Assembly: GCA_965240325.2 (NCBI GenBank)
Contig: OZ251246.1
Span: 124,001-188,000 of the forward strand
Origin: Rebecca billardiae RCC1528
Lineage: Eukaryota; Protista; Haptophyta
Length of the DNA stretch: 64,000 bases
Direction: 5' to 3'
Shown: positions 1 through 64,000 of the stretch, one piece after another
Layout of the letters: each line of letters opens with the position of its first letter
Numbering within the stretch: the first letter of the stretch is position 1
Made by a program: the position numbers and the translations under genes
The notes under the pieces: model-generated
Told to the model about the DNA's origin: nothing
Database searches by the model: none
The model's input: only the letters and a program-made list of their open reading frames with translations

Positions 1-855
1 TCGCGCGCGCCGCCTCGCGCCGCGCGGCCACGGCCGCGGCGAGCGCGTTCTTCGACGGCAGTCCGAACACGCCGGTCGCGACGTTGTGCACGGCCAGCCC
101 CGCCGCGTGCTCGAGCGCGCGCAGCCGCGCGCACGCGCCGCCGGGCTGCACGGGGAGCCACTCGTCCCACGCGGGGCCCCAGCCGTCGAAGCGCACGTGC
201 AGCGCGCCGGGGCGCGCGCCGTCGATCTGCGCGGGGCACCAGCGCCCGCCCTCGTCGAGGCAGAGCACGCGCGCGCCCACGCGCAGCCCCGCGCCCACGC
301 CCATGGCCCGCGCGGCGCTTGCCGAGCAGGCCTCGCAGAACCAGTCGCCCTCGGGCGGCTGCACGAGCGGCACCTTGAGGCAGAACGTGTGGTGCGCGCC
401 GCCGCAGCCGTCGCACAGCATCAGCGACGCCTCGTGCGCCCCCGAGCCGCAGCCCAGGCAGTGGATCGCCTCGGGCCCGTCGACGGGCGTGAGGTCGTGC
501 GGCCGCGCGTTCGAGATCGCGATCTCGCGCAGGGACGCCGTGTCCGTCAGCTCGTACCACTCGCGCGACCCCGACTCCGAGCCCTCGTCCGAGTCGGAGG
601 GCGAGTCCGAGGCGCTGCCCGCCGCGCGCGCCGCGCGGCCGCGCGCGCCGAGCTCGACGAGCACGCGCGCGCCCTCCGCCACGCCGCCGTGCGCGGGCAC
701 GCGCTTGCAGACGGTCGCCAGCCGCCAGGCGCCGCGCTTGTCGCGCGCGTGCAGCCGGTGGCCGGGGACAAACGCGTCGAGGCGCGCGACGCCCAGCGCC
801 TCGCGCGCGCCCTGCGCCGCGTCGGGCGCGTCGGTCGCGGCGGCGACCGCGGCGT

Positions 856-901
<46 letters not shown>

Positions 902-3765
902 GCCGCCGGCCGACGCGCCGCGCAGCACGGGCGGCGGCGGGTGGTGCGCAGCGCCGTGCGCGCACCCGCGCTCCGCGTGCGACGCGCCGCCCGCGCACGC
1001 GCTCGCGCACGCGCCGGCAGCGCCCCCGGCGCCGGCGCCGGCGCCAGCGCCGCGCCCGCCGCCCCGCCCGCGCCCGCGCCCGCGGCCCCGCCCGCGCCCG
1101 CGCCCGCCGCCGCGCCCGCCGCCGCCGTGCGCCGGCCCCTCGGCCTTGGGCCGCTTGGGCGCGCGCCCGGCCTCGGGGCCGTCCTCGTCCTCGTCCTCGT
1201 CAGAGGCAGCGCTGCCCGCGGCCGGCGGCGGCGGCGGCGGCGGCGGCATCGACGCGCGCGTCGCCGAGCGCGAGGCGCGGTCCGTGCGCGCCACCACGAC
1301 CGCGCTCGCGTTCTTGCGCGGCCGCCCGCGCTTCTTGCCCACCGCCTCCACCGCGGGCGCGTCGTCGGCCGCGGGCGCGTCGGCCGCGGGCGCCGGCGCG
1401 CCGTCGGGCGGCCACAGCCGCCTGCCGCCCGGCGGCGTCGCCGCCGGTGCGGCCGGCGCGTCGGCCGGCGCGTCGGGAGCCGCGGGCGCGGCGGCCGCCG
1501 GCACCGTGGCGCGCGCTTCGCCACCACCGGCCGCGTCGGCCGCGGCGGGCGCGTCGGTGGGCGCCGCGCCGTGCGCCGCAGCCTCCGCGCAGGCCGCCGG
1601 CGCCGCCGCGCCGTCCGCGTCCGCGCCGCCGCCGGCCGTCCCGCCGCCCGCCGCCCCTCCGCCGCCGCCGCGGCCGGCGACAGCGCCCGCGGCGGGCGCC
1701 GCGGCCGCGCCGCGGGTGCCGGCGCCCTCCGCCGCCGCCACCGCGGGCGCGCCGCCGCCGCCGCGCTCGGCGTCGGCGTCCGCGTCGGCGCCCGCGTCGG
1801 TCTCGCCGGCGAGCAGCGCGGCGCGGCGGCGGCGGCGGCGCTCGCGCTCGGCGCTACCGCGGCGCGCGTCGTCGTCGCTGTGGCGCTGCGCGCGCGAGAT
1901 CTCGGCGGCGAGCGCGGCGGCGGAGCGCGCGCTCGCGCCGACCGAGCCGCCGAGCGAGTGCCACGCCCGCGCGAGCGCGACCGAGTGCAGCGCGCGCTCG
2001 AGCTCGAGCATGCACGCGCCGAGCTCCGCGGCGGAGCGCGCCGCGCGTAGCTTGTGCAGCCACTGCAGCCGGCGCGCGCTCCAGCCGGGCGCGAGCAGCG
2101 TGTCCGGCAGCGCGCCCTCGAGGCCGGCGAGCACGAGCATCGCGTGCAGCAGCGGCGGCACGCGCGAGCCGTCGGGCGCCATGCACGCCGTGAGGTGCGC
2201 CGAGAAGTCGAGCGGCGAGAGCTTGAGCCGCGCCGCGCAGGCGGCGCACTTGAACGTGACGCCCTTCACGTCGCGCTTGTTCCACGCCCACGCGCCCTGC
2301 GCGCTCTGCAAGCGCACGGCGTCGAGCTGCAGCCCGGCGCCCTCGGGCAGCGAGGCGGCGAGCGAGAGCGGCGCGATGCGCGGCTCCGTGGGCGGGCCCA
2401 CGCCGTCGCCGCCGCCCATGAACGCGCTCGCGCCCAGCTCGGGCGAGGGCGCGCGCGCGGGCGCGCCCACACACGCGGCCGCGGGCGCTGTGCAGCACGC
2501 GCCGCCCACGCCCTCCAGCGCGGGCGCGCGGGGCGCGCCGGCGCCGCACGGCTGCGCGGTGGCGGTGGCGCGCGCGACGGCTACGGACGCCGCCGCCGCC
2601 GCGCGCGCCTCGCCTGCACCCACGGCCGGCGCGGCCGCGGCGAGGCCGAGCGGCGCGGCGCGCGCGGCCGCGCAGCCGGGGTCACCGCGCGGCGACGGCG
2701 CGGGCGCGGTGCCGGGCGCGGGCGACGGCGCGCGCGGCGGCGCGGCGGCGGCGGGCGGCGCGGGCGGCGGCGCGGCGGCGGCGGCAGCGGGCGCGCCACG
2801 CGCCGAGCTGCCGGCGACAGGCTGGGCAGCCGCCGCCGGTGCCGCCACGGCAGGTGCAGGGCGTGCGCCGGCGGCGTCGGGCGCGCCCGCCGGCGCGGCC
2901 GGCGCGGCCGGCGCCGCGGCGGCTTCGTCTGCGGCTGCGGCCGGCGCCGCGGGCGCGTGAGCAGCCGCGGCCGCCAGCGCCGGCACGGCGGGCGCGCTCG
3001 CGGCAGGCGGCGGCGCGCTCGCCGCGTGCGCGCCGCCCGGCCCCGCCGCCTCCGCCGCCGCCACGTCCTCAGGTGGAGGCGGCGGGGCGAACGCGGCGCG
3101 GCCGTCGGCGGCGGAGGGCGAGCGCGCGCCGGCAGGCGGCGCCGTTGCCGCGCCTGCGAGCGCCGGCCCGCCTTCGGCCGGCGGCGCGCGCGCGCCGAGG
3201 CGTGCTTCCGCCTCCGCGGCCGCGTGCGACGCAGCCGGCGCCACGTCCGTCGCGCCCGCCGCCGCACCCAGCGCACCCGCTGCCAGCGGCGCGGCCTCGG
3301 CCGCCGGGGCGGACGCGGCCGCTGCCGCGGCCGGCGCTGCGGGCGCGCCCGCCGCCGCCGCCGCCGCCGGAGCGGCCGGGAGGTCCTCCGCCTCCGCCCG
3401 CGCATCGACCGGCGGCGGCGCCGGCGCAGCCGCGAGCGCAGGCATCGCCGGCGCGCGCGCAGCCGCCGTCGCCGCAGCGGCCGCCGGCGCTGCACCCGCC
3501 GCCGCCGTCGCCGCTGTCGGCGCGCCCGCCGCCGCCGCCGCCGGGCCGTGCGCCACCGCCGCCGCCGCGGGCGAGGGCAGCGCAGCCCCGACCGGCTCCC
3601 GCGCGGCGGCGCGTGCGTCCGCGGGTGCCCCCGCCGTCTGGCCTGGCATCGCACCCGGCGCACGCGGCGGCACCGGCGGCACCGCCGGAGCGGCGGCAGG
3701 TGGCGTGGCCAACACCGCCGCCGGCGCGGGAGCACGCGCCGCCTCCGCCGTCGCGGCGCGCGCGC

Positions 3766-3800
<35 letters not shown>

Positions 3801-4587
3801 CGCTCGGCGCGCGCAGCCAGCCCGTCCGCAGCTCCGCCCGGCACGGGCTCGGCGGCAAGCGGCGCGTGCGCGCTGCGCATGTGCACGCCCAGCCCCGCCG
3901 AGCACGCGTGGGCGGTGTCCAGCGGGCGCGCAGCGGCGCGCGGCGACGGGATGCCGGCTGGCGCGGCCGCGGCCGCGGTGGCGCCGCCGTCCGCGCCCGC
4001 GCTGCCGCGCGCCTCGCGCGATCGCGGCGCGTCCGCCATCGGCGCGTCGGCGTCCGTGCTCGACGGGTGCGCGCGCGCCGCGGCGGGCGCGCGCGCGCCG
4101 AGCGGCGGGGCGGGCGCATCCGCGCCCGCGCCGAGCGGCGTGGTGTGCGCCGCGGTCGGGCGTTGGGGCTGCACCGCGCCCGCTTCGGGCGCGCACGGCG
4201 CCGCGCGCGTCGGCTGGACCGCCGGCGGCGCGAGCGTTGGGCGCGGCGTCGCCGCGCTCGGGGCGGCAGCCGCGGCCGCGGCGAGCTCGGCGGGCGACGG
4301 TGCGCGCGCCCCGGCCGCGACGGCGCCGCCGCCATTCGGCGTGGGCGCGGCGGCGGCGGGTGCGATGGCCGGCCCCGCGACGCGCGCGGAGGTCAGCAGC
4401 CCCACACCCACACGCGCAGCACTCGTGCCCGCCGCCGCCACCGCCGCCGCCGCCGCCTGCGCTCTGCGCGGCGGCGGCGGCGGCGGCTGCTGCTGCGTTG
4501 GCTGCGGTTGCTGCGTTGGCTGCGGTTGCTGCGGTTGCTGCGGTTGCTGCCGCTGCAGCTGCTGCTGCTGCTGCAGCAGCTGCTGCA

Positions 4588-4652
<65 letters not shown>

Positions 4653-5887
4653 GGCTGCTGCTGCGGCTGCTGCTGCGGCTGCTGCGGCGGCGGTTGCTGC
4701 GGCGGCGGCTGCTGCTGCTGCAGCAGCAGCTGCGCGGGCGGCGAGCGCGCGCGCGGCGCGTGCTGCGCGCACGTGTGCGCCAGCGCCTGCCTCAGCGGCG
4801 CCTCGCACGGCGCGAGCAGCGCGCCGAGCAGCGCGTCCGTCTGCGCGCCGAGCGCGTGCGCGCCGAGCACGCGGCCGGCGCGCGGCCCGTCGGCCGGGCC
4901 GCCGCGCACGAAGACGTGCCCCCCCCTCTCGCCGTCGCCCGCCCACCAGTGCCCGCGGCCGTGCCGGTCGAGGCCGAGGGCCGTGACGCGCGGCAGCGCC
5001 GCCAGCAGCGGGCCGTGCAGCCGGCCGAGACGCGTCGCGTGCTCGCACGACCAGCCGGAGGCGTCGAGGCGCGCGGCGCGCACGTCCACCTCCTCCTCCA
5101 CCGTCTCCGACTCCTCCGCCGCGCGCGCGCACAGGAACGCCAGCGCGCGCGCGCGCTCCGCCGGCGGCAGCGCCCGGAGCTCCGTGCGCTGCAGCGCCTG
5201 CGTCAGCTGCGCGGGCGAGTAGCGCTCCACGCGCAGACTCGCGCGGAGCAGCTCGACCCAGGAGGCGCCGTGGCGCACGGCCTCCTCGAACGAGCCGCCG
5301 CCCGCCTCCACCTCGGGCAGCGCCAGCTCGCCCACGCCGAGCAGCCGCATCGCGCCGATCGCGATGGCGGGCGCGACGTCGTTCGGGTTGTCGTCGGCGC
5401 GCGCGAGCGAGGCATCCACGCGCTGCGGCGTGAGGTGCTCGGGGTGATCGACGGCGAGGAGGCCGGGGAAGGACTGGGCGAAGTAGGCGACGAAGAGCAG
5501 GTCGTCCCACGCCGAAGGCGGCAGCTGCAGCCCCGGCGTGCTCGTCGGCGGCGGCGGCAGCGGCGGGAGCGCGTGCGGCGGCGCGACCGGCCACAGCTGC
5601 GGCGCGAGCGCGCCGAGCTCGCGCGTCTCGTACGGCGGCGGGATGGGCCTCGTGGCGTGCTCGCGCGGCGTCGGCGCCATCCGCTGCGCCACGAGCTCCT
5701 CCGCCGTCAGCGTCGGCCGCTTCGGCGGCCGGCCGCGCCGCTTGGCCTTCTGCTCGACCGTCGGCTGGCGCTGCTGCGGCTGGCCGGCCTCGCTGTCAGA
5801 CTCGTCGCTCGAGCTCTCGACGAGGACGGCGGCGGAGGGGCGCTTGGCGCGCAGCGTGCGCTGGCCCAGGGCCATGGCCGAGGGCAT
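1..5887 (-). CDS. Large chromatin-associated protein (AT-hook, DDT/WHIM-like, polyQ, PHD finger, chromo-barrel/Tudor-like), BAZ/ACF1/MBD9-like architecture; 3' end beyond window start
   Basis: ATG at 5887 (MPSAMALGQRTLRAKR...). It is missing from the ORF track, consistent with no stop before position 1; its exact antisense is + ORFs 86..2050 and 2054..6136. Motifs read by hand: AT-hooks KRRGRPPKR (~5718-5743) and KKRGRPRKN (~1311-1337); DDT-like WDDLLFVAYFAQSF (~5330-5520); WHIM1-like LRALPPAERARALAFLC; WSD-like LGLDRHGRGHWW (~4940-4985); PHD CLGC...LMLCDGCGGAHHTFCL...PEGDWFCEAC (~325-465); barrel-like LHVRFDGWGPAWDEWL (~155-205). Confidence 0.8.
4488..4732 (-). repeat. CAG-rich trinucleotide repeat encoding polyQ / QQP tract
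   Basis: (CTG)n on the + strand, in frame as Gln in the chromatin protein. Confidence 0.9.
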
Positions 5888-8034
5888 GCCACCCCCCGAC
5901 CTCGCGCCGCGCCGGCTGCGTGTACCGGCGGCGCGCGCGGGCGGCCCCTGTGGAGTCGCGAGCGGCGAGGGGGAGTTCGGTGGGCGAGTGCCCCTTGTCA
6001 GCCGGCGCGCACCGGTGTGCACGCGAGCGAGCAGCGGTGCAGGTCGGCCTCGCGGCGCGGCTTGCGCCAGGGTGGTGGGCGCTCGAGCAAAGTCCGATTT
6101 GTGCCGCTGCGGTTCGTCCGTCCGGATGGGTGCTGATTGGGCGGACGGCCGCGAAAAGCTGCGCATTCCAAGCTTCGGGCACCCCTGCGATTAGCGATTG
6201 CTGGGAGCGCTCTTATTGCGCGCTTGAATTCTCGGGCGCTCGATATCTGGCCGAAGGTTCCGATGGCGTATTATGTAGCCCGCGACAGCGCATACTGTCG
6301 GTACCTCGATTCTGACTCTGATGGCCCGCCTATTGGACTCAATAGCACACATAGTACCGCTCCAAATAACGCTTGTCTCACTCATTGCGTGTCGAGCAGG
6401 CGACTCGCACGCAGAGTGGCGGCAATACGGCTGCGATGTCCCTCTTACAGCAAAGTACTGCAGTCGCAGTATTTCTTTTCTCAACTATTCGTCAGCAGGT
6501 AATAATTTCCCCGTCAGATCGCCGTTACTACCGCGACTCATCATCCTCACAATAACACCGGCTGCCGCAGTCTTATGCAGCCACTCGTTGCCCATCCCCG
6601 GTTCCTGAGCTTTCGCTCACCTGTCAATAATCAGTCACTAACTACTCAGTACTCACGGGCTGACTAACTCACTCATTCAGCAGCGCTGACCGGGTGCCCG
6701 AGCCGCCGCGGTGAATGAGAATCTGCGGTGCTGGGCGCGGTCCGGCCCCACCCACGGGCCCGACGGTCCGAGCAGCAAGCGCGGGCCTGACTGAAGGCGG
6801 AGCTGCCCTCGGAACGTAGTGTCCGCGTGAACTTTCGTCAGGTCAGCAGCAGTAGGCGGCCTAGTCCTGTCCTTTTACTATGACTATGCCCTATTATTAA
6901 ATAATAGCAGTACGTATTTAACTACAATACTATTCTGGTGAACACAGCTTTAAACAATTTTAATTCGTGACAAAGCCCTGGGAGACCCAGCTCCGACCCC
7001 CTTTAATTGGTTGTCACCTACTCATACTGATGGGGAGAGTAATACCGGAGTAGGAATACGAAGAATGGGGCCTCAAACGTTTTTTGATTAGGTGCGCCTC
7101 GGGAATCGAGAACGCATGTCGTTACCTTTTTGAGCGCGCCTCATAGGGATGTCGTTGCGATCCCCACCTATTTGTTGATGACGCTTTCCACGACCATCCG
7201 GCATCCGCTCCCAAGTTGAGGAACCAGCGACGAGGGCTTTCGCCGCCATGCCGCGTGCGCTCGGCACACACGATTGAGTATGACGAACGAGCTCAGCGCG
7301 CTACTGCAGGAGGCGAAGGCCGCGCGCGACACGCAGAATGGCGCTCAGCCGGCGTGGCTCGACGACGCTGCCGGCACTCGCGCTCACACACACGCGCGCG
7401 ACGAGGATCCAGCTCAGTGGGCCAGTCCGCCGCCCAACCCAATGCCAGATGCCATCGTCGGCGTCGCGAGGTACTGCGCCGATCTTGCGGAGATCCAGCG
7501 GCACGTGGCGGCGATCAAGCAGCCGCAACCACATGACGTGCACGAACGGCCTCATGGAGAAGCTCGTACCATAAGCCTACCATAAGCCACACGCTCGCCG
7601 AGTCCGTACGCCGTGCAGGTTGTGCCCTGCGCCGCTCGCCCCGCGTCAGCGCCTGCAGACCGGTGGGCCATCCGCGGTGCGTGCCGTTGCCGCGCCGTCG
7701 TGCCACGGCTGCCGTAGGCAGCGACGACTGCATCGACGCGCCCCTCGCCGTGCGCCTCGGTGGGCCTTGCAGAACCCGGCAGTGCAGTGCCGCACTGACA
7801 CTGCCTGTCTGCCACACTCCCGCGCCGCTGTGTCGCGCACGCCTGCGGCGCGCCACCGGATGATACCGTTAGTCAGCGCTGAACAGCCAACTCGTCCCAT
7901 CGTCGTCGGGTCTGCCGGCCCTAACCAGCCTCTCCGTCGCGTCCTAGACGCGCTGTGTTCGACCAGCCCCACCGGGACAAGGCCGCCAGGCCCCCGCAGT
8001 TACTCACTCGGCAGTTAGTACTGACTCAGCTAAA

Positions 8035-9577
8035 TGGCGGGCCGTAGGTCCGCCCCTTGTAGTGCCCGGGAAAAAGATAAGAAAAAGAAAAAGGAAAAAG
8101 AAAATCGCCTCGCAGAGAAAAGAAAATCGTCGCCGCTTCGCTCACTACCGGGCGCCCTCGCAGCTCCCACTGGGGACGCTCGGCTGAAAACCATCTTGGC
8201 CATGGCGCGGAGCGCATGGGCGGCGCGCGCCGAATCCAACGCCGGCGCGGACATCGCGCGAGGATTCCCGAGACGTGTTTTCGCCCGATTCGCGATTGCT
8301 GCCCTCGTCGTCTCGCGTGCAGGTCGAACGGGGGCTGAATCGACGCGTTTGGAGCGGTACGCTCGGCGCGTCGACACGATCGTGCGACCTGGGGCGATCC
8401 TCGCCCGACGTGCACGTCGAAAGCTCGCACCGGCCATAGCATCATGCGCTGCGCACGATGGCCGCCTCGCGCGATCCACCGTCGCGCGTCGGGCTCGGTG
8501 CGGAAACGCATTCATCACGAGGCGTCTCGCGGGCGGGAAGCGCCATCGCACGCGACGCAAGCTTTGGCGCGGCCTTCTGAACTCGATCGCCGGAATCCAC
8601 ACACCGGACTGTCGCGTGCCCCGGTTGGCAAGGTCGGGCGCATGCAAATCCGTTTGCTACGATCGGTGGTTTTCCAGAGCGAGCGATCATCTTTCACGCT
8701 CGCGAGCTCGCGACCAAAGATCGCTCGGCGCCTGAGGGCCCACGTCCAGCCTGCATGGCGTCGACGGTGGCCAGTGCGACGGAGGCGCAGCGCGAAGCGG
8801 CGTACGAGGCGCACCGCACGCACCTGCCGGTTCTGCCGCCGTGGCCGGAATCGCGTCTTCGCGAGTCGGCGACTGAGGCGACAGCGCGCTATAACCGATC
8901 TCGCGCGTGCAAGATCGCCGCACCATCCTTGTCCATGGCACGGTCGCTGCGGGACGAGGCCAACGTCGTGAAGCCAGTGGCGCATGCGCTGCGCTTCCTG
9001 TGCCTGCTCGAACAGCGCGTGCCCACCCTCGATCGCGAGTGGCACACGCTCTCGCACTGCGCGCGCGCGCACCACCGAGAGCTCCTGATACCGCCGAACG
9101 TGCGAGTGCCGGACCTGTCGCGCGGAGCGGCGAGCGCCGACGAGCGCTTGGACCTGGACGCGCTGTTGCGCAGCGTGGCGGCCGTGCACGACGCCGACGC
9201 GACCTTCGCCGAGCCCATCGTGCCGGCGGAGCGGACATTGGCATCCTCGCGACACACGATCTCAGCTGGCAGCACGAGGAGATGCTCACAATCTCCTCTG
9301 GCGGATTCGTCGGCGGCGAGGCGCTCGACTACGTCATCGCGGTCGAGATGCGGCACATGCAGCGCGTACGCACACTGTCGGTGAGCTCGCACCAGAGTCA
9401 TCTGTCGCGTTATTATTCGTCAGTGAGTCAGGTAGCTCACCATCATCTACGTGTGTCGCATTGTTATTCGTCATCCTGCCCGTCAAACCGCTAAATAAAA
9501 GACGCGAACCCGCTGGGGAAATATTGCGACAGCACTGGCACGGCCCGCCGACCCCCCCGCCCGCCAGGGCAGAGTTT
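8035..9577. mobile_element. Putative non-autonomous DNA transposon, copy 1 (asymmetric inverted repeats, Helentron/Helitron2-like ends)
   Basis: Near-identical to 9732-11274 (offset 1697). It starts T-GGCGGGCCGT; the reverse complement ACGGCCCGCC lies subterminally at 9540-9549, followed by a small hairpin GCCC-GCCA-GGGC and AGAGTTT. Confidence 0.6.
8755..9384 (+). CDS. Hypothetical ORF inside repeat element copy 1 (possibly a frameshifted gene fragment)
   Basis: 209-aa ATG ORF with ordinary protein-like composition in its N-terminal part; no family recognised. Confidence 0.3.
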   Translation: MASTVASATEAQREAAYEAHRTHLPVLPPWPESRLRESATEATARYNRSRACKIAAPSLSMARSLRDEANVVKPVAHALRFLCLLEQRVPTLDREWHTLSHCARAHHRELLIPPNVRVPDLSRGAASADERLDLDALLRSVAAVHDADATFAEPIVPAERTLASSRHTISAGSTRRCSQSPLADSSAARRSTTSSRSRCGTCSAYAHCR

Positions 9578-9731
9578 TCCACTGCCCGTATTACGCGCGT
9601 AGTAACGTTCGGTCTGTTTTATCGGTCCGTGCCACTGCCGTGGCCATATGAGTAAGACGGTTGGTGAATGAATGCGATTGCAAGTCGCGGCCGTATTTGA
9701 TCAATCAGATCATCAGCTACAGAGTACAGTT

Positions 9732-11274
9732 TGGCGGGCCGTAGGTCCGCCCCTTGTAGTGCCCGGGAAAAAGATAAGAAAAAGAAAAAGGAAAAAGAAA
9801 ATCGCCTCGCAGAGAAAAGAAAATCGTCGCCGCTTCGCTCACTACCGGGCGCCCTCGCAGCTCCCACTGGGGACGCTCGGCTGAAAACCATCTTGGCCAT
9901 GGCGCGGAGCGCATGGGCGGCGCGCGCCGAATCCAACGCCGGCGCGGACATCGCGCGATGATTCCCGAGACGTGTTTTCGCCCGATTCGCGATTGCTGCC
10001 CTCGTCGTCTCGCGTGCAGGTCGAACGGGGGCTGAATCGACGCGTTTGGAGCGGTACGCTCGGCGCGTCGACACGATCGTGCGACCTGGGGCGATCCTCG
10101 CCCGACGTGCACGTCGAAAGCTCGCACCGGCCATAGCATCATGCGCTGCGCACGATGGCCGCCTCGCGCGATCCACCGTCGCGCGTCGGGCTCGGTGCGG
10201 AAACGCATTCATCACGAGGCGTCTCGCGGGCGGGAAGCGCCATCGCACGCGACGCAAGCTTTGGCGCGGTCTTCTGAACTCGATCGCCGGAATCCACACA
10301 CCGGACTGTCGCGTGCCCCGGTTGGCAAGGTCGGGCGCATGCAAATCCGTTTGCTACGATCGGTGGTTTTCCAGAGCGAGCGATCATCTTTCACGCTCGC
10401 GAGCTCGCGACCAAAGATCGCTCGGCGCCTGAGGGCCCACGTCCAGCCTGCATGGCGTCGACGGTGGCCAGTGCGACGGAGGCGCAGCGCGAAGCGGCGT
10501 ACGAGGCGCACCGCACGCACCTGCCGGTTCTGCCGCCGTGGCCGGAATCGCGTCTTCGCGAGTCGGCGACTGAGGCGACAGCGCGCTATAACCGATCTCG
10601 CGCGTGCAAGATCGCCGCACCATCCTTGTCCATGGCACGGTCGCTGCGGGACGAGGCCAACGTCGTGAAGCCAGTGGCGCATGCGCTGCGCTTCCTGTGC
10701 CTGCTCGAACAGCGCGTGCCCACCCTCGATCGCGAGTGGCACACGCTCTCGCACTGCGCGCGCGCGCACCACCGAGAGCTCCTGATACCGCCGAACGTGC
10801 GAGTGCCGGACCTGTCGCGCGGAGCGGCGAGCGCCGACGAGCGCTTGGACCTGGACGCGCTGTTGCGCAGCGTGGCGGCCGTGCACGACGCCGACGCGAC
10901 CTTCGCCGAGCCCATCGTGCCGGCGGAGCGGACATTGGCATCCTCGCGACACACGATCTCAGCTGGCAGCACGAGGAGATGCTCACAATCTCCTCTGGCG
11001 GATTCGTCGGCGGCGAGGCGCTCGACTACGTCATCGCGGTCGAGATGCGGCACATGCAGCGCGTACGCACACTGTCGGTGAGCTCGCACCAGAGTCATCT
11101 GTCGCGTTATTATTCGTCAGTGAGTCAGGTAGCTCACCATCATCTACGTGTGTCGCATTGTTATTCGTCATCCTGCCCGTCAAACCGCTAAATAAAAGAC
11201 GCGAACCCGCTGGGGAAATATTGCGACAGCACTGGCACGGCCCGCCGACCCCCCCGCCCGCCAGGGCAGAGTTT
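9732..11274. mobile_element. Putative non-autonomous DNA transposon, copy 2
   Basis: Direct repeat of 8035-9577. I noticed only two substitutions (8262 G/9959 T; 8573 C/10270 T). The copies are separated by a 154-bp unique spacer. Confidence 0.6.
10452..11081 (+). CDS. Hypothetical ORF inside repeat element copy 2
   Basis: Translation identical to 8755..9384. Confidence 0.3.
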   Translation: MASTVASATEAQREAAYEAHRTHLPVLPPWPESRLRESATEATARYNRSRACKIAAPSLSMARSLRDEANVVKPVAHALRFLCLLEQRVPTLDREWHTLSHCARAHHRELLIPPNVRVPDLSRGAASADERLDLDALLRSVAAVHDADATFAEPIVPAERTLASSRHTISAGSTRRCSQSPLADSSAARRSTTSSRSRCGTCSAYAHCR

Positions 11275-12145
11275 ATTTGTTTTAACGTGCGTAAGGCTCA
11301 CGGTGGCAGGTTGTCGCGCCATCCTTCATCAACTTTTTGGCGGGTAGTGACGAGTCGGTTGCCGGCGTTGCCGCTGCCCGCTGGGTGTACAGTACTACTT
11401 TACCGTTCAATACTAGAATGCGAGACGCACACCGCTCAACAATATGAACGTACATGGTGTTCATGTGACTAATATGTGGGGGGGATTCTCGTCAATAATA
11501 CGGCCATCAAGTCTCCAGATGAAACGACGACGGTTCGCCACCGAGGACGCTGCTGCGCGGTCCTCCAAAAAAAAAAAAGTCAGCAGAAAACACGCCCCGG
11601 AGATTTGTCCACGTGGCTGCGCACGCGGCGGACTTTGGGCATGGCCGTCCCGACCGAGGACGCCTCGCGGGCGAATGCCTCGTCGGCGGCGTCTGACTGG
11701 TTTTCGGCGGCGCAGCGCGCGCTGCGCCTTTGGCATGTGCGAGCTGCAGTCGTCAGTGCGGTGTCAAGCTTTTCAGCAGCACTGCGCTGACCCGCGCGCA
11801 GCATGTACTGTAGCCTGCCACGGTTCGGCGACGCGCCCGCTCGGCGTGGCGATTGGACTCAGTCGTGGTTCACGGCAGAGCCGTGTAGAGGGCCTGCCGT
11901 AGACATCCATCAAAAGTAGTTACGCGCGGCCCGCCTGAGGGCCCAAGCGTAGCCCCGCCCCCGGGACCGCGACTCGTCTGGCACGACCCGCACCCGCGGC
12001 CGGCGGCGCGCCGCGTGGCGCGTACCGTGTTGACTCGGCCGCGTTGCTACTGCTGATTGGCGCGGGCACGGTGTCAACGCGACGAATCACGACTGTCAGT
12101 GATGACGCTAGTGATGCTGCTATACGTCGTTGTCGTAACGTCTCC

Positions 12146-12188
12146 CTCTCTCTCTCGTCGTCTCTCTCTCTCTCTCTCTCTCTCTCTT
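12146..12188. repeat. (CT)n microsatellite
   Basis: Interrupted ctctct run. Confidence 0.9.
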
Positions 12189-12802
12189 TGAGCAGTCTTG
12201 GCTCGATCTAATGAATATCATCGTCGTAAGTTTCATACTACTTAAATACTTATTATATATATAATTATTTCCGGCCTAGCAGCCTGCCCACTTGACCGTC
12301 ACAGCACCGCCGACGATTCCGCGATTCGTCGCCACGCCTGTCGCGGCGGTTGAATTGTCGCGTATACTGCTTTGTAGCCGAATTCGCTCCGACCGACCGA
12401 CGGAGTCCGGTCGTCCGGTCGTCAGTTCGTCACGACGTCACTAGCTGGCGCCGGTCGTCGCTGTCACAGACGACGGATGCGATCCATGATGACTGCTACG
12501 CACGCGTGCCTCAGCGCAGCCGACGTAGTGTGCCAGCTGGCGGTCCCAGCGCGCGCGCGCGCGCGATGCCACCCCGCGCCCGGGCGGCCCGCGGCGAGTC
12601 GGCGACGCAACGCGCGGACGCGCCGCGCGCCGCCGGCTGTCCGCTGTGTCAGTGTGTGAGTGTGTCTGCGTGCACGAGTCGAGCGCACGCGCCCTCGCGC
12701 ATGCGCGCCGGCCGGCAATGCAGCGCGTGTCGCCGAAGCGACGTGGCGCGCGGTCTCGGATGGCGGGGGTGGGGAGCGGCGTGTGCCGCAACTCCTCGCC
12801 CC

Positions 12803-12874
12803 GCCCGAGCGTGTCAGCGGCTGCCCCGCCACCGTGCGGTGGCGTTGCGGGCAGCCGCGTCATGAGCCCCGAGC
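12803..12874 (-). promoter_or_regulatory. SECIS element (eukaryotic type II) in the 3' UTR of the ArsS-like gene
   Basis: Minus strand reads GCUCGGG gcuc AUGAC GCGGCUGCCC GCAA CGCCACC GCAC GGUGGCG GGGCAGCCGC UGAC acg CUCGGGC. This gives helix I, a UGAC/UGAC non-Watson-Crick core, a perfect 10-bp helix II, an unpaired AA and an apical minihelix, about 100 nt after the TAG stop. Confidence 0.9.
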
Positions 12875-12974
12875 CGCTTGCGCCGCTCGCGCCGCTTGCG
12901 CCGCCCCCGCCGCGCTCCCTCCCCGCCTCGGCCCCGGCCCGGCGCGCTGCTGCGGCAGCAGCAGCGCGGCGCGC

Positions 12975-14275
12975 CTAGGCCAGCTCGCCCTGTCAGCTCG
13001 AGCCCGCCCCCGCCGTGCAGCCCCAGCAGTGCTTCGCCAGCTGGATGCGCTCCCCCGCCAGCTCTGCAAACGAGGAGCGCAGCGCGTGCACGGACGCCTT
13101 GGCGGGGTGCGCGCGCGCCAGCTCGAGGGCGTAGTGGAAGTCGCACTCGTGGATCGAGCCTGCGCGGGGGGGGGGGAGGGGGGCGCGCGCGGGGCGGCGC
13201 CGACGTCGGCGTCGCGCGCGCGCGCGCTTGCGCGTGCGCGTGCGCGTGGCAGGCGGCGCGCGCGCGCGCGTGTCGCACCGTCGTGCGCCACGTGCACCAT
13301 CGAGCGGCACATCACGCCCTCCACGGTGTGCGCGTTGAAGGAGGCGACGAGCAGCTCCATGTACGCCTGCAGCGCGCCCTGCTCGAGCAGCTCGTCCGCG
13401 AACCGCTTGATCGGCATGTTCGTGATGCAGAACAGCGAGTCGAACTCGATGCCCCAGTCGGCGCGCAGCCGCTGCCGGTACGCCGCCTCGAGCTCGGCCT
13501 GCGCGGGCGGCAGGAAGGGCCCCGCCGGGTTGTACACGAGGTCGAGCCGGAGGGCGCGGCCGCCGGAGCGGCCGTAGCCGAGGGCGTTGAGCTCCTGCAG
13601 CGCGGCGATCGAGTCGAGGAACACGCCCGAGCCGCGCTGCTTCTCCACGTTCGCCGACGAGTAGCACGGCAGCGACGCGACCACGTCCACGCCGTGCTGC
13701 GCGAGGAAGGCGGCGGTGCCGTCCATGCCGCGCTGCCGCAGGATCGAGAGGTTGCACCGGTCGATCACGCGGAGGCCGAGGGCGCGCGCGCCGCGGACGA
13801 GGGTGCCGAACGCCGCGTGCATCTCCGGCGCGCCGCCCGTGATGTCCACCGTCTTGATCGACGGCGAGTTGGCGAGCAGCTCGAGCACGCGCGCCGCGAC
13901 CTCTGCCGACATCGTCTCCGCGCGCGAGGGCGACGACTCGACGTGGCAGTGCGAGCAGGCGAGGTTGCACGTGAGGCCGATGTTGACCTGCAGCAGCTCG
14001 GGCATGCCGCGCGTCGGCGCCGCGATCCCGCGCTCCGCCAGCGTCGCCGCCAGAGACGGCACCTCGACCGAGTCGAGCGAGCGCTTGGGCGCGCGCTTGG
14101 CGGTCAGCCGCTGCCACGTCTGCGTCGCCTTCGCCGCGCGCGCGGCGGCGCCGGGCGCGGGCTGCGGCGTGGGCGCGGCGCGCGCCGTCGAGAGCAGCCG
14201 CGCGCGCGGCGGCGCGGCGAGGAGCAGCAGCGCCGCGCCCCCGCCGCCGCGGCCGAGCACGCGAGCGCGGCGCAT
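12975..14275 (-). CDS. arsS: ArsS-family (arsenosugar biosynthesis / DUF3641 Cys-rich) radical SAM selenoprotein; exons 14275-13279 and 13159-12975; Sec at UGA 12995-12993
   Basis: LQVNIGLTCNLACSHCHVESSP (CxxxCxxC), DITGGAPEM, IDRCNL, VVASLPCY, KQRGSGVF, LVYNP, TNMPIKRF and VMCRS. A GT-AG intron at 13278-13160 joins HDG|SIHECDF. The C-terminus is HCWGCTAGAGSS(UGA)QGELA-TAG, where homologues have GSSC/U. The N-terminus is Arg/Ala-rich and presequence-like. Confidence 0.9.
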
Positions 14276-14446
14276 CGCTTGCGGCGGCGCGCGTGGATCG
14301 ACGCCCGCGATGGATGCCGCACCCGCAGCCGAAAGCCTTGAGGAGCAGTCGGGACTCGGGACTCGGGAGCGTCTCTCCCGGACTTCCTCGCACCGTCTTG
14401 CACGCGGTGACAGCCTCAGTGGTCCTGACGACGACGAACCGTGAGA

Positions 14447-15418
14447 ATGCACGGCACGCCGGTGTGTGTCAACGGTCTTCGGGGACGAGACGAGGCGGAC
14501 GACGACGACCAGTACGCGCCGGGCCCTGCGGCCGTGATGAAGCGCGTCGCCGACGCTGCGTGCGCCATCGGCATGCAGGTGCTCGTGGACGAGGCGCCGC
14601 TCGTCGAGTACGCGCACGCGCCGAGCGGGCGCGTCTACGTCGAGAGCAGCCTCGACGCGCGCTCCTCGTACGTTCGCACCTCGCGCGAGCTCAACCCGTG
14701 GGGCGAGGAGGAGGTGCGCGAGCTGCCGGTCACGCCGTACAAGGTGAAGGTGAGCAGCGCGGTGGACGAGCCAGTGTGGCTCGAGGTCGCGATCGACGGC
14801 ACGCGCATCCACTACGCCTATCTCGGCCCGCGCGCCCAGCGCGTCGTGCCCAACATGATCGTGGGCGGCGTGTGCCGCGAGCTGCTCTTCTCGATGCCGC
14901 GGTACCGCGCGGCGGGCGAGGCGGCGGACGGCGCGGGCGCGGGCGGCGTGGGCACGATCACGGCGCGCTTCTACCGCACGCGCAAGACCGGCGCGGACTT
15001 CTCGGGCGCGCACGTGCACGACGCGTCCGGCTTCACGCAGGCGCACAAGGACGCCGCGTTTGCCGCGGCCAAGCGCGACGGCGGCGGCGGCGCGGTGAGC
15101 ACGACCGCGACTGGCCGCGTGCTCGGGCGTGCGCCGCAGCAGGCGGCGGCGTGGCGCGACCACTACACCATCGACTCCGTGCCGTTCGCCGAGCGCACGC
15201 TGCACTACCGCGAGCACTCGACGCTCGAGCAGCTCGGCGTGCTCCCGAGCGAGACGGCCGCGACCGCCTGCCGCGAGCTCCAGCCCACTGCCGGCGCGGG
15301 CGGCGACTCGCGCTCGGCGGTGAAGCGCGAGCGGCTGGAGGGCGTCGGTGGGAGCCGCCGCAAGGTGAGCAAGGCCAGCACGCAGCCGCCGGTCGTGATC
15401 GACCTGTGTGACGACTGA
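14447..15418 (+). CDS. Hypothetical protein with C-terminal SUMO-interacting-like motif (VVIDLCDD); resembles a beta-rich family seen in fungi (DUF7918-like, tentative)
   Basis: Intronless ORF with strong GC3 bias. Motifs VLVDEAPLVEY...YVES, VAIDG, GTITARFYR and LHYREHSTLEQLGVLP. Alternative start at 14537. Confidence 0.7.
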   Translation: MHGTPVCVNGLRGRDEADDDDQYAPGPAAVMKRVADAACAIGMQVLVDEAPLVEYAHAPSGRVYVESSLDARSSYVRTSRELNPWGEEEVRELPVTPYKVKVSSAVDEPVWLEVAIDGTRIHYAYLGPRAQRVVPNMIVGGVCRELLFSMPRYRAAGEAADGAGAGGVGTITARFYRTRKTGADFSGAHVHDASGFTQAHKDAAFAAAKRDGGGGAVSTTATGRVLGRAPQQAAAWRDHYTIDSVPFAERTLHYREHSTLEQLGVLPSETAATACRELQPTAGAGGDSRSAVKRERLEGVGGSRRKVSKASTQPPVVIDLCDD

Positions 15419-15884
15419 GGGCGCAGCTCGTGGCGCCGGCGTGCGTGGGCGGCGTGTCAGTGTGTCGTCTGACTCTGTGTCGAAGCGACGAGGCGGTGCC
15501 TCGGCATCGGCCTCGCGGCGCAGTGCGTCTCAGTACCGTGCTGGCGCAGCGTCGGCGTCGGCGCGAGCACATCATTGGGTGGCAGCACCTCAGTACAGCG
15601 CATCCATCGGGTTCTCCTCGTGGACGGTCCAACCTACAATAACGACTCCGACGATGATTGGACTATACGGTCACCGGTCGTTGTCAGACGTCCGACGGAT
15701 TTCCATTACGGAAATCATGTGCGCACGCGGCCGATTTTCGATCAACGCGGTTTTTTCGTTGAGCAATCGCTAGAGCTCAACGCTTTTTTCGGCCAATCAG
15801 GAAAAATACTGTGGCCGTGCGGGTGCGTGCGTCCCGTCGTCGTCGGGCCTGCAGCCGTCGTCTCATCAAGCCGTCGCCCCCGCC

Positions 15885-16690
15885 ATGCTGCTCCGCGTCG
15901 CCCGGCGAGCGCTGTCGACGTCGCTCACGCCGCCGGTGCCGCGTCAGCGCGCGGCGGTGCGCGTGCCCGCGACCAGCGCCAACATGGGCCCGGGGTACGA
16001 CTGCCTCGGCATCGCCCTCGGCGAGTACAACACGCTGATCGTCGAGCACAGCGACGCGTTCGAGCTGAGCATCGAGGGCGAGGGCGAGGAGGGGCTGCCG
16101 CGCGACAAGAGCAACTACTACTACCGCGCGTTCGAGATCGGGTACAAGGCGTCCGCGCCCGCCGGCGCCGCCGTGCCCGACGTCGCCATGCACTGCGTGA
16201 ACGCCATCCCGCCCGCGCGCGGCATGGGCTCCTCCTCCGCCTGCCTGGTCGCCGGCATCTCCGCCGGCTTCGCGCTCAACGGGTACGACGTGAGCGACGG
16301 CGCGACGCGGATGCGCGTGTACCAGCTGTGCGCGGAGCAGGAGGGACACCCGGACAACGTCGCGCCCGCCGTGTACGGCGGCCTGCAGCTCTCCTTCCGC
16401 CCGGGCCCCGCCCTCCCCTGGCTGGCGCAGCGTGTGCCCGTGCTCGGCGACGTCTCCGCGGTGCTCTTCATCCCGGACTTCGAGCTGCCGACGAAGGAGG
16501 CGCGCGCGCTGCTGGCCGACGAGATCCCGAGGTGCGCCGCGGGGCGGGGCGGGGCGGGGGGGGGGGGGGGGCGGCGGCGGCGCGTGCGCGCTTGCTCCGC
16601 CCGCGCGCTCGCGCGCTCACGCGCGCTCGCCCCTGCCATCCGTGCGCCTTTGCTGCGGTTGCTGCGCCTGCTGCCGCGCCTGCTGCCGCG

Positions 16691-16740
<50 letters not shown>

Positions 16741-17179
16741 GCGCAGGACGGACGCCGTCTTCAACATCAGCCGCGCGGCGATGCTCGTGCACGCGTTCGG
16801 CCAGGGCAGGCTCGAGCTGCTGCGCTACGGCGCGGAGGACGCTCTGCACCAGCCGCAGCGCGGCACGCTCTTCCCGCTGCTGCCGCTCATCAAGGGCGCG
16901 CTGCAGGGCGGCGCGCACGGCGCGTGGCTCAGCGGCGCGGGGCCGACGGTGTGCGCGGTGGTGGGCGGGCAGGGCGAGGGGCACGGCGCGGACGCGGTCA
17001 GCCGGTACGCCGCCGAGGAGGTCGCGGAGTCCATGCGCGCCGTCGCCGCCGCCGAGGGCGTCCCCGGGCGCGTGGTGATCACGCCGATCGTCGAGGACGG
17101 CGTCTGCCTCGCCGAGGACGACGACGACGACCTCGAGAGCGAGCTGCACGGCATGTACGACACGCCGCCGCGCAAGTGA
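15885..17179 (+). CDS. thrB: Homoserine kinase (GHMP family); exons 15885-16531 and 16747-17179
   Basis: VRVPATSANMGPGYDCLGIAL, IPPARGMGSSSA, EGHPDNVAPAVYGG, EDALHQPQR and LSGAGPTV. A GT-AG intron at 16532-16746 gives EIPR|TDAVFNISR. The leader MLLRVARRALSTS looks mitochondrial. Confidence 0.93.
16693..16739. repeat. (CTG)n microsatellite inside the thrB intron
   Basis: Pure ctg run just before the acceptor AG. Confidence 0.85.
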
Positions 17180-17858
17180 GCCGCGAGCGAGCGGGGCGTG
17201 CGTGGGCGCGCGGCGCGGCGCGTCTTGGCCGACGCCGCCCTCCGCTGCCCGCCCGCCCGCCGCCCCACCCCGGGGTACGGCCAGCAGTGGCGAGCCGCGT
17301 GCAGCGCAGGTGGCCGGGACTCTGATGCCATCAGGGCGTGGAAGCCACGGCCCACCCCTCAGCCAGGCCGCAGGCGCCAAGCGGCGCGGAGGCTCCCGCA
17401 CGCCCCCCAAACCACTGTGGCGGAGCGTCGGCTGAACGAACGCAGCAGCAGGACGGGCGGACGGCCCGCGGATGTGACCAGTGATGATGCTGGCAGCGCA
17501 GCCGTCGACCGGCGCGCGCGGCGTCGGCGGCGCGGTCTGGCGGCGTAACACACCACGCAGACGCGACGGCGGCATCGCCATCACTACGACGCCAGCGCGG
17601 GCAGGTCCTATGATGATGGCTATATATATATATGATGTATATAACTTACTACCGAGGCGGAGGTCCCGAGCCGGGCAGTGACGCCGGCAGACGCCGCGCA
17701 CGGTCTAGCACATTATTACGGCGCGTAACGCGCATCATATTAATCATATACGACAGCGCGGCACCGCCGGGATTAATTAGCTACGACGGCTGCTGCTACT
17801 GTAGTTTAGATGTGATCAGACGAATGGACGATATCATCAGTATTAGCAGTAATAGAGA

Positions 17859-19171
17859 CTAGAGAGGGGTCATTAGAGCCCCACTGGGGGGTGCTGCGTG
17901 GCCCAAAATCCAACTTCCTGTCGTCTGCTTGAGATGAGGCTCTCAAACTTTTACGGGATGTCAATATTCATTCGCCTGAAATGACCTGGGGTCACGCTGA
18001 TAAGTTTTAATTTGCGAAAAAATGTCACATAGTACATACTGGAGATATACGACTTCAATCTCGACGCGATCTCGGCAACATGAGTAGGGGAGATACACGA
18101 TCTCCAAGGTGATCTCGCTATTTGCACCAGAATCGCACCGACTAGATCACATTTTGGCAGTCTGAAATTGGCACAGGCGGATGACCCGTTGCACGGGTGA
18201 GTGACCGTAGGGCGGTGAAAATGCGACGTACCGGTGAAAATACGGTTTTGCAACTAGCTAGCGCTGGGCGATGGCTGCCGGGCGCGACGAGCCGAGCGGA
18301 TTGGTGCACGGGGAATCCAATTCCCCGTGCACCAATCCAATCCGTTCGTCGCCAGGTGCTGCCGTTGCCGAGATCGAGCTGCAAAACCCTCAGCAGGTGG
18401 TCAAGAGAAGGAAACGGGGAGGGCTGTCGCAGCGCGCGCGCCGCGGTGGGAAGAGAGAAGGGCTTGCCTCCCAACTGCAGCTTTGGCAGCGTTCCCTCTT
18501 GCGGCAGTGGAAGCCGACGACGAGGAGGATGACGACGCAGCTGCTGATGACTGCTGCGAAGCAGCAGCGGTGACACTCTGCGGTGCACAGCTGCCACCGC
18601 GCGCGCCGCGCGCGACTCGGTCTCGGACTCGGGTGATGGCGACAGCAGCACAGCAGTCCTCATGAAGACGATGAAGCTGCGTGCACGGGTGCACGAGGTG
18701 GCAGGCGAAAGCGCGCCGACGAGACAGCACTTGACACGCCTGAGCGCACGCCCATGCTCGCCGAGCGCGAGCGCTGCAAGTGCAACTACAGTGCGCGCCG
18801 AGGCTGTACTCGGCGGCACTGCGTCCGCGGTCATCGTCTCTTCACTTGTCGAGGCTGCTGCTGCGGCGGGCCGGGGGCACTACCCGGCACGCGCGGCGTA
18901 GCGCGCTAGACGGAAGGTGATGGTAGACGCACTGTCACGCTCCCGCCGCCGCCGCCGCCGCCTGCAAGACTATCGTCACTCTAGGCCGCGCCGAAGTGTC
19001 GTTTTTTCGGCGCTCACGCTTGCAACGGGTCGGATTGTACACCCTGGAATTAAGCCTTAACGCCTACTAACTAGTTCGTCCAAGTAAATACCCGTGTGAT
19101 AGTTCATGCTAAGAGATTTCGGGAGATTGTGGCACCCGAGAGTGTAACGGTCGGAGCTCTGACCCCACTAG
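17859..19171. mobile_element. Possible degenerate non-autonomous TIR element
   Basis: Left end CTAG-AGA-GGGGTCA(TTA)GAGCCCC versus reverse complement of the right end CTAG-T-GGGGTCA-GAGCTCC. Lower GC than the genes; contains broken ORF fragments. Confidence 0.35.
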
Positions 19172-19855
19172 ATATCATAATGACGACGACGACGGCGCGC
19201 GATGATATTATATATATATTATAGATGACGATGACGATATAATTATTATATAATATATATATAGATCGAGCCAGAGAGAGAGTCTCAGACTCCGAGACAG
19301 AGCCGCGAGATGAGTGAGAGAGAGCAGACGCCGGCGCCGGCGGGGGCGCCCCGCAGCCGCGACGACGCCATCCGATCGATATGACTCGGATCGAGTCGCG
19401 CGAATTATATCTCGGCGATAGATAGATCGCGATATATATATATATCAATTATCTAATAATAATCATCCTCGAATGCTGGCAGGCGGCAGCACGATGCGGG
19501 CCGGTGCCCATGGCCATTATATATATATATATATCGTCGTCGCGATCGGACTACGAAGTATGGCGCGGAAGTATCGGCGCTACTCGGCGACCCGGGACTC
19601 GTGCGCGACCAGCAGCACGGGCGCAGCATGCAGTACCCGCTCGGCGCGAGTGAACGACGCTTTGCTGCGGCACGGCGCGATCCGTCCACGCGCGGGCCGT
19701 CCAGCGTCCACGCGGGCGGTGCCACCAATCACTGAATCACACCGATGCCCGCACGCGCACGCGCCGCTCGGTCCGCGCCGCGCGTGCCCGGGCGGTGTGG
19801 TGCACATGCGCTGCGCGGCACCGGTCGGCGGCTGCGGGTGCCGAGGCGCGGCCGC

Positions 19856-20737
19856 TCAGCCGAGCGGCGTCACGCGCGACGCCCCCGCCGGCGGCGGCGC
19901 GCACGGCCCGGCGAAGCCGTTCGCCGTGATCCCGCCGTCGACGGTGAGCGTCTGCCCCGTGACGTACGACGCGGCGGGCAGCAGCATGAAGGCGATGGCG
20001 CACGCGATCTCCTCGGGCGTGGCGATGCGGCCGAGGGGGGTGCGCGCGGCGACGGCGTCGAGCTGGGTCGGGTCCTTCGCGACTGCCTCGGCCAGCAGCG
20101 GCGTCATCGTCATCCACGGCGCGACGCAGTTCACGCGGATGCCGAGCGGGCCCCACTCGCACGCGAGCGAGCGCGTCAGCTGCACCATCGCCGCCTTGCT
20201 CATCGCGTACGGCGCGCCCGTGCCGGAGGAGGTGACGCCGGCGACGGACGCGACGTTGACGACGCACGGCGAGCGCCCCTTCTCGAGCAGCGGCTGGAAC
20301 GCCTGGCACAGGAAGAAGCACGACGCGCAGTTGGTGCTCAGCATGCTCTCGTACTCGGCGGCGGAGACGTCGCCGATCTTCTTGCGGATGTTCGTGCCGA
20401 CGTTGTTGACGAGCGCGTCGGCGGCGCCGGCCCAGAGCTCGGTGGCGCGTGCGACGAGCGAGGCGCGCCCCGCCTCCGTCGCCACGTCGCACGCGTGCGT
20501 CGCCACGGCCGACTCGGCGGCGCCGAGCTCGCGCAGCAGCTGCTCGCGAACGCGCGCGAGGTCGTCGGCCGAGCGGCTGACGAGCAGCACGCACTCGCAG
20601 CCGAGGTTGAGCGCCTCGCGCGCGGCGTGCAGGCCGATCCCCTTCGTCGAGCCCGTCACCACCAGCCGCTTGCCCTCGAGCCGCCAGTGCTGCCCCATCT
20701 TCCAGCGCAGCTCGGGCACCGCCGACGCGGCCGCCAT
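19856..20737 (-). CDS. Short-chain dehydrogenase/reductase, tropinone reductase-like
   Basis: WRLEGKRLVVTGSTKGIG, LVNNVGTNIRK, catalytic S...YAMSK, LACEWGPLGIRVNCVAPW, RTPLGRIATPEE and ASYVTGQTLTVDGG. ATG at 20737. Confidence 0.93.
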   Translation of the reverse strand: MAAASAVPELRWKMGQHWRLEGKRLVVTGSTKGIGLHAAREALNLGCECVLLVSRSADDLARVREQLLRELGAAESAVATHACDVATEAGRASLVARATELWAGAADALVNNVGTNIRKKIGDVSAAEYESMLSTNCASCFFLCQAFQPLLEKGRSPCVVNVASVAGVTSSGTGAPYAMSKAAMVQLTRSLACEWGPLGIRVNCVAPWMTMTPLLAEAVAKDPTQLDAVAARTPLGRIATPEEIACAIAFMLLPAASYVTGQTLTVDGGITANGFAGPCAPPPAGASRVTPLG

Positions 20738-20965
20738 GACTGTCGACGGGGTGGGCGCGAGCAAATTGAAAATGTGATGCTGAAAAAGGAAGTCCGGCCG
20801 CTCATCATAGAATGAGTACTCATCTTCGTCGGACGTTTCATTATCGCCGGCCTAATCACTAATGAGCGACCGCGCTGCTAGACGTACTCAACTCGCCGGA
20901 TCTCGTCGTCCATCCAAGCCGGCGATGAATCTGCGCCCCCGGCTTGAGGCTGCGCAATTCCCGCG

Positions 20966-22549
20966 ATGCTCGTCAGCGCGCTCCTCCTCGGCGCCGTCGG
21001 CTTCGCCGCGCCGGGCGCGCGGCCCGCGGGCGGCGCGGCGTCGGCCGTGCGCATGGCGGCGACGCCCTCCGGCTCGAACGGCGCGCACCTCAGCGCGGCG
21101 CAGAAGGCCGAGCTCGCCGAGATTGCGCAGCTGGTCGCGCGGCCGGGCAAGGGCATCACCGCATGCGACGAGGGGCCCGCGACGATCGGCGCGCGCTTCG
21201 AGGCGGTGGGCGTGGAGAACAGCGAGGAGACGCGGCGGGCGTACCGTCAGATGCTCTTCGAGACCGAGGGCGCCAACGACTACCTCGCCGCCGCCATCCT
21301 CGACCCCGAGACGCTGTACCAGTCGTCGTCCACGTCGGGCGACAAGTTCCCCAAGGTCCTTGCCGACCGCGGCATCGTGCCCGGCGTGAAGCCGCACCTC
21401 AAGGTGTACGCGCTGCCCGGCTGCGGCGGCGAGACGGTGATGCAGGGCCTCGACTCGCTCGCCGCGCGCTGCGCCGAGTACCGCGCCGCCGGCGCGCGCT
21501 TCGCCAAGTGGCGCTCGCCGCTCGAGATCCGAGACGGCCAGATCTCGCGCCTCGCGATCGAGACCAACATGCACGACCTGGCGCGGTACGCGCTGATCTG
21601 CCAGGCGGAGGGGCTGATGCCGATCGTCGAGCCGGACATCTCGCTCGTCGGCGACTACGACCTCGAGACCGCCATCCAGGTCAACGTGCAGGTGCAGGCA
21701 GAGCTGTACAAGGTGAGCGCGCGCGCGCACACACAGGGCGCGTGCACACACTCAGCGCACACGTGAGCACACACACACAGAGAGAGAGAGAGAGAGGAGA
21801 CATCGTGAGACACAGAGAGACACAGAGGAGTCTGGAACAAGGGCAGAGGGGAGAGAGGGAGGAAGGGCGGGGCCGCGACTGCGCGCCGCGCACGGCGGCG
21901 CGGCCGCCCGGGCAGCACGCGCACACGCGCCTGGCGTGCGCGCGTGCGTGCGTGCGCGCGTGCGTGCGTGCGCGCGCGCGTGCGTGCGTGCGCGCGTGCG
22001 ACGTAACTCGTCCCCCTCCCCCACTCCTGCTCCCAGGCGATGATCGACCACGGCGTGTACATGGAGGGCTCGACGCTCAAGCCCAACCTGGTCAACCCGG
22101 GCAAGGCGTGCCCCACGCACTTCACGTGCGAGCAGATCGCGCAGGCGAACATCGACGTGCTCACGCGCGTCTTCCCGTGCGCAATGCCGGGCGCCAACTT
22201 CCTCTCTGGCGGGCAGACGCTCGAGAACGCGGCCGCGCGCCTCTCCAAGATCAACCAGCTCAAGGGGAAGGCGCCGTGGAACCTGTCCTTCTCGTGGTCG
22301 CAGGCGCTGCAGCTGCCGATGCTGCAGCTGTGCAAGGGCAAGGGCGAGCTCGTGCTCGACGAGATGTCCAACCTCTACCTCGAGGAGCTCAAGATCGCAG
22401 GCGCCGCCGCGCTCGGCGAGTACACGCCGCCCGAGGCGGGCGCGGGCGACCACGTGCCGCCGCCGCCGCCCGCGGCCAAACACCAGCCGGAGGCGGAGGC
22501 GAAGGAGGCGGCGGCGCCCGCCAAGAAGCCGTGGTGGCAGTTCGCATGA
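20966..22549 (+). CDS. FBA: Fructose-bisphosphate aldolase class I, probably plastid-targeted; exons 20966-21712 and 22037-22549
   Basis: PGKGITACDE, FAKWRS, LARYALICQAEGLMPIVEPDI, Schiff-base Lys in EGSTLKPN, FLSGGQ and PWNLSFSWSQALQ. GT-AG intron at 21713-22036. Signal peptide MLVSALLLGAVG-F followed by an Ala/Arg/Ser transit-like stretch. Confidence 0.93.
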
Positions 22550-23288
22550 GCGCGCGCGCGCAGCATATAGAGACGATATCGTCGTGCACGACTGGCCTTG
22601 CGACGCTCGTCTGAGCAGTCGCGTCATCCCGGCGCGGCGGCGCCCACTGCATCATATCAGCAGCGCAGCATCAGCAGCAGCCTGGCGCGCTGGCGAGTGG
22701 CAGTCCTGGCGCGGCCCCGCGCCGCCGCAGCGGACCCACGGGCGGCTACAGAGTACAGCGCCGCATTTATTATAATTATTATATTATTATTTGATTATAT
22801 ATATATATGCGTAGTGGTGTTATTGGTACAATAACTGAGTAGTGTGTACGAGCTGCATGACGGATGGGCTCGCTGTGAGGCCTCTGCACTCCACTTACAT
22901 GCCGCTGTTTCACGCGTCGCAGCCGCGCGCCCTCGCAGAATTTCAGCGGACTCTTCTAGTCTTCTGCGGGTACGCCGCGGGTGCACGAGAGCAAAGTGCC
23001 CTGCCAGAAGTGCCAGAGCGGCGGACGAACCAGCCATGCTGCTGCCCCCGGGCATTCGGCAAGTCATCGGCGCGAGCACCGCCTCGCTTCTCGAGCAGCG
23101 AGCTGGGAATCGGCAGCGCACAACCTGAGCGCGCCAGGTACCTCTCGCCAGTCGTCCTTCGACCAGTCGACTCGGACAGGATGCCCATCACCATCAACTC
23201 GTCTCAGCAAGTCGTCCCTCTGCTGAGCACGTGCACCACGCAGCAGCGCAGTGCCAGCGAACGATTCCCAGCCACGGCGCTGCGCTTT

Positions 23289-23339
23289 GTATATATATGT
23301 ATATATATATGTATATATATATGTATATATATATATATA
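23289..23339. repeat. (TA)n-rich microsatellite
   Basis: Interrupted tatata array. Confidence 0.9.
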
Positions 23340-23611
23340 CTTCGGAACATTATTTGACGACGATATTAATTATTATATAATATTATAATAATTATAGCAG
23401 CTGCTATATAACTACGACGTACGTACGAACTCCGGACGGAGTATAATAATAATGGGACGGCCATGCCGCCATGCGGTGGCGCCAGCGCGCGACTGGACGG
23501 CGCGGCTGACCGACTGACCGTCGACCGATTGATGCGGCGATTGGCGTCTCAAGACGACCGGACGACCGGCCTGGCGTCGGCACGGCCGCGGCCGGGGCGG
23601 GTGCGCGCGCC

Positions 23612-23800
23612 CTACTCGGGCTCGATGCGCGGCGTGCGGTGCAGCAGGAGCGGCAGCCCGAGCAGCGAGACGACGAGCGGCTCGAGCACGGCCAGCAGGC
23701 ACAGCAGGCTCAGCAGCCTGCGCGTGGCGGCGGCGAGTGCGCGCGCGGCGCTGGGCGGTCAGCGCGGCCGCGCGCGCGCGCGCGCGCGGCCGCTCGGCGC

Positions 23801-23839
<39 letters not shown>

Positions 23840-26800
23840 CGCGCACCAGCTGGCGCAGACGTACGCGGCGCCGCCGGAGGACATGGCGCGGCTCGAGCCC
23901 GCGCGCACGCCGATCGCGCCGAGCAGGCAGCCGAGCAGCAGCAGGCCGGCCACGGCCCACGCCGGCCCCTCGGCCACCAGCCTGAACCGCCAGCGCGCGG
24001 AGAAGGAGGGGGCGAGCGCGGACGCGCCGGCGCGCGCGCTGGTGGTGCGGCGCTGCTGCTCCTTGTCGAAGACGTCGGGGCTGGCCGCGGCGCCCGCGTC
24101 GAAGAAGAGCACGCCGCCCTCGCGCCCGCCGGACTGCGCCGAGCGGCGCGACGAGTCGGACGCCGCCTCCGCGCCCGGCACCGACTCGGCGCCCGCTTCG
24201 TCCTCCGCCTCCTCCCCCTCCGGCGTGCCCTCGGGCCCGAGGTAGCGGCGCAGCGCGTCCGCCTTGCTGCGCGGCTTGGCGCCGGCGGCCTGCTCGGGCG
24301 TCTGCTGCGGCAGCGCCGAGAACTGCGCGGCCGCGCGCGAGGGCGCGGTGCGCGGCGTGAGCGCGGCGTCGCGCGCGGGCGGCGCGCGCGCGGCGCGCGG
24401 CGCGCGTCGCGCGCGGCTCGCGCGCACCCCTGGCGACGCGCCCGGCGGCTCGGGCGGCGGGCGGTGCCTGACGGCGGTCGCGGCGGTGGCGTACGCGGCG
24501 GGGTCGGTGATGAGCAGCCGCGTCGTGTCGCAGCCGCACGCCGTGCCCGTGCCCGACGAGCGCCGCCTGACGAGCTGAGCGCCAGCGCCGCCGTCCGCGG
24601 CGGCGGGCGCGCCCACGCCGCCGGGCACAAACTGACCGCGGCGCGCCGCGCCGGCGTATCCGCCGGCCGGGCGCTCGCGCGAGGTGGAGCGTCGGATGTT
24701 GCGCTCGCCGAGCGCGCCGCCCGCGCCGCCGAGCTCGGCGCCGAGCATGCTCTCGCGCGCGGGCACGCGCGACGCGCTGAGCCGCGCGGCGCGCACACCC
24801 ACGCCGATTGGCCGTGGGCTGCCCACGCCCACGCCGCCCACGCCGCCGCCGCTGCTGCCGCGCGCGCCGCGCGCCGGCAGGCCGGCCAGCCCGACTCGCT
24901 GCGACTGGAAGTCGGAGAGCGCGGCGGTGGAGGCGTAGACGGGCTCGCCGTCGCGCGTGGGCGAGAGCGGCGAGGAGCCGTCGGGCAGGAGGTACGACGC
25001 GAGGCCCGAGCCGCCCGCGCCCGGCGTGTAGGGCCGGCCGCGCGCGCCGGGCGAACTGCTAGCGGGCGCGCCCGCGGCGGCGGCGGCGGCGGCGGCGGCC
25101 GACTCGCGAGCGGCGGCGTTGGAGGCGCGCTGGCCCGCGGGCGGCGAGCGCGTGGGGATGGGCACCCACGAGCCGGAGCCGCTGCCGCCGGCGGCGGCGA
25201 GGGCGAGCGCGCGCGCGCGCCGCCCCGCCACGCCGCCCGCGGCCGCGCCGCCCGCGGCCGCGCCGCCGTCCGCCGCCGGCGCGGCGGCCGCGCCGAGCAG
25301 CGAGGCCGCGTTGGCGTTGAGGGCGGCCGCGCGCGAGCGGCGGCGGCTGCCGGGCGGAGGGCCGATGGCGGCGGCGGCGCTGCCGCGGCGGCGGTCGGAG
25401 GCCGCGCACGCCGCGGGCGCCGCCTCCGCCGCCGCGCCGGCGGCGGCGGCGGCGGGCGCGCCGTCGAGAGGCGTGGGCGGGTGCGGCGGCAGCGGCGTCG
25501 CGTCAACGGCGACGCGGCAGCCGCGCGTGCCGGCCCACGCGCGCACGGTGGCGGAGCCGGGGCGCGAGATGACGCTGGCCGCGGCGGAGGAGGACGAGGC
25601 GGCGTCGTCGCCGCCCGCGCCCGCCCCGCCTCCACACCCGCCGCTCGCCACGAGCGTGCCCGCGCCCGCCGTCGCCGAGGCGGGCGGCTGCACTTTCTCG
25701 CGGAAGCCCGCGCGCGCCCCCGCGCCTGCGCCGCCCGCCGCGGCCGCGGACGCGCGCCGGCCGAGGCCGGGGCCGGGCGCGGGGCCGGGGGCGCCGCCGA
25801 GCGCGGCGGCGGGCGGGAGGATCGCCCCGCCGCCGCCGAGCAGCGGGATCGCCACGCGGCCCGCGCCGCCGCCCGGCGGCTGCGGCGCGAGCGCGCGTCC
25901 GCCCTCGGCGGCGCCCAGCCACACGCCCGGCGGCGGCGCGATGATGCGGCCGCCGTCGGCGGCGGCGGCGCGCGGCGGCATCGCCGGGAGCATCGGCGGC
26001 CCGCCGCCGCCCGCGCCGGGCGGCAGCTGCGCGCGCCGCTGGAAGGCGGGCGCTGGCACGGCGTCGCCGTCGGCGCCCGCGCGCGCGGCGAGTCGGCGCG
26101 ACGGCGGCGGCGCCTCCGCCTCCGCCTCCGCCTCGGGCCGCGGCGGCTGTGGCGGCGGTGGGCGCGGGGGCTGCGGCGCGGGGCCGGGCTCGGCCGCCGC
26201 CTCGCCCCACGCGCCCCCGCCCGCGCGGCGCCCGGCCGACGGCGGCCCCGCGTCCGCGAACGCCGCGTCGCCGTCGTCGTCGCCGCCGGGCGGCGGCGTC
26301 GGCTCGGGCGGCGCGGGCGCCGGGTCGGGCGGCGGCCGCTCGTCCGGCGGGCGCGGCGGCGGAGCGGCGCCCGCCGAGTCGTCCGCGTCGGGTGGCGGTG
26401 TGCGCGAGCGGCGCGGCTCGCGCGGCTCGAGCGCGCGCAGCCCGGGCGGCGGCGGCGGGCGGCGCGTCGGGCTGGCCGCGCTCGCGCAGCCCGCGGCGGC
26501 GGACGCCGCGGCCGCGCCGCCGCCCTGCTCGGCCGACGCGCGGCGCGTGAGCGTGGGCGCGGCGGCGCCGCCGTCGGCGACGGAGCTGGTCGCGGACTCG
26601 CGCGCGGGGCGCGAGCGGACCGAGTCGGTGCGCTGCAGCGGCGGGATCCCCGCCGCGCCCGCGATCGCCGGCGTGGCGAACAGGTCGACCGGCGTGGCGT
26701 CGTGGATGACCGTGCGCTTGGGCGGCGAGCGCGGCGGCCGCGCGCGCGCGCCGGTCGACGAGCGGCGCGAGACGGCGCTCATGCCGCCCTGCGAGTCGAC

Positions 26801-28455
26801 GCGGCGCACGCCGGGCGAGGCGGGGCGGGCGGTGGGCGAGGCGGCGGGCGCGCCCGCCGCCGTCGCGGGCAGCAGCCCCGCGCCCGCCGTCGCGGGCAGC
26901 AGGCCGACGCGCTCGCGGCGCGGGCCGCCGCGGCCGCGGCCGCCGCCGAGCGGCGGCGGCGCGGCGGCGGGCGCGGCCGCGCCGCCGCCCCTGCCGACGG
27001 CCGAGCCGTCGCGGCTGGCGAGGCGGCGCGGCGGCGCGCGCGCGGGCGGCGGCGGGATCGCCACGCCCTCGAACAGCTTCGCGCCACTGCCGCCCACGCC
27101 GAGCGAGCCGTCGCCGAAGCCGATCGCGCCGAGCCTTGGCGCGGGCGGCGCGCTCGGGCCGGCGCCCGCGCCGCCGCCGCCGTCTTGCGAGCGGCCCGCC
27201 GGGCTGCACGCGGCGGCAAAGTCGCGGCGGCCGGCGCGCGCGGCGGCGGGCGCGCCCGCCGCGGGCTTGCGCGAGTCCAGCCGCGGCGGCGCGGGCGGCA
27301 GCGAGGTGGGTAGCACCGGCGCGCCCGCCGCGGCCGCGCCGCCGCCGGCGCCGCCGCCCGGCGCGGACGCCGTCTCGACCGGCAGCGACACGCGGCCTGT
27401 CTTCTGCAGCGACGTGGGGTCGACGGGCGTGAGCTTGGGCTTGCAGCGCGACTTGGGCTCGAGGCGCGTCTTCACGCGCAGCCGCGTCTCGAACGGCAGC
27501 TCGGCGAACCGGTCGTCCGAGCAGTACGCCATCGGCGGCGCGGGCAGGTCCTGCGCGGCCGCGGTCGCCACACCCATCTCCTCGCCAAAGATCTGCGACT
27601 GGTCGCGCGCGGGCGACTCGAACGGGGCGGCGGGCGGCGGCGGGCGGAGGGGCGCGGGCACGACGCGGCGCGGCGCGCGCCCGCCCAGCGGGCCGAGCGC
27701 GTCGCCCAGGTCCGCGTCGTCCACCACGCCCTCCTCGCCCGCGCCGCCGCTCGCGCGCGCCGCGCCGAGCGCGCCGAGCGGCGGCACGGCGCCCGGGCGC
27801 GCGCCGCCGCGCGGGCCGGCCGTCGGCGGCGGCAGCAGCGAGACGCCCACCTCGCGCTTGGGCGGCGCGGGCGGCGCGACGACGGGGCGGAGGATGAGCG
27901 AGCGGTCCGACTGCGCGACCGAGAGCGCGCCGCCCTCCGACGACAGCGACGCGCCGTGCGGCGACGAGCCCGCCGCGTCGGCGACGCGCAGCCGCGGGCG
28001 CGACGCGCGCCGGAACGACGCGAGCCGCGCGCGCGCGCCCAGCTCGGCGTCGCGCCGGCGCGCGCGCGCGTAGTAGAGGAAGGGCGCGCGCGCGAGCCAG
28101 CACAGCGGCGCGGCGCACAGCGCGCCGAAGAGCCCGACGAGCAGCACGCCGAGCGCCGACCCCGTCGCCTCGCCCTCGGCGGGCGCGAGCGCGGACGGCG
28201 CGAGCGCGGCGCTCGCCGCGTCGGCCGAGCCGCTGAGGCCCTCGTCGAGCGCGACCGCCGCGAGGAAGGCGGCGGCGGCGCACGCGCCGAGGACGGGGAC
28301 GGACTCGAGCCGCCCGACCGAGCCGTCCGTCGTGCGGCGCAGCTCGGCCGGCGCCCGCGCCCGCGTCGCGTTCGCGAGCGCGTGCGTCTGCGCGAAGAAG
28401 GCGCTGAAGCGCGCCCAGCGCGTGGGCGGCTGCAAGAGCTGGCGCCAATCAGCGG

Positions 28456-28492
<37 letters not shown>

Positions 28493-30911
28493 GGCCGCGC
28501 GCTCGGCGCGCGGCGGGGTGAGCTCGGCGTCGTCGGCGGTGGAGACCGAGGCGCGCGCCACGCCGCCGTCCTCCGCCGACGCGCGGCGCGGCGAGACCGG
28601 CGGCGAGCGCGAGGGCGGGCTGGGCGGCGGGCTCGGCGCACCGCCGTCGCCGCCACCGCCTGGCGGCGCGCCGCCGCCGCCCTCCTGCCCCTGCCCCTGC
28701 CCCTGCCCCTGCTGCTCCTGCTGCGCGTGCGCCGCCTTGAGCGCGGCGCCGTGCGACTGGCGGTCGACCCAGAGCAGCGCGAGCACGTCGAGCAGCAGGA
28801 TCGAGAACGCGACGAAGCCGAGCACGAAGCCGCCCCAGTGCGGCTCGGGCGGCGCGAGCGTGACCGCCGTCGACGGCACCGACTCGACCGCGCCCGGCGG
28901 CGGCGGCGCGGGCGCGGGCGGCGCCACGCCGAGCCGCAGCTCGGGGTAGACGACGGCGGCGCCGGGGAGCGCGAGGCGCTCGGCCGCGGAGAGACTGTCG
29001 AGCAGCGCGCGCACCTCCGCCTCCGACACCGACCCGCCGCCGCCCGCCTGCGCCTCGAGCTGCGCGCGCGCCGAGAGCCGCACGTCTCGGGCGAACGCAA
29101 AGCACAGGGCGAGTGTGGCCGGCGGCAGCTGGCCCGGCGCGGGCTCGGTCGGGGTGAAGGTGGCGGAGCCGTTGGTCAGCGCGAGCGGCGGCGCGGCGGC
29201 GGTGGCCGCCGCGTCGGCGCACGCCGCCGTCGCGTTGCTCGAGTTCGACACGCTGAACGCCGCCACGTCGAACATCGCCGTGCCGTCAAAGACGCCCGCC
29301 TCCGCGCCCACGCCCGGCCCTCGGAAGAGCAGCGCAATGGGCGCGCCGTCGAGCGCGACGACGGACGCGCCGGCGTCGTCGAGCGCGGAGGCGTCGGCCG
29401 CGGTGGCGCCGGCGCGCGCGGGCGCGCCGCCCTCGGGCACCACCTCCTCCACCGAGCTCACCAGCCGCAGCGGCGGCGGCGGGCTCGGCGGGCTCGGCGG
29501 GCTCGGCGGCGGGCTCGGCGGCGGCGGCGCGGGCGGCGATCGCGGCGCGTCGTCAAACTCTGGGACGGGCGTGGGCACGACGACGGCGGCGGCGGTGGCG
29601 GCGAAGACGGCGGGCGAGAGCGCGGTGGAGTTGAGCGCGGCCTCCACGCTCAGCGCGCTGCCCACCAGCTGGCGCACCGCGCCCACCATCGACTCGGACA
29701 CGACGCGCTGCGAGGCGCCCAGCAGGCGGATCTGCTCGGTCACGTCCGTCACGGCCGCGCTGCCGATCGTCGCGGCGCGCGCCTGCAGCTGGGTGACGGC
29801 GGAGGCGGTGGAGCGCGAGACGGCCTCGAGCACGGCGGACGAGGCGTTGGACACCTGCGCCGAGCTCGCCACCGCGCCGAAGCGCAGCCCCGCGCGCAGC
29901 GCCACGCGCAGCTGGTTGGGCCACAGCCGCAGGTCGAAGAGGGTCGAGGACGCGCCGCCGCCGCCGCCGCCGGGCGGCGGCGGCGGCGAGGCGGGCGGCG
30001 GCGAGGGCGAGGTGTCGGCGGCGCTGACGTTGAGCACGCCCGAGGCGAGCAGCTCCTCCGCGATCGCCGCCTGCACGCGCTCCGCCGCGCTCACCAGCAC
30101 CGACGTCGGCGCGCCCGACGCCACGATCGTCGCGGCGATCACCTCAGTGGTCGCCTGCAGCGAGGCCATCAGCCCGAGCAGCGCGGCCGCCTCCGCCTTC
30201 ACCGCCTCCTGCCGCCACACGGAGGAGTACGGGTCGGCGGTGAGGAGCGCGGCCGCGGCGCCGCCCGCGCCGAACGCCGCCGGGTCGAGCCCCAGCGCCG
30301 CCGCCACGTCCGAGTCGAGCACGTGCGTCGAGCGGCCCAGGTCGACGAGCAGCGTACTGAGTGGCGTCACGAGCACCGCCGCTTGCGAGGCGGCGGTGAG
30401 GCGCGTGCGCAGCGGCGTCGAGACGGTCGCGCCCGAGCCCGCGTCGACGCACGCGGAGAGCAGCGGGTCGATGCGCACGAGCGTGCCACGCACGCTCTCC
30501 CACTCCGCGACGAACCCAAAGTTGCCGAAGCCCGCCGTCACCGTCGACGCCTCGCCCGCGTCGAGCGCGCCGTCGCCGTCCGCGTCCAGCCAGATGGTGC
30601 AGCCCTCGAGGTAGCCGTCCATCGCCTTGCCGACGATCTCGGGCGTGGGCGGCGGGGAGGGCGGCGGCGAGGGGGGCGGCGAGGGCGGGGGCGCGGGCGG
30701 CGGCGAGGGCGGCGGGGACGGCGGCGGCGAGGGCGGCGGCGAGGGCGGCGCCGACGGCGGCGCCGACGGCGGCGGCGAGGGCGGCGGCGAGGGCGGGAGC
30801 GGCGGCGGGAACGGATCGGTGCGCGGCGGCGGCGGCGGGCTCGGCGGCGGGCTCGGCGGCAGTGACGGGATGGGCGGCAGCGCGGGCGGCGGTAGGGGCG
30901 GCGGCTGCGGG

Positions 30912-30942
<31 letters not shown>

Positions 30943-33900
30943 AGGGCGGCGGCGAGGGCGGCGAGGGCGGCGGGAACGGCTCGGTGCGCGGCGGCGGCGG
31001 CGGCGTGGGCGGCGGCAGCGGCGGCGGCGCGGGCGGCGGCGAGGGCGGCGGCGAGGGCGGCGGCGCGGGCGGCTGGAGCGTCGGCGGCGGGCTCGGTGGC
31101 GGCGAGGGCGGAGGGCTGGGCGGCGGCGAGGGCGGCGGCGAGGGCGGCGGCGAGGGCGGCGGCTGCGGCGGCGGCGATGGCGGCGACGCGGGCGGCGGCG
31201 GCGGCGGGAACGGAACCGTGCGCGGCGGCGGCGGCGGCGCGGGCGGCGGCGCGGGCGGCGGCGAGGGCGGCGGCGCGGGCAGCGGCGCGGGCGGCGGCGA
31301 GGGCGGCGGCGAGGGCGGCGGCGCGGGCGAGGGCAGCGGCGGTGGCGAGGGCGGCGGCGCGGGCGGCGCAGCCGGCGGCGGCGAGGGCGGCGGCGAGGGC
31401 GGCGAGGGCGGCGGGAACGGCTCGGTGCGCGGCGGCGGCGGTGGCGCAGGCGGCGGGCTCGGCGGCGGCTGCGGAGGCGGCCGCGGCAGCGGCGAGGGCG
31501 GCGGCGAGGGCGGCGGCGAAGGGGGCGGGCTCGGCGGCGGCGAGGGCGGAGGCGGCGCCGGCGGCGAGGGCGGCGGCGGGCTGGGCGGCGGCGAGGGCGG
31601 CGAGGGCGGCGGGAACGGCGTCGTGCGCGGCGGCGGCGGCGGCGTCGGCGGCGGGCTCGGCGGCGGCGACGGCGGCGGGCTCGGAGGCGGCGCGGGCGGC
31701 GGCGCCGGCGGCGGCGAGGGCGGCGCGCTCGGCGGCGGCGCCGGCGGCGGCGAGGGCGGCGGCCCCGGCGGAGGCGGCGAGGGCGGCGGCGAGGGCGGCG
31801 AGGGCGGCGGGAACGGCGTCGTGCGCGGCGGCGGCGGCGGCGTCGGCGGCGGACGCGGCGGCGGCGAGGGCGGCGGGCTCGGCGGCGGCGAGGGCGGCGG
31901 CGCGGGCGGCGGCGAGGGCGGCGCGCTCGGCGGCGGCGCGGGCGGCGGGCTCGGCGGCGGGGAGGGCGGCGGTGGCGAGGGCGGCGGCGAGGGCGGCGAG
32001 GGCGGCGGGAACGGCGTCGTGCGCGGCGGCGGCGGCGGCGTCGGCGGCGGACTCGGCGGCGGCGTTGGCGGCGGGCTGGGCGGCGGCGCGGGCGGCAGCG
32101 CGGGCGGCGGCGTTGGCGGCGGCGAGGGCGGCGGCGCGGGCGGCGGGCTCGGCGGCGGGCTCGCCGGCGGGCTCGGCGGCGGGCTCGGCGGCGGCGGCGT
32201 GGGCGGGAGTGGCGGCGGCGGCGAGGGCGGCGGCGAGGGCGGCGACGGCGGCGGGAACGGCTCGGTGCGCGGCGGCGGCGGCGGCGCCGGCGGCGGGCTC
32301 GGCGGCGGCGACGGCGGCGGGCTCGGCGGCGGCGCCGGCGGCGGCGCGGGCGGCGGCGCGCCGGGCGGCTGCGCCGGCGGCTGCGCCGGCGGCTGCGCCG
32401 GCGGCGCGCCGGGCGGTGGGCTCGGCGGCGGCGACGGCGGCGGCGACGGCGGTGGGCTCGGCGGCGGGGAGGGCGGCGGCGCAGGCGGCGACGGCGGCGG
32501 GAACGGCTCGGTGCGCGGCGGCGGCGGCCGGCTCGGCGGCGGCGCGGGCGGCGGCGACGGCGGCGGCGACGGCGGCGGCGCGGGCGGCGGGCTTGGCGGC
32601 GGCGGCGCGGGCGGCGGCGCGGGCGGCGGCGCGGGCGGCAGCGACGGCGGCACGCCCGGCGGCGCGCTCGGCGGCGGGCTCGGCGGCGGCGCGGGCGGCA
32701 GCGACGGCGGCGGCCGCGGCGGCGGCGACGGCGGCGGGCTCGGCGGCGAGGGCGGCGGGAACGGCTCGGCGCGCGGCGGCGGCGGCGGCGCGGGCGGCGG
32801 CGAGGGCGGCGGCGAGGGCGGCGGCGGTGAGGGCGGCGGTGTCGGCGGCAGCGGCGCGGGCGGCGGCGCGGGCGGCGGCGCGGGCGGCGGGCTCGGCGGC
32901 GGGCTCGGCGGCGGCGAGGGCGGCGGCGCCGCCACCAGCGGCGGTGGGCTCGGCGGCGGCGCGGGCGGCGGGCTCGGCGGCGGGCTCGGCGGCGGGCTCG
33001 GCGGCGGCGCGGGCGGCGGGCTCGGCGGCGGCGCGGGCGGCGCGGGCGGCGGGAACGGATCGGTGCGCGGCGGCGGCGGCGGGCTCGGCGGCGGGCTCGG
33101 CGGCGCGCTCGGCGGCGGCGAGGGCGGCGGGCTCGGCGGCGGCGCGGGCGGCGGCGGCGAGGGCGGCGGCGCGGGCGGCGGCGCGGGCGGCGGCGCGGGC
33201 GGCGGGCTGGGCGGCGGCAGCGGCGACGGCGGCGGCGGGCGTGGCGGCGGGCTGGGCGGCGGGCGCGGCGGCGGCGAGGGCGGCGGCACGGGCGGCGGCG
33301 GGCTCGGCGGCGGGCCCGGCGACGCGGGCGGCGGGCGTGGCGGCGGGCTCGGCGGCGCGCGCGGCGGCGGCGACGGCGGCGGCGCGGGCGGCGGCGGGCT
33401 GGGCGGCGGGCGCGGCTCCGCGGCGGGCGGCGGGCTGGGCGGCGGGCTGGGCGGCGGCGCGGGCGCGAGCTCGACGGTCGCGCTGACGAGCGGCACGAAC
33501 GCGAAGCCCGACGCGTCGTACGGCGCCGCGCTCGAGCCGAGGAACGGGAAGTTGCGGTCGGTCTCCGTGCCGCCGAGCGCGTCGGTCGTCTCGACCATGA
33601 ACGCGACGCGCACGGAGCCGGGCTCGGGCCAGCGGCCGTCGGACGTGTCCGGGCGGAAGGCGGCGGTGAAGGTGCCGTCGCCGGCGTGCGCGGCGGTGAG
33701 CACCCAGTTGCCCTCGCCCGAGTCCGAGCCCGCGCTGCCGCTCGACACCGCCACCTCGTACGCGCCGCCGCCGTACTCCACCTCCGCGCGCACGGCCGTC
33801 TTGTCCGCGCTCGCGGGCGCGGACGCGTCGTCCACGACGGTCACGGCGAGCACGAGGTCGGTGGAGGGCGCGGCGCCGCCGAGGGGCGAGGGGAGCAGCG

Positions 33901-36900
33901 TGTAGTTGGCGATGAAGCGGCGCTTGCCCGCCACCGCGAGCTGCAGGTACGCCGCGTCGTTCGTCGTCACCGACCCGTCCAGCGTCGGGTCGAGCTGCGA
34001 GAGCCGCCACGCGCAGAAGCTGCCCACGTTGTACTCGGACGAGCCGAGCACGACGAGCGCCGCGACGCGGATGTCGAACGAGGTGAAGGCGCAGTCGCCC
34101 GAGACGTCGCCGTACACGCGCTCGGTGCACGGGTCGCACGACTGCAGCCGCCGCGCCGCGCGCGCCGCCGCGCGCGCGCCCGCCGCGCGCCGCGCCGCGG
34201 CGAGCGCGGCGCGCGCGCCGAGCCGCGCGTCGGCGGCCTCGGGCGGCGCGCCGAGGCGTCCACCCGACGGCGCGCCGGCGGCGGGCGCGCCCGCCGCGTC
34301 GGCGAGCGCGCGCCGCGCGGCCGACACGCTCGCGACGCCCGCGCCGGCGAAGATGTCGGCGTTCTGCGTGCGCGTGGTCTCGCCCGAGCCGTCCTGCGTG
34401 ACGAGCTCGACGATCGTGCCGCTGAACGCCGCCGAGCCGGTGGCGAGCACGTCGAAGGTGATGGTGCCGATCTGCAGGTACGTGCCCGCGTCGGTCGAGG
34501 CGGTGTCGTCGCCGACGAGCAGCACGCGCGTCACCGGGTCGTTGATCGTGCACGTGGCCCACGCGAGCGAGGTGGCGCAGCCGGAGGCCTGGAGCAGGCT
34601 CGAGTCGAGGAAGATCTCGATCTGGAAGTTGACCAGCTTCTCGCCGCCCGTGTTGGCGTACACGCCCACGGAGAGTTGTGAGCCCGACTGCGCAAACTGC
34701 AGCCCGGCGCTGTCGCCGAGGTCGACGTCGTTCACGGCGGGCCGGAGGTTGGGCGAGACGGTCACCTGCAGGTCGGCGGCGGAGGCGCCGGCGGGGAGCG
34801 CGGCGTCGCACGCCCACGCGACGGACGCCGTCGTCGCGCCCGGCGCGTTGCCCTGCAGCGTGAGCACGCCCTCCGCGTCCACGCTCACCGCATCCGTGTC
34901 GTCCGAAGCGAAGTCAAACAGCTCGGCCGTGGGCACATAGAAGCCGCTGCCGGCCGCGTCGTCCCAGACGGTGCCGTCGTCAAAGGTGACGGCGACGCCG
35001 AGCGCGCGCGTGGTGCCCTGCTGCCCGACGAGGTCGAACGCCTTCGCGCCGTTCGACGCGCGCGAGAGCACGAGCTGCGTCGGCTGCACGGGCGTGGACG
35101 CGTCCACGGTCACGCCGAGCGTGCTGCCGAGGCTCAGCCCCTGCCACAGCACGTCCAGCTGCGTGACGCCCGCGCCGACCGGCCGGAGCTCGGCGGCGGA
35201 GACGGTGGCGACGGCGGCGTCGGAGGAGGAGAAGGTGGCGGCGCTCGTCACGTCGACGACGCTGCCCGCGACGTCGCTCAGCGTCACGCTCGCCGCGAGC
35301 GCCGCGCGCTGGAAGGACGACGTGCAGCCGATCGCCGAGAGCGTCGTCGCGTCGACCGCCGCCGAGCCCGAGTACGCGGGCGAGGGCGAGGCGAAGAGCG
35401 CGATGGACGCGACCTCGACCAGCTCGATCGTGAGCGTCTTGTCGCCGTCGAAGCCGGGGACGAGCGCGGCGAAGAGCGGCACGCGGCCGTGCACCGTCAG
35501 CGACGACGGGCACGCCGGGTTGCTCGCCGCGCCCGCGATCACGCTCAGCACGTTGCCGCTCAGGCTCGCGCACTGCTCGGAGCCGTCGTCCGCGCTCAGC
35601 GTGAAGTTGGCGCGCGCGTCGGTCGAGAAGTCGACGGTGGTGTCGTCGTCGTACGTGACGAGCATCGTCAGCGTCGCGCCGGTGGGCAGGCTCACCGGCG
35701 GCTGCGACGCGCCCTCGGACGGGTCGGCCACGCGCGCCGCGGACGCGCTGAACGTCGAGATGGCGGTGGGCGCGGGCACGGCGATCGCCACGCGCGCCGA
35801 GCCAACGGCCGCGGCGCCGCCGGCGGAGGCGCACGCGACCCACGACGCCTGGAGGAGGGGGCCTGACTGCGCGATCGCGTTGGTCGCGACGGTCGCGCGC
35901 CACGCGTCCTCCTCGCCCACGCCGCGCGACAGCTCGAGCGACGCCGTCGTCGAGCTGAGCGCCAGCTCCGCGTGCGGCACCGGCTGCACCGAGCCGTCGG
36001 AGAGCGTCGCCCACGCAAACACGCGCGCCTCGTCGCCCTCCGCGTCGAGGAGCTGCGCGAGCGCGAGCGTGGGCTGCACCGCGTCCTCGTACTCGGGCGA
36101 GGCCTGCGGCGCGCTGCTCCACGCCGTCTCCTCCGGGTTGAGCGCGACGACGCTGAGCGACGTCACGTTGGCCGCGCTCGCGCCCAGCGTGAGCGTCGCG
36201 GGCGTCGCCGCGCCCGGCGCGCCTCCGGAGAGGCTGACGTTGGTCGAGCCCGCGCCCGCGCCCGCCGCGCCGGACACGTGCCACACGCCGGTGGTGCCGT
36301 CGAAGCTGACGCTCGCGAGCGCGCCGTCGTCGCTCGCCAGCGTCACCTCCGCGGACACGTCCACCAGCCCGTCGGCGAAGCCGGCCGCGAGCGCGGCCGT
36401 CGAGCCGGCGCCGCCGTCCGAGTTGTCGTAGGAGAAGGCGGCCAGCAGCCGCGCGCGCGTGCGGCCGTAGGGCGCGTACGGCGCGGTGCACTCGGCGGAG
36501 GCGGAGCGGAGGAGGCCGCCGATGGGCGAGAGCGTCGGCGCGTCGAGCTGCACGCGCGCGCGCCGCGGGTACCACACGCGCAGCGGCACCGTGTCGTTCA
36601 CGGCCGCGTCCGCGGCGAGCGCGAGCGCCACGCGCGCCGCGGCCGCGCCCGCCGTGTGCGACGCGTCGAGCGAGAGCGCGCACGCCGAGCTGACGCTGAG
36701 CACGGACGCGTCGGCGGGCGCGTCGGCGAGCGCGCAGGTGAACGTCGAGCCCGCGCTGCCGCTCGCCGGCCCATCCGCCGCGCGCGAGTACAGCACCGTC
36801 CCGGCCAGCGTCGGCGCGTCCGCCGCGCCCGACAGCGGGCCCATGTTGACGCGCTCCGCGTCGCCGCTGCCCGAGACGTAGCCGACGAGGCCGAGCGGCG

Positions 36901-37990
36901 TCGAGGCCTGCACGGTGAGCTGCGCGTCGGCCTGCGCGCCGCCGCGCTCGTCGTCCAGCTGCGCGGCCACGTTGGTCACGAACGGGTTGCCGCCGCGGTT
37001 GATCAGGTCGTTCACGAACACGGACAGCACCGCCGGCTGCGAGCCGGTCGGCGCGGCGCCGAGCACGCTGAAGGTGACGCTCAGCAGCTCCACGTCCGTG
37101 CCCGTCACGTCGGCGTCGTCCGTCGAGGCGGGCACGCCCGAGACGAGGATGCCGAGCTCGCCCGTCGCGTCCGGGTCCTCCGGGCTCACCGTCGGCGTGT
37201 TGTACGCCGACGCCACCGCCGTCGAGCCGTACGAGAGCACGGCCGGGTCGTAGCTGAACGTGAGGCGGAACGAGGTGCACGGGAAGCCGCCCGTGTGCGC
37301 GTACGCCGTCGCGACGATCGTGTCGGAGTGGAAGCGGGGCGAGTGGGCGAAGTCGACGCGCACGCCGGCGGCGGAGAGCGGCGTGTGCGTCGGGCTCTGC
37401 GCGAGCGCGATCGCCGAGCTCAGCGCCGCGCCCACCGAGCCGCCGCCCGACGGCGTCGCCGTGACGCTCACGTGCAGCGCGCGCGCCTCCGACTGGGAGA
37501 ACCACGAGGGCGCGACGCTGTGCGAGCACTCGGCGAGGCCGCTCGTCTGGTCGGCCGCGGCGCACGAGACGGTGGTCGAGTCGCCCGCCGTGCTCTGCAG
37601 CGTGAGGCTCACGCCCAGCCCCGACAGCTGCACGTTCGTCCGCCCCGACTCGTCGCGCAGCTGGTAGGTCACCGCCACGTCCGCGCGGTCGGCGTACACG
37701 ACCGCCGTGCGCACCCACGCGCGCACGCTCGCCGGGTCGCGCCGCTGCACGCGGAAGGCGGAGTTGCCCGAGATGGAGGTGATCAGCGCGTCGGAGCCGC
37801 TGAAGCCGGAGAGCGCGCCGCGCAGCACGCCGCGCTCGTTCGGCGTGTTCCCCGCGAAGAAGCCGAAGCCGCCCGCGTGCTGCGCGCCGCTCGACGACTC
37901 GGTGCCCGGCACGCGCCGGCCGAGGGTGAGCACGGACGAGTACACGAGCGCGTGCGCGCCCTCGACCAGCTGCTCGGCCGTGTACGAGAG

Positions 37991-38025
<35 letters not shown>

Positions 38026-41000
38026 GGCTGGGCGAGGCGAGCGCCGGCGGCGGCGGCGAGGGCGGCGGCGAGGGGAGCGGCGAGGGCGGCGGCGAGGGCG
38101 GCGGCGAGGGCAGCGGCGAGGGCGGCGGCGAGGGCGGCGGCGCCGGCGGCGGCGGTGCCGGCGGCGGGCTGGGCGGCGGTGCCGGCGGCGCGCTGGGCGG
38201 AGGAGAAGGCGGCGGCGCCGGCGGCGGGCTCGGCGGCGGCATCGGAGGCGGCGACGGCGGGGGCCGCGGCGGCGGCGGCTGTGGCGGCGGCGACGGTGGC
38301 GGCGACGGCGGAGGGGCTGGCGGCGGCGATGGCGGCGGTGTCGGCGTTGGCGCCGGCGGAGGCGATGGCGGCGGCAATGGCGGCGGGCTCGGCGGCGGGC
38401 TTGGCGGCGATGGCGGCGGGAATGGCTGCGCACGCGGTGGCGGCGGAGGCAGCGGCGGCGGGCTCGGCGGGGGCGAGGGCGGCGGGCGTGGCGGAGGAGA
38501 CGGCGGAGGCAGCGGTGGCGGCGGGCTCGGCGGCGGGCGCGGCGGCGGGCTCGGCGGCGGGCTCGGCGGCGGGCTCGGCGGCGGCGACGGCACCGCGGCG
38601 GGCGGCGGCGGGCTCGGCGGCGGGCTCGGCGGTGGGCTCGGCGGCGGGCTCGGTGGCGCCGACGGCGGAGGCGACGGCGGCGGGCTCGGCGGCGGCGCAG
38701 GAGGCGGCGACGGCGGCGGCAACGGTGGCGGCAACGGCGGCAGGCCCGGCGGCGGGCTGGGCGGAGGCGACGGCGGTGGCGCCGGCGGTGGGCGCGGCGG
38801 CGGCAGCGGCGAGGGCGGCGGCGAGGGCGGCGGCGAGGGCGGCGGCGAGGGCGGCGGGCTCGGCGGCGAGGGCGGCGGGAACGGCTCGGAACGCGGCGGC
38901 GGTGGCGGCTGAGGCGGCGGGCTCGGCGGTGGCGACGGCGGCGCGCTCGGAGGAGGAGACGGTGGCGGCAGGGGCGGCGGTGGCGAGGGCGGCGGACGTG
39001 GCGGCGCGGCCGGCGGCGGGGAAGGAGGCGGCAGCGGCGAAGCCGCTGGCGGTGGCGGGCTCGGCGGAGGCGAGGGCGGGGCCTGTGGCGGTGGCGACGG
39101 TGGCGGCGATGGCGGCGGCGATGGCGGCGGAGAGGGCGGCGGCGATGGCGGCGGGCTCGGCGGAAACGGCGGCGGGAACGGCTCCGTTCGCGGAGGCGGC
39201 GGCGGCGCCGGCGGAGGGGCCGGCGGCGGCGATGGTGGCGGCGATGGCGGCGGCGATGGCGGCGGCGATGGCGGCGGTGGCGTCGGCGGCGCGCGCGGAG
39301 GGGGGCTGGGCGGGGGGCTGGGCGGCGGGAGTGGCGCCAACCCAGGCGGTGGAGACGGAGGCGGGCTGGGCGGCGGCGCAGGCGGCAGCGCAGGCGGCGG
39401 CGATGGCGGCGGCGATGGCGGCGGGCTGGGCGGCGACGGAGGCGGGAACGGCTCCGTGCGCGGCGGAGGTGGCGGCGCAGGCGGCGGGCTCGGAGGTGGC
39501 GACGGCGGCGGGCTCGGCGGAGGCGATGGCGGAGGGGTTGGCGGTGGCGGCGACGGTGGCGGCGAAGGCGGGGCCACGGGCGGCGGACTCGGCGGCGGCG
39601 CCGGCGGCGGGGAAGGCGGCGGCACTGGCACTGCAACTGGCGGCGGCGGGCTCGGCGGCGGGCTCGGCGGCGGGCTCGGCGGAGGGCTCGGCGGCGGCGA
39701 AGGTGGAGGGCTCGGCGGTGGCGCCGGCACCAGGCCGGGTGGCGGCGGGCTGGGCGGCGGGGACGGCGGAGGCGCGGGCGGCAGCGAGGGCGGCGGACTA
39801 GGCGGCGGGGCAGGCGGTGGCGACGGTGGCGACGCGGGCGGTGGCGATGGCGGTGGCGATGGCGGGAATGTGGGCGGTGGCGAGGGCGGCGGACTCGGTG
39901 GCGGCGACGGAGGCGACGGAGGCGGGAACGGCTCCGTGCGCGGCGGAGGTGGCGGCGCAGGCGGCGGGCTCGGAGGTGGCGACGGCGGCGGGCTCGGCGG
40001 AGGCGATGGCGGAGGGGTTGGCGGTGGCGGCGACGGTGGCGGCGAAGGCGGGGCCACGGGCGGCGGACTCGGCGGCGGCGCCGGCGGCGGGGAAGGCGGC
40101 GGCACTGGCACTGCAACTGGCGGCGGCGGGCTCGGCGGCGGGCTCGGTGGCGGGCTCGGCGGAGGGCTCGGTGGCGGCGACGGAGGAGGGCTCGGCGGTG
40201 GCGCCGGCACCAGGCCAGGTGGCGGCGGGCTGGGCGGCGGGGACGGCGGAGGCGCGGGCGGCAGCGAGGGCGGCGGACTAGGCGGCGGGGCAGGCGGTGG
40301 CGACGGTGGCGACGCGGGCGGTGGCGATGGCGGTGGCGATGGCGGGAATGTGGGCGGTGGCGAGGGCGGCGGACTCGGTGGCGGCGACGGAGGCGACGGA
40401 GGCGGGAACGGCTCCGTGCGCGGCGGAGGTGGCGGCGCAGGCGGCGGGCTCGGAGGTGGCGACGGCGGCGGGCTCGGCGGAGGCGATGGCGGAGGGGTTG
40501 GCGGTGGCGGCGACGGTGGCGGCGAAGGCGGGGCCACGGGCGGCGGACTCGGCGGCGGCGCCGGCGGCGGGGAAGGCGGCGGCACTGGCACTGCAACTGG
40601 CGGCGGCGGGCTCGGCGGCGGGCTCGGTGGCGGGCTCGGCGGAGGGCTCGGTGGCGGCGAAGGTGGAGGGCTCGGCGGTGGCGCCGGCACCAGGCCGGGT
40701 GGCGGCGGGCTGGGCGGCGGGGACGGCGGAGGCGCGGGCGGCAGCGAGGGCGGCGGGCTAGGCGGCGGGGCAGGCGGTGGCGACGGTGGCGACGCGGGCG
40801 GTGGCGATGGCGGTGGCGATGGCGGGAATGTGGGCGGTGGCGAGGGCGGCGGACTCGGCGGCGGCGACGGAGGCGACGGAGGCGGGAACGGCTCCGTGCG
40901 CGGCGGAGGTGGCGGCGCAGGCGGCGGGCTCGGAGGTGGCGACGGCGGCGGGCTCGTCGGAGGCGATGGCGGAGGGGTTGGCGGTGGCGGCGACGGTGGC

Positions 41001-44000
41001 GGCGAAGGCGGGGCCACGGGCGGCGGACTCGGCGGCGGCGCCGGCGGCGGGGAAGGCGGTGGCACTGGCACTGCAACTGGCGGCGGCGGGCTCGGCGGCG
41101 GGCTCGGCGGCAGGCTCGGCGGAGGGCTCGGTGGCGGCGACGGAGGAGGGCTCGGCGGTGGCGCCGGCACCGGGTCAGGTGGCGGCGGGCTGGGCGGCGG
41201 GGACGGCGGAGGCGCGGGCGGCAGCGAGGGCGGCGGGCTAGGCGGCGGGGCGGGCGGAGGCGACGGTGGCGACGCGGGCGGTGGCGATGGCGGTGGCGAT
41301 GGCGGGAATGTGGGCGGTGGCGAGGGCGGCGGACTCGGCGGCGGCGACGGAGGCGACGGAGGCGGGAACGGCTCCGTGCGCGGCGGAGGTGGCGGCGCAG
41401 GCGGCGGGCTCGGAGGTGGCGACGGCGGCGGGCTCGGCGGAGGCGATGGCGGAGGGGTTGGCGGTGGCGGCGACGGTGGCGGCGAAGGCGGGGCCACGGG
41501 CGGCGGACTCGGCGGCGGCGCCGGCGGCGGGGAAGGCGGTGGCACTGGCACTGCAACTGGCGGCGGCGGGCTCGGCGGCGGGCTCGGCGGCAGGCTCGGC
41601 GGAGGGCTCGGTGGCGGCGACGGAGGAGGGCTCGGCGGTGGCGCCGGCACCGGGTCAGGTGGCGGCGGGCTGGGCGGCGGGGACGGCGGAGGCGCGGGCG
41701 GCAGCGAGGGCGGCGGGCTAGGCGGCGGGGCGGGCGGAGGCGACGGTGGCGACGCGGGCGGTGGCGATGGCGGTGGCGATGGCGGGAGTGCCGGCGGTGG
41801 CGATGGCGGCGGCGACGGCGGCGGGGCTGGAGGCGACGGAGGCGGGAACGGCTCCGTGCGCGGCGGAGGCGGCGGGGCCGGCGGTGGGCTCGGTGGTGGC
41901 GACGGCGGCAGGCTCGGCGGCGGCGATGGCGGCGGAACCGGTGGCGGCGGACTCGGGGGTGGACGCGGTGGCGGGCTCGGCGGCGGGCTCGGCGGCGGTG
42001 CGGGCGGTGGGTATGGCGGTGGCGTCGGCACAGCAGCGGGAGGTGGTGGGCTCGGTGGCGGACTCGGCGGCGGGCTTGGTGGCGGGCTGGGCGGCGGCGA
42101 CGGTGGCGGCGCGGGAGGCGCCCCAGGTGGCGGCGAAGGTGGCGGCGACGGCGGAGGCGAAGGCGGCGGCAGCGGCGTCTCCAGCGGTGGTGGCGGGCTC
42201 GGCGGTGGCGACGGCGGCGGGGATGGCGGCGGCGCAGGCGGCGGCGAGGGCGGCGCGCTCGGCGGTGGCGACGGTGGCGGCACCGGCGGCGGCGGCGACG
42301 GCGGCGGCGACGGCGGAGGCAAAGGCGGTGGGCTGGGTGGCGGTGCCGGCGGCGACGGAGGCGGGAACGGATCCGTGCGCGGCGGCGGCGGCGGCTGTGG
42401 TGGCGGGCTCGGCGGCGGAGACGGCGGCGGCGTCGGAGGCGGCGGGCTCGGTGGCGGACGCGGTGGCGGAGAAGGCGGCGGGCTCGGCGGTGGCGACGGC
42501 GGCGGCGACGGCGGCGGTGTAGGCACCGCAGCCGGCGGCGGCGGGCTCGGTGGTGGGCTGGGCGGCGGGCTCGGAGGCGGGCTGGGCGGCGGCGACGGTG
42601 GCGGCGCGGGCGGCGCCCCAGGCGGCGGCGAAGGTGGCGGCGACGGCGGAGGCGACGGAGGCGGCAACGGCGTCTCCAGCGGTGGCGGAGGGCTCGGCGG
42701 TGGCGACGGCGGCGGCGATGGCGGCGGCAAAGGCGGCGGCGAGGGCGGCGCGCTTGGCGGTGGCGACGGTGGCGGCACTGGCGGCGGCGGCGACGGCGGC
42801 GGCGACGGCGGAGGCGAAGGAGGTGGGCTGGGTGGCGGTGCCGGCGGCGACGGAGGCGGGAACGGATCCGTGCGCGGCGGCGGCGGCGGCTGTGGTGGCG
42901 GGCTCGGCGGCGGAGACGGCGGCGGTGACGGCGGCGGGGACGGCGGCGGCGTCGGAGGCGGCGGGCTCGGTGGCGGACGCGGTGGCGGAGAAGGCGGCGG
43001 GCTCGGCGGTGGCGACGGCGGAGGCGACGGCGGCGGTGTAGGCACCGCAGCCGGCGGCGGCGGGCTCGGTGGCGGGCTGGGAGGCGGGCTCGGCGGCGGG
43101 CTGGGCGGCGGCGACGGTGGCGGCGCGGGCGGCGCCCCAGGCGGCGGCGAAGGTGGTGGCGACGGCGGAGGCGACGGAGGCGGCAACGGCGTCTCCAGCG
43201 GTGGAGGCGGGCTCGGCGGTGGCGACGGAGGTGGCGACGGCGGCGGCGCAGGCGGCGGCGAGGGCGGCGCGCCTGGCGGTGGCGACGGTGGCGGCACCGG
43301 TGGCGGCGGCGACGGTGGAGGAGACGGCGGCGGTGAAGGCGGTGGGCTCGGCGGCGGAGCCGGAGGCGACGGCGGCGGGAACGGATCCGTGCGCGGCGGC
43401 GGCGGCGGCGCAGGCGGCACGCTCGGCGGCGGCGAAGGTGGCGGGGACGGCGGCGGAGACGGTGGCGGAGCCGGAGGCGGCGGACTCGGCGGCGGCGTCG
43501 GAGGCGGGCTCGGCGGTGCTGACGGCGGAGTCGACGGTGGCGGTGACGGTGGCGGCACCGGCACGGCCGCTGGCGGTGGAGGGCTCGGCGGCGGCCTCGG
43601 TGGCGGGCTCGGCGGCGGCGATGGCGGCGGCGACGGCGGCGGCGCGGGCGGTGCCCCAGGCGGCGGCGAAGGCGGCGGTGCTGGTGGCGGTGATGGTGGT
43701 GGCAATGGCGTCGCAACCGGTGGCGGCGGGCTCGGCGGCGGCGATGGAGGCGGCGAGGGCGGTGGCGAGGGCGGTGGCGAAGGCGGGGCGCGTGGCGGCG
43801 GAGATGGCGGCGGCACCGGCGGCGGAGGAGAAGGCGGCGGCGACGGCGGTGGAGATGGCGGTGGGCTTGGCGGCGGTGACGGAGGCGACGGCGGCGGGAA
43901 CGGCTCTGCACGTGGCGGTGGCGGCGGCTGCGGCGGCGGGCTAGGCGGCGGCGACGGCGGCGGGCTGGGCGGAGGAGACGGTGGCGGCGCCGGTGGTGGC

Positions 44001-47000
44001 GGGCTCGGCGGTGGCCGCGGCGGAGGGCTCGGCGGCGCGCTCGGTGGCGGGCTTGGTGGCGGAGACGGCGGCGGGGCGGGCGCAGCCACTGGCGGCGGTG
44101 GGCTTGGCGGGGGACTCGGAGGCGGGCTCGGCGGTACAGACGGAGGCGGCGACGGTGGAGGTGCCGGCGGCGCGGCAGGTGGCGGCGACGGCGGCGGTGC
44201 TGGGGGGAGCGACGGTGGGGGCGACGGCGGCGGCGCAGGCGAGCCCATCGGTGGCGGCGGGCTCGGCGGTGGCGATGGCGGCTGCGACGGTGGTGGCGAA
44301 GGCGGAGGGGCAGGCGGCGGGGACGGAGGTGGCTTGGGTCCCGGCGGCGGGGACGGTGGCGGGGTGGGCGGTGGGCTGGGCGGCGGAGCCGGGATTGGTG
44401 GTGGCGATGGCGGCGGCGCGGGCGGTGGCGACGGCGGCGGCTGCGGCGGTGGCGAAGGGGGCGGCAGCAGAGGCAGCGGTGGCGGCGATGGAGGCGGCGA
44501 TGGCGGTGGGGATGGTGGTGGCGACGGCGGTGGCAGAGGTGGCGGGGCTGGTGGCGGCGCCGGAGGCGGCGGACTCGGCGGTGGCGCCGGAGGCGGCGGC
44601 GACGGTGGCGGTAGCGGTGGCGGTGGCAGCGGAGGCCCAATCACCACTGTCGAGAGCAGCGGCGTGAACGTGTACAGGAAGTCGGCGTAGAACTGCGCGG
44701 ACGAGCCGAGGAACGGGAACTTGCGGTCGTCAGCGCCGTTGCCCAGCGCGTCCGTCGTCTCGATCATCACAGCAACGCCCAACGACCCGCTGAGCGCCTG
44801 CGGCCACCCGCCGCTCGGGTACACGCCCACGCTGAACACGCCATTGGCGTACTCACCGCGCCCCACCCAGTAGCCTTCGGTCGACGTGCCGTTGTCCGTG
44901 CCGTTCACGTACACTGGCGTGTATGACGCAGTGGCCGCGCCGATCTCGAAGAAGACGCTCGTCTGGCTGTCGTCGGCGACGGTGTTGTCGTCCTTTGTCA
45001 CGACGACGGACACCACGAGCGGGTCGCTCGTGCCGACGCCAACGGCCCCCGACGTGATGCTGTAGCTCGTCAGGAAGCGGTACTTGCCCGCGACTGTGCG
45101 CAGCAGGTACTGCGCATCCTGCGCGCCCGTGCTGTTGTCCAGCGTCGGGTCGAGCGCGGATGCGCACGTCGTCAGCCCGGACACGCCGACGATGTACTGC
45201 GAGAGCACGCGCACGTCGAATGAGGTCAGGGCGCAGTCACCGTTCACATCGCCGGCAACGCCAGCCGAGCAGCCCGAGCACTCCGCCAGCCGCCGCACGC
45301 GCGCCGCCCGGCTCGACTCGGTCGGCACAAACAGGGGCGGCACGTACTCAGCGGCCAGCGCGAGCGCGCGCCGCCGGCTGACGGTCGTCGTGAGGCCGCC
45401 TGCGCCCGCGAAGAGTTCGGCGTTCTGCACGCGCGTCTCGGTCGCGCCCTGCACGGTCACGAGCTCGACGATGCTTCCCGTCAGCGACGTGCTCGCCGAG
45501 GACAGCACGTCGAATGTGACGGAGCCGATCGAGGCGGCAGTGCCGCTGGTGATCTGCGATGCCGTGTTGCCCACAAACCTGACCTCGTTCAGCGGATCGT
45601 TGATCGTGCACTCGGCCCACGAGAGCGTGCTGCACGACGTCGCGACCAGGACAGCGCTGTCGATGGCCAGCTCGATCTGGAAGTTGACCAGGTACTCCGA
45701 GCCGCCACCCGTGTTCACGCGCACGGGCACCGTCAGCGAGTTGCCAGACTGCTGGAACTGCAGTCCGCTCGCTGAGCCGAGGTCCACGTCGTACGTGCCA
45801 GGCTGCAGGTTCGCCGTCACGTCGAGGGCGTCGGCCACCGCGCCGGCATCGCGCGACGTCGCGGTGATCGAGTTCGCCGCGTCACGGCTGTTGCCGGCGA
45901 TCGTCACCACGCCGTTCGGGTCGACGCCGAGCACGGCCGCGTCGTCGCTCTCAAAGCTGAGCACCTCTGACACGCTCACGTACCCCAGCGACATCAGGTT
46001 GGTGTACTGCACGCTGTCCTCGAGCGTGACGAGCGCGCTCAGCGTGCTCGACGTGCCGTTGGTGGCCAGCAGCGACGCGCCGGACGTCAAGCCGCCCAGG
46101 CCCAGCGTCAGCGCCGTCACCTTCACCGCCGTCGCGTCGACGTAGACGGTGGCTGACGCTGTGAGCGTGCCCCACGTCGCGTTGATGAGCGCAACGCCCG
46201 CGCCCACGCCGATGACAGTGCTGCCCGACGTGGTCGCGACGAGCGTGTTGTTCGACGCCAGCACCACCTCTGCGGCCAGCAGCGTGGGCGAGATCACCGT
46301 GCCGTCGCTTAGCGCGGCCGATGGCGTCGTGGCCGTGCGCTGGAACGTGGTGGACGCGCCGATCAGCCCGAGCGTGTCGTCGTCGAGCGTGATCTCGAAT
46401 GACGCGCCAGCAGCCGTCACGACCGGCACCTCGACGAAGCCATTCAGGAGGTACGAGTCGACGAAGACGGTCACGTTGAGCGCAGTGCACGTTGCACCGC
46501 TCGCCATCGTCACCTCGTTCACGCCGTCGAATGTGGCGCACGACGACGGCACCGAGAGCGTGATGTTGGTGCGCGGGTCGGTGGTGAAGTCCACCTGCGA
46601 CTCGTCTTCAAACGTGACCGTGATCGTGACGGTGAGCGACGTGGGCAGCGACGTCGGCGGCTCGGCAGCAGGGTCGCCCGGCACGGTCACCTTGGCGGCC
46701 GATGTGCTCACGCCCACGCTCACCGCGTTCGGCAACTCTAGATCCACGCGCGCGCGGCCCGTCGCGAGCACGGCGCTGCACGAATCGATCCAGCTCGCGT
46801 CGAGGAGCAGGCCCTCCTGCGACGTGGCAAACGTTGCCACGGTAGCCGTCCACGGCGACGATGCGTCGCCCGGCGCACCGACGGTGAGACTCGACGTGCG
46901 GCTCGTCAGCGTGACCTCAGTCGACGGCACGAGCTCGTACGAGCCGTCGCCGAGGTACGCGTACGTGTACACGCTCACCGTCTGCCCTTCGGCCGTGAGC

Positions 47001-50000
47001 GTCTGCCCGAGAGCAGCCGACGCGTCGAAGCCGCTCGTCGCGCCCACACTCAGCGTCGACGGCGGCGAGTCGACGAACGCGATCGAATTGAACGCCACGG
47101 GCCGGAGCGATGCGACAAGGCGCTCCACGTCCGTCGACACCACGATCGTCGACGAGATCGACGGGCTCGAGCCGGATGCGCTGATCGCAGCCGAGCCGAC
47201 GCCCACGCCCGTCACCGTCACCACGCCGGTCGTGCCGGACGTGGAGATGCTCGCGACGCCGGCGTCGCCCGAGGCGAGCGTCGCCTCGCGCGTCACGTCC
47301 ACGTTGCTCACCGTGCTCAGACCCGTGCCGCCAAACGACGCGACGAGGCTGGCCGTCGTCGACTGGAACGCCTGCGTGCCGCACTGGCCGGGCTGCGACG
47401 CGCCCTTGATGGCGAAGAGCGTACCGTACCCGAAGCGGATCTCTGCGGACAGCGGGTGCCACACGCGCAGCGGCACGCTCGCGACCACCGCGCCGCTCGA
47501 GACGCGCGTCACGTTCACGAGAGTCGTCGCGGCGCCCGACGTGCTCGAGCTGCTCGCCACCACCGTGCACGGCGACCCTGAGCTGATGCCGAGCACGCTC
47601 GAGTCGAGCGCGAGGCACGAGTAGCCGCTCGACTGAGTGGCAGACGCAGTGGCGGCGCGGCTGTACAGCTCGAGCACGCTGAGCGCGGTGGTCACGTCGG
47701 TGCCGGAGAGCGGCGCGGTGTTGACTAGCTCGCCCGAGGCGACGTATGCGAGCCAGCCCTGCACCGCCACGGTCTCGACCACGAGCGTGCCGCTCGCTGA
47801 CGCGCCGTCGTCCGCGTCGGCAACCACGCCCGCCTGCTCGCTCACGTACACCTGCGTCGCGTCGTTCACGTACTGCTCGATCTCGACCGAGATGGCGCCG
47901 GCGTAGCTGCCAGCGGAGGCACCACCGGCCACGCTCATCGTCAGCGTGATCAGCTCCACGGCCGTACCGGTCACCTGCGCGTTGGTCGTGCCACCGGTGA
48001 GCCCCGTCGCGATGATCGACACGAGGCCGGCCGCGTTGTCGTTCACCTCCGGTGAGTTGTACGTGCTCGCGACCGACGTGCTGGCGACGCTGAGCACGCT
48101 CGAGTTGTACGCAATGTTGATCTGCCAGGTGATCAGCGCGACGCCACCCGTGTGCGCGTACAACACCAGCTCGAAGCTGTCGCCCGCGAACACGGGCGAC
48201 TGCGCCATCTGGCCCAGCAGGCCGACCGATGGGAGTGTGTACGCGGTCGGGCTCTCGGCGAGCGTGATCGCGCCCGCACGAGAGCACGAGTCGACTGTGC
48301 CGCCGCCGTAGTTGAAGTCGACGAGCACGTCGACGCTGCCCGCTGCGGCCGTGCTGAACCAGCCCGAGCTCACGGTGGCCGAGCACTCGCCCACGCCCGT
48401 CGTCGCGCTCGGCGAGCCGCACGAGAAGCTCTGGTCGGAGCCGCCCACCAGCGACAGCGTCAGGCTCACGCTCAGACCCGTGGTGAGCACGGACGAGCGG
48501 TGCGCCGCATCGCGAAGCTGGTACGCGACGCGCACGCCCGCGCGGTCCGCGTACGCCGTCGGCGTGCGCACCGCGCAGTCCACGCTCGCCGCCTGCTCGG
48601 CGGTCACGCTGTAGCTGCTCGCCACGCCGAGATCGATGCCGTGCGACGCGGCGCGCACCGTGCCGGACGCGCCCACAGACGCGCCCGCCAAGAAGCCCAC
48701 CGTCAAGTTGTGCCGGTTGCCGGCGCTGCTGACCGTGCCGTGCACAGCCGCGCCCGGGCTGCTGCTCGTCGTGTACAGCGTGATCTGCGCGTCTGAGACC
48801 AGCGCGTCCGCGCCGAACACGAACGGCGGAAGCGGCGGCGACGGCGGCGACGGCGGCGGGAATGGCAGCGTGCGCGGCGGTGGCGGGCTTGGTGGCGCCG
48901 GCGGCGGGAACGGCGGCGGCGGGCTAGGCGGCGGCGCAGGTGGTGGGCTAGGCGGCGGCGTCGGCGGCGGATGCGGCTGTGGCGGAGGCGGGGACGGCGG
49001 CGGCGAGGGCGGCGGGGACGGCGGAGGGCTCGGTGGCGGTTTTGGCCCGGGCACTGGTGGTGGCGGGCTCGGCGGCGGACTGGGAGGTGGGCTCGGTGGC
49101 GGGAAGGGCGGAGGTTGGGGGAATGGCGGCGGCGGCGAAGGCGGCGGCACAGGCGGCGGGCTGGGAGGCGCTTGCGGCGGGGGGCTAGGTGGCGGGCTGG
49201 GCGGCGGGCTGGGCGGCTGTGAAGGAGGCGGGGGCGACGGAGGCGGCAATGGCGGGGAATGTGGGGGCGGGCTCGGTGGCGGCCCCGGTGGCGGGGATGG
49301 CGGCGGCAACGGCACCGCGACGGGCGGCGGCGGGCTGGGCGGCGGGATTGGTGGCAGCACTGGAGGCGGCGACGGCGGCGGCGCGGGTGGTGGCGCAGGA
49401 GGCGCCGAGGGTGGCGGCAGAGGCGGGGGCGACGGTGGTGGAAGAGGAGTGGCAGCCGGCGGTGGGCTCGGGGGCGGCGTCGGTGGTAGCAATGGCGGTG
49501 GGGACGGCGGTGGCGACGGCGGCGGAGATGGCGGAGGCAAGGGCGGAGGGAGCGGCGGGGGTGAAGGCGGCAGTGACGGGGGCGGCAGCGGGGGCGGTGA
49601 TGGCGGCGGCGACGGCGGTGACGGCGGCGGAAATGGCTCCGAGCGAGGCGGTGGCGGCGGCTGTGGCGGTGGACTCGGCGGTGGGGAGGGCGGCGGGCTT
49701 GGCGGCGGAGACGGTGGCGGTGACGGAGGCGGCGGACTTGGTGGCGGACTTGGCGGCGGGCTCGGTGGCGGGCTAGGGGGAGGGGATGGCGGTGGCGACG
49801 GTGGTGGCACAGGCAGAGCAGCAGGCGGAGGCGGGCTCGGTGGCGGGCTCGGCGGCGGGCTCGGGGGCGCGCTCGGCGGTGGCGACGGTGGCGGTGCCGG
49901 AGGCGTCGCAGGCGGAGGGGACGGTGGCGGTGCTGGCGGCGGCGATGGCGGCGGCCGCGGCGTCACCACCGGTGGTGGCGGGCTTGGCGGCGGCGACGGT

Positions 50001-53000
50001 GGCGGCGACGGAGGGGCGGCCGGCGGAGGCGAAGGCGGCGGGGACGGCGGCGGCGACGGCGGAGGCACGGGTGGCGGAGGCGAGGGCGGTGGGCTCGGCG
50101 GAGGAGACGGCGGCGGGCTTGGCGGCGGTGCCGGGGGCGACGGTGGCGGGAACGGCTCCGTGCGCGGCGGCGGCGGCAGAGCAGGCGGCGGGCTAGGCGG
50201 CGGAGATGGCGGCGGAGACGGCGGCGGTGACGGAGGCGGCGTCGGAGGCGGAGGGCTCGGCGGCGGACGCGGCGGTGGGCTCGGCGGCGGGCTGGGAGGC
50301 GGCAACGGCGGTGGCGACGGTGGCGGCGCTGGCACAGCAGCCGGCGGTGGCGGGCTCGGTGGCGGGCTGGGCGGCGGGCTGGGCGGTGGCGAAGGTGGCG
50401 GTGCCGGAGGCGCCGCAGGCGGGGGCGACGGAGGCGGTGCCGGCGGCGGCGATGGCGGCGGCCGCGGCGTCACCACCGGTGGTGGCGGGCTTGGCGGCGG
50501 AGACGGTGGCGGTGCCGGAGGGGCGGCCGGCGGAGGCGAAGGCGGCGGGAACGGCGGCGGCGACGGCGGTGGCACGGGCGGCGGAGGCGAAGGCGGTGGG
50601 CTCGGTGGAGGAGACGGTGGCGGGCTTGGCGGCGGTGCCGGAGGTGACGGTGGCGGGAACGGCTCCGTGCGCGGCGGCGGTGGCGGCGCAGGCGGCGGGC
50701 TCGGTGGCGGAGACGGAGGCGGGCTCGGTGGCGGAGACGGCGGCGGAGTCGGAGGCGGAGGGCTCGGCGGCGGACGCGGCGGTGGGCTCGGCGGAGGGCT
50801 GGGCGGCGGCAAAGGTGGTGGCGACGGTGGTGGCGCAGGCACAGCAGCCGGCGGTGGCGGGCTCGGTGGCGGGCTGGGTGGCGGGCTGGGCGGCGCACTC
50901 GGCGGTGGTGACGGTGGCGGCAAGGGCGGTGCCCCAGGTGGCGGCGAAGGTGGAGGCGCCGGCGAAGGCGAAGGAGGCGGCAACGGCGTCTCCAGCGGTG
51001 GCGGCGGGCTCGGCGGTGGGGACGGCGGCGGGGAAGGCGGCGGCGAGGGCGGCGGTGACGGCGGCAGACTCGGCGGTGGCGAAGGCGGCGGCACGGGAGG
51101 CGGAGGCGACGGCGGCGGAGACGGCGGCGGCGATGGTGGCGGGCTTGGCGGCGGTGCCGGCGGCGACGGCGGCGGGAACGGCTCCGTGCGCGGCGGCGGT
51201 GGCGGCGCAGGCGGCGGGCTCGGTGGCGGAGACGGAGGCGGGCTCGGTGGCGGAGACGGCGGCGGAGTCGGAGGCGGAGGGCTCGGCGGCGGACGCGGCG
51301 GTGGGCTCGGCGGCGGGCTGGGAGGCGGCAACGGCGGTGGCGACGGTGGCGGCGCTGGCACAGCAGCCGGCGGTGGCGGGCTCGGTGGCGGGCTGGGCGG
51401 CGGGCTGGGCGGTGGCGAAGGTGGCGGTGCCGGAGGCGCCGCAGGCGGGGGCGACGGGGGCGGTGCCGGCGGCGGCGATGGCGGCGGCCGCGGCGTCACC
51501 ACCGGTGGTGGCGGGCTTGGCGGCGGAGACGGTGGCGGCGACGGAGGGGCGGCCGGCGGAGGCGAAGGCGGCGGGAACGGCGGCGGCGAAGGCGGTGGCA
51601 CGGGCGGCGGAGGCGAGGGCGGTGGGCTCGGCGGAGGAGACGGCGGCGGGATTGGCGGAGGTGCCGGAGGCGACGGTGGCGGGAAGGGCTCCGTGCGCGG
51701 CGGAGGCGGCGGCGCAGGCGGCGGGCTTGGCGGCGGCGACGGTGCCGGAGACGGCGGCGGAGAGGGCGGCGGCGTCGGAGGCGGAGGGCTCGGCGGCGGA
51801 CGCGGCGGCGGGCTTGGCGGTGGAGACGGCGGCGCCGACGGCGGCGGCGACGGCGGCGGTGTAGGCACAGCAGCCGGCGGTGGCGGGCTCGGTGGCGGGC
51901 TGGGAGGCGGGCTCGGTGGCGGTCTGGGCGGCGGTGACGGTGGCGGCGCGGGCGGCACCCCAGGCGGCGGCGAAGGTGGCGGCGACGGCGGAGGCGACGG
52001 AGGCGGCAACGGCGTCTCCAGCGGTGGTGGCGGGCTCGGCGGTGGGGACGGCGGCGGGGAAGGCGGCGGCGAGGGCGGCGGTGACGGCGGCAGACTCGGC
52101 GGTGGCGAAGGTGGCGGCACGGGAGGCGGAGGCGACGGCGGCGGAGACGGCGGCGGCGATGGTGGCGGGCTTGGCGGCGGTGCCGGCGGCGACGGCGGCG
52201 GGAACGGCTCCGTGCGCGGCGGCGGCGGCGGTGCGGGCGGCGGGCTAGGCGGCGGAGATGGCGGCGGAGACGGCGGCGGAGATGGCGGCGGCGTCGGAGG
52301 CGGAGGGCTCGGCGGCGGACGCGGCGGTGGGCTCGGCGGCGGGCTGGGAGGCGGCAACGGCGGTGGCGACGGTGGCGGCGCTGGCACAGCAGCCGGCGGT
52401 GGCGGGCTCGGTGGCGGGCTCGGTGGCGGGCTCGGCGGTGGCGAAGGGGGCGGCGCCGGAGGCGCCGCAGGCGGGGGCGACGGAGGCGGTGCCGGCGGCG
52501 GCGATGGCGGCGGCCGCGGCGTCACCACCGGTGGTGGCGGGCTTGGCGGCGGAGACGGTGGCGGCGACGGAGGGGCGGCCGGCGGAGGCGAAGGCGGCGG
52601 GAACGGCGGAGGCGAAGGCGGTGGCACGGGCGGCGGAGGCGAGGGCGGTGGGCTCGGTGGAGGAGACGGTGGCGGGCTTGGCGGCGGTGCCGGAGGTGAC
52701 GGTGGCGGGAAGGGCTCCGTGCGCGGCGGAGGTGGCGGCGCAGGCGGCGGGCTCGGTGGCGGAGACGGAGGCGGGCTCGGTGGCGGAGACGGCGGCGGAG
52801 TCGGAGGCGGAGGGCTCGGCGGCGGACGCGGCGGTGGGCTCGGCGGAGGGCTGGGCGGCGGCAAAGGTGGTGGCGACGGTGGTGGCGCAGGCACAGCAGC
52901 CGGCGGTGGCGGGCTCGGTGGCGGGCTGGGTGGCGGGCTGGGCGGCGCACTCGGCGGTGGTGACGGTGGCGGCAAGGGCGGTGCCCCAGGTGGCGGCGAA

Positions 53001-56000
53001 GGTGGAGGCGCCGGCGGAGGCGAAGGAGGCGGCAACGGCGTCTCCAGCGGTGGCGGCGGGCTCGGAGGCGGCGAGGGCGGCGGGGATGGCGGCGGCGAGG
53101 GCGGCGCTAACGGCGGCGGGCTCGGCGGTGGCGACGGTGGCGGCACCGGCGGCGGAGGCGACGGCGGCGGAGACGGCGGCGGCGATGGCGGAGGCGACGG
53201 TGGCGGGGCCGGCGGCGACGGTGGCGGGAACGGCTCCGTGCGCGGCGGCGGCGGCGGTGCGGGCGGCGGGCTAGGCGGCGGAGATGGCGGCGGAGACGGC
53301 GGCGGAGACGGCGGCGGCGTCGGAGGCGGAGGGCTCGGCGGCGGACGCGGCGGTGGGCTCGGCGGCGGGCTGGGAGGCGGCAACGGCGGTGGCGACGGTG
53401 GCGGCGCTGGCACAGCAGCCGGCGGTGGCGGGCTCGGTGGCGGGCTGGGCGGCGGGCTGGGCGGTGGCGAAGGTGGCGGTGCCGGAGGCGTCGCAGGCGG
53501 GGGCGACGGAGGCGGTGCCGGCGGCGGCGATGGCGGCGGCCGCGGCGTCACCACCGGTGGTGGCGGGCTTGGCGGCGGAGACGGTGGCGGCGACGGAGGG
53601 GCGGCCGGCGGAGGCGAAGGCGGCGGGAACGGCGGCGGCAAAGGCGGTGGCACGGGCGGCGGCGGCGACGGCGGTGGGCTCGGTGGAGGAGACGGTGGCG
53701 GGCTTGGCGGCGGTGCCGGAGGCGACGGTGGCGGGAAGGGCTCCGTGCGCGGCGGCGGTGGCGGCGCAGGCGGCGGGCTCGGTGGCGGAGACGGAGGCGG
53801 GCTCGGTGGCGGAGACGGCGGCGGAGTCGGAGGCGGAGGGCTCGGCGGCGGACGCGGCGGTGGGCTCGGCGGAGGGCTGGGCGGCGGCAAAGGTGGTGGC
53901 GACGGTGGTGGCGCAGGCACAGCAGCCGGCGGTGGCGGGCTCGGTGGCGGGCTGGGTGGCGGGCTGGGCGGCGCACTCGGCGGTGGTGACGGTGGCGGCA
54001 AGGGCGGTGCCCCAGGTGGCGGCGAAGGTGGAGGCGCCGGCGGAGGCGAAGGAGGCGGCAACGGCGTCTCCAGCGGTGGCGGCGGGCTCGGCGGTGGGGA
54101 CGGCGGCGGGGAAGGCGGCGGCGAGGGCGGCGGTGACGGCGGCAGACTCGGCGGTGGCGAAGGTGGCGGCACCGGCGGCGGAGGCGACGGCGGCGGAGAC
54201 GGCGGCGGCGATGGCGGAGGCGACGGTGGCGGGGCCGGCGGCGACGGTGGCGGGAACGGCTCCGTGCGCGGCGGCGGAGGCGGTGCGGGCGGCGGGCTAG
54301 GCGGCGGAGACGGAGGCGGGCTCGGTGGCGGAGACGGCGGCGGAGTCGGAGGCGGAGGGCTCGGCGGCGGACGCGGCGGTGGGCTCGGCGGAGGGCTGGG
54401 CGGCGGCAAAGGTGGTGGCGACGGCGGCGGTGTAGGCACAGCAGCCGGCGGTGGCGGGCTCGGTGGCGGGCTGGGTGGCGGGCTGGGCGGCGCACTCGGC
54501 GGTGGGGACGGTGGCGGCAATGGCGGTGCCCCAGGTGGCGGCGAAGGTGGAGGCGCCGGCGGAGGCGAAGGAGGCGGCAACGGCGTCTCCAGCGGTGGCG
54601 GCGGGCTCGGCGGTGGGGACGGCGGCGGGGAAGGCGGCGGCGAGGGCGGCGGTGACGGCGGCAGACTCGGCGGTGGCGAAGGTGGCGGCACGGGAGGCGG
54701 AGGCGACGGCGGCGGAGACGGCGGCGGCGATGGTGGCGGGCTTGGCGGCGGTGCCGGCGGCGACGGCGGCGGGAACGGCTCCGTGCGCGGCGGCGGCGGC
54801 GGTGCGGGCGGCGAGCTAGGCGGCGGAGATGGCGGCGGAGACGGCGGCGGAGACGGCGGCAACGTCGGAGGCGGAGGGCTCGGCGGCGGACGCGGCGGTG
54901 GGCTTGGCGGTGGAGACGGCGGCGCCGACGGCGGCGGCGACGGCGGCGGCGTAGGCACAGCAGCCGGCGGCGGCGGGCTCGGTGGCGGGCTGGGAGGCGG
55001 GCTCGGTGGCGGGCTGGGCGGCGGTGACGGTGGCGGCGCGGGCGGCACCCCAGGCGGCGGCGAAGGTGGCGGCGACGGCGGAGGCGACGGAGGCGGCAAC
55101 GGCGTCTCCAGCGGTGGTGGCGGGCTCGGCGGTGGGGACGGCGGCGGGGAAGGCGGCGGCGAGGGCGGCGGTGACGGCGGCAGACTCGGCGGTGGCGAAG
55201 GTGGCGGCACGGGAGGCGGAGGCGACGGCGGCGGAGACGGCGGCGGCGATGGTGGCGGGCTTGGCGGCGGTGCCGGCGGCGACGGCGGCGGGAACGGCTC
55301 CGTGCGCGGCGGCGGCGGCGGTGCGGGCGGCGGGCTAGGCGGCGGAGATGGCGGCGGAGACGGCGGCGGAGACGGCGGCGGCGTCGGAGGCGGAGGGCTC
55401 GGCGGCGGACGCGGCGGTGGGCTCGGCGGCGGGCTGGGAGGCGGCAACGGCGGTGGCGACGGTGGCGGCGCTGGCACAGCAGCCGGCGGTGGCGGGCTCG
55501 GTGGCGGGCTCGGTGGCGCACTCGGCGGTGGCGAAGGTGGCGGTGCCGGAGGCGCCGCAGGCGGGGGCGACGGAGGCGGTGCCGGCGGCGGCGATGGCGG
55601 CGGCCGCGGCGTCGCCACCGGTGGTGGCGGGCTTGGCGGCGGAGACGGTGGCGGCGACGGAGGGGCGGCCGGCGGAGGCGAAGGCGGCGGGATCGGCGGC
55701 GGCGAAGGCGGTGGCACGGGCGGCGGAGGCGAGGGCGGCGGGCTCGGCGGAGGAGACGGCGGCGGGCTTGGCGGCGGTGCCGGCGGCGACGGCGGCGGAA
55801 GCGGATCCGTGCGCGGCGGAGGCGGCGGCGCAGGCGGCGGGCTTGGCGGCGGCGACGGTGCCGGAGACGGCGGCGGAGAGGGCGGCGGCGTCGGAGGCGG
55901 AGGGCTCGGCGGCGGACGCGGCGGCGGGCTTGGCGGCGGTGACGGCGGCGTCGACGGCGGCGGCGACGGCGGCGGCGTAGGCACAGCAGCCGGCGGTGGC

Positions 56001-59000
56001 GGGCTCGGTGGCGGGCTGGGTGGCGGGCTGGGTGGCGGGCTGGGCGGCGGGCTCGGTGGCAGGCTGGGCGGAGGGCTCGGCGGTGGCGACGGTAGCGGCG
56101 CGGGCGGCGCCGCAGGCGGAGGCGACGGCGGAGGCGAAGGCGGCGGCGACGGAGGCGGCAACGGCGTCTCCAGCGGTGGTGGCGGGCTCGGCGGAGGCGA
56201 CGGCGGCGGCGATGGCGGCGGCACAGGCGGCTGCGAGGGCGGCGGCGAAGGCGGTGGCGACGGTGGCGACAACGGCGGCGGTGGCGACGGTGGTGGCGAC
56301 GGCGGCGGCGAAGGCGGCGGGCTAGGTGGCGGCGCCGGCGGCGACGGAGGCGGGAACGGATCCGTGCGCGGCGGCGGCGGCGGCGCAGGTGGCGGGCTCG
56401 GCGGGGGCGAAGGCAGCGGGGACGGTGGCGGAGACGGTGGCGGAGCCGGAGGCGGCGGACTCGGCGGCGGAGACGGCGGCGGAGATGGCGGAGGGCTCGG
56501 CGGAGCCGACGGCGGCGGTGACGGCGGCGGCGCAGGCACAGCGACTGGCGGCGGCGGACTCGGTGGCGGGCTGGGTGGCGGGCTGGGCGGCGCACTCGGC
56601 GGCGGCGACGGTGGCGGCGCGGGCGGTGCCCCAGGCGGCGGCGAAGGCGGCGGTGCTGGTGGCGGTGACGGTGGTGGCAATGGCGTCGCAACCGGTGGCG
56701 GCGGGCTCGGCGGCGGCGATGGAGGCGGCGAGGGCGGTGGCGAGGGCGGTGGCGAAGGCGGGGCGCGTGGCGGCGGAGATGGCGGCGGCACCGGCGGCGG
56801 AGGAGAAGGCGGCGGCGACGGCGGTGGAGATGGCGGTGGGCTTGGCGGCGGCGACGGAGGCGACGGCGGCGGGAACGGCTCTGCACGTGGCGGTGGCGGC
56901 GGCTGCGGAGGCGGGCTAGGCGGCGGCGACGGCGGCGGGCTGGGCGGAGGAGACGGCGGCGGCGCTGGTGGTGGCGGGCTCGGCGGTGGCCGCGGCGGAG
57001 GGCTCGGTGGCACGCTCGGTGGCGGGCTTGGTGGCGGAGACGGCGGCGGGGCCGGTGCAGCCACTGGCGGCGGTGGGCTTGGCGGGGGACTCGGAGGCGG
57101 GCTCGGCGGTATAGACGGAGGCGGCGACGGTGGAGGTGCCGGCGGCGCCGCAGGTGGCGGCGACGGCGGCGGTGCTGGGGGAAGCGACGGTGGGGGCGAC
57201 GGCGGCGGCGCAGGCGAGCCCACCGGTGGCGGCGGGCTCGGCGGTGGCGATGGCGGCTGCGACGGTGGTGGCGAAGGCGGAGGGGCAGGCGGCGGGGACG
57301 GAGGCGGCGTGGGTCCCGGCGGCGGGGACGGTGGCGGGGTGGGCGGTGGGCTGGGCGGCGGAGCCGGGGCAGGGGGAGGCGATGGCGGCGGCGATGGCGG
57401 CGGCAGTGGCGGTGGCTGCGGCGGTGGCGAAGGGGGCGGCAGCGGAGGCAGCGGTGGCGGCGATGGAGGCGGCGATGGCGGTGGGGATGGTGGCGGCGAC
57501 GGCGGTGGCACAGGTGGCGGGGCGGGCGGCGCCGCCGGAGGCGGCGGACTCGGCGGTGGCGCCGGAGGCGGCGGCGACGGTGGCGGTAGCGGTGGCGGTG
57601 GCAGCGGAGGCCCAATCACCACTGTCGAGAGCAGCGGCGTGAACGTGTACAGGAAGTCGGCGTAGAACTGCGCGGAGGAGCCGAGGAACGGGAACTTGCG
57701 GTCGTCCGCGCCGTTGCCCAGCGCGTCCGTCGTCTCGATCATCACAGCAACGCCCAACGACCCGCTGAGCGCCTGCGGCCACCCGCCGCTCGGGTACACG
57801 CCCACGCTGAACACGCCGTTGGCGTACTCGCCGCGCCCCACCCAGTAGCCTTCGGTCGACGTGCCGTTGTCCGTGCCGTTCACGTACACTGGCGTGTATG
57901 ACGCAGTGGCCGCGCCGATCTCGAAGAAGACGCTCGTCTGGCTGTCGTCGGCGACGGTGTTGTCGTCCTTCGTCACGACGACGGACACCACGAGCGGGTC
58001 GCTCGTGCCGACGCCAACGGCCCCCGACGTGATGCTGTAGCTCGTCAGGAAGCGGTACTTGCCCGCGACTGCGCGCAGCAGGTACTGCACATCCTGCGCG
58101 CCCGTGCTGTTGTCCAGCGTCGGGTCGAGCGCGGACGCGCACGTCGTCAGCCCGGACACGCCGATGACGAACTGCGAGAGCACGCGCACGTCGAATGAGG
58201 TCAGGGCGCAGTCACCGTTCACATCGCCGGCGACGCCAGCCGAGCAGCCCGAGCACTCCGCCAGCCGCCGCGCGCGCGCCGCCCGGCTCGACTCGGTCGG
58301 CACAAACAGGGGCGGCACGTACTCAGCGGCCAGCGCGAGCGCGCGCCGCCGGCTGACGGTCGTCGTGAGGCCGCCTGCGCCCGCGAAGATGTCGGCGTTC
58401 TGCACGCGCGTCTCGGTCGCGCCCTGCACGGTCACGAGCTCGACGATGCTTCCCGTCAGCGACGTGCTCGCCGAGGACAGCACGTCGAATGTGACGGAGC
58501 CGATCGAGGCGGCAGTGCCGCTGGTGATCTGCGATGCCGTGTTGCCCACAAACCTGACCTCGTTCAGCGGATCGTTGATCGTGCACTCGGCCCACGAGAG
58601 CGTGCTGCACGACGTCGCGACCAGGACAGCGCTGTCGATGGCCAGCTCGATCTGGAAGTTGACCAGGTACTCCGAGCCGCCACCCGTGTTCACGCGCACG
58701 GGCACCGTCAGCGAGTTGCCAGACTGCTGGAACTGCAGTCCGCTCGCTGAGCCGAGGTCCACGTCGTACGTGCCAGGCTGCAGGTTCGCCGTCACGTCGA
58801 GGGCGTCGGCCACCGCGCCGGCATCGCGCGACGTCGCGGTGATCGAGTTCGCCGCGTCACGGCTGTTGCCGGCGATCGTCACCACGCCGTTCGGGTCGAC
58901 GCCGAGCACGGCCGCGTCGTCGCTCTCAAAGCTGAGCACCTCTGACACGCTCACGTACCCCAGCGACATCAGGTTGGTGTACTGCACGCCGTCCTCGAGC

Positions 59001-62000
59001 GTGACGAGCGCGCTCAGCGTGCTCGACGTGCCGTTGGTGGCCAGCAGCGACGCGCCGGACGTCAAGCCGCCCAGGCCCAGCGTCAGCGCCGTCACCTTCA
59101 CCGCCGTCGCGTCGACGTAGACGGTGGCTGACGCTGTGAGCGTGCCCCACGTCGCGTTGATGAGCGCAACGCCCGCGCCCAGGCCGATGACAGTGCTGCC
59201 CGACGTGGTCGCGACGAGCGTGTTGTTCGACGCCAGCACCACCTCTGCGGCCAGCAGCGTGGGCGAGATCACCGTGCCGTCGCTTAGCGTGGCCGATGGC
59301 GTCGTGGCCGTGCGCTGGAACGTGGTGGACGCGCCGATCAGCCCGAGCGTGTCGTCGTCGAGCGTGATCTCGAATGACGCGCCAGCAGCCGTCACGACCG
59401 GCACCTCGACGAAGCCACTGAGGAGGTACGAGTCGACGAAGACGGTCACGTTGAGCGCAGTGCACGTTGCACCGCTCGCCATCGTCACCTCGTTCACGCC
59501 GTCGAATGTGGCGCACGACGACGGCACCGAGAGCGTGATGTTGGTGCGCGGGTCGGTGGTGAAGTCCACCTGCGACTCGTCTTCAAACGTGACCGTGATC
59601 GTGACGGTGAGCGACGTGGGCAGCGACGTCGGCGGCTCGGCAGCAGGGTCGCCCGGCACGGTCACCTTGGCGGCCGATGTGCTCACGCCCACGCTCACCG
59701 CGTTCGGCAACTCTAGATCCACGCGCGCGCGGCCCGTCGCGAGCACGGCGCTGCACGAATCGATCCAGCTCGCGTCGAGGAGCAGGCCCTCCTGCGACGT
59801 GGCAAACGTTGCCACGGTAGCCGTCCACGGCGACGATGCGTCGCCCGGCGCACCGACGGTGAGACTCGACGTGCGGCTCGTCAGCGTGACCTCAGTCGAC
59901 GGCACGAGCTCGTACGAGCCGTCGCCGAGGTACGCGTACGTGTACACGCTCACCGTCTGCCCTTCGGCCGTGAGCGTCTGCCCGAGAGCAGCCGACGCGT
60001 CGAAGCCGCTCGTCGCGCCCACACTCAGCGTCGACGGCGGCGAGTCGATGAACGCGATCGAGTTGAACGCCACGGGCCGGAGCGATGCGATGAGGCGCTC
60101 CACGTCCGTCGACACCACGATCGTCGACGAGATCGACGGGCTCGAGCCAGATGCGCTGATCGCAGCCGAGCCAACGCCAACGCCCGTCACCATCACCACG
60201 CCGGTCGTGCCGGACGTGGAGATGCTCGCGACGCCGGCGTCGCCCGAGGCGAGCGTCGCGTCGCGCGTCACGTCCACGTTGCTCACCGTGCTCAGACCCG
60301 TGCCGCCAAACGACGCGACGAGGCTGGCCGTCGTCGACTGGAACGCCTGCGTGCCGCACTGGCCGGGCTGCGACGCGCCCTTGATGGCGAAGAGCGTACC
60401 GTACCCGAAGCGGATCTCTGCGGACAGCGGGTGCCACACGCACAGCGGCACGCTCGCGACCACCGCGCCGCTCGAGACGCGCGTCACGTTCACAAGAGTC
60501 GTCGCGGCGCCCGACGTGCTCGAGCTGCTCGCCACCACCGTGCACGGCGACCCTGAGCTGATGCCGAGCACGCTCGAGTCGAGCGCGAGGCACGAGTAGC
60601 CGCTCGACTGAGTGGCAGACGCAGTGGCGGCGCGGCTGTACAGCTCGAGCACGCTGAGCGCGGTGGTCACGTCGGTGCCGGAGAGCGGCGCGGTGTTGAC
60701 CAGCTCGCCCGAGGCGACGTATGCGAGCCAGCCCTGCACCACCACGGTCTCGACCACGAGCGTGCCGCTCGCTGACGCGCCGTCGTCCGCGTCGGCGACC
60801 ACGCCCGCCTGCTCGCTCACGTACACCTGCGTCGCGTCGTTCACGTACTGCTCGATCTCGACCGAGATGGCGCCGGCGTAGCTGCCAGCGGAGGCACCAC
60901 CGGCCACGCTCATCGCCAGCGTGATCAGCTCCACGGCCGTACCGGTCACCTGCGCGTTGGTCGTGCCACCGGTGAGCCCCGTCGCGATGATCGACACGAG
61001 GCCGGCCGCGTTGTCGTTCACCTCCGGTGAGTTGTACGTGCTCGCGACCGACGTGCTGGCGACGCTGAGCACGCTCGAGTTGTACGCAATGTTGATCTGC
61101 CAGGTGATCAGCGCGACGCCACCCGTGTGCGCATACATCACCAGGTCAAAGCTGTCGCCCGCGAACACGGGCGACTGCGCCATCTGGCCCAGCAGGCCGA
61201 CCGATGGGAGTGTGTACGCGGTCGGGCTCTCGGCGAGCGTGATCGCGCCCGCACGAGAGCACGAGTCGACTGTGCCGCCGCCGTAGTTGAAGTCGACGAG
61301 CACGTCGACGCTGCCCGCTGCGGCCGTGCTGAACCAGCCCGAGCTCACGGTGGCCGAGCACTCGCCCACGCCCGTCGTCGCGCTCGGCGAGCCGCACGAG
61401 AAGCTCTGGTCGGAGCCGCCCACCAGCGACAGCGTCAGGCTCACGCTCAGACCCGTGGTGAGCACGGACGAGCGGTGCGCCGCATCGCGAAGCTGGTACG
61501 CGACGCGCACGCCCGTGCGGTCTGCGTACGCCGTCGGCGTGCGCACCGCGCAGTCCACGCTCGCCGCCTGCTCGGCGGTCACGCTGTAGCTGCTCGCCAC
61601 GCCGAGATCGATGCCGTGCGACGCGGCGCGCACCGTGCCGGACGCGCCCACAGACGCCCCCGCCAAGAAGCCCACCGTCAAGTTGTGCCGGTTGCCGGCG
61701 CTGCTGACCGTGCCGTGCACAGCCGCGCCCGGGCTGCTGCTCGTCGTGTACAGCGTGATCTGAGCGTCCGAGACCAGCGCGTCCGCGCCGAACACGAACG
61801 GCGGAAGCGGCGGCGACGGCGGCGACGGCGGCGGGAATGGCAGCGTGCGCGGCGGCGGCGGGCTTGGCGGCGACGGCGGCGGGAACGGCGGCGGCGGGCT
61901 AGGCGGCGGCGATGGCGGTGGGCTCGGCGGCGGCAAGGGCGGCGAGCGCGGCTGCGGGGGCGGCGGAGACGGCGGCGGCGAAGGTGGAGGCGACGGCGGA

Positions 62001-64000
62001 GGGCTCGGTGGCGGTTTTGGCCCGGGCACTGGTGGTGGCGGGCTGGGCGGCGGGCTGGGCGGCGGGCTGGGCGGAGGCGATGGCGGTGGTCGCGGGAGAG
62101 GTGGAGGTGGCGAAGGTGGCGGCTCCGGCGGGGGACTAGGAGGCAACGCGGGTGGAGGGCTGGGCGGTGGTGACGGCGGCGGAGACGGCGGCGGCGTCGG
62201 AGGCGGCGGGCTCGGCGGCGGCGACGGCGGCGGGGACGGCGGCGGGCTCGGCGGTGGAACCGGCGGCGGCGACGGCGGCGGTGTAGGCACAGCAGCCGGC
62301 GGCGGCGGGCTCGGTGGTGGACTGGGAGGCGGGCTCGGAGGCGGGCTGGGCGGCGGCGACGGTGGCGGCGACGGCGGAAGCGCAGGCGGCGGCGAAGGTG
62401 GCGGCGACGGCGGAGGCGACGGAGGCGGCAACGGCGTCTCCAGCGGTGGCGGAGGGCTCGGCGGGGGCGACGGCGGCGGCGATGGCGGCGGCACAGGCGG
62501 CGGCGAGGGCGGCGGGCTCGGCGGAGGCGACGGTGGCGGCAACGGCGGCGGAGGCGATGGCGGCGGCGACGGCGGAGGCGAGGGCGGCGGGCTAGGTGGC
62601 GGCGCCGGAGGTGACGGAGGCGGGAGCGGATCCGTGCGCGGCGGCGGCGGCGGCTGTGGTGGCGGGCTCGGCGGCGGAGATGGCGGTGGGGACGGAGGCG
62701 GGGACGGTGGCGGCGTCGGAGGCGGCGGGCTCGGCGGTGGACGCGGTGGCGGTGAAGGCGGCGGGCTCGGCGGTGGCGACGGCGGCGGCGACGGCGGCGG
62801 TGTGGGCACAGCAGCCGGCGGCGGCGGGCTCGGCGGTGGGCTTGGCGGCGGACTTGGTGGCGGGCTGGGCGGCGGCGACGGTGGCGGCGCGGGCGGCGCC
62901 CCAGGCGTTGGCGAAGGTGGCGGCGACGGCGGAGGCGACGGAGGCGGCAACGGCGTCTCCAGCGGTGGCGGAGGGCTCGGCGGGGGCGACGGCGGCGGCG
63001 ATGGCGGCGGCAAAGGCGGCGGCGAGGGCGGCGGGCTCGGCGGAGGCGACGGTGGCGGCAGTGGCGGCGGCGGCGACGGCGGCGGCGACGGCGGAGGGGA
63101 AGGCGGCGGGCTAGGTGGCGGTGCCGGCGGCGACGGAGGCGGGAACGGATCCGTGCGCGGCGGCGGCGGCGGCTGTGGTGGCGGGCTCGGCGGCGGAGAC
63201 GGCGGCGGGGACGGAGGCGGGGACGGTGGCGGCGCCGGAGGCGGCGGACTCGGCGGTGGACGCGGTGGCGGTGAAGGCGGCGGGCTCGGCGGTGGCGACG
63301 GCGGCGGCGACGGCGGCGGTGTTGGCACAGCAGCCGGCGGCGGCGGGCTCGGCGGTGGGCTTGGCGGCGGGCTTGGTGGCGGGCTGGGCGGCGGCGACGG
63401 TGGCGGCGCGGGCGGCGCCTCAGGCGGCGGCGAAGGTGGCGGCGACGGCGGAGGCGACGGAGGCGGCAACGGCGTCTCCAGCGGTGGCGGAGGGCTCGGC
63501 GGGGGCGAAGGCGGCGGCGATGGCGGCAGCAAAGGCGGCGGCGAGGGCGGCGGGCTCGGCGGCGGAGACGGTGGCGGCACCGGCGGCGGCGGTGACGGCG
63601 GCGGCGACGGCGGAGGCGAAGGCGGCGGCGAAGGCGGCGGCGCCGGCGGCGACGGAGGCGGGAACGGATCCGTGCGAGGCGGCGGCGGCGGCTGTGGTGG
63701 CGGGCTCGGCGGCGGAGATGGCGGCGGGGACGGCGGCGGGGACGGTGGCGGCGTTGGAGGCGGCGGGCTCGGCGGCGGACGCGGTGGCGGTGAAGGCGGC
63801 GGGCTCGGCGGTGGCGACGGCGGCGGCGACGGCGGCGGTGTAGGCACAGCAGCCGGCGGCGGCGGGCTCGGTGGTGGGCTGGGCGGCGGGCTTGGTGGCG
63901 GGCTGGGCGGCGGCGACGGTGGCGGCGCGGGCGGCGCCTCAGGCGGCGGCGAAGGTGGCGGCGACGGCGGAGGCGACGGAGGCGGCAACGGCGTCTCAAG
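23612..64000 (-). CDS. Giant (>13,400 aa) membrane-anchored surface protein: SPPP rods, three TMEM132-like/cohesin/dockerin modules, SdrD-B-like domain, polycystin-1-like 5-TM C-terminus; 5' end beyond the window
   Basis: Uninterrupted 40-kb ORF, open to position 64000. A terminal GT-AG intron at 23846-23718 gives CASW|LLSLLCLLAVLEPLVVSLLGLPLLLHRTPRIEPE-TAG (23614-23612). A second in-frame 105-nt intron at 24427-24323 is likely. Hydrophobic helices at ~28765-28840, ~28250-28305, ~28075-28160, ~23915-23965 and ~23645-23717. Confidence 0.88.
33465..37990 (-). other. Globular module 3 (membrane-proximal, diverged) of the giant protein
   Basis: Same motif order as modules 1 and 2 (YADRADV..YQLRD, ECS..V.PSWF, YAHTGG, VPLRVWYP, DVDLG, LVNFQIE, CTINDP, YGDVSGDCAFTSFD, LDPTLDG, FPFLGSSA) but clearly divergent in sequence. 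Confidence 0.85.
39451..41850. repeat. Five tandem 480-bp coding repeats (160-aa Pro-rich unit)
   Basis: Anchor gctccgtgcgcggcggagg recurs at 39451, 39931, 40411, 40891, 41371 and 41851. Confidence 0.92.
44636..48823 (-). repeat. Globular module 2 of the giant protein (near-identical copy of module 1)
   Basis: Matches 57611-61798 at offset 12,975, with about 22 amino-acid differences counted by eye over ~1,396 aa. Confidence 0.95.
50155..56880. repeat. Higher-order coding array of 507/519-bp units (1,026-bp dimer period)
   Basis: The RTEPF anchor recurs near 50155, 50662, 51181, 51688, 52207, 52714, 53233, 53740, 54259, 54778, 55297 and 55804. Confidence 0.85.
57611..61798 (-). repeat. Globular module 1 of the giant protein
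   Basis: FVFGADALVSDAQ...FTPLLSTVVIGP, duplicated at 44636-48823. Confidence 0.95.

Follow-up and report, generated by a model that had tools for sequence, protein, structure and literature searches.

A probable selenocysteine-encoding gene of the ArsS radical SAM family in the nuclear genome of Rebecca billardiae

The gene described here, from an alga whose DNA is GC-rich, lies on the minus strand of a 64,000-nucleotide stretch of the Rebecca billardiae RCC1528 assembly (GCA_965240325.2 OZ251246.1:124001-188000; contig C30:124001-188000), which we call the window and from whose first letter all positions are counted. Exon 1 (13279..14275, minus strand), as defined by translation, opens with an ATG at 14275-14273 and covers an N-terminal extension (about 90 residues), a CxxxCxxC motif at residues 103, 107 and 110 and the first part of the DUF3641 domain. 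It ends in phase 1, the G at 13279 being base 1 of a split glycine codon. An intron of 119 nucleotides follows (13160..13278, minus strand), with GT at 13278-13277 and AG at 13161-13160, after which the frame is resumed in exon 2 (12996..13159, minus strand, up to the TGA described below) with the sequence (G)SIHECDFHY...HCWGCTAGAGSS, which makes up the C-terminal part of DUF3641. Aligned to six homologues, the two exons leave between them a single residue, that of the split glycine, their flanking residues being exactly two positions apart, and the splice model is therefore right. An intron also interrupts the closest genomic relative, at locus L005 (64% identical), at this position, after ...YDG. 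A whole-genome profile search of the 72-Mb assembly showed the gene to be present in a single copy with its frame intact.

Directly after the Gly-Ser-Ser encoded at the end of this frame there is a TGA (12993..12995, minus strand), which is where an earlier note on this DNA had the open reading frame stopping. We read this codon as selenocysteine; it falls on the family's invariant last cysteine (GSS-C/U). Continuing through it in the same minus-strand frame gives exactly the tail that the earlier note had proposed, with the codons CAG GGC GAG CTG GCC (QGELA) followed by TAG at 12977-12975, the whole occupying 12975..12992 on the basis of translation and of the tails of the orthologues. Inspection of the sequence between the TGA and the TAG revealed no GT that might act as an alternative splice donor. 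In the 3' UTR a type II SECIS element (12803..12874, minus strand) was recognised from its fold, from a pattern scan compared with shuffled sequence and from two covariance models, R1 and R2.

The description of the product as an ArsS-like radical SAM protein is borne out by exon 1 alone, which scored 323.2 bits over positions 8-244 of 303 against TIGR04167, the NCBIfam model for the 'arsenosugar biosynthesis radical SAM (seleno)protein ArsS', and 326.3 bits in the whole-genome search; the curated equivalog cut-off is 300 bits. The two exons were searched separately, not as a joined or read-through protein. Exon 2 aligns with positions 248-298 of 303 and adds 44-49 bits, and in a stop-tolerant whole-genome search with the same model its match extends to position 303 with '1 TGA'. 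Pfam places Radical_SAM (E 1.3e-11) and DUF3641 in exon 1 and positions 81-130 of the 134 of DUF3641 in exon 2. The three radical SAM cluster cysteines of exon 1 (C103, C107 and C110, within CNLACSHC) are invariant throughout the best 119 homologues (119/119), as are C174, C204 and C323 and, in exon 2, C5, C44 and C47. The Cys-rich C-terminal DUF3641 ending in CxGCxxGxGSS-C/U is also present in the gene product.

To which residue the TGA corresponds can be seen from the homologues, for which we took the best 119 full-length matches. Cysteine follows GSS in 83 of these, the remaining 36 sequences end at GSS or GST, and no other residue occurs. This agrees with the placing of the UGA at the last cysteine of CxGCTAGAGSSC; in the alignment with Cys homologues, which the earlier note had named as a check, the TGA column holds cysteine or the end of the sequence and nothing else. 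In the Cys-form homologues the cysteine is followed by 5-7 residues, with ends such as CGGALR, CGGSLT, CSGATI and CQGATA. Gene finders shorten the ArsS product by six residues, and the expectation that standard annotation would truncate such proteins is matched by the 36 database homologues, whose ends lie exactly at GSS or GST. The further statement that some bacterial ArsS members are selenoproteins is supported by a review of prokaryotic selenoproteins, which lists TIGR04167 with a GxxU motif at the same site as the UGA found here (PMC13188914).

The DNA of eight orthologue loci from different assemblies was compared with that of the window gene. In all eight, TGA stands at this codon and is followed by 4-5 tail-like codons and then by TAG or TAA, so that with the window gene the arrangement is seen in nine lineages. 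The residues encoded after the TGA are QGELN in L005, QGEL in both L007 and L041, QGETR in L001, QGSLN in L008, QGQTV in L042, QGATV in L043 and TGATA in L010. Between the window and L005 the identity amounts to 75% over the 60 nucleotides that precede the TGA, 81% over the TGA and the 18 nucleotides after it, and 33% in the next 100 nucleotides, with two of the differences in the tail being synonymous (GGC/GGG and CTG/CTC). From this drop after the TAG it follows that selection ends at the TAG and not at the TGA. Judged by these comparisons, the five predicted codons that follow the UGA look like coding sequence throughout these lineages.

The hairpin downstream has all the core features of a SECIS element in its fold. 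Helix 1 is formed by 7 bp between 12874-12868 and 12809-12803, and the ATGA at 12863-12860 lies in an internal loop opposite the GA at 12815-12814. Helix 2 pairs 12858-12849 with 12826-12817 in ten out of ten positions. In the apical part an unpaired GCAA provides the AA at 12846-12845, 12 nucleotides after ATGAN, above which a mini-stem of 7 bp (12844-12838 with 12833-12827) closes a 4-nucleotide loop. It is this mini-stem above the AA that makes the element type II, as had been claimed. The ATGA is 132 nucleotides after the UGA and 112 after the TAG, which fits the distance of about 100 nucleotides that had been given for it. The minimal spacing from UGA to SECIS reported in eukaryotes is about 50-110 nucleotides, which the 132 nucleotides found here exceed.

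Several tests were applied to the hairpin. By folding energy it stands out only a little (z -2.2). When both strands of the window, 128 kb of sequence, were scanned for the SECIS pattern, two matches were returned, the ArsS SECIS and one poor 36-nucleotide candidate, and only the ArsS SECIS had a 10/10 helix 2. For sixty dinucleotide shuffles of the window the figure was 0.63 loose hits, none with a 10/10 helix. The rigid pattern scanner misses true SECIS elements with offset internal loops, and a flexible scanner was used for the other selenoprotein genes of the genome. The Rfam model SECIS_1 gave no match at the ArsS hairpin at E values up to 10. Over the 72-Mb genome it never reached its cut-off, the one sub-threshold match, of 27 bits, being at a SelT gene, and because SECIS_1 reaches the cut-off nowhere in this genome its silence at ArsS is uninformative.

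The covariance model R2 was trained on six SECIS elements of the same genome (two from GPx genes, two from Rdx genes and those of SelT and SelO), with ArsS left out. It gave the ArsS hairpin 20.5 bits (E 0.006 in 164 kb), every pair in the model being a standard one, and R1, likewise built from the SECIS elements of other genes, scored 17.9 bits. Similar R2 scores were obtained for the SECIS of the distant ArsS orthologue L010 (20.7 bits, E 0.0057 in 164 kb) and for that of an ArsM gene of the same genome (22.1 bits, E 0.00022 in 7.4 kb). Genome-wide, 20.5 bits is not significant by itself, with E 5.5 per 144 Mb (150 first-look candidates scored). The weight of the score comes from its position, because the match is placed 132 nucleotides downstream of the very codon in question; the odds of a chance R2 match within a few hundred bases 3' of this UGA and on the right strand are about 1 in 50,000. 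The best R1/R2 match in the window, at 36294-36352 on the minus strand (22.5 bits), was rejected as a false positive: it lies inside an open frame of 13,409 codons, has two broken pairs and lacks the AA.

All orthologues with at least 190 nucleotides of 3' sequence have exactly one ATGA within 300 nucleotides of the UGA, 64-136 nucleotides downstream, and in every case it opens a hairpin. The hairpins of L010, L041 and L042 are convincing (z down to -7). Those of L001, L005, L008 and L043 are irregular, with a long mini-stem, bulges and no clear AA. Neither R1 nor R2 matched the hairpins of these four, and for L042 the score was only 11.9 bits. For the irregular elements the conserved position of the ATGA hairpin is suggestive only.

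To follow the distribution of the two forms, a maximum-likelihood tree was inferred from an alignment stripped of the C-terminal motif columns; P0001, which covers only exon 1, was the single sequence omitted. The window gene falls in a clade (SH-aLRT 98) with five Sec-type sequences, one of them from a dinoflagellate transcriptome, and 27 long Cys-type sequences. In a second clade there are 31 Sec-type sequences, the majority of them from marine metagenomes, beside 7 of the Cys type, among which are a cryptophyte and a trebouxiophyte. Among the best 119 matches, every Sec-type sequence (36/36) belongs to one of these two eukaryote-like clades and every short bacterial-type sequence (49/49) is a Cys form. 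The tree implies four switches between Sec and Cys, at least two of which are forced by well-supported branches.

The genome also holds the means to insert selenocysteine. A tRNA-Sec was found at 72 bits, and ARAGORN reports it as tRNA-SeC(tca), and SepSecS was found at 357 bits. Other selenoprotein genes of the same genome include three GPx and two Rdx genes with an in-frame TGA and a SelO ending in ...TUSS. Their SECIS elements share [A/G]TGA-C, a helix of 9-12 bp, the AA and the GA, and five of nine pairs show compensatory changes. An ArsM gene (L037; NF008823) was identified at 289 bits against a cut-off of 263. A TGA interrupts its frame too, within ...EALAC-U-VAGAPEP, and a SECIS of the ATGA type accompanies the gene. 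In ArsM we take the residue that precedes [VL][AG]GA to be an arsenic-binding cysteine; the PDB alignment ended 18 residues short of the ArsM UGA site.

ArsM is on contig C18 and ArsS on C30, so the two are not neighbours. In cyanobacteria arsM and arsS are adjacent; in a eukaryote one would not expect them to cluster. ArsS adenosylates dimethylarsenite to give DDMAA (PMC13598754). Thus as predicted from their reading frames, two consecutive enzymes, ArsM, from As(III) to dimethylarsenite, and ArsS, from there to DDMAA, are both encoded with selenocysteine in this genome.

We consider it very probable that the locus is a nuclear selenocysteine-encoding gene of the ArsS family. The simplest opposing view, on which the TGA is an ordinary stop, ArsS ends at ...GSS without the last cysteine and the tail, and the hairpin is a product of chance or an unrelated structure of the 3' UTR, is the one that gene callers assume. 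It has 36 database entries that end there on its side, together with an R2 score that is not significant genome-wide and the silence of Rfam SECIS_1, but it has to contend with a residue that is an invariant cysteine in every full-ended homologue, with tail codons and a next-stop position that are kept in nine lineages, similarity ending at the TAG, and with an ATGA hairpin that every orthologue with enough sequence carries about equally far downstream. An ordinary stop would therefore seem very improbable. The conserved tail would also be explained if the UGA were read through without selenium, whether by near-cognate decoding as Cys, Trp or Arg or through a recoding signal other than a SECIS, giving a full-length protein that contains no selenocysteine. 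Such a process would, however, be operating in a genome with dedicated Sec machinery and several other genes that combine a UGA with a SECIS, and the ArsS hairpin bears the ATGA/AA/GA signature common to those other selenoprotein genes. For a cysteine, moreover, TGC or TGT would suffice, as in 83 relatives, and we regard selenium-free read-through as extremely improbable.

A third possibility is that the gene is a decaying pseudogene, an assembly error or bacterial contamination; in its favour, most of the family is bacterial, and bacterial MAGs are among the closest named relatives. None of these sits well with a GT-AG intron of the spliceosomal kind whose position recurs in the relative L005, nor with a single-copy gene of intact frame on a large contig of a 72-Mb assembly. 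The SECIS is of the eukaryotic type, in the 3' UTR, and the same TGA occurs in nine independent assemblies. The likelihood that contamination, pseudogenisation or misassembly accounts for the locus is thus practically negligible.

For the selenocysteine-encoding gene that we favour, the SECIS would recruit the Sec-specific elongation machinery, selenocysteine would be inserted at the UGA and translation would stop six codons on at the UAG, giving a predicted C-terminus of ...GSS-U-QGELA. The enzyme would then add the 5'-deoxyadenosyl group of SAM to dimethylarsenite, which would be the committing step towards arsenosugars. That ArsS has this arsenosugar function in Rebecca billardiae seems likely, given the name of the family and what has been done on bacterial enzymes.

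There is no solved structure of ArsS, the best PDB sequence match having an E value of 1.4e-05. An AlphaFold2 model of P0031, a natural Cys homologue, has a pLDDT of 89.8 and a pTM of 0.90, with the last seven residues, which include the cysteine, averaging 48. Its nearest solved folds are the SPASM/twitch radical SAM enzymes BlsE, SkfB, SuiB, EpeE, PqqE and MoaA, at a TM of about 0.5. The selenocysteine would sit three residues from the end of the Cys-rich C-terminal domain, on the tail that this model of the Cys form renders with low confidence. We tentatively suggest, by analogy, that it may act as a mobile selenolate that captures the trivalent methylated arsenical and presents it to the site of the 5'-deoxyadenosyl radical. 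By comparison with the SPASM/twitch enzymes, it could instead bind, or lie next to, an auxiliary Fe-S cluster. We prefer arsenic capture to the cluster role because of the parallel with the selenocysteine at the presumed arsenic site of ArsM.

The ArsS family and its Sec site are already known in bacteria. The bacterial selenoprotein (TIGR04167, rSAM_SeCys; PMC13188914, PMC9312934) resembles the window gene in its family, in the combination of Radical_SAM with DUF3641 and in the position of the selenocysteine as G-S-S-U near the C-terminus. The window gene departs from it in being nuclear, in having an intron and about 90 additional residues at the N-terminus, and in using a eukaryotic type II SECIS that is 132 nucleotides downstream in the 3' UTR, whereas the bacterial SECIS adjoins the UGA. 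The algal 'methyltransferase' selenoprotein of Ostreococcus and Thalassiosira (PMC2375036), which is of the ArsM type, is likewise a bacterial-type enzyme of the arsenic pathway with a UGA and a SECIS in the 3' UTR. ArsM, however, has another fold and transfers a methyl group from SAM, and its selenocysteine is inside the catalytic domain, not in a C-terminal tail.

As to the eukaryotic form, ArsS is absent from the 2007 selenoproteome lists of Ostreococcus and Thalassiosira, and the three 'hypothetical proteins 1-3' of the Ostreococcus list, considered as candidates for ArsS, turned out to be PUB-like, PITH-like and membrane proteins. A 2020 catalogue of algal selenoproteins contains an Fe-S family, FeSoxR or 'FeS oxidoreductase' (PMC7539508), that may be the same as the ArsS family. 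The UniRef name of a green-algal ArsS homologue, 'Fe-S oxidoreductase', points towards this identity. The text of the FeSoxR paper is without 'radical SAM', 'arsenic' or DUF3641 (PMC7539508), and in the bacterial lists of the same authors 'Fe-S oxidoreductase' denotes a GlpC-like family while TIGR04167 appears as 'Radical SAM domain protein', which points away from it (PMC13188914). The chances that the eukaryotic ArsS family has already been catalogued as a selenoprotein are, in our view, about even. Open-access full texts yielded no eukaryotic ArsS or radical SAM selenoprotein and no link between ArsS, selenocysteine and arsenosugars, and the joint selenium dependence of ArsM and ArsS appears not to have been put forward before in the searchable open-access literature.

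The main organic forms of arsenic in marine algae and in seafood are arsenosugars and arsenolipids, and it is ArsS that makes the first intermediate committed to them. Should marine phytoplankton need selenocysteine for both ArsM and ArsS, the supply of selenium should shape marine arsenic speciation. The broadest form of the proposal would have eukaryotic ArsS as an uncatalogued selenoprotein family, widespread in marine algae of at least two clades, through which, together with Sec-ArsM, ocean phytoplankton would depend on selenium for the whole path from arsenite to adenosyl-arsenicals and arsenosugars, with the selenocysteine of the tail capturing trivalent methylated arsenic; taken as a whole this seems rather unlikely. 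With ArsS the eukaryotic selenoproteome, whose other members are mainly thiol oxidoreductases, would gain a radical SAM enzyme.

In thioredoxin reductase the selenocysteine is in a GCUG tail, a few residues from the C-terminus, and shuttles electrons as a selenenylsulfide. The fold is unrelated to that of ArsS, but in both proteins selenocysteine is carried on a flexible C-terminal tail, of which annotation loses only a few residues, and is easily missed. Annotation that cuts ArsS at GSS drops an invariant residue of the catalytic domain, and expression constructs, structure models and pathway surveys based on such entries would be wrong.

Among the 119 closest full-length matches to ArsS in public collections, 36 have GSS or GST, the residues that directly precede the Sec/Cys site, as exactly their last residues (P0003-P0026, P0032, P0038-P0040, P0048, P0056, P0066, P0068, P0074, P0075, P0078, P0083, P0086, P0088 and P0091). 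All 36 fall within eukaryote-like clades, and one cluster alone amongst them contains 87 member sequences from marine metagenomes. These entries are probably selenoproteins that have been mis-truncated.

The Rfam model SECIS_1 (RF00031) did not reach its gathering score anywhere in the 72-Mb assembly of this alga (G000), despite the presence of at least eight genes with a UGA and a SECIS. Its sole match was the SECIS of SelT (C1:499814-499880), at 27 bits. A further locus, L037 (G000:C18:722038-725748), is identified as an arsenite methyltransferase (ArsM) by NF008823, with a score of 289 bits against a cut-off of 263. The reading frame contains an in-frame TGA (L037:1597-1599, minus strand) within ...EALAC-U-VAGAPEP, and an ATGA-type SECIS on the same strand (L037:704-766) scores 22.1 bits with R2, a covariance model built from six non-ArsS SECIS of this genome. 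The frame of the SelO-like gene at L033 terminates in ...DIVLT-U-SS. Its SECIS (L033:1501-1562, plus strand; G000:C8:2693330-2693391) has ACCAUCC at the place of the AA of other elements and, judged from the sequence, appears to have no unpaired AA. For the GPx gene on the minus strand of L021 (G000:C5:1074567-1077890), where the Sec codon lies in the classic context ...NVASK-U-GLT, neither pattern scanners nor R2 found a SECIS in the ~1.1 kb past the stop.

One open frame, 13,409 codons in length (23759-63988, minus strand), takes up most of the window. The weak SECIS-model matches that cluster between 35 and 37 kb in this frame, among them 36294-36352 (22.5 bits), are false positives; the sequence there is GC-rich, repetitive and coding.

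No link to arsenic or selenium was found for the divergent neighbour of ArsS, a 325-codon frame (14441-15418, plus strand) with a sub-threshold match to DUF7918 as its only match, nor for the gene beyond it (15885-17078, plus strand). The latter, with its GHMP-kinase N-terminal domain, resembles a homoserine kinase.

What the first reader, a model, noticed from the sequence alone, without database searches (positions are those of the whole stretch)
23612..64000. Giant algal surface polyprotein with repeated cohesin-dockerin modules on polyproline rods: candidate eukaryotic self-assembling scaffold
Seen: one ORF of >13,400 codons built as rod-module-rod-module-rod-module-rod-anchor. Each module has two cohesin-like beta domains (GDSFDLVMYAHTGGVALITWQINIAYNSSVL; GNSLTVPVRVNTGG..LVNFQIELAIDSAVL) and a duplicated Ca-loop/helix motif of dockerin type (GDVNGDCALTSFDVRVL...LDPTLDNSTGAQDVQYLLRAVAG). 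Established: cohesin-dockerin pairs are the high-affinity, mechanically strong connectors of bacterial cellulosomes, and bacterial-type pairs are not a characterised feature of algal surfaces. Inference: carrying both partners in every module would let molecules or their cleaved pieces lock together into chains or a mesh tethered to the membrane (cell coat, hair or scale anchor, adhesion structure). I recognised no catalytic domains, so the role would be structural rather than degradative.
Basis: partly seen in the sequence, partly recalled or inferred. Interest (0 to 1): 0.95.

Follow-up and report, generated by a model that had tools for sequence, protein, structure and literature searches.

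The report
Giant algal fibre with cohesin-dockerin beads
A haptophyte-type alga encodes, in one uninterrupted reading frame of more than 13,400 codons, a membrane-anchored thread of micrometre-long polyproline rods carrying three beads, each an animal TMEM132-like adhesion ectodomain fused to a true cohesin and a true calcium-loop dockerin; the parts are real, but whether they plug into each other is untested.

Summary
Window 23759-63988 (minus strand) is one open frame of 13,409 codons that runs off the window end. Its layout is rod, module, rod, module, rod, module, rod, membrane anchor, long tail. Third-position GC stays at 0.95-1.0 up to the stop, so I see no intron.

Each ~1,390-aa module holds these parts:
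- a TMEM132-type ectodomain, including a first cohesin;
- extra Ig domains;
- a second cohesin (Z 11-13 to solved cohesins);
- a linker with dibasic sites;
- a dockerin (family profile E 8e-6 to C. thermocellum dockerins, both Ca loops conserved);
- an unassigned beta-sandwich.

The module is a conserved unit in more than 600 proteins. The named ones come from haptophytes, Cymbomonas and Mesostigma. The Diacronema lutheri orthologue, from an independent assembly, has the same plan as one open frame of at least 11,486 codons. Its public gene model splices the rods out.

The self-assembly idea is not tested. Fixed cohesin-dockerin adjacency (148 of 152 dockerins) and a compact AlphaFold2 model (pTM 0.89) favour pairing within the module over an open mesh. 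No RNA run was listed.

First readers of this scan also noted similar genes on other pieces of this genome; nobody has checked those notes.

The parts
23759..63988 (-). Giant open reading frame, 13,409 codons plus stop at 23759-23761. It is open at the window edge, so the N-terminus lies beyond 64000.
   Evidence: GC3 profile
61790..63988 (-). Rod 1 (at least 733 aa, truncated by the window): Ser-Pro-Pro-Pro tetrads, 71% Pro
57629..61789 (-). Module 1 (ORF aa 734-2120)
59702..61774 (-). TMEM132-type ectodomain of module 1: conserved region, cohesin 1 and three Ig/BIG domains
   Evidence: AlphaFold2 model pLDDT 92. The top 13 AFDB Swiss-Prot hits are all TMEM132 proteins, E about 1e-32 over model residues ~5-695.
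60752..61219 (-). Cohesin 1 of module 1
   Evidence: Family HMM. hhalign against the cohesin 2 profile gives 97.5%, E 5e-12.
60407..60721 (-). Ig domain matching Pfam Ig_TMEM132_4th
   Evidence: 36.7 bits against a cut-off of 27
58349..58774 (-). Cohesin 2 of module 1
   Evidence: VIA-align Z 11-13.2, rmsd 2.5-3.0 A over ~125 residues to solved cohesins; Foldseek
58256..58348 (-). Linker with RRR directly after cohesin 2 and RRL directly before the dockerin cysteines; candidate processing sites
58046..58255 (-). Dockerin of module 1: two Ca-loop/helix repeats (GDVNGDCALTSFD..., LDPTLDNSTGAQD...)
57629..58060 (-). Conserved C-terminal beta-sandwich joined to the dockerin without a linker (KYRFL junction); fold family unassigned
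48833..57628 (-). Rod 2, 2,932 aa (about 0.9 um as a polyproline II helix)
44654..48832 (-). Module 2, 98% identical to module 1. Cohesin 1 at 47777-48244, cohesin 2 at 45374-45799, dockerin at 45071-45280, beta-sandwich at 44654-45085.
38024..44653 (-). Rod 3, 2,210 aa; holds a 480-nt higher-order repeat at 39393-42642
33437..38023 (-). Module 3, 40% identical to module 1. Cohesin 1 at 36911-37387, cohesin 2 at 34313-34738, dockerin at 33911-34138, beta-sandwich at 33485-33925.
30644..33436 (-). Rod 4, 931 aa
28838..30643 (-). Juxtamembrane region, 602 aa. Its first ~200 aa are conserved in Diacronema. Six of its eight Asn lie in N-glycosylation sequons.
28760..28837 (-). First and strongest hydrophobic segment (aa 11718-11743), the predicted membrane span
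23762..28759 (-). 1,666-aa low-complexity tail with three more hydrophobic segments (28244-28309, 28091-28168, 23897-23968)

Best explanation
This is a real, apparently intron-less gene of a pavlovophyte-like haptophyte. It encodes a giant, membrane-anchored, fibrous surface glycoprotein.

Shown here:
- Four Ser-Pro3 rods hold 6,806 aa inside the window, about 2.1 um if they form polyproline II helices.
- The rods space three ~1,390-aa beads.
- A juxtamembrane region, a membrane span and a ~1,650-aa tail follow.
- Each bead is a TMEM132-type adhesion ectodomain (conserved region, cohesin 1, Ig/BIG domains), then further Ig domains, then a fixed cassette: cohesin 2, basic linker, dockerin, beta-sandwich.

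Inferred:
- The rods are hydroxylated and glycosylated spacers that hold the beads far from the cell.
- In the Ca-rich exterior the dockerin is folded and docks onto the cohesin 2 next to it, making a compact Ca-dependent joint.
- The joint could keep the chain together even if a subtilisin-type protease cuts at the conserved dibasic sites flanking the linker. That would resemble the non-covalently held halves of SEA or GAIN domains.
- Cohesin 1, the TMEM132 part, stays free for contacts with other molecules.

The domain and body-plan part I hold at about 0.9. The pairing-within-the-module mechanism I hold at about 0.4.
For: Frame and gene:
- GC3 is 0.95-1.0 to the stop.
- The module has 676 homologues, 156 below 1e-30, many covering all 1,200 query residues.

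Orthologue: the Diacronema lutheri locus L001 is one open frame of at least 11,486 codons with the plan rod / module A / rod / module B / rod / tail. Window modules 1 and 2 pair with its module A, and module 3 pairs with its module B, with support 100/98 and 100/100.

TMEM132 part:
- Pfam Ig_TMEM132_4th scores above its curated cut-off.
- The top 13 AFDB Swiss-Prot matches are TMEM132A-E and the worm homologue, E about 1e-32.

Cohesins:
- Cohesin 2 gives Z 11-13.2 to solved cohesins, and 26 of the top 27 entries are cohesins.
- Pfam Cohesin matches 8 of 34 family members, best E 1.3e-7.
- The cohesin 1 and cohesin 2 profiles match at 97.5%, with negative controls below 1.5%.

Dockerin:
- The family profile hits C. 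thermocellum type I dockerins at E 8e-6 to 2e-4.
- Loop positions 1, 5 and 12 are invariant or nearly so in 34 members.
- Protein-language-model neighbours are bacterial Cohesin+Dockerin_1 clusters.

Pairing within the module:
- 148 of 152 dockerins in about 170 family proteins sit less than 200 aa after a cohesin, and 125 are followed by the beta-sandwich.
- The AlphaFold2 model of cohesin 2, linker, dockerin and sandwich has pLDDT 88.7 and pTM 0.89 even though residues 160-174 of the linker are disordered.

Processing:
- RR(R) follows cohesin 2 in about 29 of 34 members, and RR(x)L precedes the dockerin in about 24 of 34, around a variable spacer.
- 3 of the 4 dibasic positions in module 1 lie in that 46-aa linker.

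Topology:
- Hydrophobic segments.
- Sequons are enriched only before the first span, 6 against 1.1 +/- 1.0 in shuffles.
- Family members with a signal peptide, modules and a C-terminal membrane span exist, for example P0091 and P0015.
Against: - No binding, cleavage, hydroxylation, localisation or transcript data exist. No RNA run was listed, and the one run found holds only 30-212-base fragments.
- I could not see the model's coordinates or its error map. Contact between cohesin 2 and the dockerin is inferred from pTM alone. It could be made through the beta-sandwich and not through the canonical cohesin face.
- AFDB and ESM Atlas searches found no second model with the same three-domain packing (TM by query at most 0.36).
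- In bacterial scaffoldins a cohesin and a dockerin on one chain usually do not bind each other.
- The first basic motif lies in a predicted helix of fairly high confidence, which may make it a poor protease site.
- The second Ca loop has Thr, not Asp or Asn, at position 3.
- The window's own modules score below the Pfam cut-offs for Cohesin and Dockerin_1.
Confidence: 0.5

Rival explanations
1. Assembly between molecules. Dockerins bind cohesins of other modules or other molecules: cohesin 1, or the cohesins of the many paralogues in this genome. Whole molecules or cleaved pieces would then lock into chains or a mesh tethered to the membrane, as a coat, hair or scale-holding layer.
For: - Each module has two cohesins but only one dockerin, so one cohesin is always unpaired.
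- First readers noted many related genes on other pieces of this genome; these notes are unchecked.
- Dockerin loop positions 10-11, which set specificity in bacteria (my own knowledge), vary across the family.
- 5 of the 22 amino-acid differences between modules 1 and 2 lie in the dockerin.
- The named genomes that carry the family are scale-bearing flagellates: Prymnesium, Diacronema, Cymbomonas, Mesostigma. That they bear scales is my own knowledge.
Against: - Cohesin 2 and the dockerin are almost never separated in evolution (148 of 152).
- AlphaFold2 predicts them as one compact body.
- Three of the five dockerin differences are adjacent and all five are conservative, so the clustering is weak.
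- There is no interaction data.
Confidence: 0.25
2. The cohesin-fold and dockerin-fold domains do not bind each other at all. They are stable beta-sandwich and Ca-binding building blocks, or they bind other ligands such as glycans, scale material or partner receptors. This would match animal TMEM132, which has a cohesin with no known dockerin. The protein would be a long adhesion or sensing tether.
For: - Animal TMEM132 keeps the cohesin although no dockerin is detectable in vertebrates (PMC6030884).
- The window's domains are very distant from the bacterial ones, at 10-18% identity.
- The conserved third helix of the dockerin runs straight into the beta-sandwich, so part of its surface may serve only that packing.
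Against: - Both Ca loops are kept under strong constraint in all 34 members.
- A cohesin immediately upstream is a near-invariant partner.
- The compact predicted unit.
Confidence: 0.2
3. Artefact. The frame would be open only because the DNA is 80-85% GC, or the repeat-rich region is mis-assembled, or the rods are introns as the public Diacronema gene model implies.
For: - Other frames also hold ORFs of 1,000-3,000 aa.
- Modules 1 and 2 are 98.9% identical in DNA.
- The NCBI model of the orthologue removes about 10 kb as introns.
- No transcript was seen.
Against: - GC3 periodicity runs throughout and the rods keep the frame.
- The rods stay open and in frame in two species assembled independently.
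- The two near-identical modules differ by 44 substitutions, half of them synonymous, and their flanking rods are only about 85% identical, so they are two distinct copies, not one copy assembled twice.
Confidence: 0.04

Closest known systems
Animal TMEM132 family (Sanchez-Pulido and Ponting 2018, PMC6030884)
   Same: Same ordered ectodomain: conserved region, cohesin, three Ig/BIG domains. Pfam Ig_TMEM132_4th scores above its cut-off. Fold match E about 1e-32 to all five human and mouse paralogues and the worm homologue. Type I membrane topology in family members.
   Different: Here the ectodomain is repeated three or more times on one chain. It is followed by extra Ig domains and a second cohesin, a dockerin and a beta-sandwich that animals lack. 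It is spaced by polyproline rods. The tail shows no similarity to TMEM132 C-termini. That paper dated the architecture to early holozoans; here it is in haptophytes and green algae.
Bacterial and archaeal cohesin-dockerin modules (cellulosomal scaffoldins and non-cellulosomal cohesin+dockerin proteins)
   Same: Cohesin jelly-roll fold. Dockerin with two duplicated Ca-loop/helix segments. Small bacterial proteins with Cohesin plus Dockerin_1 in tandem are the nearest language-model neighbours.
   Different: Eukaryotic and membrane-anchored. No enzymes or carbohydrate-binding modules. Conserved cysteines lie in and around the dockerin. The cohesin-dockerin order is fixed within one module. Binding is untested.
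Chlamydomonas MST3/Mstax, the axial protein of the mastigoneme (PMC11015965)
   Same: Giant hydroxyproline-rich protein whose polyproline II helices span hundreds of nanometres. N-terminus distal, Ig-like extracellular domains, membrane domain, and a ~1,600-residue intracellular C-terminus. The window's tail is 1,666 aa.
   Different: No sequence or Pfam sign of a PKD2-like domain here. No cohesin, dockerin or TMEM132 part is reported for MST3. Different algal lineage. No sign of a coat protein like MST1.
Hydroxyproline-rich glycoprotein rods: extensins, volvocine agglutinins SAG1/SAD1, TLP-4 tetrapeptide glycofibrils (PMC11725842)
   Same: Long runs of Ser-Pro3 tetrads, period 12 nt. TLP-4 shows that a bare S/T-P-x-x tetrapeptide chain can be the core of a glycan-coated fibril.
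   Different: Hydroxylation and glycosylation are unknown here. Rods of 900-2,900 residues are far longer than those of extensins or agglutinins (length comparison from my own knowledge).

Membership tests
Cohesin (Pfam PF00963) | Nine-stranded beta-sandwich of cohesin topology | tested here: met
   For cohesin 2: Z 11-13.2, rmsd 2.5-3.0 A, about 125 of 135-150 target residues; 26 of the top 27 PDB entries are cohesins. Foldseek probability 1.00, TM by target 0.6-0.66.
Cohesin (Pfam PF00963) | Sequence match to the family model at the curated cut-off | tested here: inconclusive
   The window's best score is 19.9 bits against a cut-off of 24.1 (module 3, cohesin 1). 8 of 34 family members match at E <= 0.01, best 1.3e-7. 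Cohesin 1 and cohesin 2 profiles are homologous, 97.5%.
Cohesin (Pfam PF00963) | Binds a dockerin | not testable with these tools
   Needs a multimer prediction or recombinant proteins.
Dockerin type I (Pfam PF00404) | Two duplicated segments, each a 12-residue Ca loop followed by a helix | tested here: met
   GDVNGDCALTSFDVRVL and LDPTLDNSTGAQDVQYL align at positions 1, 5, 12, 13 and 16 (sequence). AlphaFold2 helices 197-207 and 230-240 follow the loops, pLDDT above 90.
Dockerin type I (Pfam PF00404) | Oxygen-donor residues at loop positions 1, 3, 5, 9, 12 | tested here: met
   Loop 1: D 34/34, N/S/D/T, D 32/34, T/D/S, D 34/34. Loop 2: D/N 34/34, T/D/S/N, D/N 31/34, D/T/N mostly, D 34/34.
Dockerin type I (Pfam PF00404) | Sequence match to the family | tested here: inconclusive
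   Window alone: 17.1 bits against a cut-off of 22.9; PDB E 0.71. Family profile: E 7.8e-6 to 1.9e-4 to eight solved type I dockerins. 7 of 34 members match Pfam, best 1.3e-5.
Dockerin type I (Pfam PF00404) | Ca-dependent folding and cohesin binding | not testable with these tools
   Experiment needed.
TMEM132 family | Ordered ectodomain: conserved region, cohesin, three Ig/BIG domains | tested here: met
   Model residues ~5-695 align to residues ~40-800 of TMEM132A-E, E 1e-31 to 1e-32, in the top 13 rows. Pfam 4th, 5th and 6th domains appear in order in family members.
TMEM132 family | Pfam Ig_TMEM132_4th at the curated cut-off | tested here: met
   36.7 and 38.5 bits against 27 in modules 1 and 2; 20.7 bits in module 3.
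TMEM132 family | Single ectodomain, one membrane span, cytoplasmic tail with PP1 and WIRS motifs | tested here: not met
   There are three ectodomains per chain, rods, and an added cohesin-dockerin cassette. No Pfam hit to a TMEM132 C-terminal domain. The short motifs were not searched. I therefore file it as TMEM132-like, not as a TMEM132 orthologue.
Cellulosome-type scaffoldin system | Cohesins on a scaffold recruit dockerin-bearing enzymes | tested here: not met
   No catalytic or carbohydrate-binding domain in the protein. The dockerin sits on the same chain as the cohesins.
Hydroxyproline-rich glycoproteins | Long Ser-Pro(n) repeats | tested here: met
   Pro3 runs make up roughly 70% of the proline runs, and Ser is the main separator.
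Hydroxyproline-rich glycoproteins | Prolyl hydroxylation and O-glycosylation | not testable with these tools
   Needs biochemistry.
MST3-like, polycystin-anchored fibrous proteins | PKD2-like membrane domain | tested here: inconclusive
   No Pfam, NCBIfam or PDB sequence match in the anchor region. Only three or four hydrophobic segments.

The most novel reading that the evidence does not exclude
A eukaryotic plug-and-socket fibre. Each module would be nicked at its dibasic sites in the secretory pathway. The >2-um thread would then be a chain of polyproline segments held end to end only by Ca-dependent cohesin-dockerin joints. Such a chain could assemble itself, exchange segments and be shed. 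The orphan cohesin of animal TMEM132 adhesion proteins would descend from this ancestral cassette, having lost its dockerin partner.
Probability: 0.2. Interest if true: 0.85.

Novelty: new variant of a known kind. Interest (0 to 1): 0.68.

Why it matters
Cohesin-dockerin pairs are among the strongest known non-covalent protein connectors, and they have been characterised almost only in bacteria. Here both partners sit, under clear constraint, on the surface proteins of marine and freshwater algae, welded to the ectodomain that defines the animal TMEM132 adhesion family.

- For TMEM132: its cohesin has no known ligand, and the paper that defined the architecture dated it to early holozoans. This finding gives a concrete, testable candidate partner and shows the architecture in far more distant eukaryotes.
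- For algal cell biology: it identifies a conserved family of micrometre-scale membrane-anchored fibres. In Diacronema lutheri, the public annotation breaks the orthologue up by treating the rods as introns.
- For protein engineering: a disulfide-bearing eukaryotic dockerin and cohesin that fold in the secretory pathway could be useful parts.

Tried and rejected
- Transcript check. Two run searches gave no RNA run. The single run of unknown kind holds only seven fragments of 30-212 bases at depth 2-4. Nothing can be said about expression.
- Organism identity. The neighbouring ArsS-like gene gave at most 71% identity to an unnamed protein. The organism is placed only by the module tree, next to Diacronema.
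- Word-indexed homologue search with the whole module. It returned only 2 proteins because of low-complexity words. The exhaustive HMMER search was the useful one.
- Anchor and tail. Pfam, NCBIfam, PDB sequence search and ESM Atlas features gave nothing usable. The polycystin-like anchor suggested by another first-reader note is neither supported nor excluded.
- An earlier local phmmer run of the tail against the collected homologues found nothing. BLASTP later showed 41% identity over 200 aa to the Diacronema protein. The first blank was therefore a false negative.
- The beta-sandwich after the dockerin is not related in sequence to the cohesins or to the Ig domain, and its fold family was not assigned.
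- Independent support for the three-domain packing from AFDB clusters and the ESM Atlas: only the cohesin part matched.
- Clustering of module 1/2 differences in the dockerin: 5 of 22, but three are adjacent and all are conservative. I consider this too weak to use.
- N-glycosylation sequons are not enriched in the modules, 11 against 10.1 expected.
- The CLIPPER-domain hit (9ifr) is an isopeptide-bond domain of bacterial adhesins and was not followed further.

Full report

The mechanical ORF list contains one frame on the minus strand, 23759..63988, of 13,409 codons. It is still open at the window edge. Translated in 200-residue bins, it shows four stretches of about 70% Pro and 15% Ser alternating with three globular blocks of about 1,390-1,530 residues. 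An Ala/Gly/Arg/Pro-rich tail of about 2,300 residues follows.

An open frame means little at 80-85% GC; the antisense strand of a rod holds a 3,009-codon ORF. I therefore looked for independent signs of coding:
- Third-position GC is 0.95-1.0 in this frame through modules, rod 4 and the whole tail. It drops to 0.71 directly after the stop, with no intron-like dip. In rods 1-3 it is about 0.7, but those encode Ser-Pro3 in frame.
- Modules 1 and 2 differ by 44 substitutions, 22 synonymous and 22 non-synonymous codons.
- The module has hundreds of homologues.

**2. What the modules are**

Pfam on the window's own modules gives one match above its curated cut-off, Ig_TMEM132_4th (36.7 and 38.5 bits against 27). 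Cohesin (19.9 against 24.1) and Dockerin_1 (17.1 against 22.9) score below their cut-offs.

An exhaustive HMMER search with 1,200 residues of module 1 found 676 proteins at E <= 0.001 and 156 at E <= 1e-30. Many are aligned over the entire query. All the named ones are algal:
- haptophytes: Prymnesium parvum, Prymnesium polylepis, Diacronema lutheri, Pavlovales sp. CCMP2436;
- the prasinophyte Cymbomonas;
- the streptophyte alga Mesostigma.

*N-terminal half.* An AlphaFold2 model of the first 1,006 residues of module 1, built on 61 homologues, has pLDDT 92.0 and is all beta. Against AFDB Swiss-Prot its top 13 matches are TMEM132A-E of human, mouse, rat and fish and the C. elegans homologue. 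E is about 1e-32, and model residues ~5-695 align to almost the whole TMEM132 ectodomain. In family members the Pfam TMEM132 4th, 5th and 6th domains appear in order. The remaining ~300 residues are Big_2-like Ig domains.

*C-terminal part.* A model of the last 386 residues (34 homologues) has pLDDT 88.7 and pTM 0.89.
- Residues 5-145 match solved cohesins with Z 11-13.2 and rmsd 2.5-3.0 A over about 125 residues. 26 of the top 27 PDB entries are cohesins (Foldseek).
- A profile of the family hits eight solved C. thermocellum and related type I dockerins at E 7.8e-6 to 1.9e-4, and cohesins at E 0.03.
- Pfam Cohesin and Dockerin_1 match 8 and 7 of the 34 members.
- Both 12-residue Ca loops keep their donor positions across the 34 members. 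Positions 1 and 12 of loop 1 and position 12 of loop 2 are invariant.
- The first cohesin (the TMEM132 one) and the second are homologous: hhalign gives 97.5%, E 5e-12, with negative controls below 1.5%.
- Protein-language-model neighbours of the cassette are bacterial clusters carrying Cohesin plus Dockerin_1.

**3. The cassette and its linker**

I searched about 170 family proteins with HMMs of the five parts. Of 152 dockerins, 148 lie less than 200 residues after a cohesin, and 125 are followed at once by the same beta-sandwich. The order cohesin 1 ... cohesin 2, dockerin, sandwich is invariant, so each module has two cohesins and one dockerin.

The linker between cohesin 2 and the dockerin varies in length and sequence. 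It is bracketed by RR(R) directly after the cohesin (about 29 of 34 members) and RR(x)L directly before the dockerin's conserved cysteines (about 24 of 34). In module 1, three of only four dibasic positions in 1,387 residues lie in this 46-residue linker.

That pattern is what processing by a kexin-, furin- or site-1-type subtilase would look like. This is inference only.

**4. Rods, anchor and topology**

The rods are dominated by Ser-Pro-Pro-Pro tetrads with a period of 12 nt. Their lengths are at least 733, 2,932, 2,210 and 931 residues. At 0.31 nm per residue for a polyproline II helix, that is about 2.1 um inside the window.

After rod 4 come, in order:
- a 602-residue region;
- a strong hydrophobic segment (aa 11718-11743);
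- two weaker hydrophobic segments;
- a long low-complexity tail with a last hydrophobic segment 46 residues from the end.

Six of the eight Asn before the first span are in N-glycosylation sequons, against 1.1 +/- 1.0 in shuffles. The tail has one sequon. This fits an outside-to-inside orientation. Family members with a signal peptide, one to four modules and a C-terminal span exist.

The anchor has no Pfam, NCBIfam or PDB sequence match. The polycystin-like reading in another first-reader note remains open.

**5. An independent copy**

In a tree of the cassette, window modules 1 and 2 are sister to the first module of Diacronema lutheri KAG8459670, and module 3 is sister to its second module (support 100/98 and 100/100). 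The start of the juxtamembrane region is 41% identical to that protein (E 8e-33).

I fetched the Diacronema locus (GCA_019448385.1). The public gene model gives 4,660 aa over 24.5 kb. The DNA, however, is one open frame of at least 11,486 codons with 4,641 prolines. It is laid out as rod (at least 3,140 aa), module A, rod (2,860), module B, rod (580), tail (2,100).

The same body plan therefore exists in a second species and a second assembly, and the public model removed the rods as introns. This largely disposes of the assembly-artefact rival. The window's extra module is a recent duplication: 57000-63997 against 44025-50992 is 92.5% identical, and the modules themselves are 98.9% identical.

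**6. How it most likely works**

Shown: a giant chain of rods and beads with a C-terminal membrane region. The beads combine a TMEM132-type ectodomain with a cohesin-dockerin cassette.

Inferred: the rods are glycosylated spacers, as in the Chlamydomonas mastigoneme protein MST3. In MST3, polyproline II helices span hundreds of nanometres, the N-terminus is distal, and a ~1,600-residue intracellular tail follows the membrane domain (PMC11015965). TLP-4 fibrils are another comparison: a bare tetrapeptide chain carries the glycan sheath (PMC11725842).

For the cassette I favour pairing inside the module, for two reasons. Cohesin 2 and the dockerin are practically never separated. And a three-domain model with a disordered linker still reaches pTM 0.89, which requires confident relative placement of all three domains. 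If the linker is cut, such a pair would keep the two halves together non-covalently and in a Ca-dependent way.

I could not inspect the coordinates, so the interface itself is unverified. No other predicted structure with the same packing was found.

**7. Comparison with what is known, and novelty**

The paper that defined the TMEM132 architecture states two things: cohesin domains in eukaryotes were known only from choanoflagellates, sponges and then animals, and no dockerin is detectable in vertebrates (PMC6030884).

Full-text searches found no paper that links cohesin or dockerin with haptophytes or algae in this sense, or TMEM132 with algae. Automatic UniProt names already flag the TMEM132 4th domain in Prymnesium and Cymbomonas proteins. 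The domain's presence in algae is therefore in databases, but I found it described in no paper.

I rate this a new variant of known kinds: every part is known, but the combination, its scale and its lineage are new.

**8. Limits**

- No expression, processing, binding or localisation data.
- The N-terminus lies outside the window. Unchecked first-reader notes place another TMEM132-like part and another cohesin-dockerin pair 12.6-13.4 kb beyond it.
- Rod lengths depend on the assembly.

Noticed in passing
L001:2-34459 (Diacronema lutheri GCA_019448385.1, JAGTXO010000038.1): The public gene model KAG8459670 (4,660 aa over 24.5 kb) treats the polyproline rods as introns and starts inside cohesin 1. 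The DNA is one open frame of at least 11,486 codons. Giant rod-bearing genes of this family are probably mis-modelled in published haptophyte annotations.
   Followed up: yes
window 12860-15217 (-): Radical SAM plus DUF3641 protein. Its nearest named relatives are ArsS, the arsenosugar-biosynthesis radical SAM (seleno)protein, at 54-71% identity. Another first-reader note proposes an in-frame UGA-Sec here; I did not check that.
   Followed up: partly
window 39393-42642: Rod 3 holds a 480-nt higher-order repeat, 5.4-6.7 copies at 91-96% identity, on top of the 12-nt Ser-Pro3 period. This points to recent expansion of the rod.
   Followed up: no
window 38024-63988 versus 30644-33436: Codon use differs between rods. 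Rods 1-3 have GC3 of about 0.62-0.82, while rod 4, the modules and the tail have 0.90-1.0. The reason is unknown; it may reflect selection against perfect DNA repeats or a different age.
   Followed up: no
window 28838-30643 (-): The juxtamembrane region starts with GKAMDGYLEGCTIWLDADGDGALDAGE, a DxDxDG-type possible Ca site, followed by Ala-rich helices. Its first ~200 aa are conserved in Diacronema (41% identity). No family was assigned.
   Followed up: partly
window 1-6136: Another stretch of 80-86% GC. Frame 84-2960 (+) has GC3 0.96 and encodes an Ala/Ser/Pro/Gly-rich low-complexity product with no Pfam match. It may be part of a further gene that runs off the window start.
   Followed up: partly
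window 15575-17179 (+): An ORF with a GHMP_kinases_C match (E 2e-5), presumably a sugar or mevalonate-type kinase gene with introns.
   Followed up: no
family-wide (P0001, P0002, P0012, P0020 and others): All named genomes that carry the module belong to flagellates covered with organic scales: Prymnesium, Diacronema and Pavlovales, Cymbomonas, Mesostigma. That they bear scales is my own knowledge. The pattern may only reflect sampling of the best hits, but a role in holding scales is worth a look.
   Followed up: no

What the first reader, a model, noticed from the sequence alone, without database searches (positions are those of the whole stretch)
58250..58360. Conserved basic RRR/RRL linker placed exactly between the second cohesin and the dockerin in all three modules
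Seen: modules 1 and 2 have TVSRRRALALA...SSRAAR(A/V)RRLAEC (also ~45275-45385); module 3 has SAARRALAD...AARAARRLQSC (~34140-34320). The linker length differs but both basic sites are kept. Established: RxRR/RR sites are proprotein-convertase targets, and RXL-type processing sites are known from secreted diatom wall proteins. Inference: cleavage would excise a small propeptide and release subunits that begin with a dockerin and end with a cohesin, suited to head-to-tail non-covalent re-polymerisation, branching or controlled shedding.
Basis: partly seen in the sequence, partly recalled or inferred. Interest (0 to 1): 0.8.

Follow-up and report, generated by a model that had tools for sequence, protein, structure and literature searches.

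The report
Basic cut-site linker, cohesin to dockerin
In a giant algal surface protein, the loop joining a cohesin to its dockerin carries two arginine-rich motifs that relatives from other algae and from cadherin-type proteins keep in the same places, so it is probably cut by a secretory protease, though no cutting has been shown.

Summary
All three modules of the minus-strand ORF (over 13,400 codons, 23759-64000, open at its 5' end) have a linker between cohesin 2 and the dockerin. It starts with RR(R)AL and ends with RRL two or three residues before the first dockerin cysteine.

Modules 1 and 2 are 98% identical, so the window holds only two independent copies. The real support comes from 147 non-redundant homologous cassettes outside the window (Diacronema, Prymnesium, Pavlovales, Cymbomonas, Mesostigma, unnamed contigs). 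122 have a dibasic site at the first position, 115 at the second and 96 at both. Shuffled linkers give 10±3 with both. Linker interiors and lengths are not conserved.

The motif differs by lineage. Algal cassettes prefer RR(x)L or RxL. Cadherin-containing cassettes use furin-type [RK]x[RK]R.

AlphaFold2 models are confident everywhere except the linker. pTM stays at 0.89 for cohesin 2, linker and dockerin alone, which implies that the two domains dock in cis.

Most likely the linker is an excised connecting peptide that leaves a calcium-held, non-covalent joint. Release followed by re-polymerisation fits less well. Cleavage is unproven, and no RNA runs or proteomic data were available.

Earlier notes of this scan describe the same cassette on other DNA of this genome.

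The parts
23759..64000 (-). Giant ORF (over 13,400 codons, open at the window's end). It holds (SPPP)n rods, three globular modules of about 1,400 aa, and a tail with hydrophobic TM-like segments.
58352..58786 (-). Module 1, cohesin 2 (aa 1735-1879)
   Evidence: AF2 beta jelly-roll with pLDDT of about 95. The top 24 VIA-align matches are all cohesins, Z 11.3-13.2. Pfam Cohesin matches 17 of 62 homologues.
58256..58351 (-). Module 1 linker (aa 1880-1911), the finding itself
   Evidence: It is the only low-pLDDT stretch (block means 69, 54, 58) in the 445-aa model.
58337..58351 (-). Module 1, site 1: RRRAL (aa 1880-1884)
   Evidence: The homologous position carries a dibasic pair in 80% of cassettes.
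58259..58276 (-). Module 1, site 2: RARRLA (aa 1905-1910), followed by E and then C1912
   Evidence: R227 of the alignment is conserved in at least 90% of sequences. RRLA is the S1P site of LCMV GPC.
58055..58255 (-). Module 1 dockerin (aa 1912-1978), with two Ca-loop and helix repeats and four Cys
   Evidence: All six PDB profile hits are dockerins (E 0.15-1.3). G241, D253 and D286 are invariant and D242 and D246 are at least 90% conserved. Pfam Dockerin_1 matches 16 of 62 homologues.
57614..58054 (-). Module 1, C-terminal beta-sandwich after the dockerin
   Evidence: AF2 strands at residues 300-443 with pLDDT of about 95
45281..45376 (-). Module 2 linker: RRRAL at 45362-45376 and RVRRLA at 45284-45301
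   Evidence: It lies 12,975 bp from the module 1 copy, and this part of module 2 is 98% identical to module 1 in protein.
45080..45280 (-). Module 2 dockerin
   Evidence: Pfam Dockerin_1, E = 0.006, below the family cut-off
34139..34315 (-). Module 3 linker (aa 9892-9950): RRALA at 34301-34315, an A/R/G-rich interior encoded by (CG)n-like simple DNA, and RRLQ at 34142-34153
33920..34138 (-). Module 3 dockerin (aa 9951-10023)
34316..34750 (-). Module 3, cohesin 2 (aa 9747-9891)

Best explanation
The linker is a connecting peptide flanked by two endoprotease recognition sites. Cohesin 2 and the dockerin fold and dock on each other in cis while they are still one chain. A secretory-pathway protease then cuts at both sites, RR(R)-A-L and R-x-R-R-L-x. 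It would be a subtilase of the kexin/furin or S1P type, or the still unidentified enzyme that cuts diatom RXL sites. The cuts remove about 25-60 unconserved residues.

The result is a chain nicked once per module. Its pieces run dockerin, beta-sandwich, polyproline rod, TMEM132-like block, cohesin. They are held together only by calcium-dependent cohesin-dockerin contacts. Such joints could act as breakable or exchangeable links in a micrometre-long cell-surface fibre.

Shown: the motifs, their position, their conservation, the disorder of the linker, and the cohesin and dockerin identities. Inferred: cis docking (from pTM only), cleavage, the protease class, and the mechanical role.
For: 1. 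Position-specific conservation without sequence conservation between the sites. Dibasic frequency is about 0-3% per 5-column bin along most of the 445-position profile. It is 80% at positions 200-204 and 40% and 48% at 220-229. The alignment-free shuffle tests agree: both sites are present in 96 of 147 cassettes against 10±3.
2. An independent MAFFT alignment also gives a consensus of RRRxL ... RRxL-x5-C, with R227 at least 90% conserved.
3. The sites persist in relatives whose linkers are not A/R-rich (Prymnesium, P0001-P0003). They also persist across haptophytes, Cymbomonas, Mesostigma and cadherin-containing proteins.
4. The motif differs by lineage at fixed positions. In 121 algal-type cassettes RxL occurs at 89 (site 1) and 90 (site 2), and L is the commonest residue after the RR. 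In 26 cassettes from cadherin-motif proteins, 26 and 25 are dibasic, 14 and 21 are [RK]x[RK]R, the next residue is S/E/D or Q/N/A, and L is almost absent. A structural role would not predict this switch. Co-evolution with each lineage's processing enzyme would.
5. The linker is the only low-confidence stretch in two AF2 models (pLDDT 92.8 with pTM 0.90; pLDDT 92.3 with pTM 0.89). pTM stays high when only cohesin 2, linker and dockerin are modelled.
6. There are precedents. Plant type-1 pectin methylesterases carry two basic tetrads (RRLL/RKLL) about 20-35 residues apart between the PRO region and the enzyme, and a subtilisin-like protease removes the PRO region in the Golgi (PMC4008260). S1P sites include RRLA and RRLL (PMC12987983). 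Diatom RXL pro-regions end in RRL (PMC5525289).
Against: - There is no direct evidence of cleavage. No RNA run was listed and no proteomic data were available.
- The protease was not identified in this genome. Only a weak PCSK7-like EST hit in Emiliania is on record.
- Cis docking rests on pTM alone, because coordinates and PAE were not available.
- About a quarter to a third of cassettes fail one of my site rules, and 7 of 147 have no dibasic pair at all.
- Folded parts of the cassettes show no depletion of dibasic pairs overall: 164 observed against 143 expected.
- In this genome the linker DNA is (CG)n-like, and that alone makes Ala- and Arg-rich peptides.
Confidence: 0.5

Rival explanations
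1. The linker is not cut. It is a flexible tether that keeps cohesin 2 and the dockerin close. The conserved arginines act as an electrostatic latch on these acidic domains, or as a binding site for acidic wall or scale polysaccharides.
For: The flanking domains are acidic: net charge is -16 for Ig plus cohesin 2 and -3 for the dockerin, against +4 for the linker. No cleavage evidence exists. AF2 places short low-confidence helices in the linker at residues 200-209 and 220-226.
Against: A latch or polyanion site needs charge, not a precise RR followed by L. It also does not predict the switch from RR(x)L to [RK]x[RK]R followed by S/D/E/Q between lineages. The conserved residues sit in the lowest-confidence part of the model, which is typical of a short linear motif rather than a packed contact.
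Confidence: 0.25
2. One reading: cleavage frees subunits that begin with a dockerin and end with a cohesin. These then assemble in trans, head to tail or branched, or are shed.
For: The domain order does give such subunits. Each module has a second cohesin (cohesin 1, in the TMEM132-like block) with no partner of its own in the chain. Cohesin-dockerin pairs can exchange partners.
Against: AF2 keeps pTM at 0.89 for the neighbouring cohesin 2 and dockerin alone. The partner is therefore already bound before any cut, and trans assembly would first need dissociation of a pair that is normally tight. Nothing here tests trans binding.
Confidence: 0.15
3. The arginines are a by-product of composition. 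In a genome with 70-85% GC, slippage of (CG)n or (GCG)n in an unconstrained linker yields Ala/Arg runs, so RR appears by chance.
For: Module 3's linker DNA is scored as a CG/CGCGCCGCGCG tandem repeat. The interior is A/R/G-rich and differs in length between modules and from Diacronema.
Against: This explains the interior but not the sites. Shuffling each linker's own residues gives both sites in 10±3 of 147 cassettes against 96 observed. Relatives with linkers that are not A/R-rich keep the sites.
Confidence: 0.03
4. The linker is an in-frame intron and is absent from the mature protein.
For: This is a eukaryotic gene, the linker length is variable, and no RNA data were available.
Against: Protein-level motifs are conserved at both ends inside the stretch across distant taxa. 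Deposited gene models of Prymnesium and Diacronema keep it. I saw no GT...AG pair of plausible length when reading the module 1 linker.
Confidence: 0.02

Closest known systems
Plant type-1 pectin methylesterase PRO-region processing (two basic tetrads, RRLL/RKLL, cut by a subtilisin-like protease, S1P/SBT6.1 type)
   Same: Two RR-L-type motifs lie about 20-35 residues apart in the linker between two domains of one secreted wall protein. The upstream part is removed in the Golgi (PMC4008260).
   Different: In the plant case the PRO domain is discarded and has no cohesin or dockerin. Here both sides are retained domains predicted to bind each other. Cleavage is shown in plants and not here.
Diatom RXL pro-regions (silaffins, cingulins, Silicanin-1)
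   Same: The tripeptide is the same (RRL in Sin1). It occurs in secreted algal wall proteins and is removed by an unknown protease (PMC5525289).
   Different: The diatom RXL sits about 30 residues after the signal peptide, at the N-terminus. Here there are two internal sites per module, repeated along a giant chain, in a different algal phylum.
Proprotein-convertase or S1P-nicked proteins that stay non-covalently assembled (Notch S1, proinsulin C-peptide excision, arenavirus GPC RRLA/RRLL)
   Same: Basic sites flank or split a precursor whose halves stay together after the cut. RRLA at site 2 of modules 1 and 2 equals the LCMV S1P site. Notch is cut by furin in the Golgi (PMC2770060).
   Different: The domains and the organisms differ. 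That these cut proteins stay assembled is my own background knowledge, except where a paper is cited.
Bacterial cellulosome cohesin-dockerin pairs
   Same: Cohesin fold (Z 11.3-13.2). Dockerin Ca-loop pattern D-x-N-x-D...D occurs twice.
   Different: Bacterial partners normally sit on different proteins and are not linked by a cleavable loop. Here they are adjacent in one eukaryotic chain.
Animal TMEM132 proteins and the coherin, lefftyrin and hedgling cadherins of choanoflagellates and sponges
   Same: The upstream half of each module matches TMEM132 Ig domains (Pfam Ig_TMEM132_4th, 1e-9). Cadherin-containing relatives carry the same cohesin, dibasic linker and dockerin cassette.
   Different: The TMEM132 paper reports no detectable dockerin in vertebrates (PMC6030884). 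The algal proteins have no cadherin repeats and add (SPPP)n rods.

Membership tests
Cohesin module (PF00963) | Nine-stranded beta jelly-roll superimposable on solved cohesins | tested here: met
   The top 24 VIA-align hits are all cohesins: Z 11.3-13.2, rmsd 2.5-4.0 Å, 121-132 residues aligned. Foldseek gives TM up to 0.67 on the target.
Cohesin module (PF00963) | Sequence match to the Pfam profile above its cut-off | tested here: inconclusive
   The window's cohesin 2 gives no Pfam hit. 17 of 62 aligned homologues match, with a best E-value of 7e-9.
Type I dockerin (PF00404) | Two EF-hand-like Ca loops (D-x-N/D/T-x-D ... D at position 12), each followed by a helix | tested here: met
   The loops read GDVNGDCALTSFD and DPTLDNSTGAQD. 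G241, D253 and D286 are invariant and D242 and D246 are at least 90% conserved in 62 sequences. Helices lie at 251-261 and 284-294.
Type I dockerin (PF00404) | Sequence match to the profile or to solved dockerins | tested here: inconclusive
   Module 2 scores E = 0.006, below the cut-off. All six PDB profile hits are dockerins, but with E of 0.15-1.3. 16 of 62 homologues match Pfam, with a best E-value of 1.4e-7.
Cohesin-dockerin complex | The dockerin binds the cohesin, dependent on Ca2+ | not testable with these tools
   There is only an indirect hint: pTM is 0.89 for cohesin 2, linker and dockerin alone. No coordinates or PAE were available.
Furin/kexin-type convertase site | R-x-[KR]-R (furin) or a KR/RR pair in an exposed loop | tested here: inconclusive
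   Site 2 of modules 1 and 2 is RARR or RVRR, which meets the motif. Module 3 has AARR and site 1 has SRRR, which are dibasic only. The loop has low pLDDT. Among homologues, [RK]x[RK]R occurs in 14 and 21 of 26 cadherin-type cassettes but in only 25 and 32 of 121 others.
S1P/SKI-1-type site | R-x-hydrophobic-x, as in RRLL and RRLA | tested here: met
   Site 2 is RRLA (modules 1, 2) or RRLQ (module 3). Site 1 contains RALA in all three. RRLA and RRLL are shown to be S1P sites in PMC12987983. Only the motif is met; cleavage was not tested.
Any processing site | The bond is actually cut in vivo | not testable with these tools
   No RNA run was listed and no proteomic data were available.
Diatom RXL pro-region | RXL ends a short pro-region directly after the signal peptide | tested here: not met
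   The tripeptide matches, but the sites here are internal, at aa 1880-1910, 6205-6235 and 9892-9949 of a chain of over 13,400 aa.

The most novel reading that the evidence does not exclude
An old and widespread eukaryotic device: a cohesin-dockerin pair made as one chain and then turned into a non-covalent, calcium-held joint by excision of a connecting peptide. The cut-site motif would have tracked each lineage's processing enzyme, RR(x)L or RxL in haptophyte and green algae and R-x-K/R-R in cadherin-type (probably holozoan) proteins. If so, the ancestors of the animal TMEM132 and coherin adhesion cassettes were processed heteromers with a built-in cohesin partner. Giant algal surface fibres would be chains of pre-cut, breakable or exchangeable links.
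Probability: 0.35. Interest if true: 0.8.

Novelty: new variant of a known kind. Interest (0 to 1): 0.62.

Why it matters
Cohesin-dockerin pairs are best known as the bacterial glue of cellulosomes. Their role in eukaryotes is unknown, and the cohesin of human TMEM132 proteins (linked to hearing loss and panic disorder) has no known partner (PMC6030884).

Here the partner sits next to the cohesin in the same chain. The two are separated by a loop whose only conserved features are two protease-type motifs, and these change form between lineages. That gives a concrete, testable model for how micrometre-long algal surface fibres are built and released. It also gives a lead on the still unidentified RXL protease of algae and a hypothesis for the ancestral state of an animal adhesion family.

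A naturally nicked, calcium-dependent, very strong protein joint would also interest protein engineers.

Tried and rejected
- RNA evidence: the look-up of sequencing runs listed no run for module 1. Expression and splicing remain untested.
- Word-based protein search with the 445-aa piece alone found nothing, because the relatives are much longer. The module plus region query gave 5 hits and the full HMMER search gave 504.
- Pfam on the window's own modules does not reach the cut-off for Cohesin or Dockerin. Membership rests on fold, conserved residues and homologues.
- The PDB sequence search gave only weak dockerin hits.
- The composition by-product idea, (CG)n simple DNA, was tested by shuffling and rejected for the two sites.
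- The in-frame intron idea was rejected on protein-level conservation.
- Depletion of dibasic pairs elsewhere in the cassette, as a sign of a protease-rich route, was not found: 164 observed against 143 expected.
- Peer et al. 2009 and Nichols et al. 2012 are not held. No held paper combines dockerin, cohesin and haptophyte.
- Model coordinates and PAE are not exposed, so the cohesin-dockerin interface could not be inspected.
- P0019 was too long for the look-up of encoding contigs, so P0078 was used instead.
- The organism behind the cadherin-type contigs was not identified.
Full report
**What is at the coordinates.** The window is very GC-rich, from 61% to 88% in 2-kb windows. It carries one minus-strand reading frame from 23759 to the window's end, open at its 5' end. 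The frame is over 13,400 codons long.

The protein alternates proline rods of the (SPPP)n type with three globular modules of about 1,400 residues: aa 701-2110, 5031-6430 and 8641-10160. It ends in a tail with hydrophobic segments.

The finding's coordinates, 58250-58360, fall in module 1. There the chain reads TVS-RRRAL-ALAAEYVPPLFVPTESS-RARRLA-EC-SGC and then GDVNGDC. Module 2 is the same apart from RVRRLA. Module 3 has SAA-RRALA-D, a longer interior rich in A, R and G, then AA-RRLQ-SC-DPC and GDVSGDC.

**What the flanking domains are.** Pfam sees TMEM132 Ig domains in every module (1e-9). It gives only sub-threshold Cohesin and Dockerin hits.

An AF2 model of the last 445 residues of module 1, built on 62 aligned homologues, is very confident: mean pLDDT 92.8 and pTM 0.90. 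From N to C it contains:
- an Ig-like domain;
- a beta jelly-roll at residues 63-196;
- a stretch at 201-230 with block pLDDT of 69, 54 and 58;
- a small helical domain at 232-298;
- a beta-sandwich.

For the jelly-roll, the top 24 structural matches are all solved cohesins: Z 11.3-13.2, rmsd 2.5-4.0 Å, 121-132 residues aligned (Foldseek).

The helical domain has two calcium-loop patterns, D-x-N-x-D...D and D-x-T-x-D...D. Their Gly and Asp positions are the most conserved columns of the alignment. All six PDB profile hits are dockerins, though weak. Among 62 homologous cassettes, 17 match Pfam Cohesin (best 7e-9) and 16 match Dockerin_1 (best 1.4e-7).

So "second cohesin, linker, dockerin" is a fair description. 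Site 1 begins right after the last cohesin strand. Site 2 ends three residues before the first ordered dockerin residue.

**Is the pattern more than chance?** Inside the window the case is thin. Modules 1 and 2 are 98% identical over this part, so there are two independent copies, not three.

In module 3 the linker DNA is a (CG)n-like simple repeat. Read in frame, that alone gives Ala and Arg.

Even so, module 1 has only 2.6% Arg, and its only RR pairs are the two sites. The four proline rods have no dibasic pair at all.

**Evidence from relatives.** A profile of the three copies found 504 proteins at E ≤ 0.001 and 88 at E ≤ 1e-30 among 1.84 billion representatives. Named members are listed here:
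- Diacronema lutheri, the closest at 51% identity to module 3;
- Prymnesium parvum;
- Pavlovales sp. CCMP2436;
- the green algae Cymbomonas tetramitiformis and Mesostigma viride.

I extracted 154 cassettes that span the linker from 124 proteins. After removing near-duplicates and the window's own copies, 147 remained.

Along the 445 profile positions, the share of cassettes with a dibasic pair is about 0-3% per five-column bin in most bins. It is 80% at positions 200-204 and 40% and 48% at 220-229. Two further peaks, GK[YR]RF and DRKF, lie inside folded, high-confidence domains.

That alignment was fitted to a profile containing the motifs, so I repeated the test without it:
- The first dibasic pair lies 9-13 residues after the conserved Gly in 104 of 140 cassettes.
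- Shuffling each linker's own residues gives site 1 in 36±5 cassettes (observed 122), site 2 in 45±5 (observed 115) and both in 10±3 (observed 96; maximum 19 in 500 shuffles).
- A separate MAFFT alignment also yields the consensus RRRxL ... RRxL-x5-C, with one Arg at least 90% conserved.

Linker length runs from 34 to 110 residues and the interior is not conserved. The composition by-product idea explains only the interior.

**What the motif is.** Aligned on the end of the basic run, site 1 reads [S/G]-x-(R)-R-R-[L]-[L]. Site 2 reads (R)-x-R-R-[L/Q]-[L/A/T]-x-C. Leu occupies one of the two positions after the run in 58% and 49% of sites, against 17% expected (p = 2e-25 and 8e-15). Several cassettes that lack a second RR still have a single R-x-L there.

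The motif depends on lineage:

| Group | Cassettes | Dibasic (site 1 / site 2) | RxL (site 1 / site 2) | [RK]x[RK]R (site 1 / site 2) | Residue after the run |
|---|---|---|---|---|---|
| Proteins with repeated cadherin motifs (11 proteins) | 26 | 26 / 25 | 3 / 1 | 14 / 21 | S/E/D (site 1); Q/N/A (site 2) |
| Other, algal-type (112 proteins) | 121 | 104 / 94 | 89 / 90 | 25 / 32 | L is commonest |

One protein of the cadherin group, P0078, has Pfam Cadherin plus TMEM132 domains on record.

I read the cadherin group as the coherin-type cadherins of choanoflagellates and sponges described in PMC6030884. This is an inference, because the contigs are unnamed.

In the window, site 2 of modules 1 and 2 fits both readings. 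RARR and RVRR are R-x-R-R. RRLA is identical to the S1P site of LCMV GPC. Module 3 (AARR-LQ) and site 1 (SRRR-AL, containing RALA) fit only the dibasic and R-x-L readings.

**How it most likely works.** Three points carry the argument:
- Fixed positions combined with lineage-specific motifs argue for protease recognition sites rather than structural contacts.
- The conserved residues lie in the only low-confidence stretch of the model, as short linear motifs do.
- A model of cohesin 2, linker and dockerin alone (244 residues) keeps mean pLDDT at 92.3 and pTM at 0.89, with only residues 151-180 low. With 12% of the chain disordered, such a pTM needs the dockerin fixed against the cohesin.

I therefore infer cis docking, although I could not inspect coordinates or PAE.

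The simplest mechanism is a connecting peptide, as in proinsulin. The two domains fold and dock as one chain, a secretory protease cuts at both sites, and the joint is then held only by the calcium-dependent cohesin-dockerin contact.

They would already be assembled, though. Release followed by re-polymerisation is possible but needs an extra dissociation step.

The closest documented parallel is the plant type-1 pectin methylesterase. It has two basic tetrads (RRLL/RKLL) about 20-35 residues apart between the PRO region and the enzyme, and a subtilisin-like protease removes the PRO region in the Golgi. Diatom RXL pro-regions, which end in RRL in Sin1 and are removed by an unknown protease, are the nearest algal case.

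**What is not shown.** Cleavage itself is not shown. No RNA run was listed, so I have neither expression nor splicing data, and no proteomic data were available. The protease is unidentified; a weak PCSK7-like EST hit in Emiliania is only a lead. About a quarter to a third of cassettes fail one of my site rules, and 7 of 147 have no dibasic pair. Dibasic pairs are not depleted in the folded parts.

**Novelty and earlier notes.** No held paper combines cohesin, dockerin and haptophytes. The TMEM132 paper states that no dockerin is detectable in vertebrates.

Earlier notes of this scan describe the same cassette and loop in other genes of this genome and just beyond this window. This is therefore a repeat sighting, not a first one.

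I rate it a new variant of a known kind: a proteolytically nicked extracellular protein that stays assembled, here built from a eukaryotic cohesin-dockerin pair.

Noticed in passing
window 48899-57658, 38069-44698, 30719-33508, 61889-64000 (minus strand): The (SPPP)n rods have a regular super-repeat. The motif PPPPPR-T-(D/E)-P-F-PPP recurs 39 times, mostly every 160-173 residues in the long rods and every 55-98 residues in the last one. These single Arg residues are almost the only charged residues in the rods.
   Followed up: partly
window 44699-48898 versus 57659-61888: The aligned C-terminal 445 residues of modules 1 and 2 are 98% identical in protein, and the two copies lie exactly 12,975 bp apart. 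This points to a recent tandem duplication of module plus rod. Within the linker the only amino-acid change is A to V next to site 2.
   Followed up: partly
window 34147-34319: Module 3's linker interior is encoded by (CG)n / CGCGCCGCGCG-like simple DNA. This explains its Ala/Arg/Gly-rich composition and variable length. The Diacronema counterpart has a different interior of similar composition.
   Followed up: yes
window 28100-28828 (minus strand), and 23759-28000: The tail has three strong hydrophobic segments (aa 11721-11739, 11896-11914, 11945-11963), consistent with a membrane anchor. Downstream, the frame runs on through low-complexity sequence (GQ, DA, EA and RA repeats) to the stop at 23759. 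It may not all be coding.
   Followed up: partly
window 30560-30690 (minus strand, aa ~11117-11160): Just after the last rod there is a DGYLEGC...DADGDGALD motif. The Diacronema relative has a similar AYDGYLAGC at the same place. It has no Pfam match.
   Followed up: no
profile positions 295-299 and 415-419 (module 1: aa ~1975-1979 and ~2095-2099): Two further positions carry dibasic pairs in about 35% of relatives (GK[YR]RF at the dockerin's end and DRKFPF). Both lie in high-confidence folded parts, so they are probably structural rather than cut sites.
   Followed up: partly
L001 (ENA ERZ26694059, contig of 535 kb): The cadherin-type relative P0078 lies between two more giant genes with Cadherin and TMEM132 domains (6,312 and 1,362 residues called). 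This looks like a tandem cluster of such genes in an unnamed eukaryote.
   Followed up: no
window 30000-64000, plus strand: The ORF list holds many long plus-strand ORFs, for example 48636-57665 at 3,009 aa. They overlap the giant minus-strand gene. They are best read as stop-free artefacts of the GC-rich repeats.
   Followed up: no

What the first reader, a model, noticed from the sequence alone, without database searches (positions are those of the whole stretch)
59900..61420. Each module contains a TMEM132-like ectodomain, repeated at least three times in a non-animal protein
Seen: an ordered motif series GECSATVSSGWF, a cohesin-like domain, ELVNTAPLSG, SCLALDSSVLGIS..PCTV, PL(R/C)VWHP, TLFAIKG, CGTQAFQSTTASLVASF and VDVT, then Ig-like repeats (S.D.AV..V). 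From memory of the family, this parallels the animal TMEM132 order (C..EL.LPSSWF, EILNTA.LTG, C.S.DEDVIKVS..CD.V, VWVP, LSQIKGW, C.LQYQ, VDVT). TMEM132 is described as one cohesin plus tandem bacterial-Ig-like domains. Inference: this is a deep homologue whose cohesin is still accompanied by a dockerin, which would hint at the ancestral ligand of the TMEM132 cohesin.
Basis: partly seen in the sequence, partly recalled or inferred. Interest (0 to 1): 0.85.

Follow-up and report, generated by a model that had tools for sequence, protein, structure and literature searches.

The report
Algal giant protein with TMEM132-like modules
A giant cell-surface protein of a very GC-rich alga carries at least three copies of the same five-domain block that forms the ectodomain of the animal TMEM132 adhesion proteins, and each copy is joined to a second cohesin and a calcium-type dockerin, so this block is older or more widely spread than the published "holozoan" origin and comes with a candidate binding partner.

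Summary

**The ORF and its modules**
- The motifs lie in one minus-strand ORF, 63988..23759, of more than 13,409 aa. It is open at its 5' end.
- Three modules of about 1,400 aa are separated by Ser-Pro3 rods.
- M1 and M2 are 98.9% identical in DNA. M3 is 41% identical to M1 in protein.

**Evidence for a TMEM132-type cassette**
- Pfam Ig_TMEM132_4th hits M1 above its curated cut-off (E 4e-9).
- Among 66 homologous cassettes, 59 hit the 4th domain, 17 hit Cohesin, 6 hit the 5th domain and 9 hit the 6th, and the hits checked for position lie in that order.
- An AlphaFold model (pLDDT 93.6) has TMEM132A-E as its 13 best Swiss-Prot matches. Their E-values are 1e-33 to 3e-30 over about 640 residues, against 1e-16 or weaker for other multi-Ig proteins.
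- Conserved cysteines sit where the disulphides predicted for TMEM132 would be.

**Rest of each module:** three more Ig domains, a second cohesin (Z 12.9), a basic linker, a dockerin (profile E 3.5e-7) and a β-sandwich.

**Distribution:** the unit recurs in 538 protein clusters, including haptophytes and green algae.

**Limits**
- It is a homologue of the ectodomain cassette, not a TMEM132 orthologue. There is no adjacent membrane helix and no TMEM132_C.
- Whether the dockerin binds the TMEM132-type cohesin is untested.
- First-stage notes from this scan describe similar modules elsewhere in this genome.

The parts
23759..63988 (-). Giant stop-free ORF (13,409 aa inside the window, open at the 5' window end). 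It consists of Ser-Pro3 spacers, three globular modules and a C-terminal non-repeat region with hydrophobic helices.
   Evidence: GC3 periodicity
57629..61879 (-). Module 1 (ORF aa 704-2120), which contains the reported stretch 59900-61420
61223..61576 (-). M1 domain 1: Ig-like 'conserved region' before the cohesin. It carries GxCx7WF and the C63/C75 cysteine pair.
   Evidence: Model residues 3-120. Foldseek aligns from TMEM132D residue 128. Cysteines. No Pfam hit to the TMEM132 N-terminal or 2nd-domain models.
60743..61207 (-). M1 cohesin 1 (TMEM132-type position)
   Evidence: VIA-align Z 14.2, rmsd 2.4 A over 132 residues to solved cohesins. Pfam Cohesin hits 17 of 66 homologues. Profile hits in PDB are cohesins only, at weak E-values.
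60407..60736 (-). M1 BIG1, equivalent to Pfam Ig_TMEM132_4th. It carries ELVNTAPLSG, the C331/C347 pair and VWHP.
   Evidence: Pfam PF16070 E 4.4e-9, 36.6 bits, cut-off 27
60035..60400 (-). M1 BIG2, equivalent to TMEM132 5th domain. It carries CGTQAFQ and VDVT, with C409 in the a-b loop.
59648..60001 (-). M1 BIG3, equivalent to TMEM132 6th domain, with C610 in the f-g loop
58781..59635 (-). M1: three further Ig/Big_2-like domains
   Evidence: Models. LigA/LigB Big_2 and teneurin-like hits.
58349..58774 (-). M1 cohesin 2
   Evidence: VIA-align Z 12.9 to 11.4 to solved cohesins, rmsd 2.5-3.4 A. Profile versus PDB gives cohesins only among the nine best hits, best 7.6e-4. hhalign against cohesin 1 gives probability 97.9%.
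58250..58348 (-). M1 basic linker (RR ... RRRL), disordered in the model
   Evidence: pLDDT below 50 at model B residues 391-407. Conserved RR/RRRL in the A3 consensus.
58058..58249 (-). M1 dockerin with two EF-hand-like loops (DVNGDC...D and DPTLDN...D)
   Evidence: Profile versus PDB: 29 hits, 28 of them named dockerins or dockerin-bearing cellulosomal or amylosomal proteins (one serine-protease sequence, 8x39_A/8x3a_A, is not named as such), best 2ccl_B at 3.5e-7 across both repeats. Pfam Dockerin_1 hits 3 of 25 homologues.
57668..58051 (-). M1 C-terminal beta-sandwich of unassigned family
   Evidence: Model B residues 478-605. No Pfam or PDB assignment.
44654..48904 (-). Module 2, 98.9% identical in DNA to module 1. 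Cassette 46535-48595, cohesin 2 45374-45814, dockerin 45080-45283.
33479..38077 (-). Module 3, 41% identical to module 1. Cassette 35588-37732, cohesin 2 34313-34753, dockerin 33923-34144.
48905..57628 (-). Ser-Pro3 (extensin-like) spacer of 2,908 aa between modules 1 and 2. Similar spacers lie at 61880-63988, 38078-44653 and 30713-33478.
28769..28837 (-). First hydrophobic helix of the C-terminal region, a candidate membrane anchor. Further hydrophobic segments start at ORF aa 11896, 11944 and 13343.
   Evidence: Hydropathy scan. Not tested further.

Best explanation
The stretch encodes the core of module 1 of a giant, probably membrane-anchored, cell-surface glycoprotein of a very GC-rich alga. 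Its closest relatives are in pavlovophyte and prymnesiophyte haptophytes.

Each module of about 1,400 aa begins with a five-domain cassette: an Ig-like conserved region, a cohesin and three tandem Big_2-type Ig domains. This cassette is homologous to the ectodomain of animal TMEM132 proteins and to the same cassette in choanoflagellate and sponge cadherins.

The cassette is followed by three more Ig domains, a second cohesin, a disordered basic linker, a two-loop calcium-type dockerin and an unassigned beta-sandwich. Modules are held apart by very long Ser-Pro3 rods.

Shown here: the homology of the cassette, the cohesin folds, the dockerin and the conserved 1:1:1 linkage of cassette, second cohesin and dockerin.

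Inferred: cohesin-dockerin pairing, within or between molecules, cross-links these proteins into a calcium-dependent pericellular scaffold, with the TMEM132-type cassette acting as the adhesive or ligand-binding head.
For: **Sequence profiles**
- PF16070 scores above its gathering cut-off on M1.
- It hits 59 of 66 family cassettes, best 7e-24. Cohesin hits 17, the 5th domain 6 (best 4e-9) and the 6th domain 9 (best 7e-6).
- In the members checked the hits are collinear, for example P0028 with the 4th domain at 289-383, the 5th at 388-490 and the 6th at 495-597.

**Structure**
- The model has pLDDT 93.6 and pTM 0.78.
- The top 13 Swiss-Prot AFDB hits are all TMEM132, at E 1e-33 to 3e-30.
- The top four AFDB cluster hits match the cassette: three are named TMEM132A or TMEM132D and one carries no name.
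- In the ESM Atlas, a chordate TMEM132C cluster gives TM 0.50, and a TMEM132D cluster gives 334 residues at 3.2 A.
- The generic baseline in PDB is E about 1e-13 with TM 0.24 or less.

**Cysteines**
- C331/C347 lie on adjacent strands of BIG1.
- C409 lies in the a-b loop of BIG2 and C610 in the f-g loop of BIG3.
- This is the topology of the two disulphides predicted for TMEM132 (PMC6030884 text and supplement).

**Cohesins and dockerin**
- The cohesins give Z 14.2 and 12.9 against solved cohesins.
- Cohesin 1 versus cohesin 2 by hhalign gives 97.9% probability.
- The dockerin profile hits dockerins, best 3.5e-7.

**Family**
- 538 clusters match at E 1e-3 or better, and 104 at 1e-30 or better.
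- Of 74 homologues longer than 1,300 aa, 61 carry cassette plus dockerin, almost always 1:1:1.
- Named members come from Prymnesium, Diacronema, Pavlovales sp., Cymbomonas, Mesostigma and Pedinophyceae sp..
Against: - Only the 4th-domain model passes its curated cut-off on the window's own sequence. The 5th, 6th and cohesin assignments for M1 rest on relatives and on the predicted structure.
- No Pfam hit was found to TMEM132_N, Ig_TMEM132_2nd, TMEM132_3rd or TMEM132_C.
- TM-scores stay just under 0.5 for the whole cassette.
- No animal sequence was available for a direct profile-profile alignment or a tree.
- No RNA run was listed, so expression, gene limits and the single-gene status of the 40-kb ORF are not shown.
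- The scaffold or adhesion mechanism is inference only.
Confidence: 0.88

Rival explanations
1. The resemblance is convergent. A cohesin followed by Big_2 domains was assembled independently in algae from widespread bacterial-type domains, so the cassette is not specifically related to TMEM132.
For: Cohesin and Big_2 domains are common and mobile. Pfam Cohesin, not TMEM132_3rd, is what hits the algal cohesin. There is no hit to the TMEM132 N-terminal, 2nd or C-terminal models. Whole-cassette TM is 0.47-0.50.
Against: The TMEM132-specific 4th, 5th and 6th domain models hit, not the general Big_2 model, which hits only 2 of 66. There is a 17-order E-value gap between TMEM132 and every other multi-Ig protein. 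The three Ig domains superpose as a rigid unit at 3.2 A over 334 residues. The cysteine topology is the same.
Confidence: 0.05
2. The cassette is truly homologous but is shared through lateral transfer, between algae and the holozoan stem or from one bacterial donor into both. It would then not be a 'deep' vertical homologue.
For: The distribution among named genomes is patchy: haptophytes, prasinophyte, pedinophyte and streptophyte algae, and holozoans (PMC6030884). All component domains are typical of bacteria. Identity to TMEM132 is only 14-18%.
Against: No bacterial protein with the same five-domain arrangement appeared in AFDB clusters, PDB or the ESM Atlas; bacterial hits have TM 0.30 or less. 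The family is large and diverse within algae. No tree was built, so this rival is open. It changes the history, not the identity of the cassette.
Confidence: 0.3
3. The dockerin pairs only with the adjacent second cohesin, as an intramolecular clasp or as a non-covalent joint after cleavage at the basic linker. It therefore says nothing about the ligand of the TMEM132-type cohesin.
For: The dockerin lies about 30 residues after cohesin 2 and about 830 residues after cohesin 1. The linker is disordered and basic. Cohesin 2 and dockerin are 1:1 in almost all homologues. pTM 0.75 for a six-domain model hints at fixed packing, but contacts could not be inspected.
Against: Distances between modules co-vary with the dockerin about equally for cohesin 1 (partial r 0.39) and cohesin 2 (0.36) after controlling for the Ig domains. 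This is a weak, non-independent test. There are two cohesins per dockerin, so one cohesin is always left free.
Confidence: 0.45
4. The 40-kb ORF is an artefact of very GC-rich, stop-poor DNA or of repeat assembly. The three modules would belong to separate genes or to collapsed or expanded repeats.
For: GC is 70-88% and long ORFs appear in several frames, for example an antisense 3,009-aa Gly-rich ORF. M1 and M2 are 98.9% identical. Only four 151-base contigs of one public run matched. No RNA run was listed.
Against: GC3 periodicity is strong. Both models are confident over 701 and 618 contiguous residues. Multi-module relatives of 4,700-7,800 aa occur in Prymnesium, Cymbomonas and metagenomes. 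The modules themselves are real whichever way the gene limits fall.
Confidence: 0.1

Closest known systems
Animal TMEM132A-E (Pfam PF16070, PF23486, PF23487, PF23039; Sanchez-Pulido & Ponting, PMC6030884)
   Same: Same ordered cassette: conserved region, cohesin and three Big-type Ig domains. The best structural match covers about 640 residues. The cysteine topology is the same, and the 4th-domain model scores above its cut-off.
   Different: The cassette is repeated at least three times in one chain. It is followed by three more Ig domains, a second cohesin and a dockerin instead of a membrane helix. There is no TMEM132_C tail, with its PP1 and WIRS motifs, after the cassette. The host is an alga. 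The cohesin is closer to the canonical Cohesin model than to TMEM132_3rd.
Choanoflagellate and sponge lefftyrin, coherin and hedgling cadherins (PMC6030884)
   Same: They are large multidomain surface proteins outside the TMEM132 gene family that embed the same five-domain cassette.
   Different: Those proteins combine it with cadherin repeats. Here it is combined with Ser-Pro3 rods, an extra cohesin and a dockerin. No sequence of these proteins was available here for comparison.
Bacterial cellulosome scaffoldins and anchoring proteins (type I/II cohesin-dockerin)
   Same: Cohesin folds match at Z 12-14. The dockerin has two EF-hand-like loops and aligns over both repeats. Cohesins and a dockerin sit on one chain, as in adaptor scaffoldins.
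   Different: The protein is eukaryotic, with no enzymes or carbohydrate-binding modules detected. The dockerin has a conserved set of cysteines (C..C...GDxNGDC...LC). The modules are spaced by hydroxyproline-type rods.
Extensin-like hydroxyproline-rich glycoproteins of green algae (for example the Chlamydomonas mastigoneme protein, PDB 8wa2)
   Same: Globular Ig-type heads alternate with long Ser-Pro-rich polyproline rods. The mastigoneme chains appear among the generic structural hits.
   Different: There is no specific relation: TM is 0.22 or less. The globular parts here are TMEM132-type cassettes plus cohesin-dockerin.

Membership tests
TMEM132 family (ectodomain cassette) | Three tandem Big-type Ig domains matching Pfam Ig_TMEM132_4th, 5th and 6th | tested here: met
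   The 4th domain scores 36.6 bits on M1 against a cut-off of 27. The 5th and 6th are sub-threshold on M3 and M1 but hit 6 and 9 of 66 homologues, best 4e-9 and 7e-6, and are collinear in the members checked. Structural superposition gives 334 residues at 3.2 A.
TMEM132 family (ectodomain cassette) | Cohesin-like domain directly before the three Ig domains | tested here: met
   Model residues 126-280 match solved cohesins at Z 14.2. Pfam Cohesin hits 17 of 66 homologues and M3 at E 8e-4. The TMEM132_3rd model itself did not hit.
TMEM132 family (ectodomain cassette) | Conserved region (Ig-like) before the cohesin | tested here: inconclusive
   Foldseek alignments start at TMEM132D residue 128, inside the published conserved region. 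There is no Pfam hit to Ig_TMEM132_2nd or TMEM132_N.
TMEM132 family (ectodomain cassette) | One disulphide inside BIG1 and one between BIG2 (a-b loop) and BIG3 (f-g loop) | tested here: inconclusive
   Cysteines conserved in 62-66 of 66 sequences sit at exactly these topological places. Distances in the model could not be read and no animal sequence was aligned.
TMEM132 family (whole protein, orthology) | Single cassette followed by one membrane helix and the TMEM132_C tail with PP1 (RVxF) and WIRS motifs | tested here: not met
   There is no PF15706 hit on the modules or on the C-terminal 2,317 aa. The cassette is followed by Ig domains, cohesin and dockerin, and hydrophobic helices lie thousands of residues away.
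Cohesin (PF00963), second copy | Nine-strand jelly-roll cohesin fold with sequence similarity to cohesins | tested here: met
   Z 12.9 to 11.4 against many solved cohesins. The nine best profile hits in PDB are all cohesins, best 7.6e-4. Pfam Cohesin hits 3 of 25 homologues, best 4e-7; the position of those hits within the members was not inspected.
Dockerin type I (PF00404) | Two EF-hand-like calcium loops (D-x-N/T-x-D ... D), each followed by a helix | tested here: met
   The family profile hits 29 PDB sequences, 28 of them named dockerins or dockerin-bearing proteins, best 3.5e-7, aligned over both repeats. Pfam Dockerin_1 hits 3 of 25 homologues. The window sequence alone gives only E 0.71.
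Dockerin type I (PF00404) | Calcium-dependent binding to a cohesin | not testable with these tools
   This needs binding assays or complex prediction. The co-variation test was uninformative.

The most novel reading that the evidence does not exclude
The dockerin in each module is the cognate, calcium-dependent ligand of the TMEM132-type cohesin, not only of the neighbouring second cohesin. On this reading these algal giants self-assemble into a cohesin-dockerin lattice. The animal TMEM132 cohesin would descend from a dockerin-binding domain and may still recognise an EF-hand-like dockerin remnant in an unidentified partner.
Probability: 0.2. Interest if true: 0.85.

Novelty: new variant of a known kind. 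Interest (0 to 1): 0.68.

Why it matters
[quoted passage not shown] The only domain study places the origin of the architecture in early holozoans and notes that no dockerin partner is detectable in vertebrates (PMC6030884).

Here the same cassette appears as a large, diverse family in haptophytes and green algae. It is almost always tied 1:1 to a second cohesin and a bona fide dockerin. This has two consequences:
- It pushes the cassette's origin back, or reveals a lateral transfer.
- It supplies natural, expressible cohesin and dockerin pairs with which to test what a TMEM132-type cohesin binds.

It also documents a cellulosome-style cohesin-dockerin system in eukaryotic cell-surface proteins. 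I found no paper describing this. Automatic UniRef names already flag the 4th domain in Prymnesium and Cymbomonas proteins.

Tried and rejected
1. **Word-indexed protein searches.** These were nearly blind here. They gave 1 hit for the module and 4 for the profile, against 538 clusters in the exhaustive search.
2. **PDB by sequence and by Foldseek.** No TMEM132 match was found in PDB by these searches. The hits are generic multi-Ig proteins, which I used as a baseline.
3. **Whole-model PDB and Atlas searches for the second half.** These returned only generic Ig arrays. VIA-align was needed to see the cohesin.
4. **Co-variation ('mirror-tree') test.** I compared the dockerin with cohesin 1 and with cohesin 2 over 48 non-redundant modules. 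Partial r was 0.39 against 0.36, which does not discriminate.
5. **Expression and independent reads.** No RNA run was listed (one search failed as busy). One run holds only four 151-base contigs with 1-2 mismatches each.
6. **Naming the organism from a neighbouring SDR gene.** The window's own protein is masked, and the nearest relatives are unnamed assemblies at 76% identity or less.
Full report
**What is there**

The window is extremely GC-rich, 61-88% in 2-kb bins. The reported stretch lies inside a single stop-free reading frame on the minus strand, 63988..23759, of 13,409 codons. The frame continues to the last base of the window, where the upstream codons read L-E-T-P as in the repeat units, so the protein starts outside the window.

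A proline-content scan divides the ORF into these parts:
- four Ser-Pro3 spacers of 703, 2,908, 2,192 and 922 aa;
- three globular modules: M1 (aa 704-2120, nt 61879-57629), M2 (nt 48904-44654) and M3 (nt 38077-33479);
- a C-terminal non-repeat region with four hydrophobic segments.

M1 and M2 differ at 47 of 4,248 bases, with 24 synonymous and 23 non-synonymous codon changes and no indels. M3 is 41% identical to M1 in protein. Third-position GC of 0.92 and 0.99, against 0.57-0.69 at the other positions, supports the frame.

**Is it TMEM132-like?**

Sequence profiles:
- Pfam places Ig_TMEM132_4th on M1 residues 387-484 at E 4.4e-9 and 36.6 bits, above the curated cut-off of 27.
- M3 gives sub-threshold hits to the 4th domain, to Cohesin and to the 6th domain.

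The family:
- An exhaustive HMMER search with M1 residues 100-800 found 538 clusters at E 1e-3 or better, 334 at 1e-10 or better and 104 at 1e-30 or better. Most align end to end over about 690 residues.
- I aligned 66 of these cassettes and scanned each against Pfam. Fifty-nine hit the 4th domain (best 7e-24), 17 hit Cohesin (1.3e-7), 6 hit the 5th domain (4e-9) and 9 hit the 6th (7e-6). Only 2 hit the general Big_2 model.
- In the ten members whose hit positions were inspected, the hits are collinear. For example, one member has the 4th domain at 289-383, the 5th at 388-490 and the 6th at 495-597.

Predicted structure:
- An AlphaFold2 model built on this alignment is confident, with mean pLDDT 93.6 and pTM 0.78.
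- Against the Swiss-Prot part of AlphaFold DB, the 13 best matches are all TMEM132 proteins: human, mouse and rat A-E, zebrafish E and the C. elegans homologue.
- These matches have E 1.4e-33 to 3.4e-30 and TM 0.46-0.47. They align model residues 8-650 with TMEM132 residues about 120-815.
- The next hits (ice-binding protein, CbpA, NUP210, S-layer proteins) fall to E 1e-16 or weaker and TM 0.19 or less.
- AFDB fold clusters agree: three of the four best clusters are named TMEM132A or TMEM132D and the fourth carries no name.
- ESM Atlas models agree too. A chordate TMEM132C cluster gives TM 0.50, and a TMEM132D cluster gives 334 residues at 3.2 A.
- Neither the family profile nor Foldseek found a TMEM132 match among solved structures. 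The PDB hits are generic multi-Ig proteins at E about 1e-13 and TM 0.24 or less, and they serve as a baseline.

Cysteines:
- Six cysteine columns are conserved in 62-66 of 66 cassettes.
- In the model, C331 and C347 lie on adjacent strands of the first Big domain.
- C409 lies in the first loop of the second Big domain, and C610 lies in the loop before the last strand of the third.
- This is the topology of the intradomain and interdomain disulphides predicted for TMEM132 (PMC6030884 and its supplement). I could not measure distances in the model.

**The rest of the module**

The cohesin inside the cassette superposes on solved cohesins at Z up to 14.2, with 2.4 A over 132 residues.

A second model, of M1 residues 800-1417 (pLDDT 85.6, pTM 0.75), shows:
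- three more Ig domains, with Big_2 hits to LigA and LigB;
- a second cohesin, at Z 12.9 to 11.4 against many solved cohesins;
- a linker that is disordered and basic;
- a helical domain, and then a beta-sandwich that I could not assign.

The two cohesins are related to each other, with hhalign probability 97.9% and E 3.7e-13.

A profile of the helical domain from 25 homologues hits 29 PDB sequences, 28 of them named dockerins or dockerin-bearing cellulosomal or amylosomal proteins. The best is 2ccl_B at 3.5e-7, aligned over both calcium loops. The window sequence alone reached only E 0.71.

The algal dockerins carry a conserved set of cysteines around the first loop.

**How general is it?**
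- HMMs of the cassette, the second cohesin and the dockerin, run over all retrieved proteins, give 3:3:3 for the window ORF.
- Of 74 homologues longer than 1,300 aa, 61 have cassette plus dockerin, almost always 1:1:1.
- Named members come from Prymnesium parvum and P. polylepis, Diacronema lutheri, Pavlovales sp. CCMP2436, Cymbomonas tetramitiformis (many paralogues), Mesostigma viride and Pedinophyceae sp. YPF-701.
- One metagenomic single-module member ends in a clear membrane helix. It sits beside violaxanthin de-epoxidase and zeaxanthin epoxidase-like genes, so it comes from an alga.
- The window's own organism could not be named. The best cassette matches are haptophytes, at 34-41% identity.

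**Interpretation**

The cassette is a true homologue of the TMEM132 ectodomain. It is not an orthologue of TMEM132, because there is no adjacent membrane helix, no TMEM132_C tail and no single-cassette layout.

It most resembles the situation already described for choanoflagellate and sponge cadherins that embed the same cassette. Here, however, it occurs outside Holozoa and is tied to a cohesin-dockerin pair.

The most likely function is a calcium-dependent, self-associating cell-surface scaffold on polyproline rods. This is inference from the domain families.

Which cohesin the dockerin binds is open. Its position favours the neighbouring second cohesin. A co-variation test over 48 modules did not discriminate, with partial r 0.39 for cohesin 1 and 0.36 for cohesin 2.

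**Novelty**

The only paper in the library that mentions both TMEM132 and dockerin is the 2017 domain study. It dates the architecture to early holozoans and states that no dockerin is detectable in vertebrates. No paper links TMEM132 with algae, or cohesin-dockerin with haptophytes.

Automatic UniRef names already call some Prymnesium and Cymbomonas proteins 'TMEM132 fourth domain-containing', so the single-domain hit is in databases. The full cassette, its repetition and its fixed link to a dockerin are not described.

First-stage notes from this scan report similar modules at other places in the same genome. I did not test those.

**Limits**
- No animal sequence was aligned directly.
- No tree was built.
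- No transcript evidence was found.
- The limits of the gene are not shown.

Noticed in passing
window 58058-58249 versus 45080-45283 (dockerins of M1 and M2): Of the 23 amino-acid differences between the near-identical modules 1 and 2, five (module residues 1237, 1238, 1239, 1264, 1270) fall in the 64-residue dockerin, where about one would be expected. A sixth (1203) is in the basic linker just before it.
   Followed up: partly
window 58250-58348, and the same place in M2 and M3: A conserved basic linker (RR ... RRRL) lies between the second cohesin and the dockerin and is disordered in the model (pLDDT below 50). R405 and the following cysteine are nearly invariant in 25 homologues. It could be a dibasic processing site.
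   Followed up: no
window 58055-58261 and homologues (alignment A6): The algal dockerins carry conserved cysteines (C..C before the first loop, GDxNGDC in place of the usual GDxNGDG, and a further LC). This suggests a disulphide-stabilised eukaryotic dockerin.
   Followed up: no
window 48636-57665, + strand: A 3,009-aa Gly-rich ORF is simply the antisense of the Ser-Pro3 spacer. Several other long ORFs in this stop-poor DNA look like frame artefacts.
   Followed up: partly
window 23762-30712, - strand: The C-terminal non-repeat region has four hydrophobic segments (ORF aa 11718, 11896, 11944, 13343) and long low-complexity Ala/Gly/Arg stretches. It has no Pfam hit. Where the true stop lies is uncertain.
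   Followed up: no
window about 8026-9500 and 9619-11190: Two tandem copies of a unit of about 1.7 kb: identical or near-identical ORF sets are offset by 1,697 bases. Its nature is unknown.
   Followed up: no
window 12860-22549: Ordinary neighbouring genes. These are a radical-SAM-like ORF (12860-15217, -), a homoserine-kinase-like ORF (15885-17078, +) and an SDR/tropinone-reductase-like gene (19856-20764, -). There is also a class I aldolase-like gene in two ORF pieces (20966-21766 and 22040-22549, +), which suggests an intron. Only the SDR was confirmed by a search; the other three names are readings of the translations by eye.
   Followed up: partly
window 1-6000: Another stretch at 80-86% GC with very long ORFs in several frames. 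It may be part of a further repeat-rich gene.
   Followed up: no
window 57668-58051: The beta-sandwich after the dockerin is conserved in 23 of the 25 aligned homologues (consensus ending ...FPFLGSS) but matches no Pfam family or solved structure in these searches.
   Followed up: partly
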